The position numbers and the translations under genes are program-made. Source: a virus. From it: DNA of 64,000 bases. Positions 1 through 64,000 of this stretch are shown one piece after another. How positions within the stretch are numbered: position 1 is the first letter of the stretch; each line of letters begins with the position of its first letter. The DNA lies in the IMG/VR virus record IMGVR_UViG_3300027963_000048, positions 51,615 to 115,614 of that record; one strand, written 5' to 3'. The notes beneath the pieces were generated by a model. That model saw only the letters and a list, made by a program, of their open reading frames with translations, was not told where the DNA came from and did no database searches.

Positions 1-558
1 GCCGTTAATTTGGTACCCGTGGATTTTGTAGAAGATGGCAATCTAAATCTGATATTAAATTACCTATGGGACCTCAAAGTTGGAGAATGGCCGGAAGGTG
101 AGAAAAGACTCCTTAACAGTGCTAGCTTAGAGGGTTTACGGTATGCTATACACGTACACAAACGTTCCATAGCCGTAGAGAATTGGCTGGCGGCAGAGTG
201 CTCAATCTTCCATGTCAAGGATTACGTAGCCCATGTGACGGATGGTAAACCGATTCCAGATTTCGAAGATAAAGCCATAGCGGCTATGAAGTCCTCTTTA
301 GCAACTAAGCCGCGTGATGGACAGTATCCGTATCCGGAACCTGTTTTCGCAGCGAGGTACGCACTTGAGGTATTAAAGCGACGGTGGCCTGCTGCTGAAA
401 ATATAATCTCGCTTGGTCGGCCTAACCATCCAGACATTGAAGCGTATTTTAAAGAATTCAATTATGCCATGGGTCATCAAGGCTTAACTAACCAACCGTC
501 AGGACGTACAGGAATGCCCGGCCAAAAGCCATGGGCTCTGTACAGCGAATCAAAGTAG
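1..558 (+). CDS. Partial (5' truncated) WPxAE-repeat family protein
   Basis: Frame is open from base 1. Contains GEWPEGE and RRWPAAENII motifs like the two downstream paralogs. Confidence 0.7.
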   Translation, partial: AVNLVPVDFVEDGNLNLILNYLWDLKVGEWPEGEKRLLNSASLEGLRYAIHVHKRSIAVENWLAAECSIFHVKDYVAHVTDGKPIPDFEDKAIAAMKSSLATKPRDGQYPYPEPVFAARYALEVLKRRWPAAENIISLGRPNHPDIEAYFKEFNYAMGHQGLTNQPSGRTGMPGQKPWALYSESK

Positions 559-571
559 GCACGGAGATCAC

Positions 572-2035
572 ATGAAACTATCACTCATACTAGAGGCTAA
601 ACTTAATCGCCCCTGGCTCGAAAAACAGCTCGGTATAGATAATCCAGCTGTTCAAAAAATCGTAGACACCGACCCAACTGGCGGATCTTATTACAAATGG
701 TTAACTGCGCTTTATCAAAAGTCGCAATCCGATGATTTTCTCACGCCCGAATTAAAAGCCGACATCGGAGAATGGGCCAATAACGCAAGAGCTATCAAAA
801 GTGCAGGATTAAGCTCAGACTTGAACGGTAAAGATCTCGCATACTTCTATGACGTGCTAGCAAAAATGCGGCAGTATAAAGCCATTAAAGCCTCACACAC
901 TAAAAATAGTGGGGCCTATTATTTATTCAATAATTATCCAGGGGCCGAAGCTATTTATAATGACGGCAATTATATCATGTTTAAAGTCGAAGGCAAGAAC
1001 GAAGAATCGATAGACAGCTTGCAGAAACTCGGAATCGGAACCGGATGGTGCACCAGGCTAGGCGGCGATGTGGAGGGTGCCGCTGAAGAATACTTATCTG
1101 ATACGCAATATGTGTTGTATAAAAATGGTGAGCCTATCTGTCAATTCAGTAGACAAGACTTTAAAGATGTGCGTGATGAAGAATACAAGCCACCTGCTGA
1201 TGTGTTACGATTAATACTTAAAGTGGTCGGCCCAATTAATGATCAATTAAAGACGCTAGAGATAGGACAAAGGATAGCTGAATCAAACAACTTCGCCGAT
1301 GCATCACCCGAAGACCTGTGTCGCTATGCTGTGGCCATGAAACAGCGGTGGCCAGAAGCTGAGCCAATCATTAAAACATCACCAAAGTGGGCCCGAGAAT
1401 ACGCATTAAACGTCTTAGGGGAAACGTGGCCTGACGCCGAACCGTATATCATGACAGACCCTCAGTCTGCCGTGGTTTATGCTATACATCTAAAGGGTCG
1501 ATGGCCGGAAGCTGAAAAATATATCAAGCAAGATCCCGGATATGCTATACTATACGCTAGAAAATTATTTAATAAAGGCGAACGATTTCTTGAAGCCGAG
1601 CCGTATATCGAAAAGGACGCTCGCATGGCGTTCGAATACGCCCAAAGAATCATAAAAGGTGAATGGCCAGACGCAGAAAAGTATATCATGCAGGATCCTC
1701 AGGTGGCCTACAATTATGCTGCTTACGTGAGGGAAGACCGCTGGCCAGCAGCTGAACCCATCATAATGCGAGATCCTCAGGTAGCATACAAGTATGCTTA
1801 TGCTTTCATAAATGGTGAATGGCCAGAGGCGGAACCATACATAATGACTGAACCATATACAGCATATGCTTACGCTAGGTTTCTAAAAAGGGAGCGATGG
1901 CCAGAGGCCGAACCGTACATCAAGAAGAATCCCGAGGCCGCTAAACTTTATTTTGATTGGGTTAATAAGGATATCAGCAGAGGTGCGGACGCCTATGATG
2001 ACTCGTCGAGTTGGGTTGATGCACGAAATATATAA
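572..2035 (+). CDS. Putative virion-internal protein with WCT-motif domain and about ten ~24-aa WPEAEP helical repeats
   Basis: MKLSLILEA N-terminus, GTGWCTR motif, tandem (R/E)WPEAEPYI..DP..AY.YA repeats. Confidence 0.75.
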   Translation: MKLSLILEAKLNRPWLEKQLGIDNPAVQKIVDTDPTGGSYYKWLTALYQKSQSDDFLTPELKADIGEWANNARAIKSAGLSSDLNGKDLAYFYDVLAKMRQYKAIKASHTKNSGAYYLFNNYPGAEAIYNDGNYIMFKVEGKNEESIDSLQKLGIGTGWCTRLGGDVEGAAEEYLSDTQYVLYKNGEPICQFSRQDFKDVRDEEYKPPADVLRLILKVVGPINDQLKTLEIGQRIAESNNFADASPEDLCRYAVAMKQRWPEAEPIIKTSPKWAREYALNVLGETWPDAEPYIMTDPQSAVVYAIHLKGRWPEAEKYIKQDPGYAILYARKLFNKGERFLEAEPYIEKDARMAFEYAQRIIKGEWPDAEKYIMQDPQVAYNYAAYVREDRWPAAEPIIMRDPQVAYKYAYAFINGEWPEAEPYIMTEPYTAYAYARFLKRERWPEAEPYIKKNPEAAKLYFDWVNKDISRGADAYDDSSSWVDARNI

Positions 2036-2156
2036 GCGCTAGAGAAAGCCAAACAATATAGAGCCATCAAAGCCTAAACCACCACGGCCACTAGCCGCTT
2101 CCTGCGCTCATATCATAGCAAATTTAACATGTACCCAATTTACAGGTATTCATAAA

Positions 2157-3563
2157 ATGAAGTTATCACTTATCCTAGAGGCGAAGCTTAATCATACTTG
2201 GCTCGAAAAACAGCTCGGTAAAGATCACCCAGCAGTGCAAAAAATCGTAGACACGGATCCGACCGGTGGCTTTTATTATGAATGGTTGGTGCAAAGATTT
2301 AAACAAGCGAACACAGACCAATTTCTAACACCGCAATTGCGAGATTCAATCGTCGAATGGGATAGAAACAAGCAAGTGCTGCGTAATCTAAATATCGATG
2401 CTGACTTAAATGGTAAAAATTTAGCTTATTTTAATGATGCTTTAGAAAAGATCCGAGAACATAAGGCCATTAAAGCATCATCAGTGCGCGGTTCAGGCGT
2501 GACGCACATGGGCACGGAGTACCCAGGCGCAAAGGTCATATATGATGATGGTCAGTATGTTCTCTTTAAAATCGAAGGTACGAGCCCAGAGGCAATCGAC
2601 AGCTTAGAGCGATTGGGAGTGGGTACTCGTTGGTGCACGAGAAGAGGCGGTAGAGTTAATAAGGCAGCTGAACATTTAAGCACAGACACACAGTATGTGC
2701 TTTACAAAGATAAAAAGCCATTATATCAATTCGACTCTAGTGAATTTAAGGACACTCACAATCTTCCCGAATATAGCATACCAGACAAAGCGTCAGCGCT
2801 CATAATGTTAGACTATGTGGGACCTATCAACGATACTCTAAAATTCGCCGCTGCAGTTTACGAATACGATACCTCAATGCTGTCTGAAGTGCCTGAAATT
2901 CTTGCTCGTTACCTGAGTGGAAACTTACCGACTTTCATTCAACCATCTGAAGTGATTGAGCAGTATCTATTACAACAATGCGAAAATGGCGAGGACGAAG
3001 AGGCAGCTTACCATCTCATCGATTATGCAAAACACTACAGAGTAGGCCGTTGGCCAGCGGCAGAGCCGTATTTGATACATGATCCTAAAACGGCATATGC
3101 TTACGCTGATAGAGTCATCGGTGGTCGATGGCTCGAAGCTGAATCTATCATTGCCAAAAGCGCTACTGCCGTTAGCTACGCCATTGCCTTCTTCGGGGGT
3201 GACAGATGGCTTGAAGCCGAACCATATCTGCTTAACGAAGGTGAGGTAATACATGCCATACTCTATGCTGGTAAAGTATTAGAAGGGCGCTGGCCAGCTC
3301 TAGAGCATCGTATCGCAAAAATGGATCAGCCGCTGTTTGCCATGATGGAATACACAAGGTTGGTACTCAATCGCCTTCCAAATGGCCCAAAGTCGCTGCC
3401 TGAATTTGAGCAAGCTGTGATCAACGATCCTTACAAAGCATATAATTATGCTAGGCGTGTTATTAACGCAAGGTGGCCAGAAGCAGAACCTATAATTATG
3501 GCGTCGAAATATGCAAATGATTACCAACACTGGCTAACAGCCAAAGAGGCGCTACCGTTTTAA
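2157..3563 (+). CDS. Paralog of 572..2035 (WCT domain plus WPEAEP repeats)
   Basis: Near-identical N-terminus (MKLSLILEAKLN..WLEKQLG..PAVQKIVDTDPTGG), GTRWCTR, more degenerate repeats. Confidence 0.75.
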   Translation: MKLSLILEAKLNHTWLEKQLGKDHPAVQKIVDTDPTGGFYYEWLVQRFKQANTDQFLTPQLRDSIVEWDRNKQVLRNLNIDADLNGKNLAYFNDALEKIREHKAIKASSVRGSGVTHMGTEYPGAKVIYDDGQYVLFKIEGTSPEAIDSLERLGVGTRWCTRRGGRVNKAAEHLSTDTQYVLYKDKKPLYQFDSSEFKDTHNLPEYSIPDKASALIMLDYVGPINDTLKFAAAVYEYDTSMLSEVPEILARYLSGNLPTFIQPSEVIEQYLLQQCENGEDEEAAYHLIDYAKHYRVGRWPAAEPYLIHDPKTAYAYADRVIGGRWLEAESIIAKSATAVSYAIAFFGGDRWLEAEPYLLNEGEVIHAILYAGKVLEGRWPALEHRIAKMDQPLFAMMEYTRLVLNRLPNGPKSLPEFEQAVINDPYKAYNYARRVINARWPEAEPIIMASKYANDYQHWLTAKEALPF

Positions 3564-3607
3564 TAGTCGATCAATAAATAAAGCACACGCTACTGCAGGA
3601 TTTGATT

Positions 3608-4870
3608 ATGACTGATGCCGCAATTACCGTTATCCTTAACGGCTATAAACGACCACACGTGTTAGCCGAGCAGTTGCAAGCTATCGAAAGTCAGACAATC
3701 AAGCCCGTTCAAATTATGTTTTGGAAAAATGCCAGCGACGCCACCTTTGACCAAGACCTAATTGCCAGATGTCAATCATTTACCAGTAGCGTAAATGTGG
3801 GTGTATGGGGACGATTTGCGTTAGCCCTGCTAGCGGAAGGCGAATACGTTTGCGTCTTCGATGACGACACAGTTCCGGCCCCAAGATGGCTCGAAAACTG
3901 CGTGACCTCGATGAAAAAACGAAGGGGGCTCTTCGGTACCATCGGTGTCGTTTTCGACACAGACCAAGGCTACGATGGACAAATCAGGCGCTTCGGCTGG
4001 GATACTCCCATTGACGATATTAAACAAGTAGACATAGTCGGTCACAGTTGGTTCTTTGAAAAGAAAATGCTAGAATATTTCTGGCGAGAAATCCCAGACC
4101 GTAAATTTTACCTATGCGGCGAAGACATGCACTTCTCATACATGCTGCAAAAATATGCGAACTTGCCTACTTTAGTCCCACCGCATCCAGCTCAAGATCA
4201 ATCACTCTACGGTTCAATTCCGGAAAAAGCGATGAAATATGGGATGGAGCCGGTCGCAATTTCACATGGCACCAATTGCAACGTTAAATTCAACGATTAC
4301 CTGTTCAAGATACGAAGTGGAGGTTTCAAGCTGCTAAAAGATAATTACCAAAGACCATACTTAATAACACAATTTAAATTTATAGATGTTTACGATGCTA
4401 CGGTCTCAGATGGAGCGCCAGACTGGCGTACCCCATATGAATTGGGCCTTGCTTATAAATTCCTTGCTACGCTAGCACGCCTTAATACTACCATGTCAGT
4501 AAAGTATAATAGTGAGTCGATGTCGCTGGTAAACAAGCATCCGTTCCCACTGGATACTGAAAAACCAACCATTTACGTTGACGTGAAGGGAATAGATCTA
4601 AGCCAAGCGGACTGCATTGAGCGCTTGCGCAGTAAGATCGACCTGATTAATCACGGTGGTTACTATATTGGTTCAAGCCTTTTTAACGGAGCTACGGAAC
4701 ATCCCGAAAATGGCCAGCACATCGATATGCTTAAACAGTTAGAAGCTATGGTTGGGGCACCGGTTGAAGGCAAGAATTCTATCATCAAGCTAAATGGGTC
4801 AAATAGCACAAATCCAGACACAAATCATATGTTAGATTCGATCTTGTTCCTCATTATAAAGAAGATCTAA
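3608..4870 (+). CDS. GT-A fold glycosyltransferase with extra C-terminal domain
   Basis: ITVILNGYKRP start, YVCVFDDD (DxD), GED motif. Confidence 0.75.
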   Translation: MTDAAITVILNGYKRPHVLAEQLQAIESQTIKPVQIMFWKNASDATFDQDLIARCQSFTSSVNVGVWGRFALALLAEGEYVCVFDDDTVPAPRWLENCVTSMKKRRGLFGTIGVVFDTDQGYDGQIRRFGWDTPIDDIKQVDIVGHSWFFEKKMLEYFWREIPDRKFYLCGEDMHFSYMLQKYANLPTLVPPHPAQDQSLYGSIPEKAMKYGMEPVAISHGTNCNVKFNDYLFKIRSGGFKLLKDNYQRPYLITQFKFIDVYDATVSDGAPDWRTPYELGLAYKFLATLARLNTTMSVKYNSESMSLVNKHPFPLDTEKPTIYVDVKGIDLSQADCIERLRSKIDLINHGGYYIGSSLFNGATEHPENGQHIDMLKQLEAMVGAPVEGKNSIIKLNGSNSTNPDTNHMLDSILFLIIKKI

Positions 4871-5836
4871 CAGTTTACCGGCTGCGAAACCATCACCGTA
4901 AGGTGACGGTAACACAACGCGATACTGTAATTTAGCTGAAAATAATTCATGTAATTGGCGTGGACTAGGACACAAGAATGCATGAGTATCGATACCCTCT
5001 ACGCGTTCCGTACTCGCACGACATACAATCGCTGTCTTCTTGAGAAATGAAGCCTCCTCCTGTATCCCACCAGAGTCGGTAATCACCAGCTTGCATCTCG
5101 CCAGCAAAGCAAGGCAGTCGTCATGAGGCAAAGGGTCCACAGCGTGCACTTTTCTTAAGATGCTCACGTGCTTGGTTACACTAGGGTTATGATGCGCTGG
5201 TAATATGAATTTAAGCTCCGGGTAAGCTAAGGCTAGATTTTCGAAAGCCTTAAACCATGCTTCTATATGCTGCAAGTTCTCACGACGATGCATGGTAATT
5301 AGCACTTCATCACCATAAGTGACGCTAAGATCCCTAAGATTATCGAGTGCCGTATTACCGATCACTGGTGCTAGAGCGTAAATCTTCTCATTACGTAGGT
5401 TGGTGGCAGCCCGTTGCGTAGGACAAAGATTGATCGTAGCTATTCGACTGATCATCTGCCTATATGCTTCTTCCGGATATGGACGCTTCAGATCGTACGT
5501 TCTAAGCCCAGCTTCTAGATGCAAAAGGATCTTGTTGCGATGAAACGCAGCCAGAGCGCAAGTTAATGCAGTAGCCGTATCGCCCTGCACAATCACATGG
5601 CTAATACCGTTGAAGATCTGGTCAGTCATAGCTCCAATTGAGCTAACTATTGCATCAAGTCTGTTATCAGCATACGATACTGAAAGCACGTGGTCAGCTG
5701 GTTCGGTCACCTCTAGATTATAGTGTTGGCCAATATATAATGTCCTGTAGGAAATGCTACGGGCTTTGCATTCCTTGATGATCGGTTTAAGCTTAATATA
5801 TTCAGGTCTGGTGCCGTAGCATAGTAAAATCGGCAT
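4832..5836 (-). CDS. wecB: UDP-N-acetylglucosamine 2-epimerase (non-hydrolysing)
   Basis: GTRPEYIK, VQGDT, HLEAGLRT, PYPEE, HRREN, TDSGGIQEEA motifs. Confidence 0.95.
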   Translation of the reverse strand: MPILLCYGTRPEYIKLKPIIKECKARSISYRTLYIGQHYNLEVTEPADHVLSVSYADNRLDAIVSSIGAMTDQIFNGISHVIVQGDTATALTCALAAFHRNKILLHLEAGLRTYDLKRPYPEEAYRQMISRIATINLCPTQRAATNLRNEKIYALAPVIGNTALDNLRDLSVTYGDEVLITMHRRENLQHIEAWFKAFENLALAYPELKFILPAHHNPSVTKHVSILRKVHAVDPLPHDDCLALLARCKLVITDSGGIQEEASFLKKTAIVCRASTERVEGIDTHAFLCPSPRQLHELFSAKLQYRVVLPSPYGDGFAAGKLLDLLYNEEQDRI

Positions 5837-5837
5837 G

Positions 5838-6908
5838 TTATTCCTCTAAAGCGTATTCAAACTTCCAGCCATACATCTTTCTCAATTGATCTATGACCTG
5901 CTGACGTTCTACTATAGTGACCTTCGTGCCCTTAGCGGCGATTGCGTTAGCAAAAGCGAGACGCTGCGAATTATCTAATATAGTTGATTCATCTTTAAAG
6001 GTCACACGGTCCATCACAATGGACGTTTGGTCCTTAGCCTCGTCAACCATAAACATCAAGTGCGAGTCGTTTGCTTGATCTATGGCTACGTTTAGTTCAG
6101 CCGAGATTTTCACATCCTCAGAAGCTTTAATATAAGCTTTATTGTCGCGAGGTAAGCACGGTCCACCATAGCCAAATCCGTACTTAAGACAATGGTGATT
6201 TATTCTTCTGTCGTCGCCTATAGCATTTAGTACCACATCAGAGTTGCCTTTATATCTAGATACCATATCGCCTACTTTATTAGCATACGCTATCTTCATC
6301 GTCAGGAAAACATTGGTTGCTAATTTGGTAATTTCAGCCTCGGCAAACGACATCATCTTTACGGACGGCTTATTGAGACAAATGCTGCGATGTAATTCTG
6401 CAATTATGGACATCGACCTTGTGTCGGTGCCCCCGATCAACACCACGTCTTGGTTCTGCTGGTCTCGAATGATCGACCCCTGAGCGATGAATTCAGGGTT
6501 ATAAATGAGATGGTTATGATCCACTAGATTTAGCACAGTAGCGCAATAGCCTGGCATAACAGTAGAATTAATGGCTATTACTTTATCACGTAGCCCTAAG
6601 GCTCGGATATCACGCAGCGCCTGCGTGATCAAAGTGTGATCGTAAGACCCATCAGGCAAGCTGGGTGTGGGCAGGACTATGAAGATGACATCTGCCTCTG
6701 CGATGTGAGAGAGGTCATCTCCGATGATCAACCTTGAATCGGCAAGGTAACTCTCTACCATTGGCTCCGCAGTGTGTAGTGCTTTGGTCCTGATCGCCTC
6801 GACCAATTTAGCATCTGTGTCACATGCATAGATTTGGTGGCCCGCTTTGTCAAGATTAAGGGCAAGACATAAGCCTAATTTCCCAACACCTATGATGCCG
6901 ATCTTCAT
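5838..6908 (-). CDS. ugd: UDP-glucose/GDP-mannose dehydrogenase family protein
   Basis: GVGKLG Rossmann loop, LPTP, STVMPG, NPEF, AEITKL, GYGGPCLPRD catalytic Cys motif. Confidence 0.9.
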   Translation of the reverse strand: MKIGIIGVGKLGLCLALNLDKAGHQIYACDTDAKLVEAIRTKALHTAEPMVESYLADSRLIIGDDLSHIAEADVIFIVLPTPSLPDGSYDHTLITQALRDIRALGLRDKVIAINSTVMPGYCATVLNLVDHNHLIYNPEFIAQGSIIRDQQNQDVVLIGGTDTRSMSIIAELHRSICLNKPSVKMMSFAEAEITKLATNVFLTMKIAYANKVGDMVSRYKGNSDVVLNAIGDDRRINHHCLKYGFGYGGPCLPRDNKAYIKASEDVKISAELNVAIDQANDSHLMFMVDEAKDQTSIVMDRVTFKDESTILDNSQRLAFANAIAAKGTKVTIVERQQVIDQLRKMYGWKFEYALEE

Positions 6909-6919
6909 AGCCAGCCTCA

Positions 6920-7528
6920 CTAGCTCACAAGACGCTGTATGGCCGAATGGACCTGGTCGGTCCAGCGATCGCCACGCACATCTGTTATGTGTTCAATATA
7001 TACATCTTGGTGTCTGCTCGCCATCTGCGGATTGTTAGTTAATAGTAATAGCTTACTATTAGGCCGACTGTGTATGAAATATTCCCATAATTTCACTCGA
7101 TCGTATGTTACAACAAATGGTAAAACTGACCAGCTTGATTTGGCATAATCGTTATATGGATCTTCGTCTATAGCGTGTCTACAGAACAATATTTCATCTG
7201 TGCTGTAGAATACGCTGAGCAAACGGTGTAATCTTCTCTGATACGTGGTTCTGACCTCGTCGTTCTCTACCCACCATGGTTCAACGCGTGCATATTCATG
7301 GAACAAGAAGGCATCATTGTCTGGAGACAATAGAAACCCGTCACGCAGGTAACGCATATTAAAATCGAAGAAATGCTTGCCGCCAGACGCAATACATTTG
7401 GTGACGAAGGATTGAGAAGTGATATTCCAGTCAAACGGGTACGCTGGTTGGTTAAACTTCCTAATTACAGTGGTTAACATGCAGCCGCCGTAGCCGCCTA
7501 GATTTACTATTATCACATTTTGATCCAA
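6920..7528 (-). CDS. DUF1796-like putative papain-like protein
   Basis: N-terminal (S/N)LG..C and AYPFDW motifs, F.H, Y.RR..RL. Confidence 0.55.
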   Translation of the reverse strand: MDQNVIIVNLGGYGGCMLTTVIRKFNQPAYPFDWNITSQSFVTKCIASGGKHFFDFNMRYLRDGFLLSPDNDAFLFHEYARVEPWWVENDEVRTTYQRRLHRLLSVFYSTDEILFCRHAIDEDPYNDYAKSSWSVLPFVVTYDRVKLWEYFIHSRPNSKLLLLTNNPQMASRHQDVYIEHITDVRGDRWTDQVHSAIQRLVS

Positions 7529-8370
7529 TTATCTAAATAAAGCCTACGATGCAATAAATCTGGCTCAGTACCCATGAAGTAATCTTTTGGCGCTACAATT
7601 GATTTTACGGGTTTGGCTAAATAACCAACCCATAGACCAAAAGTGGTGAATGGCGATAAGATGCTGCCATCACACAATTCCATTAGTTTAAAATCTTCAA
7701 GTGTGTTATTTCCGCTGGAAAAGATGAAATTATAACGATATTCTGCTAGGATCTGTTTTGCTGCAGTTAAATCACGGTCATGTTGGCCTTCCTTAACATC
7801 TCTTGACCCGCCAGCGAAGACGAAATAATCGGCATTACCGAAGTATTCGAAGGCTCTGTCTAGATAATTTTTCAATGGATCGCCCATCATCACAGCTTCG
7901 CACGTATCTTTCTGTGGGCTCATGAATATGTTATCGCCCAGGCGTAAATGCAGGCTAACGACTTTACTGTGCTTGCGTGACGGCGCTATTGCTTCAAACT
8001 TATGATGTGCGCTGGCGAACGTGTTAGAGTTAGCGTTAAGGCCTACACACTTCCTTATCTGAGGCAGATGCTGTTCGAAGTAGCGTACATCTTGAAAATA
8101 TCCAGCGATATCGACATTGTCAGGTGTTTGAAAAAATCCGTCAGTATATGTGCTAGCTTCTTCTACGGTGCAACCGGTTTTGACTTCTTTAAATTCTTCT
8201 GGGATGTTTAGATGCTTCAGTAGGCATTCTTGATTGTGCCATATTTTGGTGTCGGTGGGCGGTAAACACATTTCGTAGTTATTCGTCAGGGCTAAGCTTT
8301 TGAGTGCAGCGTACTGGAACAACTGGTTACCAAATCGACCCATAGTGCCGATTCTAGAAAACGTTATCAT
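7513..8370 (-). CDS. Alpha-1,2-fucosyltransferase-like (GT11)
   Basis: GRFGNQLFQYA, GYFQ, SLHLRLGD, DF.LM..CD..I...TF..W motifs. Confidence 0.85.
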   Translation of the reverse strand: MITFSRIGTMGRFGNQLFQYAALKSLALTNNYEMCLPPTDTKIWHNQECLLKHLNIPEEFKEVKTGCTVEEASTYTDGFFQTPDNVDIAGYFQDVRYFEQHLPQIRKCVGLNANSNTFASAHHKFEAIAPSRKHSKVVSLHLRLGDNIFMSPQKDTCEAVMMGDPLKNYLDRAFEYFGNADYFVFAGGSRDVKEGQHDRDLTAAKQILAEYRYNFIFSSGNNTLEDFKLMELCDGSILSPFTTFGLWVGYLAKPVKSIVAPKDYFMGTEPDLLHRRLYLDNWIKM

Positions 8371-9011
8371 ATGGTCCTCATATTTTTAAAAACAGTGAAC
8401 TCAGTTAAATCTCGATAGCCATTGATCTCTTGGCTATCAGGAACATGCTCGGGATAATTGTGCATCAGCTCTAAGCCCCGGGCTGCGACAGAAGGCGCCA
8501 TGTACATGTTCCAGCCACAGAACGTGATATCATCTTCCTTGTAGAATTTCTCGGACCGTCCTTCATAACGCGCTTTTTTAAGCCAATTAACGGCATCTAT
8601 ATTATCAGTCAATATCATGCCGCCTTTGCCAATATTCAACTGCTTCTTAATATGAAAACTCAAGCAGTAAAACTGGCCTGCATTATACATTTTCGAGGTG
8701 AAACGTTTAGCACTGTCGTGGATAGGATACGGTTTAAGCTGGTATTGGCCAGTCCAGTGGTTTACGCTCCCACTCTTATCAAAGACTACTTCACCACCGG
8801 CGTGGATTATCGACATCGGCACGCTGAGGTAAGTCTTTGCTGGAATGGTGACAGTTTGCACATTCAAGTACTTGCAGCAAAGGAATATCGCATTTGTACA
8901 TGAATCTACGGAGACTGCATAAGGTGCTCCGGTATAATGTGCCACTTCATCTTCAAACATCTCAACGATTTTAAAAGGGTTATGCTTCGATAGATTAGCG
9001 GGCATCATCAC
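8367..9011 (-). CDS. Short DegT/DnrJ/EryC1/StrS-family PLP sugar aminotransferase
   Basis: FEDEVAHYTGAPYAVSVDSCT, DSA, SFHIKK (PLP lysine), GKGGMILT. Confidence 0.85.
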   Translation of the reverse strand: MMMPANLSKHNPFKIVEMFEDEVAHYTGAPYAVSVDSCTNAIFLCCKYLNVQTVTIPAKTYLSVPMSIIHAGGEVVFDKSGSVNHWTGQYQLKPYPIHDSAKRFTSKMYNAGQFYCLSFHIKKQLNIGKGGMILTDNIDAVNWLKKARYEGRSEKFYKEDDITFCGWNMYMAPSVAARGLELMHNYPEHVPDSQEINGYRDLTEFTVFKNMRTI

Positions 9012-9399
9012 GTTCCAGGATGTAATACTTCTGTTTAAAGCCAGCCTTTAGGAACAGCTGAAGACTAGCCTCGTTATCAACCTTCACCTTTGCGTAAAGT
9101 CCTTTGCGATTTTTTAGGTATTCGTTGATCATGAACGACGCTATGCCTTTGTTCTTGTGCTCGTGCACAACGCAAACCCTCAGGTCGCCATCTATGTCCC
9201 CCACGAAACCAACAGGCTCATCAGCATCTGTGACACAAATCTTGTAATCTTGATGATGATCCATCATATATGCTGTCTGCTGGTCTGGAGTAATTTGGAC
9301 TTGCTGTATAAACCCTTGGGCATTGCGTGGATCGTTCCTTAAGCTTCGGACGAAACCCCAATAATCAAGAGAGCAATTCACCAGTTTATACTTTACCAT
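8995..9399 (-). CDS. GNAT N-acetyltransferase (PseH-like)
   Basis: LRND.., KNKGIA acetyl-CoA loop, N.AS..LF.KAGF. Adjacent to the aminotransferase. Confidence 0.8.
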   Translation of the reverse strand: MVKYKLVNCSLDYWGFVRSLRNDPRNAQGFIQQVQITPDQQTAYMMDHHQDYKICVTDADEPVGFVGDIDGDLRVCVVHEHKNKGIASFMINEYLKNRKGLYAKVKVDNEASLQLFLKAGFKQKYYILERDDAR

Positions 9400-10163
9400 A
9401 TGCATAGCTTCCTCATATCATCGTGCGTTTCACCTTTATGTATATGGAGGTAGCCCCTATTGCATGTAAGTCCAAGTAGATGATTCATCGTAGTGCCAAC
9501 ATTAATGTAAGTGTTCTGTGGATTAACTTGATGTAGTCTATGAATGAGCATTTGAGTCAAGCTAGACGCTGAGAAGATGAAAAGATGATTCGTTATTTGA
9601 GACTCCTGCACCCATTGGGTCATTTCCTCAATAAGTGGCTGATCATTCACTATACAGTTAGTGCCTACTTTAAACCATTTCACAGGCTTAACTGTAGGAT
9701 GCAGATTGGCGCTGCCGTTAGCTATTAAAACTAACGTGGGATGTGCAAGGATCAACGGCAATATGTGGTCTAAAAAATACGGATAATTGCCATTTACAAG
9801 AAGATTAGCCCAAGTCCAATATTTAGTCTCTGCACACAAGGTATCGAAGAACATCCTGTTCTCGTGGCCCACGCAACATTTGCATGATATACCTTTATAG
9901 TACTCTGGCGCATCGTACTTAAATGAAGCTATCAACTTGTCGACTATCTGTCGGTGAGCCACCGGATCTACGTCTTTGTGATCCTCTGGAGCCCAGGCAG
10001 CATGATACCTCTGATCGCCAACTATCGACTCATCTGCGCTAAGCCTTAAACGCTTTCCTTGCATGATAAACATTTCGCCATCGGAGTAGCGCGTGAATGC
10101 AAAGTTTTCACCATTTAGCATCTTGGTATGCAAATGGGTCAAATCTGACCTAAATTCTTTCAT
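9393..10163 (-). CDS. GT-D-fold-like glycosyltransferase
   Basis: FAFTRYSDGE N-terminal motif and C-terminal INVGT (D.GS-like). Cluster context. Confidence 0.55.
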   Translation of the reverse strand: MKEFRSDLTHLHTKMLNGENFAFTRYSDGEMFIMQGKRLRLSADESIVGDQRYHAAWAPEDHKDVDPVAHRQIVDKLIASFKYDAPEYYKGISCKCCVGHENRMFFDTLCAETKYWTWANLLVNGNYPYFLDHILPLILAHPTLVLIANGSANLHPTVKPVKWFKVGTNCIVNDQPLIEEMTQWVQESQITNHLFIFSASSLTQMLIHRLHQVNPQNTYINVGTTMNHLLGLTCNRGYLHIHKGETHDDMRKLCIW

Positions 10164-10854
10164 GGTGTTTACCGTTCATCAGTACCAGCACAGGTTGATA
10201 TGGCGTCATCTCCACCGTATTTATCGTCTGCTCCCACCAATTCGCCGTAAGGCCGAATTGATCCAGAATATTCCACCGTTCACATAATTTTATCAGCCTT
10301 TTTCCGTAGATGCGGTGCACGTTGAAAACTGTAAGATCCCTACCGACTGGAACAGCTAAAAAATGCAAACCATTGGGCCTAACTAGGTCTACCAATTTTG
10401 TCATAGTCTTTAAATCGCCGTTAGCATCAATAGGATCGCCATATCTTCCAAGGCCATCATGTTCCACGGAAGAGATATTAAGGCAAGCGTCGAAGCGTCG
10501 GTTTAGGCTTTCGGGCTTCACATACTTAATGGCCTCATTGACAAATGGCCGATCGCCATATTCTGAGACGGTGACAGTAGCTGCTCCAAATACAAGGCAG
10601 ATAGCCTCATACCATGGGTTAGCTGAACCTATTAGTAGAACATCCATGCCAACTATAGGGTACTGCCTTAGTGCTTGATAGAGCCATGCGTCAGTTTCGC
10701 CGTAATAATAAGTCGCTCCGGTTCGGACCGCATCCATGTATTCGATAAATCTGGCTGGTGTATAGTTTAATGAATGGTCTAGCTTAGAGTCATCCCTCAC
10801 GTTAAATGCTATAGGCTCATCTAGTTGAGCCAGATATTGGTTTAAAGCACTCAT
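10150..10854 (-). CDS. DUF268-like SAM-dependent methyltransferase-fold protein
   Basis: IGS..PWYE, SSVEHDGLGRYGDPID..GD, VPVG.D...FNVHRIYG. Confidence 0.8.
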   Translation of the reverse strand: MSALNQYLAQLDEPIAFNVRDDSKLDHSLNYTPARFIEYMDAVRTGATYYYGETDAWLYQALRQYPIVGMDVLLIGSANPWYEAICLVFGAATVTVSEYGDRPFVNEAIKYVKPESLNRRFDACLNISSVEHDGLGRYGDPIDANGDLKTMTKLVDLVRPNGLHFLAVPVGRDLTVFNVHRIYGKRLIKLCERWNILDQFGLTANWWEQTINTVEMTPYQPVLVLMNGKHHERI

Positions 10855-11204
10855 TGCGACACCTTTAGTATTCTCTGTACTATATAATTACCCAAAATTA
10901 AAGGATGGGAAATAGATTTAGCTCTCCTGACATTCCTTCAGTAGAATGCAACTATATTGAATCGATCTTAGTAAAGTTGGTACATTACATAAATAAAGCC
11001 CTTAAGGTATCGTATAGGCCATGCGACTTTTGGGGCTTTGCATGGACTTGCTACCACAAGTGCAAAGTATACGAGACTCATTGGCGCTATTATTTTTTTA
11101 TCAGCTTATATCGTATAATCTATCAATTTATTCTTAAGGAAAATCAGAACGTAGCCCTGAGACTTAGGGGCAAGGATCTAGTTGATAAACTGGAGGCTAC
11201 ACAA

Positions 11205-11474
11205 ATGAACACTTTAAACACCGCATGGCACAACTTCCTTAAAACAAACGGTGGAATAGAGCACGTTGTAGAAGTCTTGCTGTTTGACCAGCCAAAAGCC
11301 CAACGTCAAATGATAATAGATCACTACGTGAATGGAATGACGACTGAAGAAATCGGTAAGGCGTATGGGATTACCAAAAACAGAGTTAGACAGTTAATGA
11401 AAGCGAATTTAGCACTGCTTAAGGAATTCTTATATTATGTTAAGGATCTAGGTGAATTTTTATCTGAATTATAG
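11205..11474 (+). CDS. Sigma-70 region-4-like HTH protein (may be the C-terminal part of ORF 10905..11474)
   Basis: QRQMIIDHYVNGMTTEEIGKAYGITKNRVRQ. GGAGG RBS precedes ATG 11205. Confidence 0.65.
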   Translation: MNTLNTAWHNFLKTNGGIEHVVEVLLFDQPKAQRQMIIDHYVNGMTTEEIGKAYGITKNRVRQLMKANLALLKEFLYYVKDLGEFLSEL

Positions 11475-11852
11475 GACTCTTGCACCGAAGAAGCAAGGCC
11501 CCTCAGCTCCGAGCCAATCGTATAATCTATCGCCTGGTTCGAACGACATTGTTGTTCTGCTGCCATCTATCAATTGGAGATGGATGACCCCATTGTCATA
11601 CACCTTTTTAAACCTACGCATTCTGACGCCTTCTACTGACGGTCTCCGAGAGGCATCGCTCAAATAAAGTCTCAGACTAGCATATTCTGGTATAGTGCTG
11701 CCAAAGAACACCTTCACTCCTAAACTGCATAGCTTGTTGCAGCTGGCGAGTTCACCGTCAGGGAAGATAAAATCAAAACCAAAGTAATTGATATTACCTA
11801 TTACAGCGTCAAATTGTGGCGCTCTTTGGCAGTTCATAGGAATCTCGCGCAT
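11469..11852 (-). CDS. Hypothetical protein
   Basis: ORF with GAGG RBS, part of a run of minus-strand genes. Confidence 0.55.
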   Translation of the reverse strand: MREIPMNCQRAPQFDAVIGNINYFGFDFIFPDGELASCNKLCSLGVKVFFGSTIPEYASLRLYLSDASRRPSVEGVRMRRFKKVYDNGVIHLQLIDGSRTTMSFEPGDRLYDWLGAEGPCFFGARVL

Positions 11853-11884
11853 AGCTTCCTCTCTATGACGTGTATAAACAAAAA

Positions 11885-11909
11885 CGCCCAGGATTATACA
11901 CCCTGGGCG
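11885..11909 (-). terminator. Intrinsic terminator
   Basis: CGCCCAGG...CCTGGGCG stem followed by a T-run on the minus strand, after the stop of 11917..12189. Confidence 0.55.
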
Positions 11910-11916
11910 ACGTCAT

Positions 11917-12936
11917 TTAATCGGCGTGAATCATATCAACTTGGTTGTCATTAACGCTAGCGAAATAACTACCTACCATCGTGCTACCGTAGGTGTTGGA
12001 TTTGAAGACGTTAATGCGATAATAGCGTCCGAATAAATGATGGCACAAGGATTTATCGAAAATCGGCTTATCAACCTTGGTCCAGAGTGACTCGACTATG
12101 TCGTCAACCGACACCTTGACTTTTATTTCTTTTTCTTTAGCCATGTTCGAACTCAATATCTCAGCCATGATACTCCCCCTATATTCCACTCTGAACCCAA
12201 CTACATGTGGCAGTATTATTGATCCTTGAGTATGGGCAACTTACGTCTCCTGTATTCCCTGACAAGTGCTAGATACATCGGATTTGGATCGCTGTCATAA
12301 TACATATCATCTGCACTAGGCCCGCTGCATCCATAGTGTATCTCATCATCGCCGTCTCTTTTTAATTTAGCAATGATGTTAGCAAGATGATCGTCCCCTA
12401 TCTCTCCAAGAGCTAGAGTGTGACCGTCTTTGGTCCTCCAACGCAGGTTATAACGTGGCATCACACTAATTCCCGTTCGTAGCTGATGGGGGTAATGGTG
12501 TAGAGCATTATAGCTTTGCCTGTGGTATCGTAACCTACTATCTCGTTTTTACCATACTTCTCACCAACCTTTACACAATGCTCTTTGCTACCTTTATCAA
12601 TGATGCGATTGCCGTAGTCTCGTATCTCGTAACTCTTTTTCATAAATCCACCTTTCTACTAACAGGGGTTTAAAGGTAAATGAATTCTAACAATTCAATA
12701 CCGCACTTGACAATCGTCGCTCTATTAATGCCGGTGCTCATGAATGGCAAACCCGGGAAAGCAGTCCGAGCAGCCTCGATCGCTTCCATTACGTGACTGT
12801 AGCGAGTACCGGTGTAATCCAGTCCACATTCGCTTGCTAAGCCCCACAGATAGTCACCTTCATCTCTGTAGAGCATAATCGCATCATTCACCACTTGCAT
12901 TATAGTAGCCTTCCTAGCATCAAGTTGCTCTTCCAA
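11917..12936 (-). CDS. Four small hypothetical phage proteins (11917..12189, 12216..12464, 12461..12643, 12670..12936)
   Basis: Tightly packed co-oriented ORFs. Confidence 0.55.
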
Positions 12937-12945
12937 TACGGTGTC

Positions 12946-13680
12946 TTAAGAAAGAACTAATCCGTAGATTGATTTTAAAGCATCAAAATGTCGCGCACCG
13001 TGAAAGCCAAACTTGTTTCTAATCTCGTTATCACAATCAGGTAAATGCGCCTCCATCGAAAATTTAGCAGCGATCTCAAGCGGCGCAAATTTTATCCCGT
13101 GTTTCAAAAAGATAGGCTTGTCTATCAGACAAATATGCCAGTCTTCATTGCCGTAGACGTGCGCTTCTGGCTCCGATTGATGATGGCTGATCCTTTTAAC
13201 AGAAGGCTCCACGGCATCTGCGACCTTGCGGCCGTTGTATACCACGTTACAGGCGTCAATCAATTTTCTACTACGCAAGCTAAACCCACCATTGCCAACC
13301 CTGCATTCAGGACGTTGCGTCGAGTCGACGCTCCACGGAGCACCGATATAATCGTAATTCCAGAATCTATCATCCCAATTTTGCGTATTCAATATAAACC
13401 CGTCATGCTGAATCACTAAAGCATAATCAGTATCAACGTACTGGTGTAACTTTTTGCTTAATAGGTAGCTGTATTCGTGAATGTCGAATGGATCCATCTT
13501 ACGGTAGCCGAATCTGCCGTCACCATGTTGGTAACCTGACAAAAATTCGATCTTGGCGAAGTCGGCCTTAGAAGTACACTGCTCGATGGCGAACGCTGAC
13601 TGCCGGTAGGATAATTCATCGCTACGGCCGTCAGCCAAAAACAAGGTCACATTTTTTAAGTTTAACATATAGCACCCCAC
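12946..13680 (-). CDS. DUF5672-like glycosyltransferase-related protein
   Basis: LVIQHDGFI, YDYIGAPW, VGNGGFSLRSRK, ED, A.KFS.E, FGFH. Confidence 0.8.
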   Translation of the reverse strand: MGCYMLNLKNVTLFLADGRSDELSYRQSAFAIEQCTSKADFAKIEFLSGYQHGDGRFGYRKMDPFDIHEYSYLLSKKLHQYVDTDYALVIQHDGFILNTQNWDDRFWNYDYIGAPWSVDSTQRPECRVGNGGFSLRSRKLIDACNVVYNGRKVADAVEPSVKRISHHQSEPEAHVYGNEDWHICLIDKPIFLKHGIKFAPLEIAAKFSMEAHLPDCDNEIRNKFGFHGARHFDALKSIYGLVLS

Positions 13681-13687
13681 TTAACGT

Positions 13688-14173
13688 ATGTATTTGAGAT
13701 TTTTTCCAAACCTACAGGAGGAATCGATGGTTGTATTCATGTGTTTAGCGATCATAGGCAGCGATCTATATTCAGCTATAAGGAACAAGGATGTCTTACC
13801 CACAAGAGATGAAATTCGCATTATGAGAGACACAAACGAGGTAAGACGTGAACATGGTCTCAAGCCAGTCCGATTTGACCTACGTCTCTGCGCAGCAGCG
13901 AGGATGCACGCTAATAACATGGCCAGAGTGCGACGCATGAGCCATTACCTTCTTGGTGGGAACCCGGGCACCAGAGCCGCCAGCCACGGTTATACACATA
14001 TGGTTGGTGAGAATATTGCGTACGGTTACGTGCCAACTGAAGTGGTGCGTAACTCATGGATGCCGTCACCATCACATAGGCAAAATATATTAGACCCTGA
14101 CTGGACGACAATAGGTACTGGCCTTGGCGCAAACGGGGTCTGGTATCTCTGCCAAGTATTCGGTAAGGAATAG
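13688..14173 (+). CDS. CAP (SCP-like) domain protein
   Basis: N..R..HGL, AARMHANNMA...MSH, GENIA, WM.SPSHRQNIL. Confidence 0.9.
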   Translation: MYLRFFPNLQEESMVVFMCLAIIGSDLYSAIRNKDVLPTRDEIRIMRDTNEVRREHGLKPVRFDLRLCAAARMHANNMARVRRMSHYLLGGNPGTRAASHGYTHMVGENIAYGYVPTEVVRNSWMPSPSHRQNILDPDWTTIGTGLGANGVWYLCQVFGKE

Positions 14174-14177
14174 AAAT

Positions 14178-14197
14178 GGGGGGCTAGGTAGCCCCCC
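14178..14197. terminator. Hairpin between convergent genes (likely bidirectional terminator)
   Basis: GGGGGGCTA-GG-TAGCCCCCC. Confidence 0.6.
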
Positions 14198-14205
14198 TCT
14201 TATTC

Positions 14206-14538
14206 TTACTGATACCGCACGCAAGCATAAAACTTGCCATCTGATCCCACCGCTACACCTATCTCAGCAGGAACACGTTTCCCCCAGTAGCAGCAGTTAG
14301 AAACCGCCTCATCCGAGGTATTTCCACGACCCACCCCTTCGAATCCAGCAAACCCGCCACAATGCCCCAGGCGGCACCGAGCTGCTTGCATCAGAGCGAC
14401 ACCTTGAGCGGTTGAGTTATCGCCACCTTCATCAGCAGTGCTGACGGCGCGATGACGTAACAACCGTGGCCGAGCCTGTATACTGTCGGCGCACAATGTG
14501 AAAATAACACTAATTAACAAGATATTCCTTAATTTCAA
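14206..14538 (-). CDS. Secreted Cys-rich protein of a type I associate with planctomycetes
   Basis: Signal peptide, then AQGVA..QA...LGH.GG...EGVG.G....A..NCCY...GVA.G..G.YAC.RY. Confidence 0.6.
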   Translation of the reverse strand: MKLRNILLISVIFTLCADSIQARPRLLRHRAVSTADEGGDNSTAQGVALMQAARCRLGHCGGFAGFEGVGRGNTSDEAVSNCCYWGKRVPAEIGVAVGSDGKFYACVRYQ

Positions 14539-14551
14539 GTTACTGCTCCAT

Positions 14552-14812
14552 TTAGACTATCGGGACGCTCGTCTTACCGTCCAGCTTAGACGGCTTAGAC
14601 TTAAATTGCTTGACCTCGTGAACAATTACAACTTTTAAACTCGGATATTTAACTTGCAAGCATCTTGCATCCTCCTTCAAAGAATCCAGCTGACTAACGT
14701 CCACTTTCTTTAGGCTATGTGGCCCAAGCGTGACATAGTATGGGGTGTCGCTTAAAGCAACTTGATTACCTATCCAGTAATGATCGATATAGTTAGCCAC
14801 TAATAGCTCCAA
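14552..14812 (-). CDS. Hypothetical protein
   Basis: ORF in a co-oriented run. Confidence 0.4.
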   Translation of the reverse strand: MELLVANYIDHYWIGNQVALSDTPYYVTLGPHSLKKVDVSQLDSLKEDARCLQVKYPSLKVVIVHEVKQFKSKPSKLDGKTSVPIV

Positions 14813-14859
14813 TTATATGTGCGCCGAATCGGTTAGACTCGACGCACAACTTATATATC

Positions 14860-15147
14860 CTAAGTGCCACGTGGTGCTGGACTTGCGCCAGTCGGCTTCA
14901 CCGTAGGCAATGGTGACGGAGTACCAAGTGACGGTGCCTGTGGCTGGCTAAAAACCGGTGGCGGAACTGTCTCCGCTGGTGCGGCGGGAACCGGCGCCGC
15001 AGGGTACACAGGAGGAAAATTAGGCGTCGGAATGATCGCCCCAGGAGGTGGTGGGCCCATGCTACTATCCCAAACCCGCGGTGGATTGTTATATTTGTTA
15101 ATGCAACCAACCAAAGAACACAAGGCTAAACCAGCTAACATTCGCAT
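14860..15147 (-). CDS. Proline-rich putative lipoprotein
   Basis: Short signal ending LVGC (lipobox), then Pro/Ala-rich body. Confidence 0.6.
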   Translation of the reverse strand: MRMLAGLALCSLVGCINKYNNPPRVWDSSMGPPPPGAIIPTPNFPPVYPAAPVPAAPAETVPPPVFSQPQAPSLGTPSPLPTVKPTGASPAPRGT

Positions 15148-15239
15148 TTCTCATACCCTTGTTAAAGTTAACACTTCCATGTGGGTCAGTTCCTTACAGT
15201 GACCTGTGACATTGTTAAGCCACAAGAAAAATCTACTGT

Positions 15240-16040
15240 ATGAAGCTACAATACATTCTTGAAGCAGGTCACTGGGAAATCGCTCCCGGTAATTATCCCA
15301 ATTGTATTACCAAGCAGAAAAAAGGGAGGATGTCTCTCCTTGTGCATCCTAAGGATCGAGATAAGTTTATTAATTGGGGACGAAAGTCTAAGAATTCATT
15401 AAATGAAGACATTTATCCTAATAGGACAGCAGTAGTTTACCATAGAACCAAACCTGAAAATCTCGAAGCTATATTATCGAAATCATGGGATACAGGCGGC
15501 GGCACAGGTTTTGGTGCAGGGTTATACGCTACCTTATTCATCGATGATCAATTCGAGTCTATGATGGACAGAACATATGGATCCATGATATTGAAACTCA
15601 AAGTGACTGGCCTTGACAAATACTTGATAACTCCTCTGGGCGTCGCAAAGAAAATTCTGGGCACAGATTACAGTATCAGTTCGCAATTGGAGCGGCTTAA
15701 CGCCACCGATCTGTTTACGCCGGAGTCAATACAGCAATTTGATCGATTGATGTCTCGTCATTCAAGTAATCTGGGACAAGTCATATACGATACTAACCCT
15801 AAAATTCAAACTAAGGTCAGAGGGATGATATATCAAGCATTTGAAGGGTATTGCTTAGTCAAGTATCATCCTATCGAAGATGGCAGCGTTACTTTATTGG
15901 GTTACGCCGAAGCATACTGCGATAATCAAAGAAAATATGATGCTATAAAATCTAACCAGGTCGGCGCTTGGATTACGTCTACTGACAAGGCAGCTTTAAA
16001 ATCATTATTCAGGGCTAAAAGCAAAAGCACGTCCGTTTAA
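15240..16040 (+). CDS. Putative virion-packaged ADP-ribosyltransferase-fold protein
   Basis: MKLQYILEA N-terminus. VYHRT...FGAGLYAT resembles the H-x-T and G-x-G-x-Y motifs of HYE-class ARTs. Confidence 0.5.
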   Translation: MKLQYILEAGHWEIAPGNYPNCITKQKKGRMSLLVHPKDRDKFINWGRKSKNSLNEDIYPNRTAVVYHRTKPENLEAILSKSWDTGGGTGFGAGLYATLFIDDQFESMMDRTYGSMILKLKVTGLDKYLITPLGVAKKILGTDYSISSQLERLNATDLFTPESIQQFDRLMSRHSSNLGQVIYDTNPKIQTKVRGMIYQAFEGYCLVKYHPIEDGSVTLLGYAEAYCDNQRKYDAIKSNQVGAWITSTDKAALKSLFRAKSKSTSV

Positions 16041-16613
16041 TTGGTCCCTATTATTAGCCCCATCAGGTTTAAAGATGCAGCGAACGATCATTTTGCAACT
16101 GGTGCATTAGACCAGTGTCCGGTAATGAAGAAGAAGTATTAATAAAATGTGTCAGTGGATGGCCTGCTGATCGAAAGGTTTCGTGAGCCAACACCTCAAG
16201 AACTTTACTTTTAGAGAGGGGAAACGATGATAATAACTTTTTGGAGATGGCTGATAGACCTATTGGTTGTGTATTATAACACCAAGCCGCCCCAGCCGCC
16301 CCGCAAATACCCACCCATGCCCAAATGTGTCGAGCCCGGGCAAGGCGTTCGTGGCGAGACCTTGGGGCCAAGGGAAACAATCAACCCACCCAAGGGAGGG
16401 AGCGGCACGGCTCACCTTTCCCTTGGCAGAGCGCACATTGACAGCCTTAGAAAGGGAGAGGGCCGACATTGTGGCGTACAAGGCCATCTGCACGGATCCT
16501 TTTGTCCGGGAGGTTTTACGGAGGTTTCTGGGAGCGCACAGTTCCACCGAGGGCTTGATCAAGTGCAATAACTGTCGCCTGTAGGTAGTAGTCATTCCAG
16601 CCAGGTCGCTATC

Positions 16614-17150
16614 ATGGCAAAGCTTAAATTACCAGACGCAGATAAATATATCTTCGATTTCGATTATACGTTATTCAAGACCGTCGAAACAGTACTGATC
16701 AGTAGTCCACGTGGCACTCGGCGGTTGGGTGATAAGACCTATTGCGAAGTGACATCGCCGCAATTCGCAAATTATGTCATGGCACCCGATGAGTCATTTG
16801 ATGACAATAGTTTTATTAACTTTAGATCGGTGGACTTCACCAAGGCAACACCAATACAAGACGTACTTGACTTCTACGAGCAAATCAACAACAAGCTCAT
16901 CCTAAGTGCCAGACCGCATAAAGCGGCAGACGACATTCGAAAGCGTCTAGGAAAAGACACTGAATTCATAGGGCTAGGTCATAGTGATGCTTTAATGAAG
17001 ATGAACATTATTAAACATTATAATAAGCCACTAGTTTTCGAAGATTCTAGTAAATTAGTGGCCAAATTAATCTCCGATAAGATCAATTGCATTCATGTCA
17101 TCCACGAGTCTAAAGATGTGTACCATTTAAGACTATATCAATTCAATTAG
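16614..17150 (+). CDS. HAD-superfamily hydrolase
   Basis: FDFDYT (DxDxT), LSAR, K, FEDS motifs I-IV. Confidence 0.8.
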   Translation: MAKLKLPDADKYIFDFDYTLFKTVETVLISSPRGTRRLGDKTYCEVTSPQFANYVMAPDESFDDNSFINFRSVDFTKATPIQDVLDFYEQINNKLILSARPHKAADDIRKRLGKDTEFIGLGHSDALMKMNIIKHYNKPLVFEDSSKLVAKLISDKINCIHVIHESKDVYHLRLYQFN

Positions 17151-17192
17151 CCAATTGTTTAAATGGACCACACCTGCCGCCAAATCTATCTT

Positions 17193-17624
17193 ATGAAACT
17201 TAAACTTATAATTGAACAGACGGAATCACTCCCTTCTATTAGTAGCGTTAATACTGTGATGTCTTCACTACTAAGCGCCGCGCAAGCCGTGTACGACCAG
17301 TGGGAGCAAAACGAAGATGGCTACGATCATGAATACGGAGAAGGTGGTATCTGCCACGACATAGCCGACGCAATGGCTGCGGTGCTAAATGCTCATAATA
17401 TCGAGGCGGTGGCTTACTCGCAAATGATCGGCGATGTCCACGTCTATGTGATTGCCAAGTTCGCAGAAGGCGTTTACGAGATCAATATCCCTCCACATGT
17501 CTATGAGAGAGGCAGTGCATATACTTGGAGCAAAATTCCCAACATAACGTTAAAACCACACGACGTGAGCATAAATCAAGTTTATTCAGATCCTAACCAA
17601 TTCGACGAATATTTGGAAATGTAG
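17193..17624 (+). CDS. Hypothetical protein with MKLKLIIE N-terminus
   Basis: ORF with GGICHDIA..H.Y (possible Cys-His dyad). Confidence 0.6.
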   Translation: MKLKLIIEQTESLPSISSVNTVMSSLLSAAQAVYDQWEQNEDGYDHEYGEGGICHDIADAMAAVLNAHNIEAVAYSQMIGDVHVYVIAKFAEGVYEINIPPHVYERGSAYTWSKIPNITLKPHDVSINQVYSDPNQFDEYLEM

Positions 17625-17632
17625 AGAAGTGC

Positions 17633-18736
17633 TTAGACGTACTTCTTTGTGATAGCATGAACATACTGATGACCCATACCAGCCCTTAAAATCGGCGGCA
17701 CATGAATAGTCGCGTTATTCTCCACATCTCTCATCGCTGCGTGAATTGCATTAAACGCAGTCTTATCACGTTCAGACCGTGCCATCTCAACAGTAGCCAA
17801 AGCCATCGGAATCATGCACTCTGGCATACCGGTCTTTTCGGTAGTATAGCAAGCAGCCATAGCCGTTGTAACGGCATGAGGATTACTAGCGCAATCCTCA
17901 AAAGCAGTAATTAACATCCTACGACAAATATAAGCCGGATCCTCACCACTAGAAAGCCACTTAGCTAACCAATAAATTGCAGCATCCACATCACTATGCT
18001 GAATACTCTCCTGGTAACAGTGGGCCAAATCAAAATGATCATTGCCACTAGAATCGAAGCATAAATTCTTATGTGGCATCGCTACGTCTAATGCCGCACA
18101 AGTGATATGGCCGTCCTCGCAGAGGATCTCGACCAGAGTCTCTAACACCAAAACCAACTTCCGCGCATCCCCACTGCAACGATTAATTAAAGACTTAGCT
18201 GCATCTACTTCTATCTTGACTGCTTTCCCGCTAGACTTGTAGTAATCCTTAACTCGATGGATTAACTTAACCAATGCTGCGTTATCTAAAGGCTTCGTCT
18301 CCTGCACCAGACAGCGAGAAAGCAACGCCTTATTCACAGCAAATCGTGCGGATTCGACAGTCAGGCCGATCAGCGTCACCTCGTTATTTTCAATCGCTGG
18401 CAGCAGGATATCCTGAACGTTCTTAGACCAGCGATGGATTTCATCCACTAAAACGATCGTGCGCTTCTCGGAAGCTGCGGCTTGCTTTAAGACAGCCTTA
18501 AGCTCCTTTGTGCCGTCCGCAGTCGCATTCATCTTAGCAAAAGCGCAGTCCGTGTCGTTAGCCAACGCAAACGCTATGCTCGTTTTACCGGTACCAGGAG
18601 GACCCCAAAGCAGCACGTGCTGCAGACGTTTGCCCTCGGCCATCTTGCTAAAGATCATGCCGGGCCCTACAAGATGATCCTGGCCTAAGACCGCAGATAA
18701 CGTTTGCGGTCTGAGTACTGTCGCTAAGCAATTCAT
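17633..18736 (-). CDS. rarA: Replication-associated recombination protein A (RarA/MgsA AAA+ ATPase)
   Basis: LRPQTL..VLGQ.HL, GPPGTGKT, VDEIHR, ALLSRC, GDAR, SDVDAAIYWLA..GEDP.YI.RR. Confidence 0.93.
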   Translation of the reverse strand: MNCLATVLRPQTLSAVLGQDHLVGPGMIFSKMAEGKRLQHVLLWGPPGTGKTSIAFALANDTDCAFAKMNATADGTKELKAVLKQAAASEKRTIVLVDEIHRWSKNVQDILLPAIENNEVTLIGLTVESARFAVNKALLSRCLVQETKPLDNAALVKLIHRVKDYYKSSGKAVKIEVDAAKSLINRCSGDARKLVLVLETLVEILCEDGHITCAALDVAMPHKNLCFDSSGNDHFDLAHCYQESIQHSDVDAAIYWLAKWLSSGEDPAYICRRMLITAFEDCASNPHAVTTAMAACYTTEKTGMPECMIPMALATVEMARSERDKTAFNAIHAAMRDVENNATIHVPPILRAGMGHQYVHAITKKYV

Positions 18737-18822
18737 AAATAGCCAATCTGTAAAAATTTATTAAACGAAGGCACGAAACCTTGATCCTAGCGTTAGACTA
18801 GACTAGTTGATATCGCTTTTGA

Positions 18823-19605
18823 TCAATTGGGCTTCCTGATCAATTGGGCATCCACTAGTCTAGTCTTAATCAGTTGATAAAGATCGGGATCAGAGAGCTC
18901 CGCCTGCAGCACTTTGAATTCTTCGATACTAAAAACTGATGACGAGTAATCAAAACGCATACACTGAAAGGCATCACTGCCAATACGAACATGCCAGACT
19001 TCATCGGGCCGCAATTCTCCAAGTATTCCAGTAATGAAATCAGCACACTTACAAGTAACATCATCGACAATCATCATATCTCACTTTTCATTAGCCTTAG
19101 CCTTCTGCATAACAATCGTAGGTTTGGCAGTAGGTTTAGCAACCAAAACAGGCTTAGCCTGCCTAGGCGACCTAACCAGCAATCCAGTCAATAACCCTAA
19201 TGAATGCACGAACAAGGTCGTAAACACTATAATCAACATGGTAGTAGTCTGATCAGCGGATAAAACAGGCATAGCGCACCTCCTATTATACCACCAATAC
19301 AGATGAGATCAACTTCCCCTTATAACCCAGTATGCAAACCGACATAACAACCAACCTACCGCCAAAACACCCAAGAGCATGAAAAACGCCTTAGCCAATC
19401 CGAAGTGAGCGATAGCGTACACGATCCAGACGAATGGCGCCAGAGCCGCAGCGCAAGCGCAAGCAACAAGCGCTATCACTAAAGCCGACCCATAGAACCA
19501 TACAGTAACAAGACTTCCTACCATAAATAGGCGTGTGCCTGCAGCTTCAAGCTGCTCATAAGAACCAGGATTGCCACGCCTATCATTAACGCTTTGCCAA
19601 CTCAT
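18823..19605 (-). CDS. Three small hypothetical proteins (18823..19077, 19081..19272 membrane, 19309..19605 membrane)
   Basis: Co-oriented ORFs. Two have hydrophobic transmembrane-like segments. Confidence 0.55.
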
Positions 19606-19607
19606 AC

Positions 19608-19874
19608 CTAACTCCCAACGTGCTTAATAAGACTGCCTAGTAGCCACTTACTACCTTTGGCAGTAATCACATATCGTTGAGAAATGCCATTTCGCTCCAG
19701 CACCTTGCGAATTCCACCAGCAGGCAGATGAGGTTTTATAACCGAGACCAGACCATCACGACGCAAACGCCATAGGTACGTCGGTACCGACACCGATCTC
19801 AGTGATCGCGCCAAATCAGTAGCTGTGAAACTGCCATCAGTTAACTTTGCAAGAATCTTAACTCGTAAATTCAT
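19608..19874 (-). CDS. Winged-helix DNA-binding protein
   Basis: T.TDLA..L......YLWRL.RDGLV...Y.IT.KG pattern, GGAGG RBS. Confidence 0.65.
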   Translation of the reverse strand: MNLRVKILAKLTDGSFTATDLARSLRSVSVPTYLWRLRRDGLVSVIKPHLPAGGIRKVLERNGISQRYVITAKGSKWLLGSLIKHVGS

Positions 19875-20009
19875 CTCAGCCCTCCAAGAATTAAAGTGAA
19901 TTGAACCGATAACCCGTGGCAGTATTTATGGTTCGTAGCAATACCATTTCCCAGCAGCTTGCAATCTGTTACACTGCCGAGGACGATAACATTCAAAGGA
20001 GATAAGACG

Positions 20010-21332
20010 ATGGCTACGATAGCGACGATTAAAGAAGCTGTGACCCTGTGTGCCAAGGCGAAAATAACCGCCTTCATTTGGGGAGATAGAGGACTCGGAA
20101 AGTCGAGCCTTGTTAAGCAAATGTGTGAAACTGGCAAAATGGGCTTTATCGATTTTAGAGCTTCGCAAATCGAAGCAAGTGATCTCCGAGGACTACCGGA
20201 CAAAGAAGACGGTAGAACGGTATACCGGCCGCCAGCAGACCTGCCCACAGGCGATCTCGACGAAGAACAATTCCAATTGCTAGTAACTACCACCAGCCAC
20301 GACATGATTACTAAACGCATCGAAGCGTTTCCCGAAGGCACCAAAATTAGCGACGAACAATTGGCAGATATGCAAGCATTCGAACGACAAGCAGCGACAG
20401 ATAGACTAGCATATCGACGTAATAAAGGCATTCTCTTCCTAGACGAAGTAAACCGAGCACAAGACGACGTAACCCAAGCTATATTTCAATTAGTCCTAGA
20501 CCGTAGGATCGGCCAGTATATCTTACCGGATGGTTGGAGTATCGTCTGCGCAGGTAACTTCATGGAAGGTTATCAAGTGTCGGGATTCAGCGACCCAGCT
20601 TTCGTCAATCGCTTCTGCCACTTAATATTATCAGGAGGTCAAAGTACCTACGACGAATGGATCGAATTTATGATGTCAAAGTACGGATCAAGCTGCCAAT
20701 CTATCGTCGACTTCACGGCAAATGACATCAAATACCTAGATGGCGACCTTGGAGCAAAAGATCTGGGTTTCAGCATCCAGCCAAGTCGTAGAACTTGGGA
20801 GATGGTCCAAAAAATCGAACTGGTCTGCTCCAAAGAAACGTACACCGATGTTACCAAGCTGGAAGTTATATCTGGTCTTATAGGTAGAGAAATAGCAATA
20901 TCGTACACCAGATACAATTGCCCACTAAAGCCGACGCAACTGCTGAAAGACGGCATTAAAGCTCACGCCAAGACCCTATCGTCGCTAACTCGAAACCAAA
21001 GCGTCGGGCTCATGTGGGGTCTAAGCAACGCCGCAAAGGACGACATCGATAAAAAAGCAACCGCCACAATATGCCTCGACTACGCCGAGCATCTGTTAAA
21101 GAACGCCAAAGACCAAGACCTAGTGGTAGCGTTCCTCAGATCTTGCGTCAGGTCAAGCAACAACAACGGAGATAGCAAAAGCAATCTAGCTACCGCCGCA
21201 CTCACCAACATAAAACTAGCCAAAATGTTCGCAGAAGCCACCAAAACCAAGCCCACATTCCTGAATCATTTACACGACAGACCAGAACTGCAAAAAATGG
21301 TGTCGGAAGCCGCATGGGGCTCTGCCAACTAG
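20010..21332 (+). CDS. MoxR-like AAA+ ATPase
   Basis: GDRGLGKS Walker A, DLRGLP, LFLDEVNRA Walker B, AGN, DPAFVNRF. Partner VWA gene downstream. Confidence 0.88.
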   Translation: MATIATIKEAVTLCAKAKITAFIWGDRGLGKSSLVKQMCETGKMGFIDFRASQIEASDLRGLPDKEDGRTVYRPPADLPTGDLDEEQFQLLVTTTSHDMITKRIEAFPEGTKISDEQLADMQAFERQAATDRLAYRRNKGILFLDEVNRAQDDVTQAIFQLVLDRRIGQYILPDGWSIVCAGNFMEGYQVSGFSDPAFVNRFCHLILSGGQSTYDEWIEFMMSKYGSSCQSIVDFTANDIKYLDGDLGAKDLGFSIQPSRRTWEMVQKIELVCSKETYTDVTKLEVISGLIGREIAISYTRYNCPLKPTQLLKDGIKAHAKTLSSLTRNQSVGLMWGLSNAAKDDIDKKATATICLDYAEHLLKNAKDQDLVVAFLRSCVRSSNNNGDSKSNLATAALTNIKLAKMFAEATKTKPTFLNHLHDRPELQKMVSEAAWGSAN

Positions 21333-21432
21333 AGCTAAAGAACCAAACGTATCAGGAGGATACAATGGTATTTTGGACAGTGCTAGCAATCTGCATCTTA
21401 CAAGACATACTTACTAACAAGGACGTTACACA

Positions 21433-21780
21433 ATGAAAGAGACAATATTCATAGCTAGAGCAGTCACCTGCGCTACAATCATCACGGTAAACTACATAGA
21501 CCACATCGATAAAACGATGAGCACCTACCTAGCCATCCAAGAACTAAACGCAGCCTGGATGGCAATGGAATGGCTACAAGCAACACTCAAAAGCGGCCAA
21601 AAAGACGTAGTTAGCGACACCATAATCCCCGGTATCGCAACGCTACTTACCTTTGTAAAAAACACAAGTATCCTACTCATCCTCCTCACCACAGGATGCA
21701 TAAAAACCCTTGAAATCCAAGGAAACGGCACCCCAACCCACATTAACGCTAACGCAAGCATTACCGCCCTCACATGGTAA
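21433..21780 (+). CDS. Hypothetical protein
   Basis: ORF with RBS, strongly A/C-biased codons. Confidence 0.45.
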   Translation: MKETIFIARAVTCATIITVNYIDHIDKTMSTYLAIQELNAAWMAMEWLQATLKSGQKDVVSDTIIPGIATLLTFVKNTSILLILLTTGCIKTLEIQGNGTPTHINANASITALTW

Positions 21781-21798
21781 TAAACAAAGGAGCACAAC

Positions 21799-23004
21799 AT
21801 GCAAGCACACGAAAAATTGATGAACGCCCGATGCCGCCTCATCACCAGAGAACCCTTCTACGGCTCATTCGCCATGGGACTCACATACCAACCATACGAC
21901 TTCCCCAACATGCAAGAGGAAGCTAAAACCATAGCAGTACGCATGATGTCCACCGGCAACATCGACATCGTATACTATCCCAATTTCATAGACAACCTAA
22001 CCATAGAAGAATGCTACGGAGTCATAATGCACGAAATCGAACACGTCATACGACTCCACTGCCTCAGAGGATCCACCCTACATCAAATGCAATACAATAT
22101 CGCCGCCGACATGACAGTAAACGGCGTAAAAAGAAACCCACGAGTCGGCTACCCAACAACCAGCCTAGGATCAGGAGAATATGGCGGACGAACCCTCCCA
22201 CACGAAGACAAACTCGTATGGATCCCCCTAGGATGGCCAGAAGACGCAAGCGCAGAAGAATACTACAAACGACTCACCAACCAAGCACAAGACTGCAAAA
22301 AACACGGCAAAAACAAAGACCAACACCCAAAATGCACATGCACCCAAGGCCAAACACTAGACAACCACGACATCTGGCAACAAAGCGACATAAGCGAAGA
22401 CGAAGCCAGACAAATAATCAAAGAAATGACAAACCAAGCTATCACCAGAAACCAAGGCAAATACCCAAGCCACCTCACAGAAGCAATAAAAGAACTATCC
22501 ACACCAAAAATACGATGGCGCGAACTCCTACGCCGCTACATAGGCCAACACCTAGGCAACAAACGATACACCCACAGCCGCCGCAACAGACGAACCGACC
22601 AATTCGGCATCAAAGGCACAAGCCACCACGCAGCCGCCACAGTCAACATCATCATCGACACAAGCGGAAGCATAAACCAAAAAGACCTAGCCACATTCTT
22701 CGCCGAAATCGACACAATATCAAGCAAAACCAAAACACACATCCTACAATGGGACATGCAATACCAGGGCTACACCCAATACCGAAGAGGAGACTGGAAA
22801 AAAATAAACATCAACGGCAGAGGAGGAACCGACATGGCAACACCATACGAATGGCTCGAAAACAACAACCTCATCGCAGACCTACAAATACTCCTAACAG
22901 ACGGACACACCAACTGGGCCCCACCCAAACCATACCCATCAATAGTCATCATCACCACAAACCAAAAAGGACCAACATGGGGACACAACATCCACATCAA
23001 CTAA
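21799..23004 (+). CDS. DUF2201-type metallopeptidase plus VWA-like domain protein
   Basis: HEIEH zinc motif, NIAAD..VN, W.ELL, IDTSGS MIDAS, GRGGTD, LTDG. Confidence 0.9.
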   Translation: MQAHEKLMNARCRLITREPFYGSFAMGLTYQPYDFPNMQEEAKTIAVRMMSTGNIDIVYYPNFIDNLTIEECYGVIMHEIEHVIRLHCLRGSTLHQMQYNIAADMTVNGVKRNPRVGYPTTSLGSGEYGGRTLPHEDKLVWIPLGWPEDASAEEYYKRLTNQAQDCKKHGKNKDQHPKCTCTQGQTLDNHDIWQQSDISEDEARQIIKEMTNQAITRNQGKYPSHLTEAIKELSTPKIRWRELLRRYIGQHLGNKRYTHSRRNRRTDQFGIKGTSHHAAATVNIIIDTSGSINQKDLATFFAEIDTISSKTKTHILQWDMQYQGYTQYRRGDWKKININGRGGTDMATPYEWLENNNLIADLQILLTDGHTNWAPPKPYPSIVIITTNQKGPTWGHNIHIN

Positions 23005-23006
23005 CA

Positions 23007-23243
23007 ATGCACACACCAACAATAAACTACATCACCCAAATCCTCCAACAATACAGAGGAACCAAACCATACGTCTACTACTTCACACAACACACCACAA
23101 AATCCCACTTCACCCTAACCATTAAAACACCAACCCACACACAAAAGATCAACGGCAACCAACTGCCAATAGAAAACCACCAACAAACAGAACAAATGAT
23201 ACAACAACTCATAGACCACCCGATAAATAACCACACAACCTAG
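23007..23243 (+). CDS. Small hypothetical protein
   Basis: ATG 3 nt after the VWA stop. True start lies inside the long shadow ORF 22011..23243. Confidence 0.45.
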   Translation: MHTPTINYITQILQQYRGTKPYVYYFTQHTTKSHFTLTIKTPTHTQKINGNQLPIENHQQTEQMIQQLIDHPINNHTT

Positions 23244-23476
23244 GAGCATAAGAATGACTAAACCCAATAGTGATGAAATCGCTAAAATTCTGATTTCAAT
23301 GACCATTACAGCACCGATTGCATTGATTATAATCATCAATCTCTGGAAACTGGCATATCTTAGCCTTATGTGGTAAGCAGATGACTGAGATTAAGCTAGA
23401 CAAACACGAATGGTGGCTATGATATGCTGCAAAAAATGCGGAATGATCAAAGGTACCATGCAAAGGCAATGTTAAA

Positions 23477-23824
23477 ATGACCACTAAAGAGATATACGAT
23501 ACCTATCTAGCACCAATACTACACGAAATCCTACATCCAGAATATACCCATGAATATCACATCGATGATTTAGATCAATTCGAATATGTATCACTAACGC
23601 TTAAATCCAATTCAAACATCCCCATAGGCTTCATAGAACTATCAAAAATAGACATCACGACAGATCACACGGTTTTACCCAGTCTAATTAAAAATCTAGC
23701 TATCTTCAACCATCGGCCTGCTGTTTTCAGCTCAATCGACATCAGAACAGCACTCACCCACAAATTCCACACTTATCAACGAAGCTCATACCTGTCACAA
23801 CAAAAACACAAAGGTACCAAATAA
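23477..23824 (+). CDS. Hypothetical protein
   Basis: 115-aa ORF with protein-like composition. Confidence 0.5.
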   Translation: MTTKEIYDTYLAPILHEILHPEYTHEYHIDDLDQFEYVSLTLKSNSNIPIGFIELSKIDITTDHTVLPSLIKNLAIFNHRPAVFSSIDIRTALTHKFHTYQRSSYLSQQKHKGTK

Positions 23825-24221
23825 CAAAAAAATGGACAAAACCAACCACCACAAAGGATCCCCAACAATCAACGGAAAGAACGACCACAACCAACCAGAT
23901 ACAATAAACAAAAGGAAAACCAAATAAACACAATAAAAACATAGCACTACCAACTCACCTCATCATAAATAATCAAACAACTAACCCACCCGACCACCAA
24001 AAAGGAAGACATATGACCACAACAAAGAAAAAAACAGACTGCGCAGAATACCAAATCAAACAAGGCATAAGCTGCAAAAACTGCCCCACATGCCACCAAG
24101 AAGCATACCAACTTATAGAAAAGCTACAAGCAACGACACAATAACAGACCACGAAAAAGAAATCGAAAGACTACAATACGACCTCTAATACAATAAGCTA
24201 AACTAAGCAAAGGAACTAAAA

Positions 24222-24500
24222 ATGAACATAAAAAACCAAGACACCAAAAAAGACCAAAAAACCCCAATCATAAAAACATACTACCTAGACAACCGGCAAG
24301 ACATACTCGAAATCGCATTTGACGAAAAAACCGTAGCAATCGCAAATCCCGAAGGAATATGGGTAACAGATTCAGCCCAAAACATCAGAAAAATCTCAGC
24401 ACTCCTCACCAAATACGCAGATATGATAGAAACAAAACCCAAAGACCCGGAAGCCAACATACTACCACCAAGAGACTGCACCAGCTACATAGGATGGTAA
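24222..24500 (+). CDS. Hypothetical protein, probable paralog of 27098..27337
   Basis: AAGGA RBS. SAQ..RKI...L...A..IE shared with 27098..27337. Confidence 0.6.
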   Translation: MNIKNQDTKKDQKTPIIKTYYLDNRQDILEIAFDEKTVAIANPEGIWVTDSAQNIRKISALLTKYADMIETKPKDPEANILPPRDCTSYIGW

Positions 24501-24778
24501 TGCGAGAAAAAAAGGAAAAATTAAAAAAGTTAGCGGGAACGGGAGAAGGAACTCAGTGGCCATCTCATCGCCTCGGTGAAATCAGAAGAAAATGAAGTGA
24601 GGAAAAAGAATAACACAAAAATGTTCGTTTATAGCCCGTTAATTCTCAGAACATTCGACTCTTATAAGTGCAGCCCGATAATATTCTATAAACCCCGTCG
24701 TATAGAATAATAATCCATCCCTTTGGAGGCTGCGAAAATACATGACAGGTATCTTATTTTTAATCGTCGATAGTTCCG

Positions 24779-25099
24779 ATGAGTAGTTTAATTTTCGTCG
24801 GGGAGTACCTCAGGTCACTCCTGGAGAGTCGGGTGGCTCATCTTACTTTTCACATCCATGGCGTCTATAGCCCCCTACCTAGGATGGTATGTGTCTCTTT
24901 AATTGATCCGCTGTGTCGGGTCGATTATTCAGATGATGCGTCACATGTGTTGATTGTTTTGTTTTTTGATTGGGTGAAGTTCCATTCGAGTTCAATTTCG
25001 TGTGCGCTATGTGAGATTGATTTTTCTAGTGATGACAGTGTGGTTGATTCTGTTTTACGTTTTGGTGTGTTTCATTCGGTGCCGAGGGGAGTAGGCTAA
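24779..25099 (+). CDS. Hypothetical protein
   Basis: 106-aa ORF with G/T-biased codons. Confidence 0.45.
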   Translation: MSSLIFVGEYLRSLLESRVAHLTFHIHGVYSPLPRMVCVSLIDPLCRVDYSDDASHVLIVLFFDWVKFHSSSISCALCEIDFSSDDSVVDSVLRFGVFHSVPRGVG

Positions 25100-25232
25100 T
25101 CTGGGGGCGGTGTCGGTAGATGTATCTATTGCCTATTTGGTCGCGGGTCCAGTCGCCGTTTGGGTCTTCTATCCAGAAGGGGCTGTTGATGTCGGTGTTT
25201 GGGTTGATTGTATATCGCATTTTATTGGGCCA

Positions 25233-25272
25233 CTGGGGAACTTCTGCTTGACACCATTCGCCTTCGGCAGTT
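25233..25272. repeat. 40-bp direct repeat, copy 1 (copy 2 at 27625..27664)
   Basis: CTGGGGAACTTCTGCTTGACACCATTCGCCTTCGGCAGTT occurs identically twice. Confidence 0.9.
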
Positions 25273-25360
25273 GTTTATGGGATGACAGGAAATGGTGAAA
25301 ACATCCCTCCCTACCCCAGTGGTTATTTTATTTATGTGGTTATGCGGGGCCGGGTTTGCC

Positions 25361-25687
25361 GTGGTGTTTTTCCAGCCAGCATTTGGTTTGCTCTTGTCTC
25401 TGTGTTTCCTTTGTGGAACGGAGGTCGTAACTGATGTGAAGTTGGTTTGGTTTGGTTTGGTTTGGTTTGGTTTGGTTTGGTTTGGTTAGGTTGGATGGTA
25501 TATTTACCGATTGCGGATTTATGCTGTGGTGTTTTTCCAGCCAGCATTTGGTTTGCTCTTGTCTCTGTGTTTCCTTTGTGGAACGGAGGTCGTAACTGAT
25601 GTGAAGTTGGTTTGGTTTGGTTTGGTTTGGTTTGGTTTGGTTTGGTTAGGTTGGATGGTATATTTACCGATTGCGGATTTATGCTGT
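25361..25687. repeat. Tandem duplication (165/160-bp units) containing a (TTTGG)8/7 microsatellite
   Basis: Direct comparison of 25361..25525 with 25526..25687. Confidence 0.92.
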
Positions 25688-26052
25688 CACATAGTAAAGT
25701 TACTGCTTAATTTTTAAGGAGTTTGGTTATGGCAGTTGATCCTAGATATATCGCAAAGTTGATTAGTGAAGATCCGAATGGTCCTTCTGATTTGGCTGAG
25801 ATGAGAGTGCTGGCGAGTGGTACATGTGTTAGTATAAGTGATTTTAATTAATTTGTTTGGTCAAATCTATCATTCTATAATAGATTTGACTGGAATAGTG
25901 TTCTATTTATCTATGGCTTGTCGGGTTGTTTGTTCTGTGGATATGTCGATTTTGATCAGTTCGTGGGTGATTGGGTTGGTGTCGAACGGTTCAGGGTCTG
26001 CTTGTGGACTTTATACACTTCAGCTAAATCTTCAATTGCATTTACCATGTCC

Positions 26053-26678
26053 TCATGTACTGAAAATTATATAGATCATCTCCTTAACGAATTTTTTATG
26101 TTTGGCAATGGCTTCTTCCAATTGCTTTATTCGTAGCCTAGATGCCTTTAATTCGATTTCGTCTTTTGGCACATTACACCACTGACATATTTTGTGCGCA
26201 TTAAACAAATGCTTATGAGCACGTATGCATGGAACAATATTAAGATCCATTTTTTTACTCATGCTCATTCCTTTTCCTCCACATAGATTTTACCACCAGC
26301 ACTACGGATCAACCTCTTGAATTCCGTGATGGTTACACCAGCGTGAATGACTACTTTGGGATCACTAGAATACTTTGCCGTTGCCAACCATGGTACATAC
26401 TTAGCGTTGATATCTTCAACACAGTATGATGAATTACCGTAATGATATTCCTCTGGGGTTACCAAGTCAGTTTTAAATATGACTTGACTTATCTCCCATT
26501 TAGGTGTTCCATCTTCATTCCAATCTTCCGGAATAGAACGAAAAGGGCTGTAGGGTCTCCCAGCATTATGCTCATACGGAGCATCATTCCAGTCGTCACC
26601 TGTCTGCTTACTCAATTCTTGCGTAGTAAAATACGCTGTGTTGTCTTTAATAAAACACAATACTGGTTCATTCATCAT
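26053..26678 (-). CDS. Two hypothetical phage proteins (26053..26268, 26265..26678)
   Basis: Overlapping stop/start. 26265..26678 carries GDDWNDAPYEHNAG, a motif I recall from other phage proteins. Confidence 0.7.
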
Positions 26679-26950
26679 TCACCTCGTATTTCCGGCTTTA
26701 GCGTATATGAGTATTGCTTCGTCGTGCTTTGCGGACCGCCAGTTTCAATGACCAATCCAGCGGCCACCATCTCGTCGCAGGCATCGGCGACGTCTTGTGA
26801 ATACGGTCCGAAGCGATGGAGCATGTAGTGGCACCCTAAATCACAACCTGCTTGCTGAAGGAAGAAAACGACTTTTTGCAGGCGCTTGCGCCCAGAAAAT
26901 CCTTGTTCCCCGGTCCAAGAAAGTAGTGTGGCCAATTGGTGTCTGTTCAT
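26675..26950 (-). CDS. YwgA/SocA(Panacea)-like winged-helix protein, short
   Basis: GRKRLQKVVFFLQ...Y.LHRFGPYS.DV motif. Confidence 0.7.
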   Translation of the reverse strand: MNRHQLATLLSWTGEQGFSGRKRLQKVVFFLQQAGCDLGCHYMLHRFGPYSQDVADACDEMVAAGLVIETGGPQSTTKQYSYTLKPEIRGE

Positions 26951-27097
26951 GCCATCACCCCAGTTCTGATGAGGGCTATGAGTATTGCGCTGTAGCAGAA
27001 GATGAGCATTGTTGGGGTCCTTTCAGTTTTGGTCGTCGTTCTTCTAGTTCGTCCATGGTTTGGTAAGTGTTTCCTAGGTGGAACGCAGGGTTATTGC

Positions 27098-27601
27098 TTA
27101 CGGGGTTTGGGGGTACGCTGCTGGCGGTAAAACCTTAAAGGAAGACTCGCCGCAATCCATTGGAGGCTCAATCTCATTCGCTAACTCGACCAATGCTCTA
27201 CCAATCTTCCTAGCTTCTTGTGCAGAAAAATACATGGTAAATCGGCGTTCACAGGGTTCGATTATGATGATTTCGGCATATGCTTCAACACGATCTGTGC
27301 AGAGTGTAGTATCCCATTTATCCTTGAAAGTCTGCATTTCTTTGGACTCCAGTCTAGTTTCCCTGTTTGGCTATTATCTCGAAGTTGTTCTGGTCCATGT
27401 GGGTCGTTTCATGTTGTATAAGGGTGATCCTTTTACGAATCTTCGGTGCCATTCTAGGCTGTTTTCTATGGCTTCTTTGATTTTTAGGATGGTTTTTGGG
27501 TTTGTTGGTAGGGTGTTGTTGGTTTCATAAGTGTCCTTTAGGATATCTAGGAGTTGTGTGGTTTGGGTTTCGTTTAGTTTGATGGTGATTTTGTTGGCCA
27601 T
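27098..27601 (-). CDS. Two small hypothetical proteins (27098..27337, 27374..27601)
   Basis: Co-oriented ORFs downstream of the ligase-like gene. Confidence 0.5.
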
Positions 27602-27624
27602 TGTGGTTCTTTTAGTATCGGTGT

Positions 27625-27664
27625 CTGGGGAACTTCTGCTTGACACCATTCGCCTTCGGCAGTT
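27625..27664. repeat. 40-bp direct repeat, copy 2
   Basis: Identical to 25233..25272. Confidence 0.9.
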
Positions 27665-27675
27665 AAGTTTGATTT

Positions 27676-28413
27676 TCAATATCGATGCCTGCCGGTTTGC
27701 ACTCGGGTTTTGGCCATCCAGGTGGTGTTGTTGTTAACTTGGTGGCCGTAGGTGAGTTTGCCTTGCATTTGTTTAAATACTAGACCTTCTATGAGTGGTT
27801 GTTGATATGGTTTGTTTAGGGTGAGGATTTGATCCCAGGTTTGTTGCCATTTTTTTGGTGGGATGAGATCTGGTATGATGATGTTGTCTGTAGCTTTGGT
27901 GCCTAGGTTGAACACGCCAGCGGAGTTTTTGAATTCGTATGTTTCCTCTGTGGAACATGTGTTGCGTAGGAGGTCGTATCTTTCTTGATATGTGGTGTCT
28001 ATGAGGTGGTTTCCATTTAACACTAGGATATCCCAGATGGCGAAGTGATCTTTGATAGCTTTGTGTTTGCAATCTATGACACCTCCGTCAATTAGCGTCC
28101 ATGAGTCGGGATCTATAGCTAGGCGTTCGCGAAGTTCGTGAAATTGTGGCTCTAGCCATTCTGGTAGGTTGTAGTCTTTTAGACGTTCGCCATGTCTGCT
28201 CCAAAGTTGCAGTTGGTTATTTGGTAGTAGTTTGTATAGGGTTCTGGTGTCGTTGTATTTTAATTGAGCCTGATAACCTAGAGTGGCATATAGGTTCATA
28301 TCTTCTGGTGGGATGGCTTCCTTAGCGCGTGGCGGGAAGATGTATTTGCTCTGTTGTGCGATCATAGGTCGCCCTCCCTTTTTAATATATTCCAATTGAG
28401 TATTCATTGCCAT
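27676..28413 (-). CDS. ATP-dependent ligase-like nucleotidyltransferase (adenylation domain only)
   Basis: QLKYND (motif I), WSRHG, IDGG (III), IWDIL (IIIa), EGLVFK (IV), W.AK.R (V). No OB domain. Confidence 0.75.
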   Translation of the reverse strand: MAMNTQLEYIKKGGRPMIAQQSKYIFPPRAKEAIPPEDMNLYATLGYQAQLKYNDTRTLYKLLPNNQLQLWSRHGERLKDYNLPEWLEPQFHELRERLAIDPDSWTLIDGGVIDCKHKAIKDHFAIWDILVLNGNHLIDTTYQERYDLLRNTCSTEETYEFKNSAGVFNLGTKATDNIIIPDLIPPKKWQQTWDQILTLNKPYQQPLIEGLVFKQMQGKLTYGHQVNNNTTWMAKTRVQTGRHRY

Positions 28414-28456
28414 GGATTCTCCTTCAAATGATAAAATATACGATGGGGAAGTGATC

Positions 28457-28950
28457 ATGTCACCCTTGAATACTATTGTCAGTTATAATCCTAGAATAAC
28501 ATGTGGCAAATACCTGGTTGAGGGAGAATTGGATGACTGGTACAGTGATGATGAGATAGCTGGTCAATTGGCTGGCAACCTGTGTGTTGGTGATGTGGTG
28601 AATGTTCAAGGTGGAGCTGTTAAAATTATTCAAATTATTGACCATAAGAGTGGTGTCCGTCGACAATTTATCGAATGATGTATTAAATTAAGAACAAAAT
28701 TATCTGACGGTTCATGGAGGGATCTATGAGGAAGAATCGCGCTTCTGTCGAATTCGCTTTGCACTATGCAATCTATCGTTTGAATTATCATCATGAATCC
28801 GGAATGGCAGAAAAGGTGGATAACTTGTTGCGTGAGCTGGCATCCATTGACGCTGATGAGGCCGGCGAGTTCGTGACACGTGATAGATTGGAAACTACAA
28901 GACAAACTGCTTTGACTATTGTAGAATATGCCAATGGATCGCTTGTGTAG
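28457..28950 (+). CDS. Two small hypothetical proteins (about 28457..28678 and 28714..28950)
   Basis: ORFs divergent from the ligase gene. Confidence 0.45.
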
Positions 28951-28988
28951 TTAATCTCGTATGTTTCCTCGGTGGAACCATGCGAGAT

Positions 28989-29829
28989 TTAGTCTAAGTT
29001 GTCAAACCAGGACATATCTGGCTCTTCGGATTCTAAATTAAAGTCTGTACCTATAGCTTTTTTCAATGCCATGAGGTCATCTGTGGCTATTTTCTCGTGA
29101 TGATCAACGATAGCTTTCACCTTGCCTTTGCGGTTTAATTCTCTTAGACTGTAAGCATTGATTACAGCATCAAGGGTGTGCGGTGGTGGTGAGTTGTCGC
29201 CATGTAGGATGGTGTAGACTCCGTCAGCTGTAAGGCCTACGCGGCCTCGCGGTAGAGCGGTATGTGACATTCCTAGATTTCGTAAGTTGGTTTTTGGTAT
29301 TTTCAAATTATATGCTAGGGTTTCTAGTGCTTCAGGCCATATACTGAGGTGCGTAATGTCATCATTGCTATCTTTCTCAAACCATGGGTAAATGTCCCAA
29401 TCTATTTGGATACCGTTTTTGGTTTTTTTAACCTCTTTAGGTATCCAATAATATGGTCCTTGTTTTGGTGCGCGACTTTCTTCGATAGCCTTTTTTTGGG
29501 CTAGTAATGAACTTTTAAGCATGTCATCAATTTTCATTGTTATCTCCTTTACATGTATTTTCGATGGTAAATGATCGCTAGTCGATGATTGTAAGTTCCT
29601 CTGGTTTGTAGCCGATTATGAGTACTTCTCCGCATCTGCCTTTCCAGGATATGATAGCGTAGCCGTCTTTTAGCGCGGTGATTGCGTCTGTTACTGTTTC
29701 GGTGACGTCGTCTCCGTTGTATTTTGGTTTTCCATTGGTTTGTCCTACGATTAATGGGCGTATGTCGAACTTGATGAGTGGTTCATCGTTTAAGGTTTTC
29801 CATAATGCTTTTTTGGTGATCTGGGTCAT
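28989..29829 (-). CDS. Two hypothetical proteins (28989..29537, 29578..29829)
   Basis: ORFs with AAGGAG/GGAG RBS. Confidence 0.6.
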
Positions 29830-29981
29830 TGTGATGCTCCGTTTGTGATGTTGTGACTGGCTAATTGTAGCAGGTTTGATATTGTTTAATAATTATGTGT
29901 GTTGTATTGGAGGGTTATTTTTCCTATGTTCGTGGTCTGTCACATCATGCCGGGAAATTCACCAGTACTTGGAGTGATGAA

Positions 29982-31130
29982 ATGAACTTTGCAGCTGGCA
30001 CTGGCTTTGAGTTGCGACCTTATCAGCAGAGGATTATAAAGAAAGTGACAGACATGTTCAAGGGTGAATATGTCAAGAATGACCAGAAGCAGGTTTATAA
30101 TAGCGTTGTGATTGAGAGTCCTACTGGGTCTGGTAAGACTTGTATGATGCTTCTTACCGCTAGAGAAATGCAGAAGAGTATTCCCGGCTTGTATGTTTGT
30201 TGGTTTGCTATGCGTCGCAATTTGTTGCGGCAGGCAGCTGAGGAGAATACGCGTCGTGGTGTTGGAGTTGACATTCAGTTCTTTTCTATGTTTGGGAAAG
30301 AATTCGAAGATGTTTTGAGAGCTAAGGCTGAGGGTCGTAAGATCCTTGTGGTGTTGGATGAATATCAGCATGATAGTTGTAATACTATGGCTAATATTCA
30401 CAATGTGATACAGCCTGATTTTGTACTTGGTGGTACTGCTACACCTTACCGTACTGATAGCGCTAGTTTGAGCTATCAGGCGATTGTGAAGGATGCTGGG
30501 ATTCATACGTTGATTACTGAGGGTTTTTTGAGTCAGTATGATCATTATTGTATAGAGGATTGGAAGCCTGAGACGGTAGCTCGTCATTACTTGGCTGATC
30601 GTAGTAAGTGGGGCAAGAGTTTATTTTATTTCGTTAACACGAATTTGTGCCAGGAATTCCATGCGATTTTGCAGGCTAACGGTGTTGAGTCTGAGGTTGT
30701 CACTGCTAATAGTGATGATGAGGCGCAGATAGCTCGGTTTGAGTCTGGTGAGATTGATGTTTTGATTAATTGTATGAAGCTTACGGAGGGTTTTGATTGC
30801 CCTGCTCTTAGAACTGTATGGGTGCGTGATAGTGTGAAGGGTCCAACTGTGCAGATGGGTGGTCGGGTGCTTCGGAAGTTTGGTAATTTGCCTGTTAAGC
30901 AGATTGTGCAGAGTGTTGCCACACGTGTGCCATTCACTAGGGTTGCTAAGCCTCGCTATCAGACTTTGTTTAAGGATGGTAAGTGGTCGAGTTTGACTAT
31001 TAATCCTAAGATGGAGCAGATATCGATTATGAGTCGTGTTGCTTGCGCTAGCGCTATTACTGAGATGCCTCAGTTTATTACCAAGAATAAGCGTAAGAAG
31101 TCTCGGATCTTTGGAGCTCCTTTGGATTAA
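29982..31130 (+). CDS. SF2 (DEAD/DEAH-like) helicase
   Basis: LRPYQ, SPTGSGKT, LDEYQH, TATPYR, LTEGFDCP, QMGGRVLR. GGAG RBS before ATG 29982. Confidence 0.9.
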   Translation: MNFAAGTGFELRPYQQRIIKKVTDMFKGEYVKNDQKQVYNSVVIESPTGSGKTCMMLLTAREMQKSIPGLYVCWFAMRRNLLRQAAEENTRRGVGVDIQFFSMFGKEFEDVLRAKAEGRKILVVLDEYQHDSCNTMANIHNVIQPDFVLGGTATPYRTDSASLSYQAIVKDAGIHTLITEGFLSQYDHYCIEDWKPETVARHYLADRSKWGKSLFYFVNTNLCQEFHAILQANGVESEVVTANSDDEAQIARFESGEIDVLINCMKLTEGFDCPALRTVWVRDSVKGPTVQMGGRVLRKFGNLPVKQIVQSVATRVPFTRVAKPRYQTLFKDGKWSSLTINPKMEQISIMSRVACASAITEMPQFITKNKRKKSRIFGAPLD

Positions 31131-31207
31131 GTATTATCCTATAATATCTTTTGTGTTTCGATATTGTCATATAGTATTGTGGTTTTGGTGATTTTTAACA
31201 AGAGGAG

Positions 31208-32338
31208 ATGATGATGATGACGACTTTTAATTACGTGACCACCAATGTTAAGTCTTTGCGAGCTCACGTTGATGAGCAGCGGACGAAAACCGGTCGGTTG
31301 TTACGCAAGACTTGCGACAAGATTGAGATTGATGGTCAGGCTGCCCATCCGACCTCTAGGTTTTGGAATAGCTTGTATAGCATGTACGGGTTCAATGGTG
31401 CGTTTTTCAAGTACTTCAGCCATGATGAAGTGTTCACGCGTCTCCAGGAGCGTGATGATGATAGGGAGATTCGGGTGTGTGTGGAGAGCGATAATGGGGT
31501 TGATAAGTTGCTTGCTTGTACAAATCCCAATTCTGGTCTGATCACTTATGATGAGTTGATGGATTTGACTAGCACCTTGGGTGGTGACAAGGTTCGTTAT
31601 GCCAATGGTGTGGTTGAGTCGTGTCACAAACCTGCGGTTGGTGCTGGTGATGTGTCGATTGGTGGTGATCAGTTTACACCACATGTTACGCTTTCAGCAC
31701 CTATCGATGGTTATGGGTTGCCTAGTTTGTATTTGAGCTTGCTGCGTCAGGTGTGTTCGAATGGGTTGGTTGCTATGGATAAGGCTTTCCAGAGTCGGAT
31801 TTCGGTTGGTAAGAAGGATGGCAATGTTTCTTATAGCATTGCTCGCCATTTGCAAGGTTATGGTAATGATGAGGGTTATTCTGCGATCAGGCAGCGGATT
31901 TCGTCGTCGCAGACTTCTAGAGCGTCGTTGTTTGAGGTGACTGATCTTTATAACGCTATCAGCCGTGTTAAGGAGAATATTTCTAGTGTTGCACCAGAGG
32001 ATACCGCTGGTTCGATGGTGCAGCAGGAATACGGGATGAGCAATCGGTTTAGCGTGTCGAGATCTTTGGTTAATCTGGCTGGTGATGTGTCGAGCTTGTA
32101 TGGTTTAGCGTCCACTAGCATGGTTAATACTAAGAAATTGAAGACGTTGCCAGCTAAGTGTAGTGTGTATGACTTGATCAATTTTGCTACTGAGGTAGCT
32201 ACTCACCATTCTGATACTACTGCTGCTCGGCGTTTGCATGGGTGGGTTGGTAGTTTGATTAGTAACGAGTATGATCTTGAGGGTGCTAAGATGACTTTGG
32301 ATAGCAATGGCTTCAAGGAATTACACCTTAGTGCATAA
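31208..32338 (+). CDS. DUF932-like protein
   Basis: DG....LRQVCSNGLV and C-terminal YDLINFATE..TH motifs. Confidence 0.65.
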   Translation: MMMMTTFNYVTTNVKSLRAHVDEQRTKTGRLLRKTCDKIEIDGQAAHPTSRFWNSLYSMYGFNGAFFKYFSHDEVFTRLQERDDDREIRVCVESDNGVDKLLACTNPNSGLITYDELMDLTSTLGGDKVRYANGVVESCHKPAVGAGDVSIGGDQFTPHVTLSAPIDGYGLPSLYLSLLRQVCSNGLVAMDKAFQSRISVGKKDGNVSYSIARHLQGYGNDEGYSAIRQRISSSQTSRASLFEVTDLYNAISRVKENISSVAPEDTAGSMVQQEYGMSNRFSVSRSLVNLAGDVSSLYGLASTSMVNTKKLKTLPAKCSVYDLINFATEVATHHSDTTAARRLHGWVGSLISNEYDLEGAKMTLDSNGFKELHLSA

Positions 32339-32428
32339 TATTTATTGGTTTAGGTGCGAGGGGGATTGCCCTCTCGCACTTTCTTTGTCACATGTGGTCG
32401 GTGGTTCACGTGTTAGGAGGGGTGTGTT

Positions 32429-33171
32429 ATGGCGTTTACTAAGATTTGGGAAGATTTTAAAGCGTGCAAGGAGCCGTATTTTCGACTCGAATTGCCTAAG
32501 CCGTCGATGGAGTTAACTGCTGCTGCGCCTCCTCGTATTAGGAAGATACATGAGGAAGCACCTAATTTGACGATTGTGGAAATTAAGACTGATTTGCTGG
32601 ATGATGGGCGGTTTGCATGTCTGAAGGCAATGCGCGATTTGGATGATCAGAGTGCTTTTGGATTGCTGTTGACGTGGTGGAGTATGTTCGCTTTGGGCAT
32701 TGGGATGAAGCAGGTTATCCCTATTGATAGGCTCTCTGGAAAGGGGTTGGCAGAGGATTTACATCAATGTGGTTTTGCTAATGTGGTTAAAAGAAAGAAA
32801 TCGGGTGCTGGATTGTACACTTATCATAGTGTACTGTCCAAGGTGGGGAAGCATACTAAAATTATTGGTGTGGATATTGAAGCTGCCGATTGCCCTTGTA
32901 AATTTTCAAGGAGTGCGTAATGCCTAGTTTTAAGTTGACTATTGGTGTTGAGGTGGATGTTGATAATGTGATGGATCCTACTACTAGTTTGAATGTTATT
33001 AACAATAGGATCTATGATAAATGTATTGCTCGGGATGATGTAGAGTTCGATGGTATGGGTTTTACAAATGGGCAGTGCGAATTCGGGTTCACAGTTGAAG
33101 CGGTTGAATTGGCTGATGCTTTGAGTGTGGTTGTTGAATGTATTAGGAATTCTAACATTGGAGGTGTATGA
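32429..33171 (+). CDS. Two hypothetical proteins (32429..32920, 32920..33171)
   Basis: AGGAGG RBS after element 32362, TAATG coupling. Confidence 0.7.
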
Positions 33172-33383
33172 TGGGTAGAGCTAAGGTTGGTGGCGTAGGT
33201 GCACGTGATAATCGTGAATCTATTTTACTGCGGGTTGAGCCGTCTGTGGCTGCTTTGATTCGTGAGGCTGCTAGGCGTGAGGAGCGTACTCTTACTGCTG
33301 TAATGACGCGTGCTTTGCGATCTTATTTGAAGACCGAGCATGGTCCTGCTGCTGTCGATGAATATTGTAATTCTGCAGGGTGA
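33168..33383 (+). CDS. Ribbon-helix-helix DNA-binding protein
   Basis: ILLRV.P.....IREAARREERTLTAVMTRALRSYL pattern. Confidence 0.7.
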   Translation: MMGRAKVGGVGARDNRESILLRVEPSVAALIREAARREERTLTAVMTRALRSYLKTEHGPAAVDEYCNSAG

Positions 33384-33474
33384 TAGGGGATTTCTTGCTC
33401 ATCTGATTTCTGTCACAATTGGTTGGTGAGGGAGAACGGTTTTTCCTCACCAAATGCGAAAGCGGGAGGTTGCG

Positions 33475-34116
33475 ATGAGTTTCTTGAATAATCTAAAGTC
33501 CAAGTCGGTTAACAAGGCTACTAAGACTGGTGCAAAGAAGGGCACCAGTTGGATGCTAACTGAGGCAGCTCATATTGACGCGGTCAACGAGATCGTGAAG
33601 CTCGACCGTGAGGTTGATGCTATCAATGCCAAGATTAATGTTCGGAAGAACATTCTTAAGGGTGTTGCTCAGGAAAAATGGCTTTCTGATTATGTCCGTG
33701 AATCTGGATCTCCAGAATCTCCGATGAAGCTGTTGACTCCTGAGGGAGAGAGCTTGACCTATGTGGTGCAGGATCGCAGCGGCCAGGTGAAGGTCTCTGA
33801 TGATCTTCGTGAGCAGCTCGTAGTTGAGATTGGGTCGGATGCGGTTGATCGTCTCTTGTACGAGGAGACCACGTTCAGCTTCAATCGTGTGGCGTTGATG
33901 AACCCACAGATTGAGAAGGCTGTTAGCAAGGCCCTTGAGGCCTTGGTTGAGCAGGTGGCCTCTATCGATCCTGAGATTTCGTTGTTGGATGTCGAGCAGA
34001 AGGTGGCTTATAAGAAGCTTGATAATTTGACTGAGATTTGTGGTCATGATAGGGGTGCTATCTCCCGATTCGTTGAATTAATCGGCAGTGCTTTGGTCCG
34101 ATATTTGAAGGTTTAA
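33475..34116 (+). CDS. Hypothetical protein
   Basis: GGAGG RBS after element 33387. Confidence 0.75.
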   Translation: MSFLNNLKSKSVNKATKTGAKKGTSWMLTEAAHIDAVNEIVKLDREVDAINAKINVRKNILKGVAQEKWLSDYVRESGSPESPMKLLTPEGESLTYVVQDRSGQVKVSDDLREQLVVEIGSDAVDRLLYEETTFSFNRVALMNPQIEKAVSKALEALVEQVASIDPEISLLDVEQKVAYKKLDNLTEICGHDRGAISRFVELIGSALVRYLKV

Positions 34117-34207
34117 GGTCGTCCCTTGATGGGGTGGGGGGATTTCTCTCCCACCCCTTTATTGTCACATCGAATTGTCAGTTTGATAATAATAAGGAGG
34201 CGCAACG

Positions 34208-36124
34208 ATGGAAGCTGCTGTTTGGGCTAATCAGTTGGATTGTAACAGCATTATCAAGCACCTTGATGTTGGTGCGTTGTTTAAATTTCCAAATGATGAT
34301 ATGGTGATGTTATATCACGGGCGCGGGTGGTATTCAAATCCGACCCATCCCAGGAATCCTTTGATTCGGTTTAAGACTGGGATGAATACTGGAGTTATTA
34401 GAATTAATTAATTGGAGGGTGTGCGATGGCTGTTAATGCGGTGAAGGTTACTGATCGTGTTTCTGGAATTGCTGGCATGAATGCCAAGTTGAAAGAGGCG
34501 TTGGCTTCCGTGTGGGTTTTGGAAGGGCACGATGGCTTTTGGTCTTATCAAGTTGGCGCCAAGCCTGATACTACTCCACCAAGTGGTGCTGTGTTGGGGA
34601 ATGTGGGTGGTGGTATGGTTGCCTTATTTGTTGAGAATCAGGTATTTAATCATTTGGTTGAGATTGGTAGTGGTGCGTAGTAGGGATTTCTCTCCTCTCT
34701 CAACCCTGTCACAATTTTGTGTGGTGGTAATAACAAGGAGTGAGAAATGACAACTTACATGATAGTTCGAAGATATCAGAATGCCTGTAGGGGGGGGGTG
34801 GTAGAGCGTGGTTTGAGCCTTGAGGAGGCTCAGGCTCACTGCCGTAACCCAGAAACGTCCTCTAAAACTGCCACATCCTCATGGGCTGTGACATTAACTG
34901 AGAAACGTGGCCCGCGGTTCGACGGGTACGAGGACGAGGGTTCGTTTCTATAAGGAGTATGGTGATGTGGCAAGATTGGTCAGCGATCCTCAATAGTGGG
35001 GATCGCACTGCGATTATCAGTTGGCTTGCCTGGAATGATCCAAGTGGGGTTTATCTGGATAGTGATTGCGAGCTTGAAGGCTTGCCTTGTCTAGATATTG
35101 ATGCTGCTAGGGATTATATGCGTCGGGCATTGGAGAATGGATAGTGGGGGGGGGATTTTCATCCTCTTCTGGTTGTGCCACAATATCGTGTCCTTTTTTG
35201 GAGGTGAGCGATGATAAAGAAGCAATCGTTGTCGGTGTGGCGTAAGCAGTTTGCTGCTGAATACTTGCGTCGCGTCGGTATTACCATTGAGGATGGTGGT
35301 GCTGATGGGGTTGTTGAAAATTATTTTTCTGATAGCTTCACGCCAGCGGAGGCGGTGGAGCGTGAGATAGAGAAGTATGATTTGGCTGATATGTCTAACA
35401 TGTTTGGGTGGATGTAAACACTTAGAAAGGGGTTAATATGTCATCTGATACTGCTGGTAAGTGTGTTGAAACAATGTCGAATGTTTCGCAAGATGATTTT
35501 GAGGGTTTGTTTGAATGTGAGGATGTGTTTCGTAGTGATATAGATAAAGCGATACAGTGTGTTTATTATTTTGATGGAGTTGGTGGTGAGGTGGCTCATT
35601 ATTTTCCGTCGTTGAAGAGTGGCACGATTTTTAAAGTGCCACGGATTTGGCATGAGTCTTTTAAACCCAATCTTACTTTCGTTAGGAAATGGTTTGAAGG
35701 CGAGGAGATATAAATATATTCTCCCATGTCGTTTGGGCTGTCACAATTTGATGTAACCAAAGGAGATTTTGCGATGAAAGTGATGAATCACGCTGAATAC
35801 CAAAAGAACCTCCAGAAGAAAAGCTGGAGTGCGTTGTGGTACACTGCAAAGGACGCAATGGAGGCTGCGCAGGCCTACCCTGAGGGAGAGAACGCGTCGT
35901 ATTACCTCGATGAGGTCAATTATTGCCTGGATGAGATTGCCAGGCGTAACAGGCTTGAATTGAAGGTGAAGGTGAAAGATCAAGACACCATTCACACGAT
36001 CTACTCCGACTTGTCGAAGGTGGGTTTTGTGATGAGGGAGATTTACCCTACTGGTCACTTGGTCAGTTGCAGAGCTTTCGATAAGGCTGCTGCTACTGAG
36101 TTGTTGTGTGGTGGGCTCAAATAG
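34208..36124 (+). CDS. Small early-type proteins: 34208..34411, 34426..34680, 34747..34953, 34959..35144, 35211..35417, 35438..35713, 35774..36124
   Basis: Each has an RBS, and most directly follow a GGGATTT-N17-TGYCACA element. Confidence 0.7.
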
Positions 36125-36540
36125 TGGGGAATCTCTCGCACCCCTTTCTTTAGTGCTTTGTGTGCAAATGGTACGATTACTGCGGATTTGTAGATTAGGG
36201 TAAAGCGTCGCTTTGATTTGTTGCGACAGTTGCGTGAGCTTGATGCGTAACGGCACCCAGTTGCCGAGCCACCTTGTACTTGTGGGGTGGAGCTGGAGGT
36301 ATAGCCCCTGAGCCTTACGTTGTTCGGTGCAATCACCTGTGCCTTATATCGGGGGATGGTGTTGGCGCGAACAGACTCTCCGTCTGTTACAAGCCCTAGG
36401 TTAGGTGCGTACTGCGTTGGTATTAAACACTAAACCTAGATTCAAGTAATTGAGAGATTCTTGGAGCTTTGATGGGGTGCCACAATTGAGAGGTCAGCAA
36501 TTGGAGCTGTGTGGCACCCCATCATTTTTGGAGATGAACA

Positions 36541-36825
36541 ATGGATACTGATGAATCTTACTCGAAGTTGAAAACTCGTGCAGAGCGATTGTTGGTATTA
36601 GTGCGTCAAAACGCGCCCTTTGAAATTATTTTCAATGAGATTATGCTGTTGCATAATATGATGCCTGAGTTTGAGGAAGCTTACATTAAATGGGTTGTAA
36701 GCCAGGCGAAACGTACAATTGAGAAGAATAGGAATACACGCGGGTTATGTTCAGAATGCCCGGCACAGTTGGGGGATGGTGAGGAGATCTGGTGTGAAGC
36801 GTGTGGCAAGCAATATGATGTGTAA
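36541..36825 (+). CDS. Hypothetical protein with C-terminal CxxC...CxxC zinc ribbon
   Basis: GGAG RBS, CSEC...CEAC. Confidence 0.65.
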   Translation: MDTDESYSKLKTRAERLLVLVRQNAPFEIIFNEIMLLHNMMPEFEEAYIKWVVSQAKRTIEKNRNTRGLCSECPAQLGDGEEIWCEACGKQYDV

Positions 36826-36831
36826 TTGATG

Positions 36832-36862
36832 GGGAGGCAGCCGAGAGGCTGCCTCCCTTTTT
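36832..36862 (+). terminator. Intrinsic terminator
   Basis: GGGAGGCAGCC-GAGA-GGCTGCCTCCC followed by a T-run. Confidence 0.85.
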
Positions 36863-36936
36863 ATTCATATATATAAGGATGCTGGGCGAGGATTTCTCCC
36901 CGCCCAGCGTGTTTCCTCTCTGGAACATGTAGTATG

Positions 36937-37817
36937 CTACTGGATGAGGGAATTAAATATATGCATTCCATGGCCGCGGACAATAAAACTAGCGTAATCG
37001 GTTGCAATGTCGAAGTTTTCGAAAATATGTTTGGTCAATTCGCCCTTCATAATTAATGGGATGTGTTTTTCTCTTTTTAAAAGAGCAATTTGGTCTGGTC
37101 CTGTTCTTGCTTCGTTTCGCCTATCGAAAATGCCGACGAGGCCATCGCATAGGGTGACAAAATCTGGTTCATCCATCACAACCGTAGTGATATGTCGGCC
37201 ATTTACATTGAATTCTTTTTTGAATGGTGCGCTCATATTGCTCCTGTGGTTAAGTCGTGTCCGTTTCATTTTGGCATCAGCCGGGTGGTAGAGTAATTAC
37301 TCCACCACCGTTTTTGTTAAGCGAAGAGTGGAAAGCCTGGGACTTTTCCAGAGCTGTTGGTTACGAGGCGGCCCAGAGCTGTTGGTTGGCGCTGTGAGAT
37401 ATGCGGTCGGTTACATTCTCCGCCACTACGATCTCTAGGATCTTATTAGCGACGCGTGTTAGGGTGTCTCGGTCTGTGTGCCAACTGTAGCTAGTGCACG
37501 CTGATCCGTCTTGAATTGGCTCGTCTTTGTAGTAGATGGTATAGCGGACGAGTGGTTGGTCATTGTCTGCTTCGCCATAGTCTCCATTTAATCCTTCTCC
37601 GTCATATGAGAGGATAACTTGATGGTCGCCGGTGCTACTTACTATGTCATCGAAATGCATGTTAGCTCCTTTGGGGTAGGTTGTTGTGGGCGTCTTGTGG
37701 CACCTTAGGTGCTACTGCGAATTTCTCTGGCCACTTGGGTGCCTCCGGGCAATCTTTGGCGTGAAATTGAACGTCAAAGAAGAAACTATACTCGTATTTG
37801 CAATGCGGGCAGCTCAT
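36937..37817 (-). CDS. Three small proteins (36937..37236, 37361..37660, 37662..37817)
   Basis: GGAG RBSs, co-oriented. Confidence 0.6.
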
Positions 37818-37948
37818 TTGATCTCCTTGTGTTGGATCACCTCGATTGTTTGTGACAGCGCAGTTGATGTGGGATAATGGGTTTTCCCCTGTCGTTATGT
37901 CTGTCACAATTTGATGCAGTTTGATTCCCAGTAACCGCGGAGGCTAAG

Positions 37949-40514
37949 ATGAGATATCGTGAGTTCATCAAACCTTGGATCGTGGGCCCGATGGCAGAGT
38001 GGGAAATCATGGAGATCGGTCGGGCATGCCGCACGCCAAATGGTAAGGGCATCAACCTTACGTGTCTCACCGACGGAGGTGAGAGGGTGTTGAGTGTGCG
38101 AAAAACCGGCGGCGAAAAATACAACAACGTTGCCATCACAGAATGGTGGGACAAATACCTTGGCCTGATGCCATCGCGTCTGGACTGCCCTAAGACCCCA
38201 AAGGGAAGCGTGGTAGTGAAGGTGGTCCCGATAGAATAGTGGACAGGCATGTTGGTGGGGGGATTTCTCTCCCCGCCTTTGACTGTCACAGGAGGGAGTG
38301 ACGGGACGAATGACACACGGAGAAACGGAATGCTAGACCAAATTGCGGAAATTGCGAATATGGTACAAGCTCAACCAATCATCAAGTTTGTCGAGACAAT
38401 CGACGACGAGTGGCACCGGTGGGTTTTGTCTGGCGCCAGAGTTGGGTCCGCTGCCCCTTGGGCTCTCACGTTCGATACTGAAATAGATGGTCGAGATCTT
38501 GTTGTGGAGAGTGCTGTTGGGCTTTCTGAACCAGAGAGTCAAGAATTGTTGCTCCAGATCCATCAGCTTGTCGAATTCCCAGAAGTGCCAGAGTAGGGGG
38601 ATTTTTCTCCCCTCGCCTTTGGCTGCCACAGAATTATGTAACCGACCTCAAACCAAGGAGACGACGATGGAATTCAAAAAAGGCATCCTTTGGGGCGGGA
38701 AATTTGGACGCCCACCCACGGTCGAGCTCCCCACGCCGGGAGCCAATCAGGGGAAGATCATTGATTACATTCAAGAGGAACACAGGATTTTTTTCGAGGT
38801 CGGCTATTTTGCCGACGGGCTCTGGTGTTCCTTCGAAAGGGCTTTCGACCATGAGGAAGCATTAGAGAAACAAGCTAGGCTGGCATATAGTCACCAGCGT
38901 GACTGGGCAATCGTACAGGTTGACATCAAGATCACACGAAAGTTTGTGTAGGGGGGGATTTCTCCCTATTTGGCAGACTGTCACAATTTACTGGTGGTGA
39001 AATTGGTGTCAGGGAGTGCGACAATGACTTACAGTATTACGCGTTTTTTTGAAAACGGCAGCCGGGAATCGATCGCTACGGGTTTGAGCCTAGAGGAGGC
39101 GCAGACTCACTGCAAGGATCCGCAGACAAGTTCCAGGACTGCGTCGGAGTCCTGGGCTGTGGCTCTGACTGCTGAGCGCGGAAGGTGGTTTGATGGGTAC
39201 GAGTCAGAGGATAATTTTATCTAGGGGTGATTATCCTATTCATGGGACCCTGCCACAATTTGTTGTGGTGGGGCTTGTGGGTCATAGAAAGGGATATTAG
39301 CTATGGCTGTGTGGCGTTATCGTGACTGTGTCAGTACGTTTAACGTTGGCGGTCAAGACCGCCAAGTTCGTATCCACTGGATCGAACATCGTCGTAATGT
39401 CGATAATGTCGAGCTCGACTATTATGAGTTCGTGGACGGGTTAGACCCAGTAGAACTGGATCTAGACTTGGTGGAGTTCGAAGCGGTTCAAAATTCGACC
39501 CATTATTTGAGGTGGAATCATGATTGCGATTTGGAAGAATTGCCTAGGTTAAATTTAGAAGAAGGAGATGGTAATGTACGGTGAACCCTCATCTTATTAT
39601 GATTTCTTCACACCTACGTTTAGCGAGCTAATTCATGATTACGCTCGTGGCGTAGGTGACCAACATCCTGATCGCTGTTGGCTCACCACCCCTTATGACA
39701 CCTTTGTACGTAACCCATTTTATGCCGGACCGGAACAGCCTTGCCCTGAACTTTAATCGAACGCAAACGGGTGGGGGGGATTTCTTCCCCCACCTTCTAC
39801 TGCCACAAAATAATGTAACCGACCAATAACCAAGGAGGCCAAAATGATCGAGCTAGAATTTGACATGTCTGTGCAGTTAACTGACACCGAGAAGCTGTCG
39901 GCCATGCTCAGGTCGATTGCTGACCAAATCGACAGCGGCGCGTGTGGCAGCAAGATCATTAAGGATGGCTTGGCCGGCCAGTGGAGACTCTACGACCCAT
40001 ACGAGCAATAGTGGAGGGGGGATTTCTTCATCTGGCTTCTATTGTCATAATTTGGTGTAACCAAGGTAGTCGGGCTGTCACAGCTCGATGGGGACGGAAA
40101 GCTAACGTTAGGAGGTCTGGGATGTCTTACTTGGAAGCTGCGTTTGATGCGGTGATCAAGGACAGCAAGCCGTCGGAGAAGTGGTATGTGGTCCTCATGG
40201 AGGATAGCTCCTATTATGGAGGCCCGGAAGAAGGGGGCTGGTGGGGACATGATACTGACGTGCTGAAGTACGCGGTATTTAATAACGAGGAAGCGGCTTT
40301 GCAAGCCAAGGAGCGCGTGAAGGAGTTGGCTGCTGAGTTGGAGGCCCAAGCTCGCACTGAGTATGGTGAGGGGTGTTTACGGCAGTTGGAGTGGTTGGAT
40401 GCTCGCGGCTTGGATGCGGATTTCTTTCCTGAGGATGATGGTCCGAGTAGGTATTGGGTTTATTGTGGCCAGGAGATTCCTCAGCCCTCGGTTGGTCCGA
40501 GGCATTATGAGTAA
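37949..40514 (+). CDS. Small early-type proteins: 37949..38239, 38330..38596, 38667..38951, 39024..39224, 39303..39584, 39568..39756, 39844..40011, 40122..40514
   Basis: One gene per element, starts set from RBS. 39844..40011 (55 aa) is absent from the ORF track but is paralogous to 47598..47816. Confidence 0.72.
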
Positions 40515-40525
40515 ATAGGTTATTG

Positions 40526-40608
40526 CTCACCGTGGTGTAATGGCAGCCACAACGGACTTAAAATCCGTTGCTCGAAAGGGCGTATGGGTTCGAGTCCCAT
40601 CGGTGAGA
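40526..40608 (+). tRNA. tRNA-Leu(TAA)
   Basis: Acceptor CTCACCG/CGGTGAG, anticodon arm ACGGA-CTTAAAA-TCCGT, long variable arm, ATGGG-TTCGAGT-CCCAT, discriminator A. No encoded CCA. Confidence 0.92.
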
Positions 40609-40617
40609 TTTGAAAGG

Positions 40618-41001
40618 ATGTCAAGGATGGTTAAGGTTCGGTTTCATTTGGCGCGTGGTGCCAATTTTAAGACGTGGCAGGTTATTGATAATGGTGTGGT
40701 TCGGTATTACGATCCAGATGCGGTGTGTTTAAGGATGTTCGGTTGTCGTTTGAAGAATCGTCGTCGAGTGGCAGATAAGATTTTTGCTGGCGAGGATAAG
40801 ACGGTGTGTGCTTGGATTGATTGTGAGCGGGTTGAGGTGGGCGATAGTTCCTCCTTGGAAACACGAGATAATCAGAATATATTGTCTTTTAATCCGAAGG
40901 TTGTACCTTATTGGGTTCGCGATGGTGAGTGTGCTGAGAATCTCGATGGGATGGTATTTTCTGAAATAATTAGTAGGGGTCGTCGTCTTATTGTAATCTA
41001 A
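40618..41001 (+). CDS. Hypothetical phage protein
   Basis: KVRFHLARG.NF..WQ motif. Start moved downstream of the tRNA. Confidence 0.7.
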   Translation: MSRMVKVRFHLARGANFKTWQVIDNGVVRYYDPDAVCLRMFGCRLKNRRRVADKIFAGEDKTVCAWIDCERVEVGDSSSLETRDNQNILSFNPKVVPYWVRDGECAENLDGMVFSEIISRGRRLIVI

Positions 41002-41061
41002 TGGGAATGGGTGGAGTTCACCCATTCCACATTGTTCGTTTAGTCCAGGGTCTTGTGGTGG

Positions 41062-41640
41062 TTAGTTGGTGCCCCATGGGTTGGAAGGCAACAAGTGCCT
41101 ATACGCTTTGCACAAGTATTCTTCAAGGTCTTCATCCTCCTGGAGGGCTTTCATGGCGTCAGAAGTGTTGCCATGCACGCGTTCACTTATTACACCATTC
41201 GGGTAAGATACTTGCACGATGCGGAAACTGAGACCTTCCCATTCCACTGGCTTTCTGAAGATTCTGACTTTATCACTGGCGTAATCGAACATCAGTCTTC
41301 TCCTTGTGGCTGGGGGCGGCTTGCCGGTCGTCAGCTCGCTCCCCCCGGCCCCGCTTTATTATGACAGCCCCCGGCGCCGGGGGAAATCCCCCCCCGCAGC
41401 GCGGCGGAGGGGCATCACCTGTTATTGCTCGGCATTGGCACAGAATTGTGACAACTTCCAGGACGCTTCACTGCCGAGGACGTCGGCTAGTGCTCTGTGA
41501 ATTTCCGTCGTGGGTCCTCCGGCGGAGACCCACGAGTGGTATTCGTTGAGGTGTTTCAATGTTTGGCCATATTCGCTGATTGCGTACGCTTCGTACGCTT
41601 CTAGCAGGCAAGCTTCAGGGTCCAACTCTTCAGGGTCCAT
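41062..41640 (-). CDS. Two small proteins (41062..41292, 41422..41640)
   Basis: Each is downstream of a minus-strand element (41360, 41677) and has an AGGAG RBS. Confidence 0.7.
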
Positions 41641-41784
41641 CTTAAACCTCCTTATTCTAGTGCCGTCACATCATTCTGTGGCAGTGCGTGCGAGATAGGA
41701 GAATCCCTATATGGGGGGGATTTCCTCCTGGCGTGACGGGTGTCACAGATGGGTGTGACCGAAGTAACCCTAGGAGACCCAACG

Positions 41785-42777
41785 ATGGAATTCTTGAAAT
41801 CAGTCGAATTCGAGTTTGAAGGCAGCCTCTTCATTGCCACTCTGACTGACTCGGACGCGATGTCGGTGGCGGAGATCGATGTGTTTGGGCGAGACGATGA
41901 CGCAAGAAATCGTCTCGAAGATGACGATTTCTATGACAGGATCTATCAGCATGTGAACAATCGTTTCGTTTAATGTTGCGTGTGGTGGAGGGGGGGATTT
42001 TTCCCCTCCACCATTGCTGTCACAGTAAATCGTTAATGCAAAGGGGACTGCGATGGAAAGAAAAAGTGGCGTACCGGTGTTGCACTTCTGCGATGAGGAC
42101 CTGACACTCATCGGAATCGATCCAGAGCGCGTTGATGACGAAGCGTTCGAGCGCATCCTAGACGGGTTACGCGAATATTACAACACATCCTTCACGGATG
42201 TGTTGCAGGACATTGTGGCAGGTGTGTTGGACGGAGATTAGCCAACTGGCGGCAGTGGGGATTCCTCCCTCACCTGCCGACTGCCATAAGTTGGTATAAG
42301 GAGATGATGATGAAAAACGTCAGCGCACCGAAGCGTGTAGAACGCAAAATCACGATTGTTATCGACCAGACTCGCGTGAGCCGTGGCCACTTGGCAACGA
42401 GTGGGGCTGGGACTCACCAAGATCGTCGCCAAAGGCGGCGAAAGACTCGGTCGGCGGCACTTATGGCTTGCATGGAATAGGGGGATTTCTCACCTGCCTT
42501 TTGTCTGTCACAATTGGTTATGAGAAGCCAAGCCGAGTGACGCTTGGCTAGTGGGTTACTTGTCAGACCAATCATTCACATGGAGCCGAACATGACCAAG
42601 CACCAGACAGCGCTATACGAAGCAACTACCACACTGATGGCTAAGCTCTCCATAATCTCAAACTATTTGGGTGTCGCCCTTATGTATAACGACGACGGTA
42701 AACTCAAAAAGGCGATCGAACAACTCGATGAGGCCCAGAATCTCGCCATCACCATCCACAACAGTACCTCCCGATAA
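41785..42777 (+). CDS. Small proteins: 41785..41973, 42053..42241, 42304..42480, 42592..42777
   Basis: One per element. 42304..42480 (58 aa, basic, GAGTHQDRRQRRRK) was read by hand. Confidence 0.68.
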
Positions 42778-42955
42778 AGGCATAATCTCCCCCACGGCAT
42801 CTAAAGCTTGCGTAAATGCTTCCGCAAAAACGTCGACACAAATGTAGTTGCGCACTAACCTTGGAAACGGTGCGCGAGTTCAGGTGGGGGGATTTCTCCC
42901 CCACCATTTGGCTGCCACAGTTTAACGTAACCGACCCAAAACCAAGGAGACGAAA

Positions 42956-43357
42956 ATGAGCATCAGCGATTACAACATGATGACAGTCGGCAAAGCTAAT
43001 TTCACACTTGCTAATGACAAACACCGATGGACATATCAGATCAACCAAAGCAAAGACGGAAGATGCTACTTCGTCAGTGTCCTGTCCGGCGCGGACAATA
43101 ACGCTGACTATGCGTACCTTGGCATCTTCAAGCCTGAGAACGGGTCAGTCAGTCTCACAAAGGCATCGCGGTTCACGCCAGAATCAATGCCCTTCAGGGC
43201 TGTAGCCTGGCTAGTGCAAACACTCAAAAAAGGCGAGCCGCTAACTCATAACTTCGAGCTAAAATGGGCCGACCAATGCCAACGATGTGGCAGGACACTT
43301 ACTGTCCCATCATCGATAGATAGTAGAATTGGGCCAGAATGCGCTAAGAAGGTGTAA
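42956..43357 (+). CDS. DUF6011-like zinc-ribbon protein
   Basis: CQRCGRTLTVPSSI..RIGPEC C-terminus, VL.G.DN..DY.YLG. Confidence 0.75.
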   Translation: MSISDYNMMTVGKANFTLANDKHRWTYQINQSKDGRCYFVSVLSGADNNADYAYLGIFKPENGSVSLTKASRFTPESMPFRAVAWLVQTLKKGEPLTHNFELKWADQCQRCGRTLTVPSSIDSRIGPECAKKV

Positions 43358-43359
43358 CC

Positions 43360-44004
43360 GTGAGGCTACCCGATGATGTTAAAGATGTGCATCTCCTTGG
43401 AGACATCCATGGAGATTATGGTAGGCATGATCGCGTTGCTAAAAAGCACCATTATACCATTCAATTGGGTGACTTTGGTTTCAAGTATGATTCCTTAAGA
43501 AAACACGACCCGAGTTATCACAAAGTGCTTGGTGGTAATCATGATAATTATGATCTGATTGGTAATATGCCTCACTACTTGGGTGACTTTGGTACTTTTG
43601 AATTAAGCTCACCGGAGTTCACTTATAGTGTTATTAAAGTGTTTTATATTAGGGGTGCAGATAGCATTGATAAACAGTTGCGTACGATTGGTGTAGATTG
43701 GTGGCAAGATGAGCAATTGACTATGGCGAGGATGAATGAGGCTTTGGATTTGTATGGTAGCTACAGGCCGGATGTTTTGTTAAGTCATTCTCCGCCGTCG
43801 TTTGCGATTGAGTGGTTTTGTGTTCCCAGGTTACCTTTTGCGTTGACTGAGTATTGCTTGGATGTTATGCATGAGGTTTATGCTCCGAAGTTGCATATTT
43901 TTGGGCATATGCATAAGACGAAGGTTAAGAAGTTTGGATCTACTAAGTTTGTTTGTGTTGATATTAATCAGACTATCAGTTTGGTAAAGTCTTTTCGTGG
44001 GTAG
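43360..44004 (+). CDS. Calcineurin-like metallophosphoesterase
   Basis: GDIHG, QLGDFG, GNHD, LSH.PP, FGHMH. Confidence 0.9.
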   Translation: MRLPDDVKDVHLLGDIHGDYGRHDRVAKKHHYTIQLGDFGFKYDSLRKHDPSYHKVLGGNHDNYDLIGNMPHYLGDFGTFELSSPEFTYSVIKVFYIRGADSIDKQLRTIGVDWWQDEQLTMARMNEALDLYGSYRPDVLLSHSPPSFAIEWFCVPRLPFALTEYCLDVMHEVYAPKLHIFGHMHKTKVKKFGSTKFVCVDINQTISLVKSFRG

Positions 44005-44049
44005 GGTTGGGTGTCACAGTTGTTTGTGGTCAAAGTGTGGAGGTGTTGA

Positions 44050-44226
44050 ATGGAGTGTTTGGGGTGCGGTAAGACGATTCCGGCTGGTCGGTTGGAGATT
44101 TTCCCTCACACGCGGTTTTGTGTGGGGTGTGTTGATAAGCACCCGCAGGGGGTTAGTTATGATTATTCGCATGTGGTGGCGCAGTCGTCGTCATCTGGGC
44201 GTAATGGGTTTGCTAAGTCGGATTAG
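44050..44226 (+). CDS. TraR/DksA C4-type zinc-finger protein
   Basis: Hand translation: MECLGCGKTIPAGRLEIFPHTRFCVGCVDKH..., matching C..CG..IP..RL...P....C..C. GGAGG RBS. Confidence 0.8.
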   Translation: MECLGCGKTIPAGRLEIFPHTRFCVGCVDKHPQGVSYDYSHVVAQSSSSGRNGFAKSD

Positions 44227-44247
44227 ATAAGAGTTGCTGTGTTGTGG

Positions 44248-44589
44248 TTAGCAGTCCCATTTTCTGAGGGCTTTGCAGATGTCTTTGTCTGGGTTGGCTC
44301 GACAGTCGATGTTGTGCATTTTCTTTTGGCCTTCCATTCTTGCGCAGAATGATTTTCGGCGTTTTGCTTTGGCTGGTGATTTTTTGGCTGCTTTGGCACT
44401 TACGGGTGGTTTGAGGTTTGCACCTTCGGTGCGTTTGAAGTGGGCGCGGCCTTTGGCGTTTAGGCCTCCATCTTTGGCCTGGTATTTTTTGGCTACTCCT
44501 TCAGCTACCGGTTTGATGCTAGTTTGTTCTGCACCCGGGTGTAAACTATTTAAAAGTTCTGCGTATGCGGCTGTGTAAGCGTGTTTCAT
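44248..44589 (-). CDS. Basic conserved phage protein (possibly DUF6321-like)
   Basis: GGLNAKGRA...NLKPPV...RRKSFCARM...LRKWDC. Confidence 0.65.
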   Translation of the reverse strand: MKHAYTAAYAELLNSLHPGAEQTSIKPVAEGVAKKYQAKDGGLNAKGRAHFKRTEGANLKPPVSAKAAKKSPAKAKRRKSFCARMEGQKKMHNIDCRANPDKDICKALRKWDC

Positions 44590-44693
44590 GTTGTCCTCCG
44601 GTATGGTATATTTGTTTCCTCCCTGGAACATGGGGGGTCCCTTATCGCCCGATATCAGGCGATAACCTTACCAGCCGTTCACAACACAAACCC

Positions 44694-47600
44694 CTACCGC
44701 AAAACCAACACCCTCACTCGCTCCTCGTCCTCTTCTCGGTCGTCGTCGTCCTCATCGTTCTCAATCAAAGCAATACCGCTTTTGCTGTAGCCGCTCGTCT
44801 TAATGTTCGACGTTTGGATACCCAAAGCGTCCCTGATCGGCAAAAGCTGCTGCGTGTGGCTGATATCGCCGTAATCACAGCACAAAAGGACAGGCTGATC
44901 ATCGTCAACGTCCTCAATCAGCCGTTTCAGTTCACCAGCAGTCATCGTGGCGTGCAAAACTTGCTTGATCTCGTAGTTATTAGAAGCTTTCATCGCTATC
45001 TCCTCTTCTTTCGCCAGGTGGGGTGTCCGCCCCTCCCTCCCCTCTGTGGCAGGGGGAGGGGCTCCCGTTAATTGTTAGCGCCTGATATCAAGTGCTCCGC
45101 CGTTTGATGCTGTCTCTCATAGCGACGCAATCCTCGATGCAAAAGCCGGTGCCAAGGATATCACCGCTATCCGCCAGAAGCCAGCGATCCGGGTGTCTTT
45201 CGCTGCTTTCATGCGTCCCTGGTGCAAAAGCAACCATCCGGTTCGGGTTGGTGGTCCATGCTTTTCTCGCTTGTTCCATGCTCATCGGTTTCATGTCTTC
45301 TCTCCTTTTCGTCACCAGGAGAGGTGTCCGCCCCTCCCTCCCCTCTGTGGCAGCCCGCCGGGGCGCGGAAAATCCCCACCGCCGCAGCAGCTCGCAGCGC
45401 CGGGAGAAAAGCCCCCGCTGGGTGGGGTTTCTCCGGCCCTTACCGACTGATATCAAGGACAGGGGAGAAAACCCCCCACCAGAACCGACTTGTTACTCGT
45501 CTGCACTTCCAGACCTGGACAGGTTCGGATTTTACCACCGGGTTTAGATTGCATCGTTATCCGTGTATTTAAAAGTTTTCATAGTTACCTCTTCCACTCC
45601 CTACTTACAGTTACCTTAGCAATACCATATTGAGCTTCGCTCATTTTCTTTAAGGCATCATGTACAAATTGAGTTCGTTTACTAGGGCAAATGGCAAACT
45701 CCAAACGAATACGGTCGTCATCCCTTTCATCAAACTCAAAGATTAAACAATCCTTTAGATCTAGCACTAGATGCTGCTCCATCGTGACCTCCTAATCTTT
45801 ATTCCCGACCACTCCCTCCTGTGGCACCAAAGAGGCAGGGGAGAAACCCCCCTGCCTCCAGCCAACCCGTTACTCTTCGTCGTCTTCGTCCTCGTACGCG
45901 TGGTGAGGGTCGTCTTCCTCACTTCCGTCGTCCCCTTCCCACAAGACAGTGTAGCCGACGCTCTCGTCAGCGGCTGCGGCTACCAAAAGCTTAAGCTGTG
46001 CTACTGCGTCTTCAGCCTCTTTGAGCTCAAGACGCAACCGCCCAAGAGCGTCGCTCTTGGTTGGGCAGTGAACAAAGGCGTCCTTGTCCTCGCCTTCACC
46101 GTAGTTCTCAAAGTCGTTACAAACGCTTCGAGGGTAACCGGTACCGTAAAAAAGCGTCCCCTTGTGAAGAGAAAAGACCTCCTCCTGCGGGAACTCACCA
46201 CCGTCGTGGCCCCCTGGGTGTTCAACCAGGTCACAGAAAACCACTTCACCGACTTTACTTCCCTTTAACACTTAGGTCTCCTTTGTTAGTGCCACTCGTC
46301 CCCGTCACTCCCTCCTGTGACAGCACACAAGAGGGAGAAAAACCCCTACTCCGTAACTTCTGGAAACTCCACCAGCGTGTGGATCTCCAGCAGGAGCTCT
46401 TGGCTCTCGTCCTCGGAGAGCCCCACAGCACTCTCCACTGCTAGATCTCGTCCCTCGATCTCAGTGTCGAACGTGAGCGTCCAAAACGCGTTGGAGCCGA
46501 CCCGAAAGCCAGACAGCTCCCACCGATACCACTCGTCGTCGATCGTCTCGACGAACTTGATAGTCGGCTTAGTCTGTGCTAAGGGCCTGATATCTGCGAA
46601 AAATGCCGCCATTTCATTCTCTTGTGTGTCGTTCGCGTCCCCATCTCACTGTGACAGCCACGGGAGCCGGGAGAAATCCCCCCCAGCCCCAGAATCAAAC
46701 CGCTATTCCTCAATCCTCAGCTCGCACACCGGCTAATCTTCTGGTATGTGAATCTGCAATCTTGCCTTAGCAGCCAACGCTTTCAATAACGCGTCTTTGC
46801 GTTTCTGCCAACAATCCTTGTGATCAGCTAAGCAGACCATACGGTCCGCTATCGGCGTGTCTCTCAGACAAGGCGGTAAATTTTCCACAAGACCTCCCGT
46901 AATGAATGCCTTTCGATCCCGTTTTCTGTAACAGTTTACTTGATGGTAAGATACCCCTATACCCCCTGTTTCCTCGCTGGAACATGGGGGGTATATATAG
47001 AGGCCTGAAAGCGCCGTGGAGCCACGCCTCCTACTCTTCGAGATAATCGTTCTCAAACAAGTAATCAAGAGCCCACATGATCTGCTTAGCCGTGTAGCCA
47101 AGAGAACCTAGCTTCTCTCCCATCTCGAAATAGAACCAACCGTCACCACCTCTTCGATGAAGGATGGGCCTGGCAGTTCTCAGCGCTATTGTCAGCAATA
47201 CCCGTTTTTCCGCAGTGCACATTACCATCGCTGTCTCCTGTGTTGGGTGTCATTCCGTCTCAGTTAGTCTGTGACAGCCAGAAAGGGTGGGGGGGAATCC
47301 CCCCACCATGGCCGCCATGTACTACCCGACTAGCACTTTCGTCGTGCCATTACCGATGATAGGCTATTCGCAAGGCCCACTAGAATTAGTGTTTTTAATG
47401 GTTCAATCCAAGGAGTGTTTGATATGAAAATTTCTTGCAACGTTAACGCCTTGCAGAGATCGATCATCTGTTGCCAGTCTTGTAGGTCGGCCATTCGTCG
47501 TCTCCTTGTGGGCCCCGGGCTCCGCCCTGCTGTGGCAGCCCGCCGGGCGGGAGAAAAGCCCCCCCGCCGCAACAGCCCCCGGCGCCGAGAGAAATCCCTA

Positions 47601-49505
47601 TTCGGCAGGTGCTGTGATGCCAATTGCTGCCAACTCCTCCTCGTAGGGGTCGTAACAGCACCAGTGGCCTGATAGGCCATCCCGCGAGACCTGCTTACCA
47701 CAGTTCCCGTTCTCGATTTCATCTGCGATTTTCCGCAGTGCCGCCACCAAGACGGTCGAGTCGGTGTACTGCAAAGACACTTCGAGTTTCAATTCTTCGA
47801 GCTTGTGCCATCCCATGGTCGACTCCTTTTGTTGCTGGTCTCTCGTTCCCAATCTATTGTGGCAGCCAAAAAGCAGGGAAGAAATCCCCCCCGGAGGCTG
47901 GAGCTACGAAAATTATCATACATGCAACAACTGCGGTTCCTCAAAATCCCACTGCCAACCACTCCCAACCCACCGACACCAACAGCCCTGCGGAATACCC
48001 CAAAACTGAAACGGATCCTTGTCATACCCACGACCCGCGGCCTTCGCACGACATTCACTCAAAGAATCACCCGTAAACGCCATATCATCCACAGTCATCA
48101 CGTAGTACTTGAACATCACACCCTCCATCGTTGATGCCACCACACAAAACTGTGACAGTAAAAACAAGGAGGAAAAATCCCCCACAAAATCACGCAATAC
48201 CACCATTATCAGCAATAATACGCTCCACCAAATCAACAGGAACCCAACCGTAAACCGTACGAGTCGGCTCCTCCGCATCCTCCGCAAAAGGCATCAGCTC
48301 ATCAACTACAAGATTAGGAAAACCAACCTCCACTTCACTAAAAGGACCAACATTATCCCGCGGAGCACAATAATGCGCATGGCTAGCCTGCACAGAAAAA
48401 CGCAACCCACTCTTGCAAACAACCTCACGCGCCAAAACCCCAGCACGATTACTACAAAGATAATCATTCAACATAGCACAATCCTCCTCGTATAGTGTTG
48501 TTTCCTAGTTGGAACACAGGGGGGGTGTCGGCAGGGCGGGGAGACGATCCGCCCCACCGACACAAGGGATCATATCCCAAACTCAGCACACACCTCATCC
48601 ACCACACCATTCGTGGCAGCCAAAACTTCCTCCAAATTCACCGTATAATCCGAAATCACATCCCAGCCATCATTCCCATACACAAGATTCACATAACCAA
48701 CACGAACACCGTCCTTATAGAAAAAGATCGACTCCTCATCCACCGTCCTACAAGCCTCCCAAAGCTCAGTCGCATCGGTGGACTTGTGAACGGTGACTTC
48801 CTCACCATTGAAAACCGACAGCGCAAACCCCTGCTTGATCGCATCCTCCATCATGAAGGTTACTATCCGACGCTCCATCTGCATGCGATTCTGAAGCTGC
48901 TTGCAAGTGATTTCCTCGTACGCCATGTCAAGCCTCCGGAAAAGGTGTCCTTCATTCCCAACTCACTGTGACAGTCAAAAGGCGGGAGGAGAAACCCCCC
49001 GCTCGGTGCCACCTTACTTGGTGGGCTTACCATTACGTCTGGCAATCTCGTCCAGACAATAATTAACCTCGTCGAGGTAATAGGACGCGTTCTCTCCCTC
49101 AGGGTAGGCCTGCGCAGCCTCCATCGCGTCCTTTGCGTTGAACCACAACGCACTGTTACTTTTCTTCTGGAGGTTCTTTTGGTATTCAGCGTGATTCATC
49201 GCTTTCATCGCTTTCATCGCAAAATCTCCTGAAAAGGTGTCCTTCATTCCCAACTCACTGTGACAGTCAAAAGGCGGGAGGAGAAACCCCCCGCGCCGAT
49301 GAGCCGGTTGTTACTTGGTAGTGGGGGCGCCGTAGAACCGGGTCATTCCACCACGGGCCTTGGCGCCCTGCGAGCCACGCAACACGCCGCGTTTTGCCTG
49401 CGACTTGGTGCACGCACGATCCATTGCGAAGATCTTCCCGAAAGTGCGGATCGCACTGCCTTCACGCATGGCTTCAAGATCGATTGCGTCTAGGTGACGT
49501 TCCAT
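44694..49505 (-). CDS. Small early-type proteins: 44694..44993, 45088..45294, 45585..45782, 45870..46271, 46346..46612, 47031..47228, 47330..47494, 47598..47816, 47916..48116, 48190..48474, 48570..48926, 49014..49217, 49311..49505
   Basis: Each has a GGAG-type RBS. All but 48190..48474 directly follow a minus-strand element. Confidence 0.7.
48939..49294. repeat. 64-bp exact direct repeat of element plus leader (48939..49002 = 49231..49294)
   Basis: GAAAAGGTGTCCTTCATTCCCAACTCACTGTGACAGTCAAAAGGCGGGAGGAGAAACCCCCCGC occurs twice. Confidence 0.92.
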
Positions 49506-50167
49506 TGTCTCTCTCCATTTCGGGCTGGACCGGATGTCGGTCGCTCGTTCCCATATATCTGTGGCACCCAGAGGGGATCGGGAGAATATGGGGGAGGGGG
49601 GGATATACTAAGTCCGGGAGGGGGATAGTATATATATATTGCAATATATCCCCAATATGCTCTCTCTATTTCGATATATTTTTCCGTGCGCGGGCGACTA
49701 TATATCCCCCTTCGGGGATAGCGTAGTGGGTTTCGAATTGGTAGGGTTCTGCAGTGGGTAGGGTTCTGCAGTGGGTAGGTTGTCGAAAATGGTGCTTGTG
49801 CTACTTATTGTAGTCACGATTTTGGGGGGTGTGATGGGTTGTATTAATTCTGATGCTGTGATTGGTGTGAAGCTGCCGAGGCCTGGTGGTGGCGGTTCGG
49901 AATGTGTGGAGCGTTCGAAAGTTGAGAATGTGTGTAAGGGTGGGAATGGTGTGGATGGGTTCGGGGAGGTTTTGGGGGCTGTATCGGGTTTGGCGTTGTT
50001 AGGAGCGTTTGATGGTGTTGATTTTTCCCCGCCGTAGGATGATTTAATTTTTTGGGCCGGGGGACCCGTTCTGGGTTTTAAAAATATTTTCCGTGCGCGG
50101 GCGATTATATTTTACGATTGGGGGGGGTGTGTATGCTGCGGTTTATTGAGGATGATGTTCTTGGCTG

Positions 50168-50491
50168 GTGGATCGTGATGATGGTTGTTATGTGGAGACT
50201 CCTTCTGCTTGGGAGGTGCGGATGGTGTCGTCTGCTGAGGAGCGGCGTAAGTTTTTAGGTTTGGGTGAGGGGCCACCGAGTGTGTTGAAGTCTTTGAAGC
50301 GTACTAAGTTGGGGTTGTCTGGTGATGAGATGGTGCGGTTGGGCATGAATGTTAGGGAGTTACGTTTGCGGGCTGAGGAGACGCAGTATGTTTTAGCTGA
50401 GCGTACGGAGATTTTTCAGACTTATATTAGTATGCTTGAGCGTGGTGTGTTGGATGTTTCTGAGGAGTTGCTTTCTATTATTATGGGGTGA
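50168..50491 (+). CDS. XRE-family HTH protein
   Basis: LGMNVRELRLRAEETQYVLAERTEIFQTYISMLERG. Confidence 0.75.
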   Translation: MDRDDGCYVETPSAWEVRMVSSAEERRKFLGLGEGPPSVLKSLKRTKLGLSGDEMVRLGMNVRELRLRAEETQYVLAERTEIFQTYISMLERGVLDVSEELLSIIMG

Positions 50492-50609
50492 GTTTGGATT
50501 ATCTGTTGGGTCGGGATTCTCCTGTGTCGTCTGCTAGTTGAATCTGTAGTTGTAGTTGTCGTAGATTAGCTCCAAAGATAATGAGTATCCAGTGCGAGGA
50601 GTTTAAGCT

Positions 50610-51791
50610 ATGAGAATCTACCGATCCGAATGCGATTTAGAGAATTACTTTGTAGTAGATTATTATCTAGAATCGAAAACCACTTTAGCTGAAGCTGCTT
50701 GGAATCTGGCTATAGGGCAAAGTGTAGGTAATCCAAATCAAAGAAACGCCTGGGAATCTGACGAGCTTTTCGATAAGCACTCTTGTATAGTGCTAGGTGA
50801 AGAAGCGGAACTGCGGAATCTCTTCAAAGGGCATGTGAGTATCGCTTTTCCAGTTGTAAACACTAATTGGAAGGAAGATGGTATAAGTCATCTTTTATGT
50901 CAGATTATGGGAGGGCAACTAGATATTGATATCATCACGAAATGCCATGTCGACCGTATTCGTTTTCCGAAGTCGATTGAATCACAGTTTAATAAACCGA
51001 CGTTTGGTATAGACGGCATTAGGTCATTCACTGGCGTGCACGGTAAGCCTTTGTTGGGTGGAATTGTGAAGCCGAAAACTGGCGTTTCGGCTGATGTTTT
51101 GTTGGAAATGGTGAAGCAGATGGTCGATGGCGGTGTCAATTTTATTAAGGAAGACGAAATCCTGTCTAATCCCGCCTTTTGTTCAATAGAGGAACGTGTT
51201 CCGAAGATTATGAAATATCTGGATGGCAAGAGGGTCATCTATTCCGTGTGTATTAACAGTGATCCGGCTTATAGTGTTAAGCGTGCTCAATTGGTCCATG
51301 AGTTGGGTGGTAATTCGGTCCATATTAATTTTTGGAGCGGCCTTGGTGTCTACAAGTCTATTCGCGATTTGCAATTGCCACTTTTTATACATTTTCAGAA
51401 GAGTGGCGATAAAATACTCACCAATCAAAACCACGATTTTCATATCAGTTGGAATGTTGTGTGTGATTTAGCTGGGTTAATGGGTGTCGATTTTATTCAC
51501 GCTGGTATGAGTGGCGGTTATTCAACTACATCAGATTTAGAGTTACGACTTGCCATTGACAGATTGCATAAGCGGAATGTTATGCCAGCTTTATCTTGTG
51601 GGATGCATCCTGGATTGGTGCAATCTATCAATGGTAAATTCGGCTTAGATTATATGGCGAATGTGGGTGGTGCGATACATGGTCATCCGATGGGCACGTC
51701 AGGTGGTGCTCGTGCTATGCGTCAAGCGATAGATGGCTGTCACGGTGATGAGTATAAACTTGCTATTGAGAAATGGGGATTGTATGAATGA
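50610..51791 (+). CDS. RuBisCO-like protein (form IV, RLP)
   Basis: GIDGIR, GGIVKPKTG, FIKEDE (KDDE equivalent), DFIHAG, GGAIHGHPMG...GARA.RQA. Loop-6 lysine absent. Confidence 0.92.
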   Translation: MRIYRSECDLENYFVVDYYLESKTTLAEAAWNLAIGQSVGNPNQRNAWESDELFDKHSCIVLGEEAELRNLFKGHVSIAFPVVNTNWKEDGISHLLCQIMGGQLDIDIITKCHVDRIRFPKSIESQFNKPTFGIDGIRSFTGVHGKPLLGGIVKPKTGVSADVLLEMVKQMVDGGVNFIKEDEILSNPAFCSIEERVPKIMKYLDGKRVIYSVCINSDPAYSVKRAQLVHELGGNSVHINFWSGLGVYKSIRDLQLPLFIHFQKSGDKILTNQNHDFHISWNVVCDLAGLMGVDFIHAGMSGGYSTTSDLELRLAIDRLHKRNVMPALSCGMHPGLVQSINGKFGLDYMANVGGAIHGHPMGTSGGARAMRQAIDGCHGDEYKLAIEKWGLYE

Positions 51792-52386
51792 TTTCATTAA
51801 AGATTTTAGATTTGGCGACGACCGAGATGACCGTGATCATCCTTTTCACACTACATGTCCGGCGGTTGAGTTTAGCGATTGCAATAGGAATGCTCTTCTG
51901 GCGAGCTTTACTGAAGTAAGAGACCGGGCGAAAGCTATTTTGGAAATCGGAGTGTGTCGAAACGGTTTTGCATCTTCAACGTTTGTCTTTTTGAATAATA
52001 AAAAAGACGATACGATTTATCTTGGTGTAGATTTAGAGTCTAAAGCCGCATTGAATAACGCGGCTAAAAACGTGCATACTTTGGTTGGTGATTCTAGTGA
52101 CACTGAATTGATTATGCGTTATGCTAATTCTTTAAAGATTGAGCGATTCGATTATATTTTTATTGATGGCTTCCATTCCGTTAACCAAGTTATTAGAGAT
52201 TGGGCTTTTGTAGAGCATTTGGCTGACGGTGGTATTGTTGGCTTGCACGACACGAATAGGCATCCTGGTCCAGTGGCCTTATTGGAGAGCATTAACGAGA
52301 GTAAATGGGAGGTGATTCGTCTATGTCAAGACGATTCAATGAACGTCACAGACAATGGTATTGCGTTTTTGAGGAAGCGAGTGTAG
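51784..52386 (+). CDS. Class I SAM-dependent methyltransferase
   Basis: ILEIGV, GDS, DYIFIDGFH, GGIVGLHD. Confidence 0.85.
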   Translation: MNDFIKDFRFGDDRDDRDHPFHTTCPAVEFSDCNRNALLASFTEVRDRAKAILEIGVCRNGFASSTFVFLNNKKDDTIYLGVDLESKAALNNAAKNVHTLVGDSSDTELIMRYANSLKIERFDYIFIDGFHSVNQVIRDWAFVEHLADGGIVGLHDTNRHPGPVALLESINESKWEVIRLCQDDSMNVTDNGIAFLRKRV

Positions 52387-52392
52387 GATATT

Positions 52393-53607
52393 ATGCCAGT
52401 ATTTATAAACCACAATGCGTACAACGTTATTTTACATGGTCCGCAAGGCCAGCCCACTTTATTATCTAGTAAGCAGATAATAGAGTTACCAGATTTTTAT
52501 TTACGGTACGTTAAAAGGGGTTATGTCAGACAGCTTGCCGCACATAAAGCTTCGCCTAATCAAATTCTTAATTCGATGCCAAAAAGGCCGCAGCCTAACC
52601 CGATAAGGCCTGCAATATCTACCACTTTAGCTCCAGCTACCACTTTAGCTCCAGCTACCACTTTAGCTCCAGCTACCACTTTAGCTCCAGCTACCACTAC
52701 AAGTCGGCCTTTTGTTGCTACTGGTAAACCAGTCACTGCAGCTCCTACAGCGCCGGAGTTTCAAAGTGGTAAGATACTGCATTACAATGATTTTAGGGCT
52801 CCTGACTATTTGAATGATATGATTTTCCATGGTGGTAAGTCGTTATTTGGCGCTAACTATATTGACTTCTGTGACGCTAGCTACATGTACGACGACTACG
52901 TTGGCTTAAGTAAGTTGTATGGTCGCGGGTTTACGGTTTATGGTAAGTTGCGCAGGCATAGGCACGTCGAAACTGACATTGACGAGAAAATAAAGTCTAG
53001 ATACTATGATTATATTATCATAGGGTCAGTGTTTCGGTATCGGCACAAGTTAGACTTTATTAGAAGCATATATCCTAAGAATAGAATCATAGTGATAGAT
53101 GGCGAGGATGAAACCCATTATTATCCGGAGTACACGTCAGACACTTTGTATTTCAAACGTGAACTGCAGCCGGGGATAAAAGACGTTTTGCCCATTTCAT
53201 TTAGTGTTCCTAAAGAATTGTTCGTTAATTTCATTCCTGATAAAGATCAAATGATCTCAGATACGCAACCAGCTGGCCCTAGTTCGTATATATATGACGA
53301 CGAGAAATTGTATTATAGCAATTATCAGAGGTCATATCATGGTCTTACAAGGAAAAAGGCTGGCTGGGATTGCTGTCGCCATTATGAGATCATTATGAAT
53401 TACTGTATGCCACAGTTTTATGATTTGGAATCATGTCCACCTACCACTATGGTGCATTTTCCTAAGCGACAGATATTGGAGTACGCTCAATATGCAGATT
53501 TCGAAAAAAATCGATATTTTGATACTATGTCTGATATTTTTGAATACAGTAAGAAGCATCTTACGACAGAAGCTATGATGAAGTATGTTTTAAGCTTCAC
53601 TGCTTAG
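52393..53607 (+). CDS. Glycosyltransferase-related protein with Pro/Thr linker
   Basis: DYLND..FHG, IDGED, YFKRE, KKAGWDC.RHYEI motifs. Internal (TTLAPA)4 repeat. Confidence 0.6.
   Translation: MPVFINHNAYNVILHGPQGQPTLLSSKQIIELPDFYLRYVKRGYVRQLAAHKASPNQILNSMPKRPQPNPIRPAISTTLAPATTLAPATTLAPATTLAPATTTSRPFVATGKPVTAAPTAPEFQSGKILHYNDFRAPDYLNDMIFHGGKSLFGANYIDFCDASYMYDDYVGLSKLYGRGFTVYGKLRRHRHVETDIDEKIKSRYYDYIIIGSVFRYRHKLDFIRSIYPKNRIIVIDGEDETHYYPEYTSDTLYFKRELQPGIKDVLPISFSVPKELFVNFIPDKDQMISDTQPAGPSSYIYDDEKLYYSNYQRSYHGLTRKKAGWDCCRHYEIIMNYCMPQFYDLESCPPTTMVHFPKRQILEYAQYADFEKNRYFDTMSDIFEYSKKHLTTEAMMKYVLSFTA
52621..52698 (+). repeat. 18-bp tandem repeat x4
   Basis: ACCACTTTAGCTCCAGCT repeated in frame. Confidence 0.9.
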
Positions 53608-55306
53608 AATTGGAGCTAATTTTGGGAGCCTTGTGCAGTCTGAAATTATTCACCTTTACGGAAGTGCTATTTATAGATCCTTCGCCTTCTACAAAGTCAT
53701 ATGACGAATAGTGAACGTACCCATTTAGTACTAATTCTAGATATTTGCCAGTGTCATAGCCGACAGTCATAAATGTTATTTTCCTCTTATCGACACCATG
53801 GTGTCTGCCGGTGGCTATTAAACCTCTGAATTTTACTTGGTTGCCATTGCGTTCACAAAAGCACCCGGGCATGAATTTCTCACTAATCCAGTAGCCACGT
53901 CTGTTATATTGCCATAATCCTTTGCCTCGTTCCTCTACGATAGACGGGGTTAAAACATTGCCGTCTAGTTTCCAAGGGCCTTTACCAAAGGCTCCAAAGA
54001 CCAGTCCAGCTGCTTTAGCTTCCTGCACATGAACCCATGGCCTGTACATGCTCTCAGCGTGATTGAGGACACTACACCAAAATTTAAATGGCTGATGTGC
54101 CTTTTCGTAGGCTAAAGCCCAAACTAGTTGGCCGTAATTTACTGCGTGGGCACGGCAGAAACTATACAAGCTAAAACGATTTAGATCGTTGACAATTTGT
54201 GCTTGATTTGGATGGTATTTGGTCTTCTCGATGAATTCTGCGATTTTGTCATATTTCTTCTTACTGAACGCATTCCTGTAAAGTTCCGCTTCAGATTCAG
54301 AACAATTTAACAGATCTCGAATGTAAAATATCCCGTCATCGTCGTAGACCATTTGGCCCAAGTAATTGCCATGTTGCCTCAACTGCCGCAAAATCTGCAT
54401 TCTTTTACCGTCAGCTGATGGTAAAGGTCTGATTAGAGCCAAAGAGAAAATGATATCATCACGGCATTTCGGCTGTAATTCAACATGCAGCTTCCTCTGA
54501 GCTGGACTCTCGCCGAAATTAACACCCCAAGCGCAACCATCCGAAAAGATTCTAGCTGTAGCTTCGTCATCGGCAGGATAGTTTTCCAGTGGCCTATTTG
54601 ACAACTCATTGAGCTGTGCCAAGCCACGATTACACAAGATGTCGATTTTAAATAATTTATGATCTTCTACTTCATCTTTATTCAATTTGATTTGAAAGTC
54701 ATTGAGTTTCAATTCTTCAGGTACTGAATCTGGGAAAATCACTATTCCACCGCAGTGTAGACTATAATTCTTGAAATCGCCAACTATCTCAGCTGCCCTG
54801 TTTAACACTTCATCGGATCTGTCACCGACTACATCTTTGAGATTAAATCCTTTTGGTAGGAATCTATGTAAGCCTATTTCACGTAAAGCTTGTCTGATAG
54901 CTGACGTAGATTTATAGGTGACATGGTTAGAGATTCTAGCGACACGCCCGGGATATTTTAGCATCACGCGTCTAATCACTTCATCTCTCTGATTGTAAGC
55001 GAAATCTAAATCTACGTCTGGGAGATCTAATCTTCCTTCGTGCATAAAACGGCTCAGGGCGAAGCCATGCTCGACCGGATCCATATTGTGGATACCTAGC
55101 AAATATCCTATCAAACTGCAGCCAGCAGACCCACGAGTGACATATCTGAATTCGGGTACAAGATCTAAAATAGATCGCACTTGCAAAAACACATCTTTAA
55201 AGTTATTTTGTTCGACAAGACGCATTTCTCTTGCAAAGCGATCAGCGTATGAACGCCCAGTGGGCAAAGGCCTACGAAATGCGGAGGTCAATTCCATATA
55301 TGTCAC
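53597..55306 (-). CDS. dnaE: Minimal family-C DNA polymerase (DnaE-like, no PHP domain)
   Basis: RGSAGCSLIGYLLGI, SRFM...LPDVDLDF, SLHCGGIVI, KIDIL, ALIRP, YSFCRAHA..Y. Confidence 0.88.
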   Translation of the reverse strand: MTYMELTSAFRRPLPTGRSYADRFAREMRLVEQNNFKDVFLQVRSILDLVPEFRYVTRGSAGCSLIGYLLGIHNMDPVEHGFALSRFMHEGRLDLPDVDLDFAYNQRDEVIRRVMLKYPGRVARISNHVTYKSTSAIRQALREIGLHRFLPKGFNLKDVVGDRSDEVLNRAAEIVGDFKNYSLHCGGIVIFPDSVPEELKLNDFQIKLNKDEVEDHKLFKIDILCNRGLAQLNELSNRPLENYPADDEATARIFSDGCAWGVNFGESPAQRKLHVELQPKCRDDIIFSLALIRPLPSADGKRMQILRQLRQHGNYLGQMVYDDDGIFYIRDLLNCSESEAELYRNAFSKKKYDKIAEFIEKTKYHPNQAQIVNDLNRFSLYSFCRAHAVNYGQLVWALAYEKAHQPFKFWCSVLNHAESMYRPWVHVQEAKAAGLVFGAFGKGPWKLDGNVLTPSIVEERGKGLWQYNRRGYWISEKFMPGCFCERNGNQVKFRGLIATGRHHGVDKRKITFMTVGYDTGKYLELVLNGYVHYSSYDFVEGEGSINSTSVKVNNFRLHKAPKISSNSKQ

Positions 55307-55324
55307 GGAGGATAGGTGATGTAA

Positions 55325-55397
55325 TGGGCCCTCCGGGATTCGAACCCGGAACCAAGGGATTATGAGTCCCCTGCTCTGACCGTTGAGCTAAAGGCCC
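55325..55397 (-). tRNA. tRNA-Ile2(CAT) (lysidine-type; Met not excluded)
   Basis: GGGCCTTTAGCTCAACGGTCAGAGCAGGGGACTCATAATCCCTTGGTTCCGGGTTCGAATCCCGGAGGGCCCA, resembling bacterial ileX. Confidence 0.88.
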
Positions 55398-55474
55398 GGA
55401 TATGTAGTCAATACTATCAAATTTTCGAAATATTGGTAGCGAACCATGCCTTTTCAGCCAGTAGATGGGTTGGT

Positions 55475-57502
55475 TTAGAGGCCGTATCTGGTGCTGTATG
55501 CGTTGTAGTTTTGGGTTATTTCGGTTGCGGTGAGTTGGCGGTTGTAGATTTGGGCTAGGGCGATTCGTCCTGAGAATACGCCATCTGTGTTACCGTTGAC
55601 GTTACCGATTAGGAATTTTGTCCATGCGTAGGTGGCGGTGGTTGATCCTGTTGCGGTTGTGATTAGGTTGCCGTTGATGTATAGTGTGATGGTGCGGTTG
55701 GTGCTGTAGTTGTATATTATTGTTAGGTTGTACCAGTTGTTTGCTGTTAGTTGGGTAAGTAGGCTGATTGTTGGGCTGGCGTTCCACCATTCTATGAGGC
55801 CGTTGTAGATTCTTAGGACGTTTGAGCTGTTGGGGGCGGTGTCGTATAGGTTGAGTTTGGTGGCGGTGACGTTGGTTGGGTATATCCAGAAGTTTATGGT
55901 GATTGGTAGGGTTGGGGTTGGGACTGCGGTGTCGATATATTGGTTGATGGTTGCGCCGCTGTTGATTGTGAAGTAGCTGGCTGTTCCGCTGGATGTGTAT
56001 GTGGGGGTGCCGCTGATGGTGCCGTTGTTTCCGTTTCCTGAGAGGTCGGTCCAGGTGGTTCCGGTTCCGGGGTAGCTTGCTGCGTTGCCTGCGTCGAGGT
56101 TTAGGATGAGGCCTGCGGTGATTGGTGGTTGGGTTTGTGGTTTGCTGTAGGTGGGGGCTTGGGTGTTGTAGTTTTGGGTGACTTCTGCTTGGGTTAGTGC
56201 GCGGTTGTAGATTTGGGCTGCGGATATTTTGCAGGCGTTGTATTCGCTGCCGTAGCCGTTGTGGATGTTTAGGATTTGGGCTGTGAAGTTGTTGGTGAAT
56301 GCGGTTTTGGTGGTTTTGAGTAGGCCGTCGAGGTAGGCGTATCCTATGGATGATTGGCGTACGAATACTACGTGGTGCCATGTGTTGACTGATAGTTTCC
56401 ATGTGGATGCGGCGGCGTAGTTGTCCCATGTTGGGGTGTAGAGGTAGAGTATGCCGTCACTGTTGTTGGCTTTTAGGGCGAGGGTGCTTTGGCTTGGTAG
56501 GGCTATGAGGTGTGTGTATTGGCCGTAGGCTGTTATGTTTATCCAGCAGCAGAAGGTGAAGTCGCCGGTTCCGAATGCGTAGCTGGCGTTTGATGGGCTG
56601 GTGGCGTAGTTGCTTGCGAAGGAGATGCTGCCGTTGTTGGATGAGTTGTAGGTTGGGCTGCTGGTGAGTGTTGCGTGGTTGGCTGTGGTGGATAGGTCGG
56701 TCCAGGTGGTTCCGGTTCCGGGGTAGCTGGCTGTGTTGGTGGCGTCGAGGTTTAGGATGAGGCCGGTTGTGGCGATTTGGGTGGCATTGTATCGGTCTTT
56801 GGTTGCGTTGTAGTTTTGGAGGATTTCGGTGGCGGTGAGTGCTCGGTTGTATACTTGGGTGGCGGCTATGTTGCCTGGGAAGACGGCTCCGTTGCCTCTT
56901 GCTGCTATGTTGAAGTTGCAGCTGGTGTAGTCGATTGATGTTGGGCTGGCGTTGCCTCTTACGGTGGTGGATGCTAGTGTGCCGTTGATGTAGACGGCTA
57001 GTCCTGCTGCGGTGTTGGCGCCGCTGTTGGTTCCGACGATGTTGACCCATTGGTTTGTTGGGAGGGTGTTGGCGTTGCCTTGTATTCCTATGAAGTTGGT
57101 GCCGTCGAAGTAGTCGAAGAAGAATGATTTGGCGCGGATTGATCCGTTGTCTGCTTGGAGGTAGTAGCCTTTGCCTCCTGCTACGCCGTATGAGGCTATT
57201 GTTGTGATGGCTGCGGCTGTTGGTCTCCAGTAGATCCAGGCTGAGATGGTGTATGCTTGGGTGTTGGTGAATTGCAGTCTGGTTTGCGTGCCGAATTGGA
57301 TGTAGTCGTCTGTGCCGTCGAATGTGATGCTTCCACCGTTTGCGCTTGTGTAGGTTGGGCCGAGGGTTAGGATTCCGTTTATTGCGTTTCCTGAGAGGTC
57401 GGTCCAGGTGGTTCCGGTTCCGGGGTAGCTTCTTGTGTTTGCTGCGTCTACGGCGAGTATTAGTCCGGATTCGTTTATTTCGGGGCCGCTATATGATGCC
57501 AT
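55475..57502 (-). CDS. Protein with three LamG/concanavalin-A-like domains (virion decoration or tail)
   Basis: Three GLIL.LDA.N..SYPGTGTTWTDLS ... YNRALT..EI.QNYN units. Confidence 0.9.
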   Translation of the reverse strand: MASYSGPEINESGLILAVDAANTRSYPGTGTTWTDLSGNAINGILTLGPTYTSANGGSITFDGTDDYIQFGTQTRLQFTNTQAYTISAWIYWRPTAAAITTIASYGVAGGKGYYLQADNGSIRAKSFFFDYFDGTNFIGIQGNANTLPTNQWVNIVGTNSGANTAAGLAVYINGTLASTTVRGNASPTSIDYTSCNFNIAARGNGAVFPGNIAATQVYNRALTATEILQNYNATKDRYNATQIATTGLILNLDATNTASYPGTGTTWTDLSTTANHATLTSSPTYNSSNNGSISFASNYATSPSNASYAFGTGDFTFCCWINITAYGQYTHLIALPSQSTLALKANNSDGILYLYTPTWDNYAAASTWKLSVNTWHHVVFVRQSSIGYAYLDGLLKTTKTAFTNNFTAQILNIHNGYGSEYNACKISAAQIYNRALTQAEVTQNYNTQAPTYSKPQTQPPITAGLILNLDAGNAASYPGTGTTWTDLSGNGNNGTISGTPTYTSSGTASYFTINSGATINQYIDTAVPTPTLPITINFWIYPTNVTATKLNLYDTAPNSSNVLRIYNGLIEWWNASPTISLLTQLTANNWYNLTIIYNYSTNRTITLYINGNLITTATGSTTATYAWTKFLIGNVNGNTDGVFSGRIALAQIYNRQLTATEITQNYNAYSTRYGL

Positions 57503-57598
57503 TTTGTGGTCCTGTGTTTATTTGATTTTTGTTAGGGTCGTGTTGGGTCGATTCTTTGGTGTGATGCATGGTGTATTTATTTTGGTAGGTGGGGGTGT

Positions 57599-58097
57599 AT
57601 GGTGGTTGATAATGAGTTGGTCATGGATTATTTGGTGCCTTTGTTGGAGCGGGTGTTGCCGTCTGGTTGGTCTTTTGATAGGACGGTTGCTGATTCGTGT
57701 GGTTTGCATTTTCGGGTGTATGATCAGTTGGGTGGTGAGTGGTTGGTGTTTTTTGATGATTTGGGGTGGGACTGCGAGTCGGCCACTGTTGATTCGTTGG
57801 CGTTTGTGGTTGGTCGTATTAGGGATTTTTCTGATGTGTCGAAGTTTTTAAGGTCTTTGGAGGAGGTTGATGTGTCGAAGTGTTTAAATGCTCCGGAGGA
57901 GGTGGGGGATGTCTGAGATAGAGCGGCGGGTTTTGGTTGGTGATGTGTCGAGGTTGGCTAAGGTTTTTGCTGTTTGGCAGAGGGTGTGTAGGTGTCGTCC
58001 TGTGGTGGATAAGCGTAGGGTTGAATTACGTTTGAGTCAGGTTAGTAGGGCGTTAGAACAGGTTGAATCTGCTACGTGTGGCGGTGATGCTCATTAG
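57599..58097 (+). CDS. Two small hypothetical proteins (57599..57916, about 57909..58097)
   Basis: RBS-like GGGG/GGAGG, G/T-biased codons. Confidence 0.5.
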
Positions 58098-58748
58098 TTA
58101 TAGGCCATATCTACTACGGCTTGCGGTGTAATACGTGATGATTTCTGATGCTGTTAATACTCTGTTGTATAGTGAGACTGACGCTATGTTGCCGTTAAAT
58201 GGATAGTTATATGCCGCGCTACCTTCTGCGCCTATTCCGAATGCGGCTATTGGATTTGTGAGAGTTCCACTATTCAAATTGGTAGAGCTGAGCAGATACC
58301 AGTTACCTACTGTTAGAACTAACGTATTGTTGGGTGTCGCCTGATAATCATTATAGTATAGTGTAGAACCGTCCTCTTGGTAGTAATTCGTAGTGCCAGT
58401 TCTTAGATACAGATCAATATAGTTATCAGTATCGCCATTGCCGATTATTTTTTGCCACCCTGCTGTACCATTCGCTTTACACCACACCAACGTGGTGTAG
58501 CCATTTCCTCCCTGCGATGTTTTTAAACTCGTCGGGAATCCAGTGCGGTAGAATCTGTTGGTTTGAGTGAAGCCACTGAATCCGTTTGTTTGTGAATATG
58601 TGAGAGTGCCATTTAGGGTAAAATGGTTATTATTGCCACTCAGATCATACCATATCGCTCCGCTGCCTGGATAACTTTTGATGTTACCGGCATCTAGCTG
58701 TAATAGTAGCCCTGTGGTAGGTACGTTTGGCCCATCGAAACAACTCAT
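58098..58748 (-). CDS. Single LamG-like domain protein
   Basis: GLLLQLDAGNIKSYPGSG..WYDLSGN ... YNRVLTASEI. Confidence 0.88.
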   Translation of the reverse strand: MSCFDGPNVPTTGLLLQLDAGNIKSYPGSGAIWYDLSGNNNHFTLNGTLTYSQTNGFSGFTQTNRFYRTGFPTSLKTSQGGNGYTTLVWCKANGTAGWQKIIGNGDTDNYIDLYLRTGTTNYYQEDGSTLYYNDYQATPNNTLVLTVGNWYLLSSTNLNSGTLTNPIAAFGIGAEGSAAYNYPFNGNIASVSLYNRVLTASEIITYYTASRSRYGL

Positions 58749-58861
58749 TTTATGATCTCTGGATAGATAACACGATAAATTTGCAAAAGGCTTACCATGG
58801 ACCTTACAGCGATAGATTTCATTGCTCCACCATTAAGGCATTCATTCTCTAGTGCGACTGA

Positions 58862-58993
58862 CTATTGCCGCTGACCCAAGTTATGATTCACCAATGCCAT
58901 GTCTGACCATGTGGTTCCAATTCCTGAATAGCTTTTTGTGTTCCCAGCATTTAATCTGGAAGCGGCGCTATTTGGTCCTTCGAACACGCTCAT
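58862..58993 (-). pseudogene. Truncated LamG-gene remnant
   Basis: MSVFEGPN...LNAGNTKSYSGIGTTWSD followed by an early stop. Confidence 0.65.
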
Positions 58994-59017
58994 TGTACAT
59001 AGATTTGTAATAGCGTT

Positions 59018-60603
59018 ATGGTGAATGATATGTTTACTGCAAGTATCAATGGCGTACCTGGTTCTTTGATGTCGCTTCCATCTTACACGTGTAGCGACCA
59101 TTTTACTATTTCGTGCAGCGATGTGGCTCCTCCGGAGCGTAAGAAATTGCAGCGAGCGTTTTTGGAGCTTTTGGATGATGCAGAATTCAGGGCGGAGGTG
59201 CTGGGTAAGTTGTTGCAGGATGCTGCTGATCCTTCTTATCCTAAGGTTTAATCTTTGTGTAACCAGTGTTGATTGTAGATCTGTGGGGTTTGCATTTGTG
59301 TGAGATATTGTCGTAGGTCGTTTGGGATGGCTTCGTTAATTTGAGATCTGTGTTGTCCTGGGATGTATGTTTCTTTTAAGTAGTCATAGGTGGTGTAGCC
59401 GTAGTATTCGCTGTCATCGATAGATAAAATGGCGTGATGTTGGCCTTGACGCCATTCTAGGATTACTTCTGTTTGGTCGTCTGTAATACTTACTGTTGGT
59501 TTCGGTAGGGTTGTTTCGTAGTGCTGGGTGAATACCATTGCGTTTTTGATGACTTGCGGTAGGTATAATATTTGAGCCATTGTGGTGTCCTGTATTTGGT
59601 TATTCAAATTTTATGTGAGGGCATTATGCAAACTGTTGAAATGGTGTTGTCTTGGCGTGATGCTTCTGCGGCAATCAATACTTATGTGGACGGTGGGTTT
59701 GTTTTGGTTATGATAGAGCCGGTGTGTCAGTGGCGTGGCTGGTGGTGGACTTATTTGTGTCATTTGCGGTTCGTTCGTCACGAGGCGATTTGATGGATGT
59801 GACACAGGTTGCTATCTGTGTACTATCTGCTTTGGTTATCGTAATTATAGTATGGTTAGATCGTCATCCTTCTAATGATTAGGTGTGTATATGTCGAATA
59901 TTGAAGCTTCAGATGCGACAGTTATTCCGCCAACAGCTCCTCCTGTTTTAAATATGTGGTTCTTAGAGAATTTCACGATTCGTGGTAATCCTGATCGTAC
60001 TCAGCCGATTATGCTATCTGCTATGTTTGTGAAGGGTGCAGAGTTAAAGGATGAAAGTGGTAATCTGACTGGTTACTTTACTGATCCTAATTTTCGTACT
60101 CATTATGAGGTGCGTGATGTTTTTAATCCAGCTACTTTGGAGAGGCATCCCGAGATAGCTGCTTTAATGCCGCAGTTTTTGACTGCTCTTGATGCGGTTG
60201 GTAAGCGTTTGGGGGTTCTATGATTTTTCCGTGCGATGGGCGTGTGGTGGATCGTGATGATGGCTGCTGGTACGCTGTTTTTTACAACGATGGCTCTTTA
60301 AATGCCAATGATATCGTGAATGAGTTTATCCCATCACATGAAGTGCCAGTGGTGGTGTGGCGGCGGGGTGATGTGGTTTATATGCCAGTGTTCAGGTCTG
60401 GTAAAGAGGTGGTGAAGTTCGCTAGGCGTAATATTATTAGTCCTTCCCGCGAGTTTGCCTATATCACGGTTGCTAGTCTTAGCATTAAAAGCTTAGACGA
60501 TGTTGAGCCTATTTGCTTGCTTTTATCTTACCCAGGTAAAGTGGATAATTTATCTAGTGAGATTTTTTCTCTAGATGCTGACACTGAATTGGTGGCTTTA
60601 TGA
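59018..60603. CDS. Hypothetical proteins 59018..59251(+), 59248..59580(-), 59626..59793(+), 59885..60223(+), 60220..60603(+)
   Basis: Protein-like ORFs from the track, with starts adjusted. Confidence 0.5.
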
Positions 60604-60691
60604 TACTTTTTGAAATCATGTTAGATTTGCCACTGTATTTGTGTTTCATTGTGTGTGTGGCCAATAATCTTATTTTAGCGTGGAATTTACT

Positions 60692-61279
60692 ATGTCTCAA
60701 GCTAAGGATTACACTTATTTGATCGGCACTAAGGTTAATAAGTGGTCTGTTATTAGCATTCATAAGCGTTTTATCGGTGATAGGAAGAGAGTGCTGGCTA
60801 GGGCTACCTGTGAATGTGGTAAGATTAAATCGGTGTTGGTTGAGAACATTATAAGTGGTCATAGTAAGAGTTGCGGTTGTAGGGTTTTCCCTTATCAGCG
60901 TAAAAACTGCGTGGTGGTGGCGTATTACAATGGCAAGTTTGATGGCTTTTGTACTTGTGGGCTACCTTTCAAGGCTAAGTCTCGTGCACAGGTCAATAAG
61001 GGCTTCTGCTGTCATGCGCCGGTGAACAAAGGTGTGAAAGGCAAGTATGATTGCTTGAATTTATCTAAAGTCACTTTAAGGTCTCTTCACGATCGTTGGC
61101 GTGCTATGAGACAGCGGTGTCGGCAGGATGGCGTTGAATTGGAGCCATCGTGGTGTGATTTTAAGGAATGGGTGGCGGATGTTGGGGTGCCTGACTCATT
61201 GAGTTATTGGTTTATGAGGCTAGATCCCAATCGTGGATGGGTGAACGGCAATTGCGGTTGGTTTAAGGGGCAAAATTAA
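60692..61279 (+). CDS. HNH/AP2-associated homing-endonuclease-like protein
   Basis: G.K.NKW.VI...CECG......G.SKSCGC N-terminus, W..M.QRC, W..F..W..DVG, R.DPN.G...GNC.W. Confidence 0.7.
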   Translation: MSQAKDYTYLIGTKVNKWSVISIHKRFIGDRKRVLARATCECGKIKSVLVENIISGHSKSCGCRVFPYQRKNCVVVAYYNGKFDGFCTCGLPFKAKSRAQVNKGFCCHAPVNKGVKGKYDCLNLSKVTLRSLHDRWRAMRQRCRQDGVELEPSWCDFKEWVADVGVPDSLSYWFMRLDPNRGWVNGNCGWFKGQN

Positions 61280-61298
61280 ATTTTATACGATCGGGTAT

Positions 61299-62882
61299 AT
61301 GGGGTTTATGATGTCCATTAACAAATCATCTAGGTTTTTAGAAACGCTCGACGAAGTATTATCTAGTGGGATTGCAGAAAATCTAGCTCCTGCGATGGCG
61401 CCTACTATTGCTCCTAAGCCAAAAACCAACCCCGGAACGGCTCCTAAAACTGCTCCGGCTAAGCCCTCTCCTTTTGCGCCGCCTCGTCCTTCTAAATTGC
61501 CTGCACCAAAGGCTGAGACACCTCGTGGAGCACCGGCTACGGCACCTAGTAGGCCAAAAACTGCACCTGCGACAGTTCCAGCTCCCGCTAAGCCTTCTCC
61601 TTTTGCGCCGCCTCGTCCTTCTATATTGCCTAAGCCTAAGGCTGTGGAGTCTAGGGCTAATGGTCATTCATTTACTGAAGCATTTGATCGGTCTGTAAAT
61701 CCATATGTGCAAAATTTCTTCGACCCGAAGAAGCGAACTGACCATCCTTTACATCAGCATCCCATTTTTGGTCTATACGGCTCCGAATTAGCTGGTAGAC
61801 AATATGCAGGGTCGAAAGAAGGATATCGGCGTCATTTTAATACTACCAATCCTGGCCAGATTGGAATGAATACACATGCTGCATTCATGTTATGCAGAAA
61901 TGTCGAGAGCAAGCATGTTGCTGAATTAGAACGATTAGCCGTTGAGCTAGTCAGCAAAGCGACCGGAGTGCCAATTGAAACGTTTATGCCATATCTGGGC
62001 CAGCACTCCCCGCCACAAGAGACAGAAGATGATGAAGATTATGCTGGCGATGATGAGTCTTTTGGAGGAGACGAGGAGGAGTCAACACACCTGCTTACGT
62101 CTGGCCAAACGCAAAGATCTCAGCCATTGTCTGGAGAATCACTTAAGGGTGAAATAAACAAGCGCATTACGATGAATGCTTTAACACAGGGTCATGCTTT
62201 ACATGCCATGGATAGCATGCATCACCTAATCAACAATGAATTAAGCGCCATCGACCCAAGATTGTTAAAAGCCTATAGTCAGTTTTCAACCGGATCACGT
62301 AGTCAATTTTATTTCACCCCATTGATTAGTAGCCTGCAAAACGCTGCAGTGCGTGAAATGGGGCGCGCTGGGTTTTGCCAGCTTACAAGAGACGCCGATG
62401 GTCAATTGAAGGTCATTGCCTATGGCGCAGTGTTCCCCGTGTTAGTGCAAGAATTGGTCAAAGGTGCCATGGAATTGATCTCGATGCATCAGTTCGGTAA
62501 AATATCCGCTCAAGATGCTACGAAGATTTATGATGTTGCTGATCGGGCTGAAGATGAGGCTTGGCATTTTCTTGTAGGTCCACAATTGTGGAAGTTATTT
62601 TTGAAGGTAGTGCCTGATCACAGTCGTATCCCAGAATTGGTCATGCAGTTAGCTAGATCTAAGCCGGAAGTGGTTCATCGACTGTTATCTAATCTTATTG
62701 AGGAAATCCATGCTGATCGATCTGTCGATCACATTAAAGAGGAATTAAAGGAACTCCTTCACGAATTAGATAATATGGGCGCTGATGTGGAAGCAAGCGA
62801 TTTTGTAAATATCGATGATGAATTTGAAGATGATGAATATGGAGATGATGAAGATGATTTGACTCCATATGAGGATCGATAA
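61299..62882 (+). CDS. Large phage protein with Pro/Ala-rich N-terminal repeats and acidic tracts
   Basis: PAKPSPFAPPRPS..P.PKA twice, A..FPVLVQELVKG..E, E.W...GP.LW. Confidence 0.75.
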   Translation: MGFMMSINKSSRFLETLDEVLSSGIAENLAPAMAPTIAPKPKTNPGTAPKTAPAKPSPFAPPRPSKLPAPKAETPRGAPATAPSRPKTAPATVPAPAKPSPFAPPRPSILPKPKAVESRANGHSFTEAFDRSVNPYVQNFFDPKKRTDHPLHQHPIFGLYGSELAGRQYAGSKEGYRRHFNTTNPGQIGMNTHAAFMLCRNVESKHVAELERLAVELVSKATGVPIETFMPYLGQHSPPQETEDDEDYAGDDESFGGDEEESTHLLTSGQTQRSQPLSGESLKGEINKRITMNALTQGHALHAMDSMHHLINNELSAIDPRLLKAYSQFSTGSRSQFYFTPLISSLQNAAVREMGRAGFCQLTRDADGQLKVIAYGAVFPVLVQELVKGAMELISMHQFGKISAQDATKIYDVADRAEDEAWHFLVGPQLWKLFLKVVPDHSRIPELVMQLARSKPEVVHRLLSNLIEEIHADRSVDHIKEELKELLHELDNMGADVEASDFVNIDDEFEDDEYGDDEDDLTPYEDR

Positions 62883-63324
62883 TGAAGCTGTCGGTCATTT
62901 CTGAAGGTATTCGGTTGGTGATGGCCAGTGAACGTGGTCGTCTGCCGATGGTTAAGTTTACTACTGGCAAAGCATACTTAAATTATGAAATCTGCGATCA
63001 CGAGCATTATACGACTGTTTGTGATCAGGCTAGATATACACCGGGTAAAGCGCTTAACACTGTGAAGAAGTTGGTTGCGATTGGTAAGGCATTTTATATT
63101 AACGGGGTTAAATAATGGCGATAAATGAAGTTGGTCCTGCTAAATCTTGGAGACTTGTGCATAATGGCGTTGAAGTCATAATGCTAGAGGAATTGAGTGG
63201 GATCACCACCACACAGCATGAGATTTTTACCGCAGCAACTGAGCAAGAGTGTTTAGACAAGATCAAGGAGCTAAATCTGATACCTTTGCCTGTTGATCCG
63301 CCAGAATCTTCTGATCCGATATAG
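62882..63324 (+). CDS. Two small proteins (62882..63115, 63115..63324)
   Basis: TAATG-coupled ORFs. The first begins MKLSVISE. Confidence 0.6.
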
Positions 63325-63333
63325 GAGCGTCAG

Positions 63334-64000
63334 ATGAGCGCCACCAGCGTACACATAGCTCGTGTTGGTCTATTCACCACTGATGTGAATGGTATTAGGA
63401 TCGATAAGAATAGTAATACTACCACTATCAATCAATTAAAGAACACCAAGCAGGAGTTTCTTATAATTCCTGACTTGGTAAACGCACCTAATAGTGCTGG
63501 TTATCCAACTATTGCTGAGTACGTGCAATCTGAGGGCACCAGTGGGTTTATGGTAAAGCATTTGGATCAGTCTTATTGTATTACTGCTCCAGCTTCGACC
63601 CCTGTGGCGATTGATCCTGTCTCATATACTTATACTGGTACTTTGACTGTTGTCCCAGTGATATTAGCCACGCCGACGCCAATACAAGTCGGTAATAGCG
63701 TGGCTGATTATTCTGGCAAATGGGCATCTACGATTGTGCTCAGTGCTGCCAATCTGTCACTTACTTCGATTAGTTTTACTGATTTACAGGGTATGAGTGG
63801 TAATTTTGTTCCTAGCGGCTTGTCTGCTCTTTCTTCGTTGAGTTTGCCAGCGTTAACAACAGTTGGCGGTAACTTTTTTCCTAATACTATGGCTGCTCTT
63901 ACTTCGTTGAGTGCTCCAGCGTTGACAACAGTTGGTAGTAACTTTAATCCTAATACTATGGCTGCTCTAACTTCGTTGAGTGCTCCAGCGTTGACAACAG
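63334..64000 (+). CDS. Partial protein with 23-aa leucine-rich (receptor-L-like) repeats
   Basis: AGGAG RBS, ATG 63334, open to the window end. LTSLSAPALTTVG.NF.PNTMAA repeats (69-bp tandem). Confidence 0.75.
   Translation, partial: MSATSVHIARVGLFTTDVNGIRIDKNSNTTTINQLKNTKQEFLIIPDLVNAPNSAGYPTIAEYVQSEGTSGFMVKHLDQSYCITAPASTPVAIDPVSYTYTGTLTVVPVILATPTPIQVGNSVADYSGKWASTIVLSAANLSLTSISFTDLQGMSGNFVPSGLSALSSLSLPALTTVGGNFFPNTMAALTSLSAPALTTVGSNFNPNTMAALTSLSAPALTT

Follow-up and report, generated by a model that had tools for sequence, protein, structure and literature searches.

Patchy keto/amino strand skew around an origin-like switch point in a freshwater jumbo phage

Why does one strand of a phage genome turn from A/C-rich to G/T-rich and back within a few tens of kilobases, across genes of both directions? 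The question is raised by a stretch of 64,000 nucleotides (the window; positions 51,615 to 115,614 of IMG/VR record IMGVR_UViG_3300027963_000048), in which an earlier note, made from the letters alone, had described such a keto/amino (G+T versus A+C) asymmetry. The source is a freshwater jumbo phage with double-stranded DNA of at least 115 kb, whose own record is a fragment, only 32% complete; the host of this freshwater jumbo-phage group is probably to be found among planctomycetes.

The patchy skew is confirmed, and it is stronger than first described. Across 500-base windows, plus-strand G+T ranges from 0.24 to 0.76 in steps of 250 and up to 0.78 in steps of 500, against a background of 0.496 ± 0.034 (genome 1–68.5 kb of the same contig), and 48% of the 500-base windows between 21.4 and 61.3 kb deviate from this background by more than 3 sd. 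Over the same region, the mean absolute GC and TA skews in 150-nt windows are 0.249 and 0.226, respectively; the two skews correlate at r = 0.667 inside the region and −0.06 outside. Earlier hand counts proved exact for both A/C-rich stretches (G+T 10/60 at 23101–23160 and 13/60 at 22321–22380) and G/T-rich ones (50/60 at 56101–56160 and 47/60 at 57661–57720), and every tract of either kind listed at that time was recovered with 500-base windows. The genes named in them are genuine: a DUF2201 peptidase/VWA gene, an ATP-dependent ligase-like gene, a ResIII helicase and a gene with three Laminin_G_3 domains. The LamG paralogue at 58098–58748, said to be unskewed, is not entirely so: over its last ~55 codons (58098–58260) the plus strand is G/T-rich. 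The tracts are collected in Table 1.

Table 1. Skewed tracts, switches and unskewed intervals, in window coordinates
Feature	Position	Strand	Content	Composition
A/C-rich arm, plus strand	17633–24500		DUF2201/VWA gene 21799–23004; spacer 23005–23240	Third-position G+T about 0.3–0.4 at 17.6–21.3 kb, declining toward the DUF2201/VWA gene (plus strand 0.00–0.12); 0.11 at 24222–24500; spacer G+T 0.18
Main mirror switch, A/C-rich to G/T-rich	24501–24880		~400-base spacer between convergent genes	
G/T-rich arm, plus strand	24881–41001		Minus-strand genes 27374–27679, 27676–28458 (ligase) and 29578–29829; plus-strand genes 29895–31130 (helicase), 31208–32338 and others; interrupted by one unskewed island	Third-position G+T 0.72–0.86 (minus-strand genes), 0.73–0.82 (plus-strand genes), falling to 0.57–0.74 by 36–41 kb
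Unskewed island in G/T-rich arm	25970–27373	−	Four small genes	Third-position G+T 0.42–0.57
G/T-rich patch	43510–44631		Starts within phosphoesterase gene 43360–44004 (+), spans gene 44248–44631 (−)	Sharp end at about 44.65 kb
Reversed (A/C-rich) patch	47900–48926		Two minus-strand cassettes	Third-position plus-strand G+T 0.06 (48190–48474) and 0.21 (48570–48926)
Second, smaller A/C-to-G/T switch and G/T-rich patch	49294–50491		Switch in spacer 49294–49770; plus-strand genes 49771–50037 and 50168–50491	Third-position G+T 0.87 and 0.94; skew weakens across 50.6–53.6 kb (G+T 0.62–0.67)
Miniature DnaE-like polymerase gene	53597–55306	−	Unskewed, between skewed tracts	Third-position G+T 0.48 on coding strand, equal to 0.52 on plus strand
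Strongest G/T-rich patch	55475–58260		Four tract parts, plus the final ~55 codons of the LamG paralogue	Spacers: G+T 0.84 (57503–57598) and 0.72 (57917–58097)
Triple Laminin_G_3 gene	55475–57502	−	Part of strongest patch	Fourfold sites A.44, C.55, G.01, T.01 (n = 358)
Gene in strongest patch	57599–57916	+		Third-position G+T 0.92
G/T-rich tract	59248–61279		One minus-strand and three plus-strand genes	Plus-strand third-position G+T 0.70–0.82; fades past 61.3 kb

An assembly, consensus or chemical-conversion artefact has a negligible probability, and no support for it was found. The same skew is present in two other contigs from JGI (L083 and L084), and the sequence recurs, little altered, in Logan contigs of four studies. 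Read conversion, moreover, could not yield genes in which codon positions 1 and 2 are spared and whose proteins match Pfam families; the independent assemblies, the codon-position pattern and the Pfam matches together refute this explanation.

In the most strongly affected genes, third-position G+T is 0.04–0.08 or 0.92–0.94, with positions 1 and 2 near normal. Only 11 of the 659 non-Trp codons of the triple-LamG gene end in G or T, and its leucines are encoded by CTN codons only. Spacers inside the tracts are skewed as well (G+T 0.84, 0.72, 0.70 and 0.18), so that codon-level selection is not the cause. Amino-acid replacements have drifted in the same direction as the silent sites: among lineage-specific replacements, 30 in the VWA protein go toward A/C codons versus 12 in the opposite direction, and 37 in the helicase go toward G/T codons versus 21, while in other homologues the direction is balanced.

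The fourfold sites, at which T outnumbers C and G outnumbers A on one strand, bear out the combined C>T plus A>G type of asymmetry on one DNA strand that had been proposed. Purine and pyrimidine fourfold sites are shifted by a similar fold, about 3–4.5x in odds. Their G+T share stays between 0.73 and 0.86 in every 5′ and 3′ context, so the dependence on neighbouring bases that would mark sequence-specific (APOBEC-like) deaminase hypermutation is absent, and this candidate was rejected. A cytidine/dCMP deaminase domain (PF00383) was not found in the contig, itself a fragment.

The skew tracks the DNA strand rather than the coding strand, as the earlier note had held. To the right of the main switch, plus-strand genes are G/T-rich in 19 cases and A/C-rich in none, and minus-strand genes, scored on the plus strand, are G/T-rich in 10 cases and A/C-rich in 2. 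These counts bear on transcription, which, through an associated asymmetry or persistent R-loops, would enrich the exposed non-template strand in G and T. The cassette arrays do carry promoter motifs, the mean composition of their coding strand is G/T-rich for either orientation, and the switches at 49.4 kb and in one relative (G004) sit between divergent genes. However, the main switch and that of another relative (G002) sit between convergent genes, and in at least 12 well-supported genes G+T at third positions of the coding strand is 0.04–0.39 (among them the triple-LamG gene 0.04, VWA 0.08, 29578 0.14, 27374 0.18, 44248 0.19, 59248 0.22, ligase 0.28). Because the non-template strand of at least 12 genes is thus G/T-depleted, ordinary transcription R-loops do not fit; the persistent R-loops suggested earlier were not borne out, and we regard transcription as a very improbable cause.

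At the main switch, the detrended cumulative keto skew of the contig reaches its minimum (genome 76,361, window 24,747). The strand running 5′→3′ away from this point is G/T-rich, and GC and TA skews change sign jointly. One strong A/C-to-G/T switch with the same polarity occurs in each of five related jumbo-phage records (G001 to G005), and around these switches, as in our contig, the skew is independent of gene orientation. The switch is the detrended cumulative-skew minimum in our contig and in four of the five relatives (G001, 192,065; G003, 32,556; G004, 240,555; G005, 197,578), the minimum of G002 lying at another tract. On both sides of the switches the skew decays in a graded manner over 2–20 kb. 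Sharp switches of amplitude ≥0.4 number 8 from A/C to G/T and 0 in the opposite direction, and secondary patches up to 50 kb from a switch carry the sign of their own arm in 19 of 22 cases. In these respects, the switch resembles an origin and is conserved in all six phage records. The six switches have no origin-specific sequence motif in common.

Amplitude does not fall smoothly with distance. The LamG tract, 31–33 kb from the switch, is saturated, and the adjoining polymerase gene is unskewed; distal saturated tracts and unskewed neighbours of this kind break the gradient, though the decay is clear near the switches. In G003, a complete relative, the skew is local, and several patches far from the switch carry the “wrong” sign when the genome is read as linear. 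In G004, G/T is broadly in excess along most of the genome, in genes of both directions. The local origins invoked in the earlier note gain support, as candidate sites, from the polarity, from the once-per-genome recurrence in five relatives and from the decay.

The skew is specific to this lineage, distant homologues being unskewed: it is absent in a VWA locus of 56% identity, in 80 viral LamG loci and in 80 planctomycete helicase loci, and is therefore not a property of the gene families. Between strains, the differences are unpolarised and symmetric overall, and thus demonstrate no ongoing bias. A paralogue pair in strain L084 shows 11 G>A and 0 A>G changes from the less to the more skewed copy.

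The unskewed islands fall where the DNA varies between strains. The gene content of the island at 25970–27373 is unlike that of L084, an inverted cassette block starts at about 44.65 kb, and the reversed patch at 48–48.9 kb is a block of accessory cassettes, segment 47872–49011 being missing in the strain of run X4. Horizontally acquired blocks, which had been named as a possible refutation, hence do contribute, in that part of the patchiness is mosaic gene content, but they leave a sign that is not random. Import could also be thought to explain everything, if genes came from wholly skewed donor phages, with insertion orientation setting the sign and recombination breakpoints forming the borders; the accessory nature of the reversed tract, the many borders at gene ends and the gain, loss and inversion of cassettes between strains would suit it. 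We nevertheless consider it quite unlikely, given the 8-to-0 ratio of strong sharp switches, the agreement of near patches with their arm and the graded edges inside genes. Neither the 80 LamG loci, the 80 helicase loci nor the VWA homologue provided a skewed donor, the amino-acid drift of VWA is limited to this lineage, and the question would merely be shifted to the donor.

The closest published parallel to the phage tracts is GRINS, in which intense, correlated GC and TA skews with abrupt changes occur in functional genes, most strongly at third codon positions (PMC8256042). Their skews correlate at r = 0.70 inside versus 0.09 outside, and their amino-acid usage is shifted (Gly/Val/Cys/Trp against Pro/Thr/His/Gln; PMC8256042). 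The phage region shares the correlated skews, the third-position emphasis and the amino-acid shift, and its mean skews (0.249 and 0.226) exceed the GRINS threshold of mean absolute GC and TA skews >0.15 over >500 bp (PMC8256042). GRINS, however, are by definition duplicated, over >500 bp at >80% DNA identity within a cluster (PMC8256042), whereas the only phage repeats above 80% identity are of 171 and 179 bp. Furthermore, both signs occur on the same strand in GRINS, for which no polarity rule is given, whereas the phage sign follows the side of the switch. The GRINS authors do mention skewed regions that are present in one copy, and also overlap with phage genes (PMC8256042).

The skew might then be made or spread by a GRINS-type process, that is, by recombination, gene conversion or biased repair and not by replication as such, its polarity reflecting where recombination intermediates start. 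The composition fits the published description (|GC| 0.25, |TA| 0.23, r = 0.67, third positions, amino-acid shift), and the cassette region shows duplication and shuffling. The strongest distal tracts, too, are internally repeated genes: the triple-LamG gene here and, in G004, an 834-aa gene with ~40 tandem 20-aa repeats and third-position G+T of 0.97. Yet the LamG repeats are only 56–58% identical, no duplicate of >500 bp at >80% identity exists, most tracts are single-copy, and one switch per genome with fixed polarity is not predicted by such a process by itself. Since the mechanism of GRINS is unexplained (PMC8256042), the name would be a label more than an explanation, and we hold this alternative to be unlikely.

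A strand of nearly two letters, G/T or A/C, does not self-fold and has few palindromes, so that selection for unstructured single strands or RNA, or against restriction sites, might push free sites toward one class. Such selection would accommodate a saturation beyond known mutational equilibria, and either sign would do equally well. Of four tracts tested, three show a drop in palindromic 4-mers from 66 to 37–47 per kb; the one at 49.6–50.5 kb still has 61 per kb. But tract palindromes are not below synonymous-shuffle expectation, and one tract has them in excess; nor are palindromes avoided in the bulk of the genome, which is unskewed (observed/expected 1.02–1.03). A sign coherent along the DNA across opposite genes and a fixed switch polarity are not predicted by RNA-level selection, and the chances of this explanation appear slim.

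Asymmetries tied to replication are familiar elsewhere. Bacterial chromosomes have a G/T-rich leading strand and a change of sign at oriC, which the phage switch resembles in polarity, in the cumulative-skew minimum and in independence from gene direction. The phage amplitude is an order of magnitude higher, with third-position G+T of 0.96–0.98, bacterial GC skew being typically around 2.5% according to SkewDB (PMC8941118). The phage effect also differs in being local and patchy and in decaying over kilobases, and is not replichore-wide in G003. In animal mitochondrial DNA, one strand is biased toward both C>T and A>G at fourfold sites, in a gradient by position relative to the origin. The phage fourfold sites share the combined bias, but the phage asymmetry is bidirectional and mirror-imaged round a point, in a double-stranded DNA phage. 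In ColE1 plasmids, Pol I makes the first stretch of the leading strand, and a strand-specific mutation footprint decays from the origin, as the phage skew decays from its switch. This polymerase hand-off footprint spans hundreds of bases and, to our knowledge, appears only with engineered error-prone Pol I; a composition pattern of this origin is not known from nature.

For the composition, strand rule, polarity, decay, recurrence in relatives and lineage specificity observed here, we favour, with moderate confidence, a strand-asymmetric transition pressure that spreads from an origin-like site of initiation and owes its patchiness to cassettes being gained, lost and inverted. A long-acting pressure on the DNA itself would convert C to T and A to G on one strand wherever the protein permits, radiating both ways from a fixed site at window 24.5–24.9 kb, with a weaker second initiation site near 49.4 kb. 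The strand leaving the site 5′→3′ would turn G/T-rich, the effect being lost over roughly 2–20 kb. Because purifying selection keeps the proteins, the bias would surface in third codon positions and spacers, together with mild amino-acid drift. Recently gained or exchanged cassettes would still be unskewed, and inverted or moved ones would have the opposite sign; tracts that are locally hot, like the LamG gene with its repeats, would come in addition.

The switch site may be a start of replication, or of recombination-dependent replication. As to the chemistry, a strand might stay single-stranded for a long time (in a D-loop or through late synthesis of the lagging strand) and be deaminated, or a low-fidelity polymerase making the first kilobases of the leading strand might cause G:T mispairing. 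It counts against this reading that saturation at free sites, about 98%, is higher than in animal mitochondria and calls for a rate asymmetry of 50-fold or more. As C deaminates much faster than A, simple spontaneous deamination would also not be expected to shift A>G and C>T by equal folds.

A bolder idea, which we offer tentatively and think rather doubtful, is that in jumbo phages of this group DNA synthesis from a fixed site in each generation exposes one strand for kilobases, or copies without proofreading, creating an origin-anchored hypermutation zone that may also underlie bacterial GRINS. Such a zone would recode about 98% of free sites, drift proteins and mark the origin to within a few hundred bases.

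In practical terms, long shadow ORFs open on the A/C-rich strands and mislead gene callers, codon-usage-based host prediction is distorted by the skew, and phylogenies built from skewed genes are biased. If the proposed mechanism is true, composition alone would pinpoint replication start sites in uncultured jumbo phages, and a local mutation regime would rewrite nearly all silent sites and bias the protein evolution of early and replication genes. GRINS, in turn, would gain a testable framework, namely fixed polarity, distance decay and conservation across relatives.

The window occupies the right-hand 64 kb of one IMG/VR virus record, 115,614 bases long. With a CheckV completeness of 32%, the record represents a fragment of a jumbo phage. 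Near-identical DNA is present in freshwater or lake metagenomes from at least 10 studies. Homologues of the helicase in cellular genomes (40–52% identity; loci L087–L166) belong almost all to Planctomycetota, of the families Gemmataceae, Pirellulaceae and Planctomycetaceae, which, together with the freshwater source, suggests a planctomycete host.

Against a background + strand G+T content of 0.496 ± 0.034 (500-base windows, genome positions 1–68.5 kb), values between 21.4 and 61.3 kb of the window ranged from 0.24 to 0.78, with 48% of the windows more than 3 sd off the background. GC and TA skews, computed in 150-nt windows, were correlated in this segment (r = 0.67) and uncorrelated elsewhere (r = –0.06). 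The four hand counts by which the earlier note had documented A/C-rich and G/T-rich tracts on this strand were all exact. The genes it had named are also real: a DUF2201 metallopeptidase/VWA gene (VWA), a ligase-like gene, a helicase, a triple Laminin_G_3 gene (LamGx3) with its paralogue, a DnaE-like polymerase and a RuBisCO-large-like gene.

Almost all of the skew was found at third codon positions, positions 1 and 2 being near normal. At the fourfold sites of LamGx3 (n = 358) we observed A.44, C.55, G.01 and T.01; G or T occupies the last position in just 11 of its 659 non-Trp codons, and its leucine codons are CTN only. The corresponding values for VWA were A.53, C.46, G 0 and T.01. Genes 48190–48474 (–) and 50168–50491 (+) have the reverse composition, with 94% G/T at third positions. 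Spacers within the tracts were skewed as well (G+T of 0.84 at 57503–57598, 0.72 at 57917–58097, 0.70 at 44005–44247 and 0.18 at 23005–23240), meaning that the force acts on the DNA itself and not on codon choice.

Right of 24.75 kb, the + genes were G/T-rich on the + strand in 19 cases and A/C-rich in none, and the – genes in 10 and 2 cases, respectively. The claim that the skew is independent of the coding strand is thus borne out, and these counts rule out, as general causes, both codon usage on the coding strand and ordinary transcription-coupled asymmetry. In at least 12 well-supported genes, the strand poor in G and T was the non-template one. Long wrong-frame shadow ORFs, of up to 410 aa, occur on the A/C-rich strands (22011–23243 and 55602–57050) owing to the scarcity of stop codons. 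Genes predicted automatically in A/C-rich tracts are unreliable.

Two JGI contigs of related strains from other samples (L083 and L084) showed the same skew over the aligned shared blocks, which are 93–99% identical, and Logan contigs of four runs, each from a different study, carried the same sequence with few differences. An artefact could therefore be ruled out, since the skew recurs in contigs from other samples and read conversion could not have spared codon positions 1 and 2.

The detrended cumulative keto skew of the contig reaches its minimum at window position 24,747, within a ~400-base spacer with convergent genes on either side. The + strand is A/C-rich over the ~7 kb left of this point, with the strongest skew closest to it, and G/T-rich over the ~16 kb on the right. 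A megablast search of 21.4–33.4 kb against GenBank phages gave no match, and IMG/VR scans with the VWA, helicase and DUF932-like proteins singly recovered no relatives. Scanning IMG/VR by helicase alignment yielded five jumbo-phage records of 228, 147, 356, 354 and 408 kb (helicase identity 43–49%, ligase identity 38–47%), of which G001–G004 were analyzed whole and G005 over the first 400 of its 408 kb. All five contain a single strong switch, alike in polarity to that of this phage (see the table), and in four of them it lies at the cumulative-skew minimum.

In G003, a complete genome, third-position G+T was 0.98 beside the switch, ~0.75 at 10 kb and 0.5 at 11–13 kb; this decay held for genes of both directions, and a mirror pattern extended ~20 kb on the other side. 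Sharp switches (amplitude ≥ 0.4) in the six records went from A/C to G/T in 8 cases and in the opposite sense in 0. Of the 22 secondary patches less than 50 kb from the switch, 19 had the sign of their own arm. The genes flanking the switch are convergent in this phage and G002, and divergent in G004 and at the smaller switch near 49.4 kb, so the polarity belongs to the DNA rather than to transcription. A bidirectional replication origin has this polarity, with a G/T-rich leading strand. The amplitude is far greater than in any cellular chromosome.

We found no switch-specific sequence motif across the switches, and promoter and terminator sites in the switch region were no more numerous than in shuffles. 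A 26-nt element common to G001, G002 and G005 was rejected as an origin motif, as it recurs elsewhere in those genomes; its Shine-Dalgarno-like AAGGAG leads us to read it as a putative ribosome-binding leader. ATTTCC-N4-6-GGAAA hairpins were likewise discarded, since they form arrays elsewhere and there are none in this phage.

At fourfold sites of moderately skewed genes, T/(T+C) rose from ~0.6 to 0.82–0.87 and G/(G+A) from ~0.4 to 0.70–0.71. The fold changes for purines and pyrimidines were alike and held in every 5' and 3' neighbor context, which argues against a sequence-specific deaminase; no PF00383 cytidine/dCMP deaminase domain was found in the contig, itself a 32% complete fragment. 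Cytosine deaminates much faster than adenine, and equal-fold shifts of the two bases are not what plain spontaneous deamination predicts. They would be expected if G:T mispairs formed mainly while one strand was being made, or as the result of a general amino-to-keto conversion. The fourfold purine/pyrimidine ratio of LamGx3 (0.45/0.56) is that of unskewed genes, as predicted for a transition-only process.

No skew was seen at a VWA homologue locus (L085, 56% aa identity), at 80 viral LamG loci or at 80 planctomycete helicase loci. Lineage-specific replacements went toward A/C-rich codons in VWA (30 vs 12 in the opposite direction; V>I 8, V>T 3, A>T 3) and toward G/T-rich codons in the helicase (37 vs 21), those in other homologues of the two proteins being balanced. 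The closest relatives (an 83.8-kb contig with P0002/P0122 and a 242-kb contig with P0123) were compared at the protein level. The amino-acid shift was common to the 75%-identity helicase relatives but missing from the 70%-identity VWA relative, implying that the tracts have different ages. Between the less and the more skewed copy of a small paralogue pair in L084, there were 11 G>A and 0 A>G changes, mostly non-synonymous. L083 and L084 are almost identical in shared blocks and hence useless for polarizing substitutions; strain differences from metagenome contigs (513 variable places) were symmetric in their totals and unpolarized.

Tract edges fall within genes at 58260 (LamG paralogue) and ~43510 (phosphoesterase), and there is a gradient along the ligase gene; other edges lie at gene ends. 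The unskewed islands coincide with strain-variable DNA. In the strain of metagenome run X4, 57536–57601 is exchanged for 35 different letters, likewise G/T-rich, and several further structural joints between strains lie in 45–47.5 kb. Just right of the main switch is a 165-bp direct repeat (25357–25687; two copies, 96% identical), each copy containing ~ten tandem TTGGT units; L084 has one copy. Palindrome or restriction avoidance was rejected, there being none beyond the level predicted from composition.

A bipartite promoter-like motif, GGGATTT-N17-TGYCAYA, occurs in ~25 copies at 33387–49290, about one per small gene, and nowhere else in the 115-kb contig. It was rejected as the cause of the skew, since it does not extend beyond 33.4–49.3 kb and the strongest tracts lack it. 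The copies are oriented + at 33.4–42.9 kb and – at 45.3–49.3 kb, with two further – copies at 41.4–41.7 kb. Inverted paralogous segments, 35771–35949/49033–49211 (92%) and 38365–38607/46335–46577 (74–76%), join the + cassette array to the inverted one; these pairs revealed no direction of change. In the 44.7–49.3 kb block the motif is inverted, and the skew there, which is reversed or weak, agrees with an inversion.

The saturated LamGx3 tract lies 31–33 kb from the main switch, beside the gene for the miniature DnaE-like polymerase, which is unskewed although the strongest tract adjoins it. This protein gave no PHP-domain match in Pfam, and two loci encoding homologues (40–59% identity) are AT-rich without skew. 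In the five related phages the only matches were weak ones, within open frames of 472–544 aa, uninformative on this polymerase as a common culprit. A comparable distal tract in G004 lies on an 834-aa gene (277247–279751, –; L200:17247–19751) with ~40 tandem 20-aa repeats (QQDNYQRI.NANR.TTDT...), third-position G+T of 0.97 (coding-strand third positions 97% A/C) and no Pfam match.

The same kind of composition is known from bacterial genes as GRINS (Nivina et al. 2021, PMC8256042), where the mechanism was left open; later papers citing that work add none, and full-text literature searches turned up no account of phage tracts of this kind. LamGx3 and the G004 gene resemble GRINS in being internally repetitive, but the repeats that define GRINS were not found in this phage.

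Metagenome contigs break at the tRNA-Met gene, where depth is ~tenfold higher, indicating a sequence shared with other genomes. They also break at 52619–52698, where an 18-bp sequence repeated perfectly in tandem (4.4 copies) encodes TLAPAT units within gene 52393–53607. At its end (63334–64000) the contig is cut off within a gene that carries tandem repeats of 69 bp (23 aa) of the leucine-rich type, which probably explain why the assembly stops.

Features of the window and switch positions in the related records
Feature	Position	Strand	Remarks
DUF2201 metallopeptidase/VWA gene	21799–23004	+	
Island	23.24–23.47 kb		Longer, weakly skewed segment instead in L083 and L084
Main switch, A/C-rich to G/T-rich	24.5–24.9 kb		
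Island	25.97–27.06 kb		Other gene content in L084
ResIII/DEAD helicase	29895–31130	+	
tRNA-Leu(TAA)	40526–40608		
Reversed tract	48–48.9 kb		Within 47872–49011 (two cassettes), missing from run X4 strain
RuBisCO large-chain catalytic domain match	50610–51791	+	393 aa; Pfam E = 3e-34
Miniature family-C (DnaE-like) polymerase	53597–55306	–	569 aa; Pfam DNA_pol3_alpha core and finger domains
tRNA-Met	55325–55397		At sharp left border of LamG tract
Laminin_G_3 triple protein (LamGx3)	55475–57502	–	Plus single-domain paralogue
ATP-dependent ligase-like protein	in window		
G001 switch	192.3 kb		
G002 switch	144.1 kb		
G003 switch	about 33 kb		
G004 switch	240.55 kb		
G005 switch	197.6 kb		

The earlier note's observation therefore stands, and its interpretation, which invoked prolonged single-strandedness around local origins or a strand-specific mutator, is supported in part. 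We lean modestly toward a strand-asymmetric transition pressure that has its anchor at an origin-like site and is conserved across this group of freshwater jumbo phages, overlaid by cassette turnover and inversion, which would produce the patchiness. Mechanistically, the pressure might arise because a displaced strand is exposed, or because leading-strand synthesis is of low fidelity over its first kilobases.

Follow-up and report, generated by a model that had tools for sequence, protein, structure and literature searches.

Probable PeSL-type modules before the small genes of a cassette array in a distantly T4-like phage

A two-armed array of small genes and repeated elements

The DNA analysed in this work (the window, a stretch of 64,000 nucleotides from a viral contig) carries a 17-kb stretch of about 50 small genes, most of which have their own hairpin-plus-promoter-like module (Table 1). 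The original prediction had drawn attention to some 30 copies of GGGATTT-N17-TGYCAYA in this region, and the array is confirmed by recounting: 17 exact copies lie in the window versus 0.01 expected from shuffled sequences, and 30 of the 32 matches with at most two mismatches (1.9 expected in the window) fall within 29.9-49.6 kb. Admitting degenerate copies brings the number to about 37 (37-39 when TGYCAYA and its context are taken as anchor). As initially counted, the boxes are 17 nt apart in most elements and 18-19 nt in a few. The motif is strongly confined, with no exact copy outside the array on the whole 115.6-kb contig, a single one-mismatch match on a 67.6-kb contig that overlaps it and belongs to the same phage, and more than one copy per genome in none of 185,579 cellular genomes.

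Plus-strand elements occupy 32.4-44.0 kb and minus-strand elements 45.0-49.6 kb, so that the two arms converge as predicted (at ~44.24 kb), besides two small inverted islands at 37.7-37.9 kb and 41.4-41.7 kb. Their association with gene starts is tight. Of the upstream gaps on the gene map that are at least 45 nt long (about 42), 36 contain a gene-facing element, compared with none of the nine gaps of at most 25 nt, in line with the proposed layout of one module per small gene and with the correlation between motif and gene starts that had been put forward as a check. The elements face a ribosome-binding site and ATG, as claimed, the start codon following the T of TGY by a median of 45 nt (mode 43-48). 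In 13 of 36 elements, no more than 35 nt separate TGY from the end of the preceding ORF, whose stop codon thus abuts or overlaps the G run; the two examples originally quoted of an element beginning at the preceding TAG (38591 and 42475) are correct.

Among the 47 cassette proteins, most match only PHROGs of unknown function, and the suggested search for recombinase genes found no integrase or recombinase family. Paralog pairs are located across both arms, one of them (genes 49014-49217 and 35774-36124, 93%) with differing upstream elements. T4-type markers (gp20 portal, Portal_T4, 1.3e-73; Gp23 capsid, 2.9e-80; Terminase_6N) and a capsid whose relatives are T4-like jumbo phages identify the source, a freshwater phage, as a distantly T4-like jumbo phage. 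Its relatives are freshwater phages with genomes of 350-410 kb that encode their own sigma factors.

Table 1. Elements of the array and associated features, in window coordinates (T positions refer to the T of TGY)
Feature	Position	Strand	Context
189-aa protein, sigma region 4 domain and orphan N-terminal domain	10905..11474	+	candidate reader of the -35 box
Weak element, two mismatches in -35 box	29906..29953	+	T 29938; 44 nt to ATG 29982
Helicase gene	ATG 29982	+	downstream of weak element 29906..29953
TGTCATA box without -35 box, doubtful member	31133..31180	+	upstream of 31208-32338
Element, strong hairpin, dG -23.2	32354..32401	+	heads three-gene unit 32429-33383
Element, exact boxes, weak hairpin	33379..33426	+	gene 33475-34116
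Element, strong hairpin, dG -21.9, T tract	34131..34178	+	gene 34208-34411
Element, weak hairpin	34675..34722	+	gene 34747-34953
Element	35144..35191	+	gene 35211-35417; strain X7 joint 35158
Hairpin-less variant, ATTCTCC kept at -35 position	35707..35754 (35739)	+	gene 35774-36124
Degenerate element	36446..36493	+	gene 36541-36825
Canonical 12-bp hairpin terminator	36831..36858	.	between convergent genes; separate from elements
TGCCACA box, poor -35, doubtful	37687..37734	-	inside 51-aa ORF; 42 nt to ATG of 37361-37660
Degenerate element, divergent pair with next	37842..37889	-	gene 37662-37817
Degenerate element, divergent pair with previous	37870..37917	+	gene 37949-38239
Element, strong hairpin, dG -19.0	38252..38299	+	gene 38330-38596, paralog of 46346-46612
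Element, 19-nt spacing, hairpin from preceding TAG	38592..38639	+	gene 38667-38951
Element	38947..38994	+	gene 39024-39224, paralog of 34747-34953
Degenerate element	39219..39266	+	genes 39303-39756
Element, strong hairpin, dG -19.8	39769..39816	+	gene 39844-40011, paralog of 47598-47816
Tandem pair: full element (T 40043) and TGTCACA box (40076)	40011..40091	+	gene 40122-40514
tRNA-Leu(TAA)	40526..40608	+	within array; makes ORF 40540-41001 doubtful
Element, GC-rich hairpins	41351..41398	-	gene 41062-41292
Divergent element pair, both -35 boxes forming adjacent inverted repeats	41668..41756	.	T 41683 minus, 41741 plus; genes 41422-41640, 41785-41973
Element, strongest hairpin of plus arm, dG -25.2	41986..42033	+	gene 42053-42241
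Element, one mismatch	42250..42297	+	gene 42304-42480
Element, weak hairpin, begins at preceding TAG	42474..42521	+	gene 42592-42777
Element, dG -18.6	42881..42928	+	genes 42956-44004
TGTCACA box without -35 box	43980..44027	+	DksA/TraR zinc-finger gene 44050-44226
TGCCACA box, 30-nt core common to 45337..45384	45036..45083	-	gene 44694-44993
Element (45352)	45337..45384	-	gene 45088-45294
Two half elements, hairpin and loop box without TGYCACA	45400..45480	-	in 290-nt gap
Element, hairpin dG -25.6	45811..45858	-	gene 45585-45782
Element	46307..46354	-	gene 45870-46271
Element, dG -21.3	46641..46688	-	gene 46346-46612
Element, 18-nt spacing, dG -20.8	47261..47308	-	gene 47031-47228
Element, dG -21.2	47522..47569	-	gene 47330-47494
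Element	47849..47896	-	gene 47598-47816; left end of X7 1,140-bp indel
Element	48142..48189	-	gene 47916-48128
Element, 31-nt core same as 49250..49297	48958..49005	-	gene 48570-48926; right end of X7 indel
Element (49265)	49250..49297	-	gene 49014-49217
First minus-arm element, hairpin-less, ATTCTCC at -35 position	49551..49598 (49566)	-	gene 49311-49505

Hairpin, boxes and homologous modules in relatives

Each typical element contains a hairpin with a G-rich 5' arm, a C-rich 3' arm and a loop of 4-7 nt; the -35 box occupies the loop together with the 3' arm, and the spacer is filled by the C run. Folding energies of -16 kcal/mol or lower are obtained for about 17 of 29 elements, and a fold of -12 or better is reached by 55% of elements versus 24% of shuffles. 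Arms of the same element pair better than swapped arms (-16.0 vs -13.6 kcal/mol; 0 of 20,000 permutations, p<5e-5). A count of covariation in a fixed register does not outperform its slid controls, since a G run can pair with C/T runs whatever the register. A generic terminator scan requiring 5 T in 8 retains only about six of the element hairpins; the T tracts are mostly of 3-4 nt. In the RNA run, which yielded four low-depth contigs, one contig (38580-38752) crosses an element without a break, implying either read-through or contaminating DNA.

GGGATTT had been proposed as a single box. Its second half holds, since ATT(T)CTCC is conserved independently of the hairpin, but the GGG is the end of the hairpin 5' arm. 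Indeed, weak-hairpin elements retain GGGATTTCT, and hairpin-less ones have ATTCTCC at the same distance (35739, 49566 and the variant found before gene 42956 in strains L247/L252). The element at 49566 heads the minus arm, where nothing upstream is in need of termination. At -35 the consensus GGGATTTCTCC is devoid of AAC, and the commonest hexamers are TTTCTC at -35 and CACAAT/CACAGT (CACART) at -10, which agrees with the initial statement that the boxes are not TTGACA/TATAAT. Position -12 is a C in 37 of 37 elements within a near-invariant CACA core, -11 is invariably A, -7 is T in about half of the copies, and a TG occupies -15/-14. Read from the G of TGY, 15 of the 37 elements have GCC, and GTC occurs in the TGT variant only. 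A conserved TG lies 13-14 nt past the T of TGY and is the likely transcription start, which would fall 6-7 nt past the -10 hexamer. About eight elements exhibit a TGTRAC inverted partner 5-6 nt past TGTCACA, and most copies are devoid of it. The elements escape a generic sigma-70 scan, and no enrichment of gp55-type TATAAATA boxes is seen before array genes. Elsewhere on the contig, TGNTATAAT-type boxes are found in 14 copies versus ~3.5 expected (our own estimate), some of them preceding genes.

The register of these boxes is fixed by the TTGACA-N17-TACAAT modules of the closest long relative (G001), whose ~40 homologous modules have TTGACA, TTTACA or TTGCNN at the -35 position, and the general form TTGACA-N14-TGY-TACAR; their start region is similar (TGGG), and ATG follows at a median of 47 nt. 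A second relative (G002) has TTKACG-N14-YGC-CACA modules with a canonical-like -35, and a third (G004) has TGCTATAA. The unusual TTTCTC-type -35 box is specific to the lineage studied here. These homologous modules in G001 and G002 bear out the sigma-type bipartite geometry recognised at the outset, and they identify the motif as a diverged sigma-70-type extended -10 promoter rather than an undescribed promoter class or an ECF-type promoter. The ECF assignment is also ruled out by the lack of a GGAAC-type AAC in the -35 and of a CGTC-type -10. A sigma-54 promoter (TGGCAC-N5-TTGC) does not fit either, as TGYCAC has Y for the second G, and the downstream TG is shifted by one position and is without the C.

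A PeSL-type organisation and its reshuffling between strains

Published PeSLs are made of the same parts, polyG/polyC stems included (PMC2839356, PMC4122927). Like those of RB49/phi1, T4/PST and KVP40/nt-1 (PMC2839356, PMC4122927), the present elements combine an intergenic polyG/polyC stem-loop, a 17-nt-spaced bipartite promoter-like sequence and an SD-ATG, are dense in a region of small ORFans in a T4-type phage, include degraded half copies, and coincide with sites where close strains differ by indel, replacement or duplication. The boxes differ (TTTCTC and CACART here, TTGACA and TATAAT or nearly so in PeSLs), the hairpin loop encloses the -35 while the PeSL promoter is downstream of the stem-loop, the hairpin class is devoid of an AT-rich upstream region, and the host and phage clades are other ones, with relatives encoding their own sigma factors. 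Measured early promoter and terminator activities as well as mini-circle formation are part of the PeSL description; the elements described here are known from their sequence. On these grounds, the element is best seen as a variant of the known PeSL type and not a new kind of element. What sets it apart is that its two boxes have drifted away from consensus in concert and that the hairpin encloses the -35.

Strain variants from other lake metagenomes have gained or lost cassettes and swapped promoters, the junctions falling within elements. In L247/L252, gene 45088-45294 and one element copy are missing as a clean indel between elements sharing a 30-nt core, removed by a crossover in that core; gene 41062-41292 is missing from the same strains, and the element at 42881..42928 is replaced before gene 42956 by the hairpin-less ATTCTCC-type element. 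L254 juxtaposes cassettes of both arms, L251 contains novel cassettes flanked by the same elements, and in X7 a hybrid element marks the junction of a 1,140-bp indel. Other breakpoints fall at 40015-40073, within the tandem pair. Between-strain alignment ends lie inside modules in only 11 of 38 cases versus 15% expected, and several of them are contig ends or common to two contigs. The analogy with T4 PeSLs drawn in the original prediction is therefore well founded as to the T4-like phage, the polyG/polyC hairpins and the strain-to-strain exchange of cassettes at modules, and the prediction as a whole is partly supported.

Taken as a whole, we consider it probable (about 80%) that the 30-49.6 kb segment of the window is a hyperplastic region in which almost every small gene or mini-operon of two to three genes has a PeSL-type module. 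In such a module, the G-run/C-run hairpin, which often starts from the previous stop codon and often ends with a short T tract, would terminate or attenuate incoming transcription. The -35-like ATT(T)CTCC (hexamer TTTCTC) carried by its loop and 3' arm, followed by the 17-nt spacer ending in the extended -10 TGY and by the CACART hexamer, would direct a start at the conserved TG, giving a leader of ~30 nt with a strong Shine-Dalgarno and an ATG at about +45. With a terminator-like hairpin, a promoter and a Shine-Dalgarno in one module, each cassette would be transcriptionally self-contained. Besides, the repeated modules would act as homology patches through which recombination adds, deletes, duplicates, inverts or re-promotes cassettes.

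Candidate readers of the array promoters

Sigma genes, for which a search had been advised, are present. A 313-aa phage protein scores above the TIGR02937 cut-off of the sigma-70 family. Its -10-reading region 2.3/2.4 is diverged, with replacements at the positions that we take to read -12 in E. coli sigma-70, and its -35 recognition helix is canonical, with no obvious fit to TTTCTC. The 189-aa protein adopts a sigma region 4 fold (Z 9.0) with the recognition helix K-N-R-V-R-Q instead of R-E-R-x-R-Q. A search of 1.8 billion representatives yields only two homologs of it, with 75% identity. Dependence of the array on a phage factor is thus possible, and the boxes are so far from TTGACA/TATAAT that unaided host sigma-70 may read them poorly. 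No MotA/AsiA homologs were identified, and a search for single-subunit RNA polymerase (PF00940), run without positive control, gave no match in the contig and two complete relatives. Overall, we slightly prefer, and no more than that, a host core RNA polymerase whose sigma is encoded or modified by the phage to host sigma-70 acting unaided.

That the array promoters require a phage factor (the 313-aa sigma or the 189-aa protein) is plausible, at somewhat less than even odds. The 189-aa protein could then be an ECF-like sigma or a MotA/AsiA-style -35 appropriator, and the array a delayed-early or middle class. The invariant C at -12 and the near-invariant CACA look like specific conservation and not decay, and the motif occurs at most once in any cellular genome searched. 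The contig encodes a sigma-70-family protein with replaced -12-reading positions; the 189-aa protein, with its altered helix, and the unusual -35 box are both lineage-specific. The TGNTATAAT-type boxes elsewhere on the contig suggest that host sigma reads canonical -10 boxes. A phage factor reading the upstream box would also recall the PmSL of Vibrio phage nt-1 and the T4 MotA/AsiA middle promoters (PMC4122927, PMC2988021), stem-loop modules in which a phage-specific box, located roughly at -30 to -35 and upstream of a -10-like box, takes the place of the -35 hexamer, although the present box is unrelated to the TGCTT Mot box and the -10 is non-canonical. Similarly, the SPO1 gp28/gp34 and T4 gp55 classes pair phage sigma proteins with a repeated non-host-like consensus before one gene block, but the geometry here is near that of housekeeping promoters and the pairing of sigma and motif is putative. 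Against a required phage factor, its co-occurrence with the motif is that of a single lineage, the -35 helix of the 313-aa sigma is canonical, the N-terminal domain of the 189-aa protein has no clear sigma region 2 fold, and extended -10 promoters can dispense with a good -35. Moreover, G002 joins a CACA -10 to canonical -35 boxes and encodes several different sigmas, leaving no clean sigma-to-motif correlation.

Alternatively, the elements may be ordinary early PeSLs read by the host housekeeping sigma, their odd consensus reflecting host preference or drift offset by the extended -10 TG, a reading that we regard as tenable but short of probable. PeSL promoters of T4-type phages are host-sigma-70 early promoters (PMC2839356), with sigma-70 dependence reported elsewhere too (PMC2839356, PMC4122927). 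The geometry is exactly TTGACA-N17-TATAAT-like, and relatives form a graded series from TATAA through TACAR to CACAR. As in extended -10 (TGn) sigma-70 promoters, TG directly precedes the hexamer and A is invariant at -11, but every copy has C as the first base of the hexamer where T would be expected, and T at -7 is present in ~50%. Against this reading, housekeeping sigmas use conserved residues to recognise T at -12 and TTG in the -35. In the present elements, -12 is never T and the -35 retains only TT, while canonical TGNTATAAT boxes are available in the same phage.

Very unlikely is a non-promoter role, in which the boxes would be RNA processing sites, operators of a dimeric regulator (TGTCACA with TGTRAC) or attC-like recombinase targets in read-through transcripts: the RNA contig spanning an element, the inverted partners and the recombination junctions marked by elements are in its favour, but it is contradicted by the textbook promoters of the G001 modules, a minus arm headed by an element, with no promoter preceding it, back-to-back elements at divergent genes (41668-41756) and the absence of the partner from most copies. 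Regarding recombinase targets, an integron attC array, whose sites occupy the 3' end of the cassettes as imperfect inverted repeats, is rejected, the elements lying 5' of genes at a fixed distance from ATG with no GTTRRRY core and no integrase or recombinase among the cassette proteins. N4-type hairpin promoters, used by a single-subunit virion RNA polymerase and formed on the template strand (5-7 bp stem, 3-nt loop), are a further point of comparison, the loops here being of 4-7 nt and some copies having no hairpin.

Coming back to a PeSL-type array served by a phage factor, a more speculative and rather unlikely extension is that this lineage rewrote both boxes of its accessory promoters (-35 ATT(T)CTCC and -12 C) in concert with its own sigma-family proteins, namely the 313-aa sigma, in which the segment reading -12/-13 is replaced, and the orphan 189-aa protein with its altered -35 helix. 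If true, a whole shufflable cassette library would be insulated under a private transcription code and, as sister phages display other codes (TACAR; CACA with canonical -35; TATAA), the clade would offer a natural series of sigma-promoter co-evolution.

Anatomy and distribution of the cassette elements

Anatomy, homology and a role in cassette shuffling together give good support to the view that the array is a PeSL-type (promoter-early stem-loop) set of predicted terminator-promoter cassettes. The original prediction had described about 30 GGGATTT-N17-TGYCAYA elements, roughly one per small gene and pointing toward its start, and the element counts, the link to intergenic gaps and the distances to ATG show that this description was correct. 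The motif has 17 exact copies in the window for 0.01 expected from dinucleotide shuffles, and 32 matches for 1.9 expected when up to two mismatches are allowed, 30 of them within 29.9-49.6 kb. When anchored on TGYCAYA and read in context, the elements number 37-39, on the plus strand at 32.4-44.0 kb and on the minus strand at 45.0-49.6 kb, with two small inverted islands in the plus arm. According to a hand-curated gene map, on which the gap counts rest, 36 upstream gaps of at least 45 nt carry an element facing the gene, while none of the nine gaps of at most 25 nt does. The T of TGY precedes the start codon by a median of 45 nt (mode 43-48), and the previous ORF ends no more than 35 nt from TGY in 13 of 36 elements, so that its stop codon touches the G run.

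The motif is confined to the array. No exact copy occurs in the first 51 kb of the 115.6-kb IMG/VR record, whose final 64 kb form the window, and the only match on an overlapping 67.6-kb contig of the same phage, with one mismatch, is probably due to chance. An IMG/VR scan with a 14-base pattern gave only chance singletons among the matches listed. Among 185,579 prokaryotic genomes, the extended motif was found as five singletons, none with more than one copy, and no candidate host emerged.

Folding of the 45 nt upstream of every TGYCAYA revealed a hairpin whose G-rich 5' arm ends in the GGG of the first box and whose C-rich 3' arm lies within the 'spacer'; the loop is approximately GATTTCT and is often followed by a short T tract. 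Of the 29 aligned elements, about 17 have folds of -16 kcal/mol or below and about ten are weak, and -12 kcal/mol is reached by 55% of elements versus 24% of shuffles. Stem covariation in a fixed register was uninformative (no better than slid controls), as G runs can pair with C/T runs whatever the register. It was replaced by an arm-swap test, in which the two arms of one element proved to match each other better than arms exchanged between elements (-16.0 vs -13.6 kcal/mol; 0 of 20,000 permutations). A generic terminator scan requiring five T in eight was passed by only about six of these hairpins, which resemble attenuators or weak terminators more than textbook terminators. In contrast to their short T tracts, the hairpin between convergent genes listed below is a canonical bidirectional terminator. 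An Rfam search of the array found only a tRNA.

The ATT(T)CTCC stretch is conserved independently of the hairpin: it is kept in weak-hairpin copies and, in three hairpin-less copies, lies at an unchanged distance from TGY. One of these three is the first element of the minus arm, with nothing upstream to terminate. Of 37 copies, 33 have a conserved TG located 13-14 nt past the T of TGY, and beyond it come an A-rich leader and a strong SD.

Features of the window and of the contig (the whole 115.6-kb record), with one region of the relative G002
Feature	Position	Strand	Remarks
313-aa sigma-70-family protein	contig 304-1245		outside the window; passes the TIGR02937 cut-off
Class II ribonucleotide reductase, 1,463 aa (L009)	contig 5877-10268		upstream of the window; interrupted by an intein with a LAGLIDADG homing endonuclease
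604-aa ORF (L011:8135-9949)	contig 46135-47949	-	
189-aa protein	window 10905-11474		C-terminal sigma region 4 fold (Pfam, 34.7 bits)
Hairpin with T run	window 36831-36858		perfect, 12 bp, GC-rich; between convergent genes
tRNA-Leu(TAA)	window 40526-40608	+	inside the cassette array
Half elements	window 45.40-45.48 kb		hairpin without TGYCACA
Divergent region	window 49570-49770		many GGGGGATATA-type repeats and runs of alternating AT
Second repeated motif, about 25 nt (TTTTCCGTGCGCGGGCGAYTATAT)	window 49680-49715, 50085-50120	+	before rightward genes 49771 and 50168
RuBisCO large-chain-like protein, 393 aa	window 50610-51791	+	just outside the array; PF00016, 3e-34
DNA polymerase III alpha fragment-like ORF, 569 aa	window 53597-55306	-	NTPase and finger domains only
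tRNA-Met(CAT)	window 55325-55397	-	adjoins the DNA polymerase III alpha gene
675-aa protein	window 55475-57502	-	three Laminin_G_3 (concanavalin-like) domains
Tandem 5-nt unit GTGTC, >20 repeats (L190)	G002:232000-251999		region syntenic with the array start

The 47 cassette ORFs belong mostly to PHROGs of unknown function, the exceptions being a DksA/TraR zinc finger, a metallophosphoesterase, a ribbon-helix-helix protein and two DUFs. A 153-aa ORF overlaps the tRNA-Leu and is therefore probably spurious. Beside the array, the second motif and the divergent region may represent another promoter class or an origin-like region. The RuBisCO-like protein is an unusual phage cargo; among solved structures it comes closest to a 'ribulose bisphosphate carboxylase' chain (8dht), to RuBisCO-like DK-MTP-1-P enolases and to archaeal-type enzymes (E 1e-35 to 1e-39).

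Predicted promoter register, from related phages

T4-type versions of the portal, the gp23 capsid protein and the terminase are encoded on the contig. Many IMG/VR contigs, complete genomes of 350-410 kb among them, carry proteins that share 72-86% identity with its capsid protein, and in GenBank the best match, at 39% identity, comes from an uncultured 595-kb phage. DNA of the phage is present in freshwater lake metagenomes from about 16 studies, and a paper on aquatic 'moraphages' (PMC12619734) offered no link to its clade. The motif, exact or with one mismatch, is absent from ten capsid relatives; analogous modules were nevertheless found in relatives by k-mer enrichment upstream of SD-ATG sites.

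Predicted promoter boxes of the window phage and three relatives (positions from the T of TGY)
Phage	-35	-10
Window phage	TTTCTC (-20 to -15)	extended TGY, then CACART (+3 to +8)
G001 (capsid 84% identical)	TTGACA, TTTACA or TTGCNN, behind a G run	TGY-TACAR
G002	TTTACG/TTGACG/TTAACG	YGC-CACA
G004		repeated TGCTATAA

In G001, the closest long relative, the module stands before some 40 small genes within the first 32 kb and reads as a predicted TTGACA-N17-TACAAT promoter with an extended -10 TG. Its -35 box occupies exactly the position of TTTCTC in the window phage and is followed by a C run, a T run, TGY-TACAR and a similar TGGG start region, with the ATG at a median of 47 nt. By homology, TTTCTC would thus be the -35 hexamer of the window elements, the 17-nt spacer would end in TGY and CACART would be the -10 hexamer. 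In CACART, the A at -11 is invariant, and about half of the copies have T at -7. The conserved TG would then fall at -2/-1 to +1 of the predicted start, and this register agrees with the start originally expected 6-8 nt past TGYCAYA. Hairpins across the -35 box and spacer are enriched in G001 and the window phage, but not in G002. Many G001 modules (loci L205-L206, first 32 kb) have an extra conserved small hairpin, TTTCC-N5-GGAAA, just 5' of the G run, which is absent from the window elements.

Other readings of the boxes fared less well. TGYCACA as a -35 box was rejected because, with a -10 box 17 nt further on, transcription would start in or past the SD. The ECF sigma promoter put forward in the original prediction lacks its defining bases in the elements, and a sigma-54 reading was rejected since its defining consensus bases are absent.

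Sigma-family proteins and possible promoter specificity

A search of the phage for sigma genes, as had been proposed, yielded the 313-aa sigma-70-family protein and the 189-aa region 4 protein, whereas a search for single-subunit RNA polymerase (PF00940), run without a positive control, gave no match. The 313-aa sigma has only an identical copy in IMG/VR, on the overlapping contig, and two further homologs at 57-59%. The C-terminal domain of the 189-aa protein resembles SigD region 4 (Z 9.0, rmsd 1.8 A) and its N-terminal domain is an orphan; the protein has only two homologs among 1.8 billion representatives and no relative in IMG/VR. An 83.8-kb ENA/Logan contig carries a 75%-identical homolog of it as well as an 80%-identical homolog of the 604-aa ORF (P0031, P0034). 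When eight sigma-family proteins from five phages of the clade were aligned, the -35 recognition helix was of the R/K-E-R-x-R-Q type, with K at its start in the 336-aa sigma of G002, in all except the 189-aa protein (K-N-R-V-R-Q). In the 313-aa sigma, the segment equivalent to the part of E. coli sigma-70 that reads -12/-13 is replaced. The 604-aa ORF, conserved in G001-G003 at 30-37% identity, has no Pfam match even at E 10 and no PDB sequence match, and its poor model (pLDDT 48) matched no sigma fold.

The divergent phage sigmas, the canonical TGNTATAAT boxes found elsewhere on the contig and the lack of a multi-copy motif in cellular genomes make a phage-encoded or phage-modified promoter specificity plausible for the array. 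However, a single lineage underlies the sigma-motif correlation, and in G002 a CACA -10 occurs together with canonical -35 boxes. The RNA run X20 had coverage too thin for reading starts or ends.

Cassette shuffling and likeness to PeSLs

Natural strain variants show cassette shuffling in the act. The array contains four paralog pairs, three of which span both arms; the members of one 93% pair (35774, 49014) are identical from the SD onward with different elements upstream. A scan of JGI metagenomes with the extended pattern provided five strain-variant contigs for comparison with the window. Two lake contigs (L247/L252) are without gene 45088-45294 and one element copy, their junction lying inside a 30-nt core common to elements 45051 and 45352. 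In strain variants, the leader of gene 42956 is retained from the SD region on, and a hairpin-less ATTCTCC-type element replaces the hairpin type. Another contig (L254) joins cassettes from opposite window arms, and a fourth (L251) has mostly novel genes flanked by elements of the same kind. In a strain run from another study (X7), 1,140 bp between elements 47864 and 48973 are missing, with a hybrid element at the joint; joints that go back in the same strain could be circles, duplications or another gene order. The enrichment of alignment ends inside modules is modest (11 of 38, for modules making up 15% of the region), some ends being contig ends or common to two contigs.

To our knowledge, the only PeSL cassettes described so far come from T4-type phages infecting enterobacteria and vibrios, and their sigma-70 boxes are near-consensus. 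They are composite terminator/promoter cassettes with polyG/polyC stems, which mediate indels, replacements and mini-circles in T4-type hyperplastic regions (clusters of small ORFans), and both the cassette anatomy and the strain shuffling of the window array match this published behavior (PMC2839356, PMC4122927), bearing out the likeness to T4-family PeSL modules first proposed. The window array differs by its non-consensus boxes, by a -35 box inside the hairpin and by its presence in a new clade encoding its own sigmas.

In a widespread clade of T4-like freshwater phages of 350-410 kb, the PeSL design organizes a gene library of 17 kb. Besides, the motif makes it simple to call genes, starts and cassette borders in this phage group. 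Within the clade, the promoter consensus varies between phages, the architecture is constant and every phage has its own divergent sigmas; the clade therefore provides a testable system for asking how promoter codes and sigma specificity drift jointly, and how phages hold their mobile accessory genes in transcriptional isolation.

Follow-up and report, generated by a model that had tools for sequence, protein, structure and literature searches.

The repeated intergenic element described here, found in the genome of an uncultured huge phage, is with moderate confidence best explained as a PeSL-like composite cassette, which combines a terminator with a promoter that is not of the σ70 type and is probably read by a phage factor. 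The first-pass annotation had suggested that the same ~40 bp end one gene and start the next, and this is the reading best supported by the sequence, given the hairpin adjoining the stop codon, the rigid 17-nt spacing and the association of TTT tails with copy-specific stems. Such a design has been published for promoter-early/promoter-middle stem-loops (PeSL/PmSL) of the T4-type phages RB49, phi1, PST, nt-1 and KVP40, where it was demonstrated experimentally (PMC2839356, PMC4122927); the promoter sequence in the present case is not a standard bacterial one.

The analyzed window is a stretch of 64,000 nucleotides from a contig of 115.6 kb. Copies of the element were accepted at PWM scores above 20 bits, the top score in the shuffled-genome control being 8 bits. 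In total 30 copies (29 distinct) were identified, all at window positions 29,938–49,265 (Table 1), and none were found in the other 96 kb of the contig outside this 19.4-kb stretch. They occur on both strands, each directly 5' of a Shine–Dalgarno site and ATG, and all 30 are oriented toward the downstream small gene. The ORFs 3' of the elements encode 30–382 aa, mostly less than 135 aa. The many copies are concentrated among small genes, most of which belong to no known family, as is typical for PeSLs, dozens of which are clustered in regions of small orphan genes. The source phage has a DnaE-type polymerase and is not T4-like; the phage most closely related to it is uncultured and 484 kb in size.

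Table 1. Copies of the element, its variants and the gene of a candidate reader (window coordinates; values in brackets are hairpin energies)
Coordinates	Strand	Score, bits	z	Description
10905..11474	+			Gene of the 189-aa sigma-like protein, ECF size, candidate element reader; region 4 matches Pfam
29898..29954	+	26.1		Weak box A, weak hairpin (-3.9 kcal/mol), box B T at 29938; precedes helicase gene
32346..32402	+		-4.0	13-bp copy-specific stem (-23.2), TTT tail, then TTGTCACA
33371..33427	+			TAG stop adjoins G-run, short bulged stem
34123..34179	+		-2.4	11–14-bp stem (-22.5), TTTATTG tail; first example in the first-pass annotation
34667..34723	+			Stop adjoins G-run, weak stem
35136..35192	+			Long G-run, 3' arm partly missing
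35700..35760	+	15.8		Class II variant: ATTCTCCC in register, boxes B and C, no G-run or hairpin
36881..36908	+			Hairpin with box A loop (GGATTTCTCC), no box B
37862..37918	+	24.7		Degenerate box A
38244..38300	+	46.5	-2.2	Top-scoring copy, 10-bp stem, TTTGAC tail
38584..38640	+			TAG adjoins G-run; leader common to copies at 39801 and 42913
38939..38995	+		-1.7	Stem TAGGG...CCCTA takes in upstream stop codon
39211..39267	+	20.9		Lowest-scoring accepted copy
39761..39817	+			11-bp stem (-19.8)
40003..40059	+			C-run lost, no stable hairpin; second box B 32 nt downstream at 40075
41350..41406	-			GC-rich (-27.6), stem not better than composition-matched shuffles
41667..41723	-			Back to back with plus-strand copy at 41741
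41701..41757	+			Divergent partner of copy at 41683
41978..42034	+		-2.4	14–17-bp stem (-27.1)
42242..42298	+			Outer stem GGCAG...CTGCC, box B is TGCCATA
42466..42522	+			TAG adjoins G-run, weak stem
42873..42929	+			9-bp stem, ATTTGG tail
45336..45392	-			GC-rich; box B and leader repeated at 45052
45810..45866	-		-2.7	13-bp stem (-25.6), CTTTGG tail
46306..46362	-			TAG adjoins G-run
46640..46696	-			T.G pair, T-A in relative L072
47260..47316	-			9-bp stem (-23.7)
47521..47577	-			GC-rich; second box-A-like unit just upstream (47574)
47848..47904	-	45.8		TTTTTGG tail
48141..48197	-		-1.9	Short stem, TTGTTTTTAC tail
48957..49013	-			Duplicate of copy at 49265
49249..49305	-		-2.6	8–13-bp stem, CTTTTGAC tail

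The seven hairpins quoted in the first-pass annotation are all present where it had placed them, the one at 45832 belonging to a minus-strand copy. All but one are copies of the element, the exception being the hairpin at 36881, which has only box A and lacks TGYCACA. This hairpin is situated at a convergent gene junction beside an ordinary terminator (36831–36858). A second class II variant, similar to the tabulated one, was observed near 31164.

Within the element, the stop codon of the upstream gene is followed by a G-run, ATTT(C), a pyrimidine run, box B, T-G, a Shine–Dalgarno site and ATG. The consensus is GGATTT-N17-TGYCACA with the distance between boxes A and B fixed at 17 nt; the conserved T-G lies 7 nt past box B, and the Shine–Dalgarno site and ATG, 35–52 nt 3' of box B. 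The hairpin begins right at the upstream stop codon, located at −40 to −47 in copies with long stems and at −23 to −32 in copies with short stems, where TAG adjoins the G-run. The loop and its closing pairs are conserved in sequence. The GATTT near the loop, previously described as conserved, is complete in only 18 of the 30 copies, while the two T's of ATTT are invariant or almost so. Box B together with the downstream TGT(G/A)AC forms a partial inverted repeat. [quoted passage not shown] Both boxes are retained in about ten copies from which the 3' arm has disappeared, the A–B spacing stays rigid even in copies without the hairpin, and in class II copies ATT remains in register along with boxes B and C, though neither the G-run nor the hairpin is present. 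Hence, the hairpin can be separated from the promoter signal.

The stability of the hairpin comes mainly from the conserved G-run facing the conserved C/T-run, and therefore the earlier description of the stems as co-varying was overstated. In the register of the promoter, column-wise covariation is not significant: 67.0% of cells in the 12-bp stem are paired compared to 65.6% after shuffling, native pairing is reached in 124 of 500 shuffles, and RNAalifold retains only a 4-bp G:C/G.U core. What does hold is pairing assessed irrespective of the register. The native arms yield −16.3 kcal/mol versus −14.2 kcal/mol for swapped arms (0 of 10,000 permutations), the outer flanks alone, −7.6 versus −5.8 (1 of 10,000), and composition-preserving shuffles of the outer 3' arm in each copy, Stouffer Z of −3.8 with z < −1.64 in 8 of 29 copies; over these three controls Z is about −3.8 to −4.1. 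Outer stems are clearly copy-specific in 8 or 9 copies. All four Watson–Crick orientations are used at pair ranks 6–14; the stems contain up to 17 pairs (8 or more in 21 of 29 copies) and the loops, 3–6 nt.

Short T-runs had been noticed after several stems, and indeed 13 of the 29 hairpins are followed by TTT and 4 of the 29 by TTTT, the three GC-rich copies having no such tail. The TTT tail accompanies 8 of 9 copy-specific stems versus 5 of 20 others (Fisher p = 0.003). Eight hairpins, from seven copies, pass a simple terminator scan. The GC-rich stem right at the stop codon and the T-run after the best stems resemble intrinsic terminators, but the U-tract is mostly 3–5 nt long or absent, hence, judged by the E. 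coli rules, many of these hairpins would terminate transcription poorly. Moreover, the loop and the inner stem are conserved in sequence, unlike those of ordinary terminators.

The element might be solely a promoter or an activator-binding site, its near-palindromic box A (GGGGGA / TCCCCC) being bound by σ region 4 or a MotA-like activator, with the hairpin a by-product having no function in RNA. Some of the stem signal could arise from a palindrome in the DNA itself. This explanation agrees with the absence of significant fixed-register covariation, with the large contribution of the G-run/C-run core to the folding energy, considerable even for swapped arms, and, provided that the promoter reading is correct, with the ability of ten copies to function although they form no stable stem. 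We nevertheless consider it rather unlikely, since the outer stems remain copy-specific after the composition control and go together with TTT tails, the stems start right at stop codons and sometimes pair the stop codon itself, the ATTTC loop is asymmetric and orientation-specific, and class II copies have ATT in register without the G-run.

The sense RNA folds into a more stable structure than the antisense one in 24 of 29 copies: the 5' arm is constantly G, the 3' arm alternates between C and T, and 22% of pairs are G.U. Since the sense-strand RNA owes its more stable fold to the G.U pairs, an RNA terminator or attenuator is favored over an N4-like DNA hairpin. The same asymmetry and G.U pairs, the conserved loop with its closing pairs and the partial inverted repeat at box B would also suit a signal acting in long polycistronic transcripts, in which the hairpin together with TGYCACA would be a processing or binding site for a phage endoribonuclease or an RNA-binding regulator instead of a promoter. 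This seems improbable: the rigid A–B spacing persists where the hairpin is lost, copies on both strands directly precede translation starts, no match for the element was found in Rfam, and the divergent copies at 41683 (minus strand) and 41741 (plus strand), arranged back to back, suit promoters and not sites on one transcript.

The first-pass annotation had also considered an extruded DNA hairpin recognized like the virion RNA polymerase promoters of coliphage N4; such a hairpin would form in supercoiled DNA. Like the early promoters of N4, the element contains a small inverted repeat that forms a hairpin 5' of genes and has a loop of conserved sequence, the region of the copies may be an early one, and a polymerase gene could have been missed as only about a third of the genome is in hand. 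However, since the G.T pairs belong to the non-template strand, folding is less stable in the template strand, on which N4 hairpins form. About ten copies have no stable DNA hairpin, the energies for template-strand DNA being 0 to −3 kcal/mol. The geometry also differs, N4 hairpins having a 5–7-bp stem with a 3-nt loop, as does the number of sites, 30 instead of three. In the searched sequence, which covers about 45% of the estimated genome, there was no match to phage RNA polymerase subunits or to single-subunit RNA polymerase. This reading is very improbable.

Boxes A and B do not fit the σ70 consensus, and only the copy at 34163 also passes a σ70 scan. Hence the reader is probably the host core RNA polymerase with a phage-encoded or phage-modified specificity factor. 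Two sigma-like proteins, of 189 aa and 313 aa, are encoded in the contig. The 313-aa protein has a canonical region 4.2 helix (TRERVRQIE) and therefore should prefer a TTGACA-like −35 box to box A. In the 189-aa protein the recognition helix of region 4 is altered (TKNRVRQL); every one of its best fold matches is a sigma factor, in several cases of the ECF type, but with weak E-values (0.02 and above). Judging by these helices, we infer that the 189-aa protein is the better candidate of the two. The element may tentatively be regarded as the cognate promoter of this undescribed ECF-sized phage factor, with the −35 box located inside the terminator hairpin.

A bipartite signal in which one box is G-rich and −35-like and the other contains GTC, along with an ECF-sized sigma-like gene on the same contig, resembles ECF systems. 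TGTCACA is also the exact sequence of the −35 box in ECF41 promoters, whose signature is TGTCACA-N16-CGTC (PMC3426412, PMC3616915). In contrast, TGYCACA here is the promoter-proximal box, and the 189-aa protein lacks the C-terminal extension of ECF41. An ECF41 promoter, which would require CGTC or TGTT after a spacer of 16 ± 1 nt, was rejected, as no column 16–20 nt past box B is conserved (information of 0.0–0.3 bits) and the start in this layout would fall inside the Shine–Dalgarno site. A σ54 promoter, characterized by GG at −24 and GC at −12 (TGGCAC-N5-TTGC), was rejected as well: instead of GG, box B has GT or GC, the TG downstream is off register by one base, and no match to the σ54 protein family (PF04552) was found.

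The closest likeness in architecture is to PeSLs, whose stems are often polyG-loop-polyC with G-T pairs and may overlap the −35 box; the stem-loop studied here is likewise rich in polyG/polyC with G-T pairs and overlaps a promoter box. The boxes differ, being GGGATTT / TGYCACA here and TTGACA / TATAAT or the Mot box in PeSL/PmSL. PeSLs fall into five placement classes, whereas here the hairpin occupies a single fixed position with box A forming the 5' arm and loop. Further, the present cassette, a putative promoter and terminator, comes from a phage outside the T4 type.

In phages with PeSLs, gains, losses and replacements of genes between close relatives are tied to the repeats. Relatives L072 and L092, 94–99% identical to the studied phage (96–99% for one relative), differ from it by gains and losses of whole cassettes and by one reordering. 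Of the 15 strain breakpoints, five are no more than 40 nt away from a box B, the enrichment at elements being only moderate. One strain deletion extends exactly between two 30-nt direct repeats of box B and the leader (the 45336..45392 copy and 45052), as expected from homologous recombination. Given that ~60–100 nt are common to the cassettes, they may double as recombination sites at which genes are gained, lost and reordered. The array of small cassettes bounded by imperfect palindromes, with content varying between near-identical genomes, would also suit attC-like single-strand recombination sites of an integron-like array, which have R''/L''-L'/R' inverse cores with GTTRRRY and are used by an IntI integrase. 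This is scarcely credible given that there is no tyrosine recombinase (PF00589) in 163 kb of this phage, that R''/R' inverse cores are absent, as the first-pass annotation had correctly stated, along with any inverse box B copy 5' of the hairpins, that cassettes with promoter-like signals of their own lie on both strands, and that the strain deletion fits homologous recombination.

In the proposed terminator/promoter cassette, each copy would regulate transcription between two small phage genes by two overlapping modules. The first would be the bipartite promoter of the downstream gene, consisting of a −35-like box (G-run)ATTTCTC, a rigid 17-nt spacer and a −10-like box TG(T/C)CACA, with the T-G ~7 nt past the latter as the probable start site; a start at this position would produce a 20–38-nt leader with a strong Shine–Dalgarno site. 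The second would be an RNA hairpin in transcripts coming from the upstream gene, in which the G-run pairs with the C/T-run following ATTT, and which, where space remains past the stop codon, is extended by an outer stem specific to the copy and by a short U-run. It would terminate or attenuate read-through, or stabilize the 3' end, just 5' of the next −10 box, so that each small gene would be insulated as its own transcription unit. If, in addition, the element is the cognate promoter of the 189-aa factor, every orphan gene of this huge phage would be a self-contained unit that ends the previous transcript, starts its own and can be moved by recombination. The PeSL principle would then extend beyond T4-type phages and host σ70 promoters, and the element with this factor would represent a new orthogonal sigma/promoter pair.

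Copies of the element were searched for using the heptamer found 3' of the hairpins of the first-pass annotation, and then by a position weight matrix scan with the cut-off set to 20 bits. In total, 30 copies (29 distinct) scored above the cut-off, all of them at window positions 29,938–49,265. No copies were found in the remainder of the 115.6-kb contig, and the best matrix score in a shuffled-genome control was 8 bits. The copies align without gaps and yield the consensus gGGGGGGATTTctCcCcc..cc..ttg.C-TGtCACA, that is, GGATTT-N17-TGYCAC. Further, the G-run with the adjacent ATTT, located in the hairpin, is referred to as box A, and the TGYCACA heptamer as box B. A T-G dinucleotide is conserved 7 nt past the box B heptamer (1.4 bits for the G), and in most copies a Shine-Dalgarno site and a start codon follow 35–52 nt downstream of box B. 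Two upstream layouts were observed: the preceding ORF stops 40–47 nt before box B, which leaves space for a long stem, or its TAG stop immediately adjoins the G-run, 23–32 nt before box B. Positions of the copies and of other features are listed in the Table. In all copies, TGT(G/A)AC(C/G)G occurs 7–13 nt 3' of box B, and part of it repeats TGTCACA in inverted orientation (GTCAC-N8-GTGAC). Beyond mere start-site context, the two sequences might together form the operator of a dimeric regulator; whether box B position 3 is T or C shows no covariation with its partner in the repeat.

Table. Positions of the cassettes and of other features (window coordinates unless indicated otherwise).
Feature	Position	Strand	Remark
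Plus-strand copies	29.9–42.9 kb	+	
Minus-strand copies	49.3 down to 45.3 kb; two at 41.4 and 41.7 kb	−	
Divergent pair	41667–41757	+ and −	two copies back to back, 58 nt apart
Class II sites	near 31164 and 35738		
Terminator at the convergent junction	36831–36858		ordinary; 12-bp stem, TTTTTATT tail; 22 nt before the next hairpin
Hairpin at the convergent junction	36881–36908		box A loop present, box B absent
Near-identical leaders, group 1	48973, 49265	−	20–60 nt
Near-identical leaders, group 2	38624, 39801, 42913	+	20–60 nt
Near-identical leaders, group 3	38284; 46322 and 45826	+; −	20–60 nt, across opposed arms
Direct repeats bounding one deletion	45052 and 45352		box B + 30-nt leader
T.G to T-A change	46656		stem preserved
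Paired T-to-G / T-to-C change	42282		stem extended
Region with one-base G-run differences	39.4–50.6 kb		compared with L072, L092
tRNA-Leu(TAA)	40526–40608	+	within the cassette array
tRNA-Met(CAT)	55325–55397	−	adjoins the polymerase gene
RuBisCO-large-chain-like protein and the two ORFs after it	50610–53607		PF00016, 119 bits; then a methyltransferase, then an ORF without family match
189-aa sigma-like protein	10905–11474		
313-aa sigma-like protein	contig 304–1245		outside the window

All seven hairpins quoted in the first-pass annotation are present in the sequence. Most of the pairing is between the conserved G-run and a conserved pyrimidine run. The claim that the stems co-vary held only in part. 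In the fixed promoter register, RNAalifold retained four pairs and covariation was not significant: the 12-bp stem was 67.0% paired compared with 65.6% in column shuffles, and 124 of 500 shuffles were as high. The weakness of this signal is explained partly by the variable length of the G-run, which moves the fold axis by 1–2 nt between copies, and also by the lack of outer stems in a third of copies. In contrast, register-free controls detected copy-specific outer stems. Native arms folded at −16.3 kcal/mol versus −14.2 kcal/mol for swapped arms (permutation sd 0.50; 0 of 10,000), and the outer flanks taken separately at −7.6 versus −5.8 (1 of 10,000). When the effect of local GC content was removed by shuffling solely the outer 3' arm, copy by copy, the Stouffer Z was −3.8, with z below −1.64 individually in 8 of 29 copies. 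Pairs ranked 1–5 from the loop outward are G-C or G.U, and those ranked 6–14 include GC, CG, AT and TA. About one copy in three has a genuine complementary stem of its own; the others retain a conserved core stem of 4–6 bp, with about ten having no stable fold. No Rfam family matched the element, the sole match in the region being a tRNA.

For 24 of the 29 copies, RNA of the sense strand gives the more stable hairpin; relative to the antisense strand, the difference averages −4.2 kcal/mol (Wilcoxon p = 2e-5). G.U pairs constitute 22% of all pairs, and the 5' arm remains G while the 3' arm varies between C and T, the pattern expected of tolerated G.U pairs. The short T-runs noted earlier after several hairpins were confirmed for the copies with significant outer stems, where TTT directly follows the stem in eight of nine cases compared with 5 of 20 other copies (Fisher p = 0.003); still, the U-tracts are short, with TTTT in only 4 of 29 copies.

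Boxes A and B keep both sequence and spacing in the copies lacking the hairpin. Moreover, variant copies, further called class II, were found at two sites in the window and two in L072, a metagenome contig of a relative. They retain ATT in register as well as boxes B and C, ATAT replaces the G-run, and the hairpin is absent. Hence the promoter-like signal can occur apart from the hairpin, and it is apparently the G-run that was added for the sake of pairing. Boxes A and B do not resemble sigma-70 promoter boxes. TGTCACA is the −35 box of ECF41 sigma factors, TGTCACA-N16-CGTC (PMC3426412, PMC3616915); this reading of TGYCACA was rejected, as there is no conservation 16 nt downstream and the start would fall in the Shine-Dalgarno site. 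The reading as a sigma-54 −24 box failed on the GG dinucleotide and the register, and no sigma-54 gene was found. The host sigma-70 extended −10 reading was rejected as well, given that only about every second copy has T at −7.

A putative terminator-plus-promoter cassette, as proposed in the first-pass annotation, is the model best supported by the sequence, short of proof. The alternative of an extruded DNA hairpin read like the N4 virion-polymerase promoters does not agree with the template strand, which folds worse also with DNA parameters and in about ten copies has almost no hairpin, or with the lack of a single-subunit polymerase gene in the 163 kb available. An attC-like recombination site was dismissed, as no integrase was found in the same 163 kb and the defining attC features are missing from the element.

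No RNA polymerase subunit was found in the 163 kb. Two sigma-like proteins, candidate readers of the element, are encoded on the 115.6-kb contig. The 313-aa protein matches Sigma70_r4 (56.7 bits) and passes TIGR02937. The region 4.2 helix of sigma-70 is TRERIRQIE; in the 313-aa protein it is TRERVRQIE, and in the aligned solved RpoS chain, TRERVRQIQ. Given this canonical-type helix, the protein should prefer a TTGACA-like −35 box, as predicted from structural knowledge of sigma-70. Its region 2 has diverged, and alongside such a −35 box it should read an unusual −10 box. The 189-aa protein has a weaker Sigma70_r4 match (34.7 bits) with the helix altered to TKNRVRQL. The best fold matches of its predicted structure (pLDDT 72) are sigma factors, several of them ECF, with weak E-values of 0.02 or more; a 75%-identical homologue was found on an 83.8-kb contig. 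We infer that the element may be read by one of these two proteins.

The window covers bases 51,615–115,614 of the 115.6-kb IMG/VR virus contig. The completeness of the contig estimated by CheckV is 32%, corresponding to a phage of roughly 360 kb. Proteins encoded in the window include a DnaE-type polymerase, a helicase, a ligase-like protein, a Laminin_G structural protein, a RuBisCO-like protein and a metallophosphoesterase; there are also two tRNAs. By polymerase, the closest GenBank phage is LR756508, an uncultured 484-kb phage with 36% identity, which contains no copies of the element. Searching phage records with the region by megablast gave no match, and neither the 189-aa protein, an alignment of it, nor the helicase retrieved relatives from viral contigs. 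The search of viral contigs with the 313-aa sigma yielded one match, the 67.6-kb contig G001 from the same or a near-identical phage; it overlaps the left end of the 115.6-kb contig and has no motif copies. In the viral, metagenome and bacterial genome collections the exact pattern gave single chance matches only, besides metagenome contigs L072 (9,991 bp, 96–99% identical to the window) and L092 (1,041 bp, 94.5% identical).

Compared with the window, these two contigs lack whole cassettes (deletions of about 250, 380 and 1,020 bp), have two cassettes that the window does not contain, and show one change in cassette order. One deletion lies exactly between direct repeats. Among orthologous elements, changes that preserve the stem include T.G to T-A and a paired change by which the stem is extended. 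The G-run length differs by one base between orthologous elements, due to either homopolymer slippage or assembly error. Leaders are common to non-adjacent cassettes in both arms, and three groups share near-identical ones, which points to probable duplication or exchange of cassettes.

The element follows a design already published for T4-type phages. In their promoter-early stem-loop cassettes (PeSLs), a strong promoter and a stem-loop are combined in one intergenic unit; the stem-loop often has the form polyG-loop-polyC with G-T pairing, and it can extend over the −35 or the −10 box. In reporter constructs PeSLs showed both terminator and promoter activity. They are concentrated in hyperplastic regions of orphan genes and bring about the shuffling of modules (PMC2839356, PMC4122927). 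Unlike PeSL and PmSL, the element has a promoter sequence of neither sigma-70 nor Mot type; compared with PeSLs, its hairpin is always placed in the same way and the phage belongs to a different lineage. Terminator-in-promoter cassettes, here with their own promoter sequence, would thus also organise the accessory-gene region of an uncultured huge phage unrelated to the T4-type ones. The strain comparison provides a concrete case of gain, loss and reordering of small genes in huge phages. If one of the two phage sigma-like proteins does read the element, protein and element together would delimit a transcription class of about 30 genes of unknown function, and could be used as an orthogonal expression part.

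Follow-up and report, generated by a model that had tools for sequence, protein, structure and literature searches.

Organization of the cassette array

The window (the whole 64,000-nucleotide stretch analyzed here) belongs to a 115.6-kb record of an uncultured huge phage, which represents ~32% of the genome and sets the scope of the gene searches. It contains a ~20-kb stretch with ~30 tiny genes, each preceded by its own copy of a hairpin, putative promoter, and leader. This array has two arms, a plus-strand arm from 29.9 to 44.2 kb and a minus-strand arm running from 49.3 down to 44.25 kb, that converge near 44.24 kb; minus-strand cassettes are also present within the plus-strand arm. The features discussed below are collected in Table 1. 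Under the strict pattern GGGATTT-N17-TGYCACA, the shared element was matched 17 times versus 0.01 expected; across the whole 115.6-kb record the pattern gave 16 matches, all of them within one ~15-kb stretch of the array. Looser scans raised the count to ~32 copies, again confined to 29.9-49.3 kb, and a same-strand gene start was located at most 110 nt downstream for 31 of 32 elements. The distance from element to start codon is tight (~37 nt, with the motif 30-45 nt upstream of the start), as is the fixed spacing between the two boxes, and these two constraints led us to abandon the idea that the element is a stoperator-like operator or a REP-like repeat. Most of the genes downstream of the elements lack a Pfam or PHROG function. 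Cassettes found only in the window have G+C contents of 48-57%; that of the backbone is ~45%.

The phage polymerase is of the DnaE type, with its best match (36% identity) in an uncultured 484-kb phage that contains zero copies of the motif. Megablast searches of GenBank phages with the array returned no match, and a scan of the viral contig collection with GGGATTT-N17-TGYCACA yielded two chance matches only. No related locus was recovered in that collection with a neighboring 375-aa protein as the query. A 130-aa cassette protein retrieved 112 loci at no more than 53% identity, none of which carries the promoter motif.

Table 1. Coordinates of the array, its genes, leaders, and rearranged segments (window numbering).
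Feature	Position	Strand	Remarks
Protein with sigma-70 region 4 domain	10905..11474	+	189 aa; Pfam Sigma70_r4, 34.7 bits vs cut-off 24.1
Hyperplastic array	29913..49291	both	~32 copies of GGGATTT-N17-TGYCACA, each co-oriented with a small gene
c1 (GLSLEEAQ family)	34747..34953	+	Pairs with 39024-39224: 56% over 66 aa, E 2e-23
f1 (MNHAEYQKNLQKKS family)	35774..36124	+	Full length, 116 aa
1.39-kb block	36845..38231	.	Three minus-strand genes plus gene 37949-38239; missing at this position in L007
l1 (KFVETIDDEW family)	38330..38596	+	Pairs with l2: 72% over 95 aa, E 6e-45
GTAACCGACC..AACCAAGGAG leader family	38597..38670, 39774-39847, 42886-42959	+ (38597..38670)	74 nt, 74-80% identity
c2 (GLSLEEAQ family)	39024..39224	+	Partner of c1; 100% identical in L007
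p1	39844..40011	+	Pairs with 47598-47816: 50% over 56 aa, E 2e-18; absent from L007
Orphan putative promoter and leader	40018..40066	+	Truncated at its Shine-Dalgarno site; joined to another -10-like box ahead of gene 40122 (J4)
Whole cassette	41043..41419	-	Gene 41062-41292, element 41360-41391; 10 nt instead in L007 (J5)
1.0-kb stretch found only in the window	41560..42578	.	J6; right joint at Shine-Dalgarno site of gene 42592-42777
Single cassette	45053..45300	-	Gene 45088-45294; absent from L007; between 42-nt direct repeats
l2 (KFVETIDDEW family)	46346..46612	-	Partner of l1
p2	47598..47816	-	Partner of p1
Putative promoter-leader block, copy 1	48934..49002	-	Precedes unrelated gene 48570-48926
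f2	49014..49217	-	5' fragment of f1, ~first 62 codons
Putative promoter-leader block, copy 2	49226..49294	-	Upstream of f2

Anatomy of the putative regulatory units

In most cases a G-run/C-run hairpin contains the GGGATTT box in its loop and 3' arm. Folding z values of -2 or lower were obtained for 17 of 32 elements, the stems vary with compensating changes (covariation) while a GATTT loop is conserved, and several elements passed a terminator-like scan. The succession of a stem-loop, two boxes at a fixed spacing of ~17 nt, a Shine-Dalgarno site, and a start codon points to a composite terminator-promoter-leader unit, such that nearly every small gene of unknown function in the hyperplastic region would be a self-contained cassette headed by one unit. 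In this arrangement the hairpin, followed by a few T residues, probably ends or attenuates transcription of the preceding gene; the bipartite promoter would come next, sharing its upstream box with the hairpin, and would be followed by a leader of ~37 nt and a strong Shine-Dalgarno site. Neither the sigma-70 consensus nor the T4 middle-mode (Mot-dependent) consensus resembles the boxes of the putative promoter, GGGATTT and TGYCACA. Sigma-70-like sites numbered 27 versus a shuffled expectation of 19.4 ± 4, a marginal excess, and were not placed ahead of genes. Recognition of the putative bipartite promoter probably depends on a sigma-like factor encoded by the phage, for which the 189-aa Sigma70_r4 protein is a tentative candidate; a second sigma-like gene (313 aa) lies outside the window at G000:C1:304-1245. 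An Rfam search gave tRNA as its sole match.

Paralogous genes and reused leaders

Comparison of all window open reading frames by blastp revealed four paralog pairs (50-82% amino acid identity, E 2e-18 to 6e-45). These are the same four pairs that a first-pass annotation of this DNA had proposed, and three of them are inverted between the plus-strand and minus-strand arms, as it had also claimed. The closest pair, f1 and f2 (82% over 74 aa, E 4e-39), is 92% identical in DNA over 179 nt, with homology that begins at the Shine-Dalgarno site and stops ~25 nt short of the next hairpin. The two had been described as near-identical DNA with different C-termini, and the C-termini differ because f2 is a 5' fragment ending after ...LDEIARRN. 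A third version, f3 (57% identical), occupies the place of f1 in the related contig L007, where it stands behind a different putative promoter. For l1 and l2, which are 74% identical in DNA over 243 nt, the match extends into the downstream hairpin; the leader located upstream of l1 is found downstream of l2, and the leaders of the two look circularly permuted. The l2 gene would be read from the element at 46650-46681. The L007 copy of c1 contains a 49-nt insertion at 34939.

Leaders were reused as well. The f2 gene sits between two copies of one 69-nt block (48934-49002 and 49226-49294, 99% identical), the core of which is the exact 64-bp sequence reported earlier ahead of 48570..48926 and 49014..49217. 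Likewise, the 31-bp leader that had been noted at 45022 and 45323 proved to be the exact core of 42-nt repeats (45011-45052 and 45312-45353, 93% identical) that comprise a -10-like box and a leader. The leader recognized previously at ~38600, 39777, and 42889 corresponds to the GTAACCGACC..AACCAAGGAG family, whose three members lie upstream of three unrelated genes with block identities of 76-82%. Two -10-like boxes, at 38284 and 46322, are followed by the sequence GGAGGGAGTGACGGG; at 45826 the box is followed by a variant of it. The first-pass annotation was thus right that one leader is reused after elements 38260 and 46316, but the leader at 46316 precedes gene 45870-46271 rather than the paralog at 46346-46612. 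Pairwise comparison of regulatory blocks (465 pairs) gave a median identity of 59%, compared with 76-89% for the reused blocks.

Cassette order in two related contigs

Two metagenome contigs, L007 and L005, were recovered by a metagenome scan with a version of the element pattern having a 1-nt-shorter spacer. The first-pass annotation had suggested comparing cassette order and content among related contigs and had regarded conserved order, with breakpoints unrelated to the element, as evidence against reassortment. Despite 97-99% identity to the window in shared blocks, both relatives differed from it in content and order, the order being different in all three genomes, and many of the joints were located in the boxes, the leader, or the Shine-Dalgarno site. 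In addition, the same genes were found behind different putative promoter-leaders in different genomes.

L007 is distinguished from the window by 12 structural events within window 34.9-45.4 kb. The loss of the single cassette at 45053-45300 (J8) was accompanied by a crossover inside the 31-nt exact core of the flanking repeats. The 1.39-kb block is bounded by a 4-nt CCGA microhomology (J3), and divergent versions (36-67% identity) of its three minus-strand genes were found elsewhere in L007 and L005. As the right joint of J6 coincides with a Shine-Dalgarno site, gene 42592-42777 (100% amino acid identity) stands behind a long leader in the window but behind a short GTGACCGACC..AACCAAGGAG one in L007. 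The orphan promoter-leader involved in J4 is 96.6% identical over 58 nt to one that would drive f3 in L007 and L005. Within L007, two sets of 99%-identical direct repeats were seen: one, of 108 nt, encloses 8 genes in a 3148-bp block, and the other, of 78 nt, encloses a single gene. L005 contains the joint N1-promoter-f3, which is the product expected from the 108-nt repeats of L007.

Positions of the joints and alternative explanations

We consider it probable that the locus resembles the PeSL (promoter-early stem-loop) cassettes described for the T4-type phages RB49/phi1, T4/PST, and KVP40/nt-1 (PMC2839356, PMC4122927), with recombination between repeated regulatory units reassorting cassettes in the hyperplastic region of a huge phage. 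Being repeated ~32 times with shared stretches of 20-70 nt, the units would serve as portable homology, between copies of which homologous and microhomology-driven recombination could delete, duplicate, insert, replace, and reorder cassettes and could also exchange promoter-leaders among unrelated genes, with some events being plain illegitimate recombination elsewhere. Joints at the units would leave working genes, and for that reason such products would survive. Shuffling at the regulatory repeats is supported by the positions of the joints, which occur in the -35 G-run (35152, plus a 9-nt duplication at ~38952), at the -10 box (40087 and 42912), and at the Shine-Dalgarno site (42579). These positions agree with the earlier proposal of gene reassortment through recombination at the element or leader. 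Of the seven events of at least 100 nt between L007 and the window, five have an end in a regulatory block, against the 13.7% of the DNA that such blocks cover (binomial P = 8e-4); the two remaining large events removed whole cassettes at their boundaries.

Alternatively, the elements might be only promoters and terminators, with random illegitimate recombination and ordinary duplication generating joints that are seen there because intergenic joints are viable. Regulatory blocks account for 49% of the non-coding DNA and contain 7-8 of the 22 event ends. Measured against non-coding DNA alone the joints show no enrichment, and their clustering could thus be due to the survival of phages with intergenic joints. 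Approximately half of the event ends either fall within coding sequence or show 4-nt microhomology without relation to the element (J1, J3, J5-left, and J6-left), and the N2 insertion similarly has a joint with 4-nt microhomology away from the element. We nevertheless judge this explanation unlikely, since four cassettes or blocks are bounded by unit repeats of 42 nt (93%), 69 nt, 78 nt, and 108 nt (99%), a relative lacks one such cassette, the crossover lying within the repeat, and three joints (J2-left, J4-right, and J7-right) fall exactly at conserved boxes. Another concern is that the differences among the window, L007, and L005 are chimeric assemblies made at short repeats: all three are metagenome contigs, repeat lengths (31-108 nt) fall in the k-mer range of assemblers, and the 31-nt exact repeat could in principle mislead an assembler at 45053-45300. 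The differing JGI record prefixes of L005 and L007 (Ga0114968 and Ga0209189) indicate that these appear to be separate assemblies, and they share novel joints and genes absent from the window. Several events (J3 and J5) have no repeat at the joint, and protein variants of different lengths for array genes occur on many public contigs. Chimerism therefore seems a very improbable source of the differences.

The first-pass annotation had described the reassortment as integron-like. In a system of that kind the hairpin would be a recombination site at which a dedicated site-specific or structure-specific enzyme excises and inserts cassettes. The covarying stems with their conserved loop, the gain and loss of single cassettes (E8 and E12), and the permuted appearance of the l1 and l2 leaders fit such a model, and the record covers just ~32% of the genome. 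As the annotation had stated, no integrase is visible: neither tyrosine nor serine recombinases were found in the 115.6-kb record, which had no match to PF00589 (IntI-type tyrosine recombinase) under conditions where all control genomes matched, and no HNH nuclease was found there. A weak resolvase-like match turned out to be a MgsA/RarA-type AAA+ ATPase. Moreover, crossovers occur at many different unit positions, some at 4-nt microhomologies, and the cassettes appear to have their own promoters, lie on both strands, and place the element at a promoter-like fixed distance from the start codon. The integron-like description was accordingly set aside as highly unlikely. We also hold as highly unlikely a variant in which the GATTT-loop hairpin is the target of a dedicated phage enzyme, either a structure-specific nuclease or a recombinase that acts on single-stranded hairpins, and cassettes would be excised as circles and reinserted. 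If true, this would represent integron-like gene capture in a virus, built on a promoter element, with the permuted-looking l1/l2 cassettes and the precise gain or loss of single cassettes as its vestiges. The favored PeSL-like reading needs no dedicated enzyme, as homologous and microhomology-driven recombination of the ordinary kind would account for the data; counting against it, RecA-family recombination genes were not found in the 115.6-kb record (~32% of the genome).

Comparison with known systems

The closest known system appears to be the PeSL cassettes. In both, genes of unknown function are preceded by a composite of a hairpin, an N17-spaced promoter (putative here), and a Shine-Dalgarno site. 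The hairpins are of the G(n)-loop-C(n) type and may overlap the -35 box, the units are concentrated in a hyperplastic region, and insertions, deletions, and replacements occur at or beside the units between near-identical phages (PMC2839356, PMC4122927). Deletion of DNA between two tandem units also appears to be common to both, as suggested here by the absence from L007 of 45053-45300, which lies between 42-nt repeats. In contrast to the PeSL phages, the present phage is not a recognizable T4 relative, as judged by its DnaE-type polymerase in the ~32% of the genome covered; its promoter boxes are unlike the sigma-70 or Mot-dependent consensus, its units have no sequence homology to PeSLs, and the mini-circles that tandem PeSL recombination yields would be a hypothetical product here. 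The array shares with integrons a series of small, mostly single-gene units that are separated by a repeated hairpin element and are gained or lost singly. Integrons, however, are defined by an IntI integrase with attI and attC sites, and their cassettes are promoterless, in one orientation, and served by a common promoter. Crossover there occurs at one attC point; in this array the joints are spread over the G-run, the -10 box, the leader, and the Shine-Dalgarno site and also occur 20-30 nt upstream of the unit, and the element is tied to the start codon at a fixed distance.

The start-associated sequences (SAS and ESAS) of Cluster K mycobacteriophages are also similar. These short conserved sequences include a ribosome-binding site, sometimes with an upstream inverted repeat, recur in a single orientation ahead of genes of different families, and are confined to one phage lineage (PMC3203893). 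For the SAS, a 13-nt box located at the start codon, a function in translation has been proposed, and it is not known to take part in shuffling (PMC3203893); the conserved part here is instead a bipartite promoter-like motif 30-45 nt upstream, with leaders that fall into several families.

Mobile regulatory cassettes have so far been published for T4-type phages, and the PeSL-like reading would extend them to a huge phage that is apparently unrelated and has a putative promoter unlike sigma-70. It suggests that a terminator, promoter, and small-gene layout with shuffling is a general, convergent means of accessory-gene turnover in large phages. The locus also offers a clean natural experiment: with many close relatives present in public metagenomes, on contigs as long as 254 kb, the rates and hot spots of recombination could be measured. 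Finally, the ~32 aligned putative promoters provide a sharp, testable consensus for the specificity of the sigma factor or RNA polymerase that would recognize them.

Paralogous genes and reused leaders

All stop-to-stop ORFs of the window were searched against each other with blastp, and the four paralog pairs named in the first-pass annotation were all recovered, with the members of three pairs inverted between the two arms of the cassette array. A repeat search of the window likewise recovered every reused leader. The GGAGGGAGTGACGGG leader lies 3' of the boxes at 38284 and 46322, and a variant lies 3' of the box at 45826; for the leader after element 46316, the gene that follows is 45870-46271 and not the paralog 46346-46612 (-). 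Typical identity between regulatory blocks is 59%, and the 76-89% of the reused blocks identifies these as recent copies.

Features of the array and related loci
Feature	Position	Strand	Details
Paralogs c1/c2	34747/39024		56% over 66 aa; E 2e-23
Paralogs f1/f2	35774/49014		82% over 74 aa; E 4e-39
Paralogs l1/l2	38330/46346		72% over 95 aa; E 6e-45
Paralogs p1/p2	39844/47598		50% over 56 aa; E 2e-18
Leader repeat	48934-49002, 49226-49294		69 nt at 99%
Leader repeat	45011-45052, 45312-45353		42 nt at 93%
Leader family, 3 members	38597, 39774, 42886		74 nt
Replacement vs L007	35152-36085		left joint in -35 box G-run; right joint within f gene
1.39-kb block not at this place in L007	36845-38231		joints in terminator loop and ~27 nt ahead of next unit; 4-nt microhomology
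Replacement vs L007	39522-40087		right joint at -10 box/leader of gene 40122
Whole cassette (minus strand) with own element, window only	41043-41419		
Replacement vs L007	41560-42578		right joint at ribosome-binding site of gene 42592
Replacement vs L007	42791-42912		end exactly at -10 box
One cassette missing in L007	45053-45300		exactly between 42-nt repeats (-10 box and leader)
DC[ED]LExLPxL tail sites	35064-35112, 39522-39584; L007 5035-5086		
MgsA/RarA-type AAA+ ATPase	17633-18736	-	MgsA_C 107.8 bits; RuvB_N 65.2 bits
Sigma-70-family protein, 313 aa	G000:C1:304-1245 (outside window)		region 4 at 56.7 bits; weak region 2
Sigma-like protein, 189 aa	10905-11474	+	sigma-70 region 4 only, 34.7 bits
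tRNA-Leu(TAA)	40526-40608	+	within cassette array
tRNA-Met	55325-55397		

Anatomy of the putative regulatory unit

The core of the repeated element consists of two boxes with constant spacing, GGGATTT-N17-TGYCACA. The strict pattern was matched 17 times in the window, against 0.01 expected, and 16 times over the entire record, all inside ~15 kb; a looser scan gave 32 copies from 29.9 to 49.3 kb. A same-strand gene start lies within 110 nt downstream of the element in 31 of these copies. It usually follows the second box by ~37 nt and is preceded by a strong ribosome-binding site of the AAGGAG type. A G-run and a C-run form a hairpin, the loop and 3' arm of which usually contain the first box, and the outer pairs of its stem differ among copies in a compensating manner. 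Compared with shuffled sequences, 17 of the 32 hairpins fold with z ≤ -2, three to five T often stand directly 3' of the stem, and several elements were picked up by a generic terminator scan. Sigma-70-like sites were only marginally more frequent than chance and were not placed ahead of genes. On the basis of this anatomy, we read the unit as a putative composite of the upstream gene's terminator or attenuator, a predicted non-sigma-70-like promoter, a leader, and a ribosome-binding site. Either the 313-aa or the 189-aa sigma-like protein could confer promoter specificity at the two boxes.

Structural differences among related contigs

A metagenome scan gave two contigs that also carry these elements, L007 (19 kb, 13.4 kb of it covered here) and L005 (4.2 kb), so that the whole comparison comprises three assemblies. 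Because their shared blocks are 97-99% identical to the window, the differences are recent. Twelve structural events separate L007 from window positions 34.9-45.4 kb, and the seven main ones are tabulated above. As the first replacement ends inside the f gene, L007 carries a 57% identical version (f3) behind another promoter. The joint ahead of gene 42592 falls at its ribosome-binding site, so that the identical protein stands behind leaders of different length, long in the window and short in L007. There, a short GTGACCGACC..AACCAAGGAG-family leader precedes the 42592-42777 protein in place of the window's unusually long one (42513-42591, +; ~80 nt), which has hairpin potential and no Rfam match. 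The 45053-45300 crossover lies within a 31-nt exact core of the flanking repeats.

Gene order is unlike in all three assemblies. With genes lettered in the listed order (N1, N2, and N3, genes that the window is without; P-stub, a truncated promoter copy; prime, a divergent version), it reads e f1 g [h i j] k l1 m c2 n o p1 q in the window, e' f3 g l1 m' c2 n N1 (P-stub) [h' i' j'] q in L007, and n N1 (P, remnant of e') N2 f3 N3 g' [h' i' j'] q in L005. In L007, 108-nt repeats (99%) that span a promoter, a leader, and 13 codons from the start of a gene bracket a 3148-bp block of eight genes, and 78-nt repeats (99%) bracket one gene. In the window, 69-nt repeats (99%) bracket f2, a 5' fragment of f1 with homology from the ribosome-binding site on. 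Such flanking repeats are the structures expected of tandem duplication of a cassette or single-crossover insertion of a one-unit circle. In L005, the repeated promoter links N1 with the e'/f3 side, the product that recombination between the 108-nt repeats of L007 would create. An orphan promoter-leader in the window (40018-40066) is cut at its ribosome-binding site, and f3 in both contigs is driven by a putative promoter unit 96.6% identical to it. The leader upstream of l1 sits downstream of l2, whose own leader matches that of l1 in its 3' part only; at 74% identity, the fit to a circular cassette reinserted after opening elsewhere in the unit is only suggestive.

The window-only cassettes have 48-57% G+C, against ~45% for the backbone, and this range also covers the whole minus-strand arm (44250-49500); the cassettes absent from L007 are those at 36845-38231, 41043-41419, 41560-42578, and 45053-45300. 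The higher G+C of these cassettes and of the arm is consistent with recently acquired DNA.

Proposed mechanism of cassette exchange

Five of the seven events of at least 100 nt have an end in a regulatory block, and these blocks make up 13.7% of the DNA (P = 8e-4). Because the blocks also constitute 49% of the non-coding DNA, the ends show no excess over non-coding DNA alone. Selection of viable joints may be a partial alternative explanation of the clustering. The simplest account is that the repeated units would act as portable homology: recombination from one unit to another, whether homologous or driven by microhomology, could generate deletions, duplications, replacements, and promoter-leader swaps, joints within units would leave genes expressible, and further events may stem from plain illegitimate recombination. 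The first-pass proposal that recombination at the element or leader reassorts genes is borne out insofar as relatives differ in order, with many joints at units. Its integron-like, site-specific character is argued against by crossover points scattered over the unit, by cassettes carrying their own putative promoters, and by cassettes in two orientations. No tyrosine recombinase, HNH nuclease, or RecA was found in the 115.6-kb record, ~32% of the genome, and a dedicated enzyme is not needed for the shuffling.

The promoter-early stem-loop (PeSL) units of T4-type phages combine an N17-spaced promoter, a G(n)-loop-C(n) stem-loop that may extend over the -35 box, and a ribosome-binding site. They cluster in hyperplastic regions ahead of function-unknown genes, and the insertions, deletions, and replacements that distinguish near-identical phages are linked with them, as is deletion between tandem units (PMC2839356; PMC4122927). 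The present array matches PeSL cassettes in anatomy and behaviour, but it resides in an unrelated huge phage, its boxes are unlike the sigma-70 consensus, and its promoter activity, terminator activity, and circles are putative. A further parallel to the leader families is offered by the start-associated sequences of Cluster K mycobacteriophages, boxes of 13 nt that sit at the start codon and are not known to take part in shuffling (PMC3203893).

Source phage and additional features

The window covers bases 51615-115614 of a 115.6-kb IMG/VR virus record, and the completeness of that record (~32%, CheckV) is indicative of a huge phage. Among the encoded proteins are a DnaE-type polymerase, the best match of which is from an uncultured 484-kb phage (36% identity), sugar-modifying enzymes, a RuBisCO-like protein, and Laminin_G_3 proteins. 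The array had no match among GenBank phages at the DNA level, and the two-box motif was found neither in the 484-kb phage nor in 112 loci encoding relatives of one cassette protein. A single weak resolvase-like match proved to be the MgsA/RarA-type ATPase, in bacteria a replication- and recombination-associated factor and unusual for a phage.

The cassette protein 40122-40514 (+) belongs to PHROG 24642 (function unknown) and has homologues in Gordonia and Mycobacterium phages (43-46% identical) and in many uncultured viral and MAG contigs (up to 53%); therefore, at least some cassettes come from a gene pool common to many phages. Cassette proteins of the array are also encoded, at several different lengths, on numerous public contigs of up to 254 kb.

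Three small proteins that otherwise differ share a short acidic C-terminal tail, DC[ED]LExLPxL, which coincides exactly with two breakpoints: L007 has a 49-nt tail copy from gene 34962-35144 inserted in the end of the 34747 homologue, and in window ORF 39303-39584 the tail starts at joint 39522. Possible readings of the tail are a mobile peptide tag or a hot spot at which segments of paralogous genes recombine. Of the three assemblies, only L005 has the two genes at 1854-2573 (-) and 3436-3621 (-); one product, of 239 aa, has a faint Xre-like HTH match, and the 61-aa gene, with a classic terminator 3' of it, appears to have entered what remains of another cassette by way of a TCAT microhomology. 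The tRNA-Leu(TAA) gene overlaps the 5' end of ORF 40540-41001, which makes that ORF call doubtful. At 25220-25720, clustered ORF translations on both strands contain internal repeats (70-100% identical over 13-47 aa), which points to a tandem DNA repeat region near a strand-skew switch.
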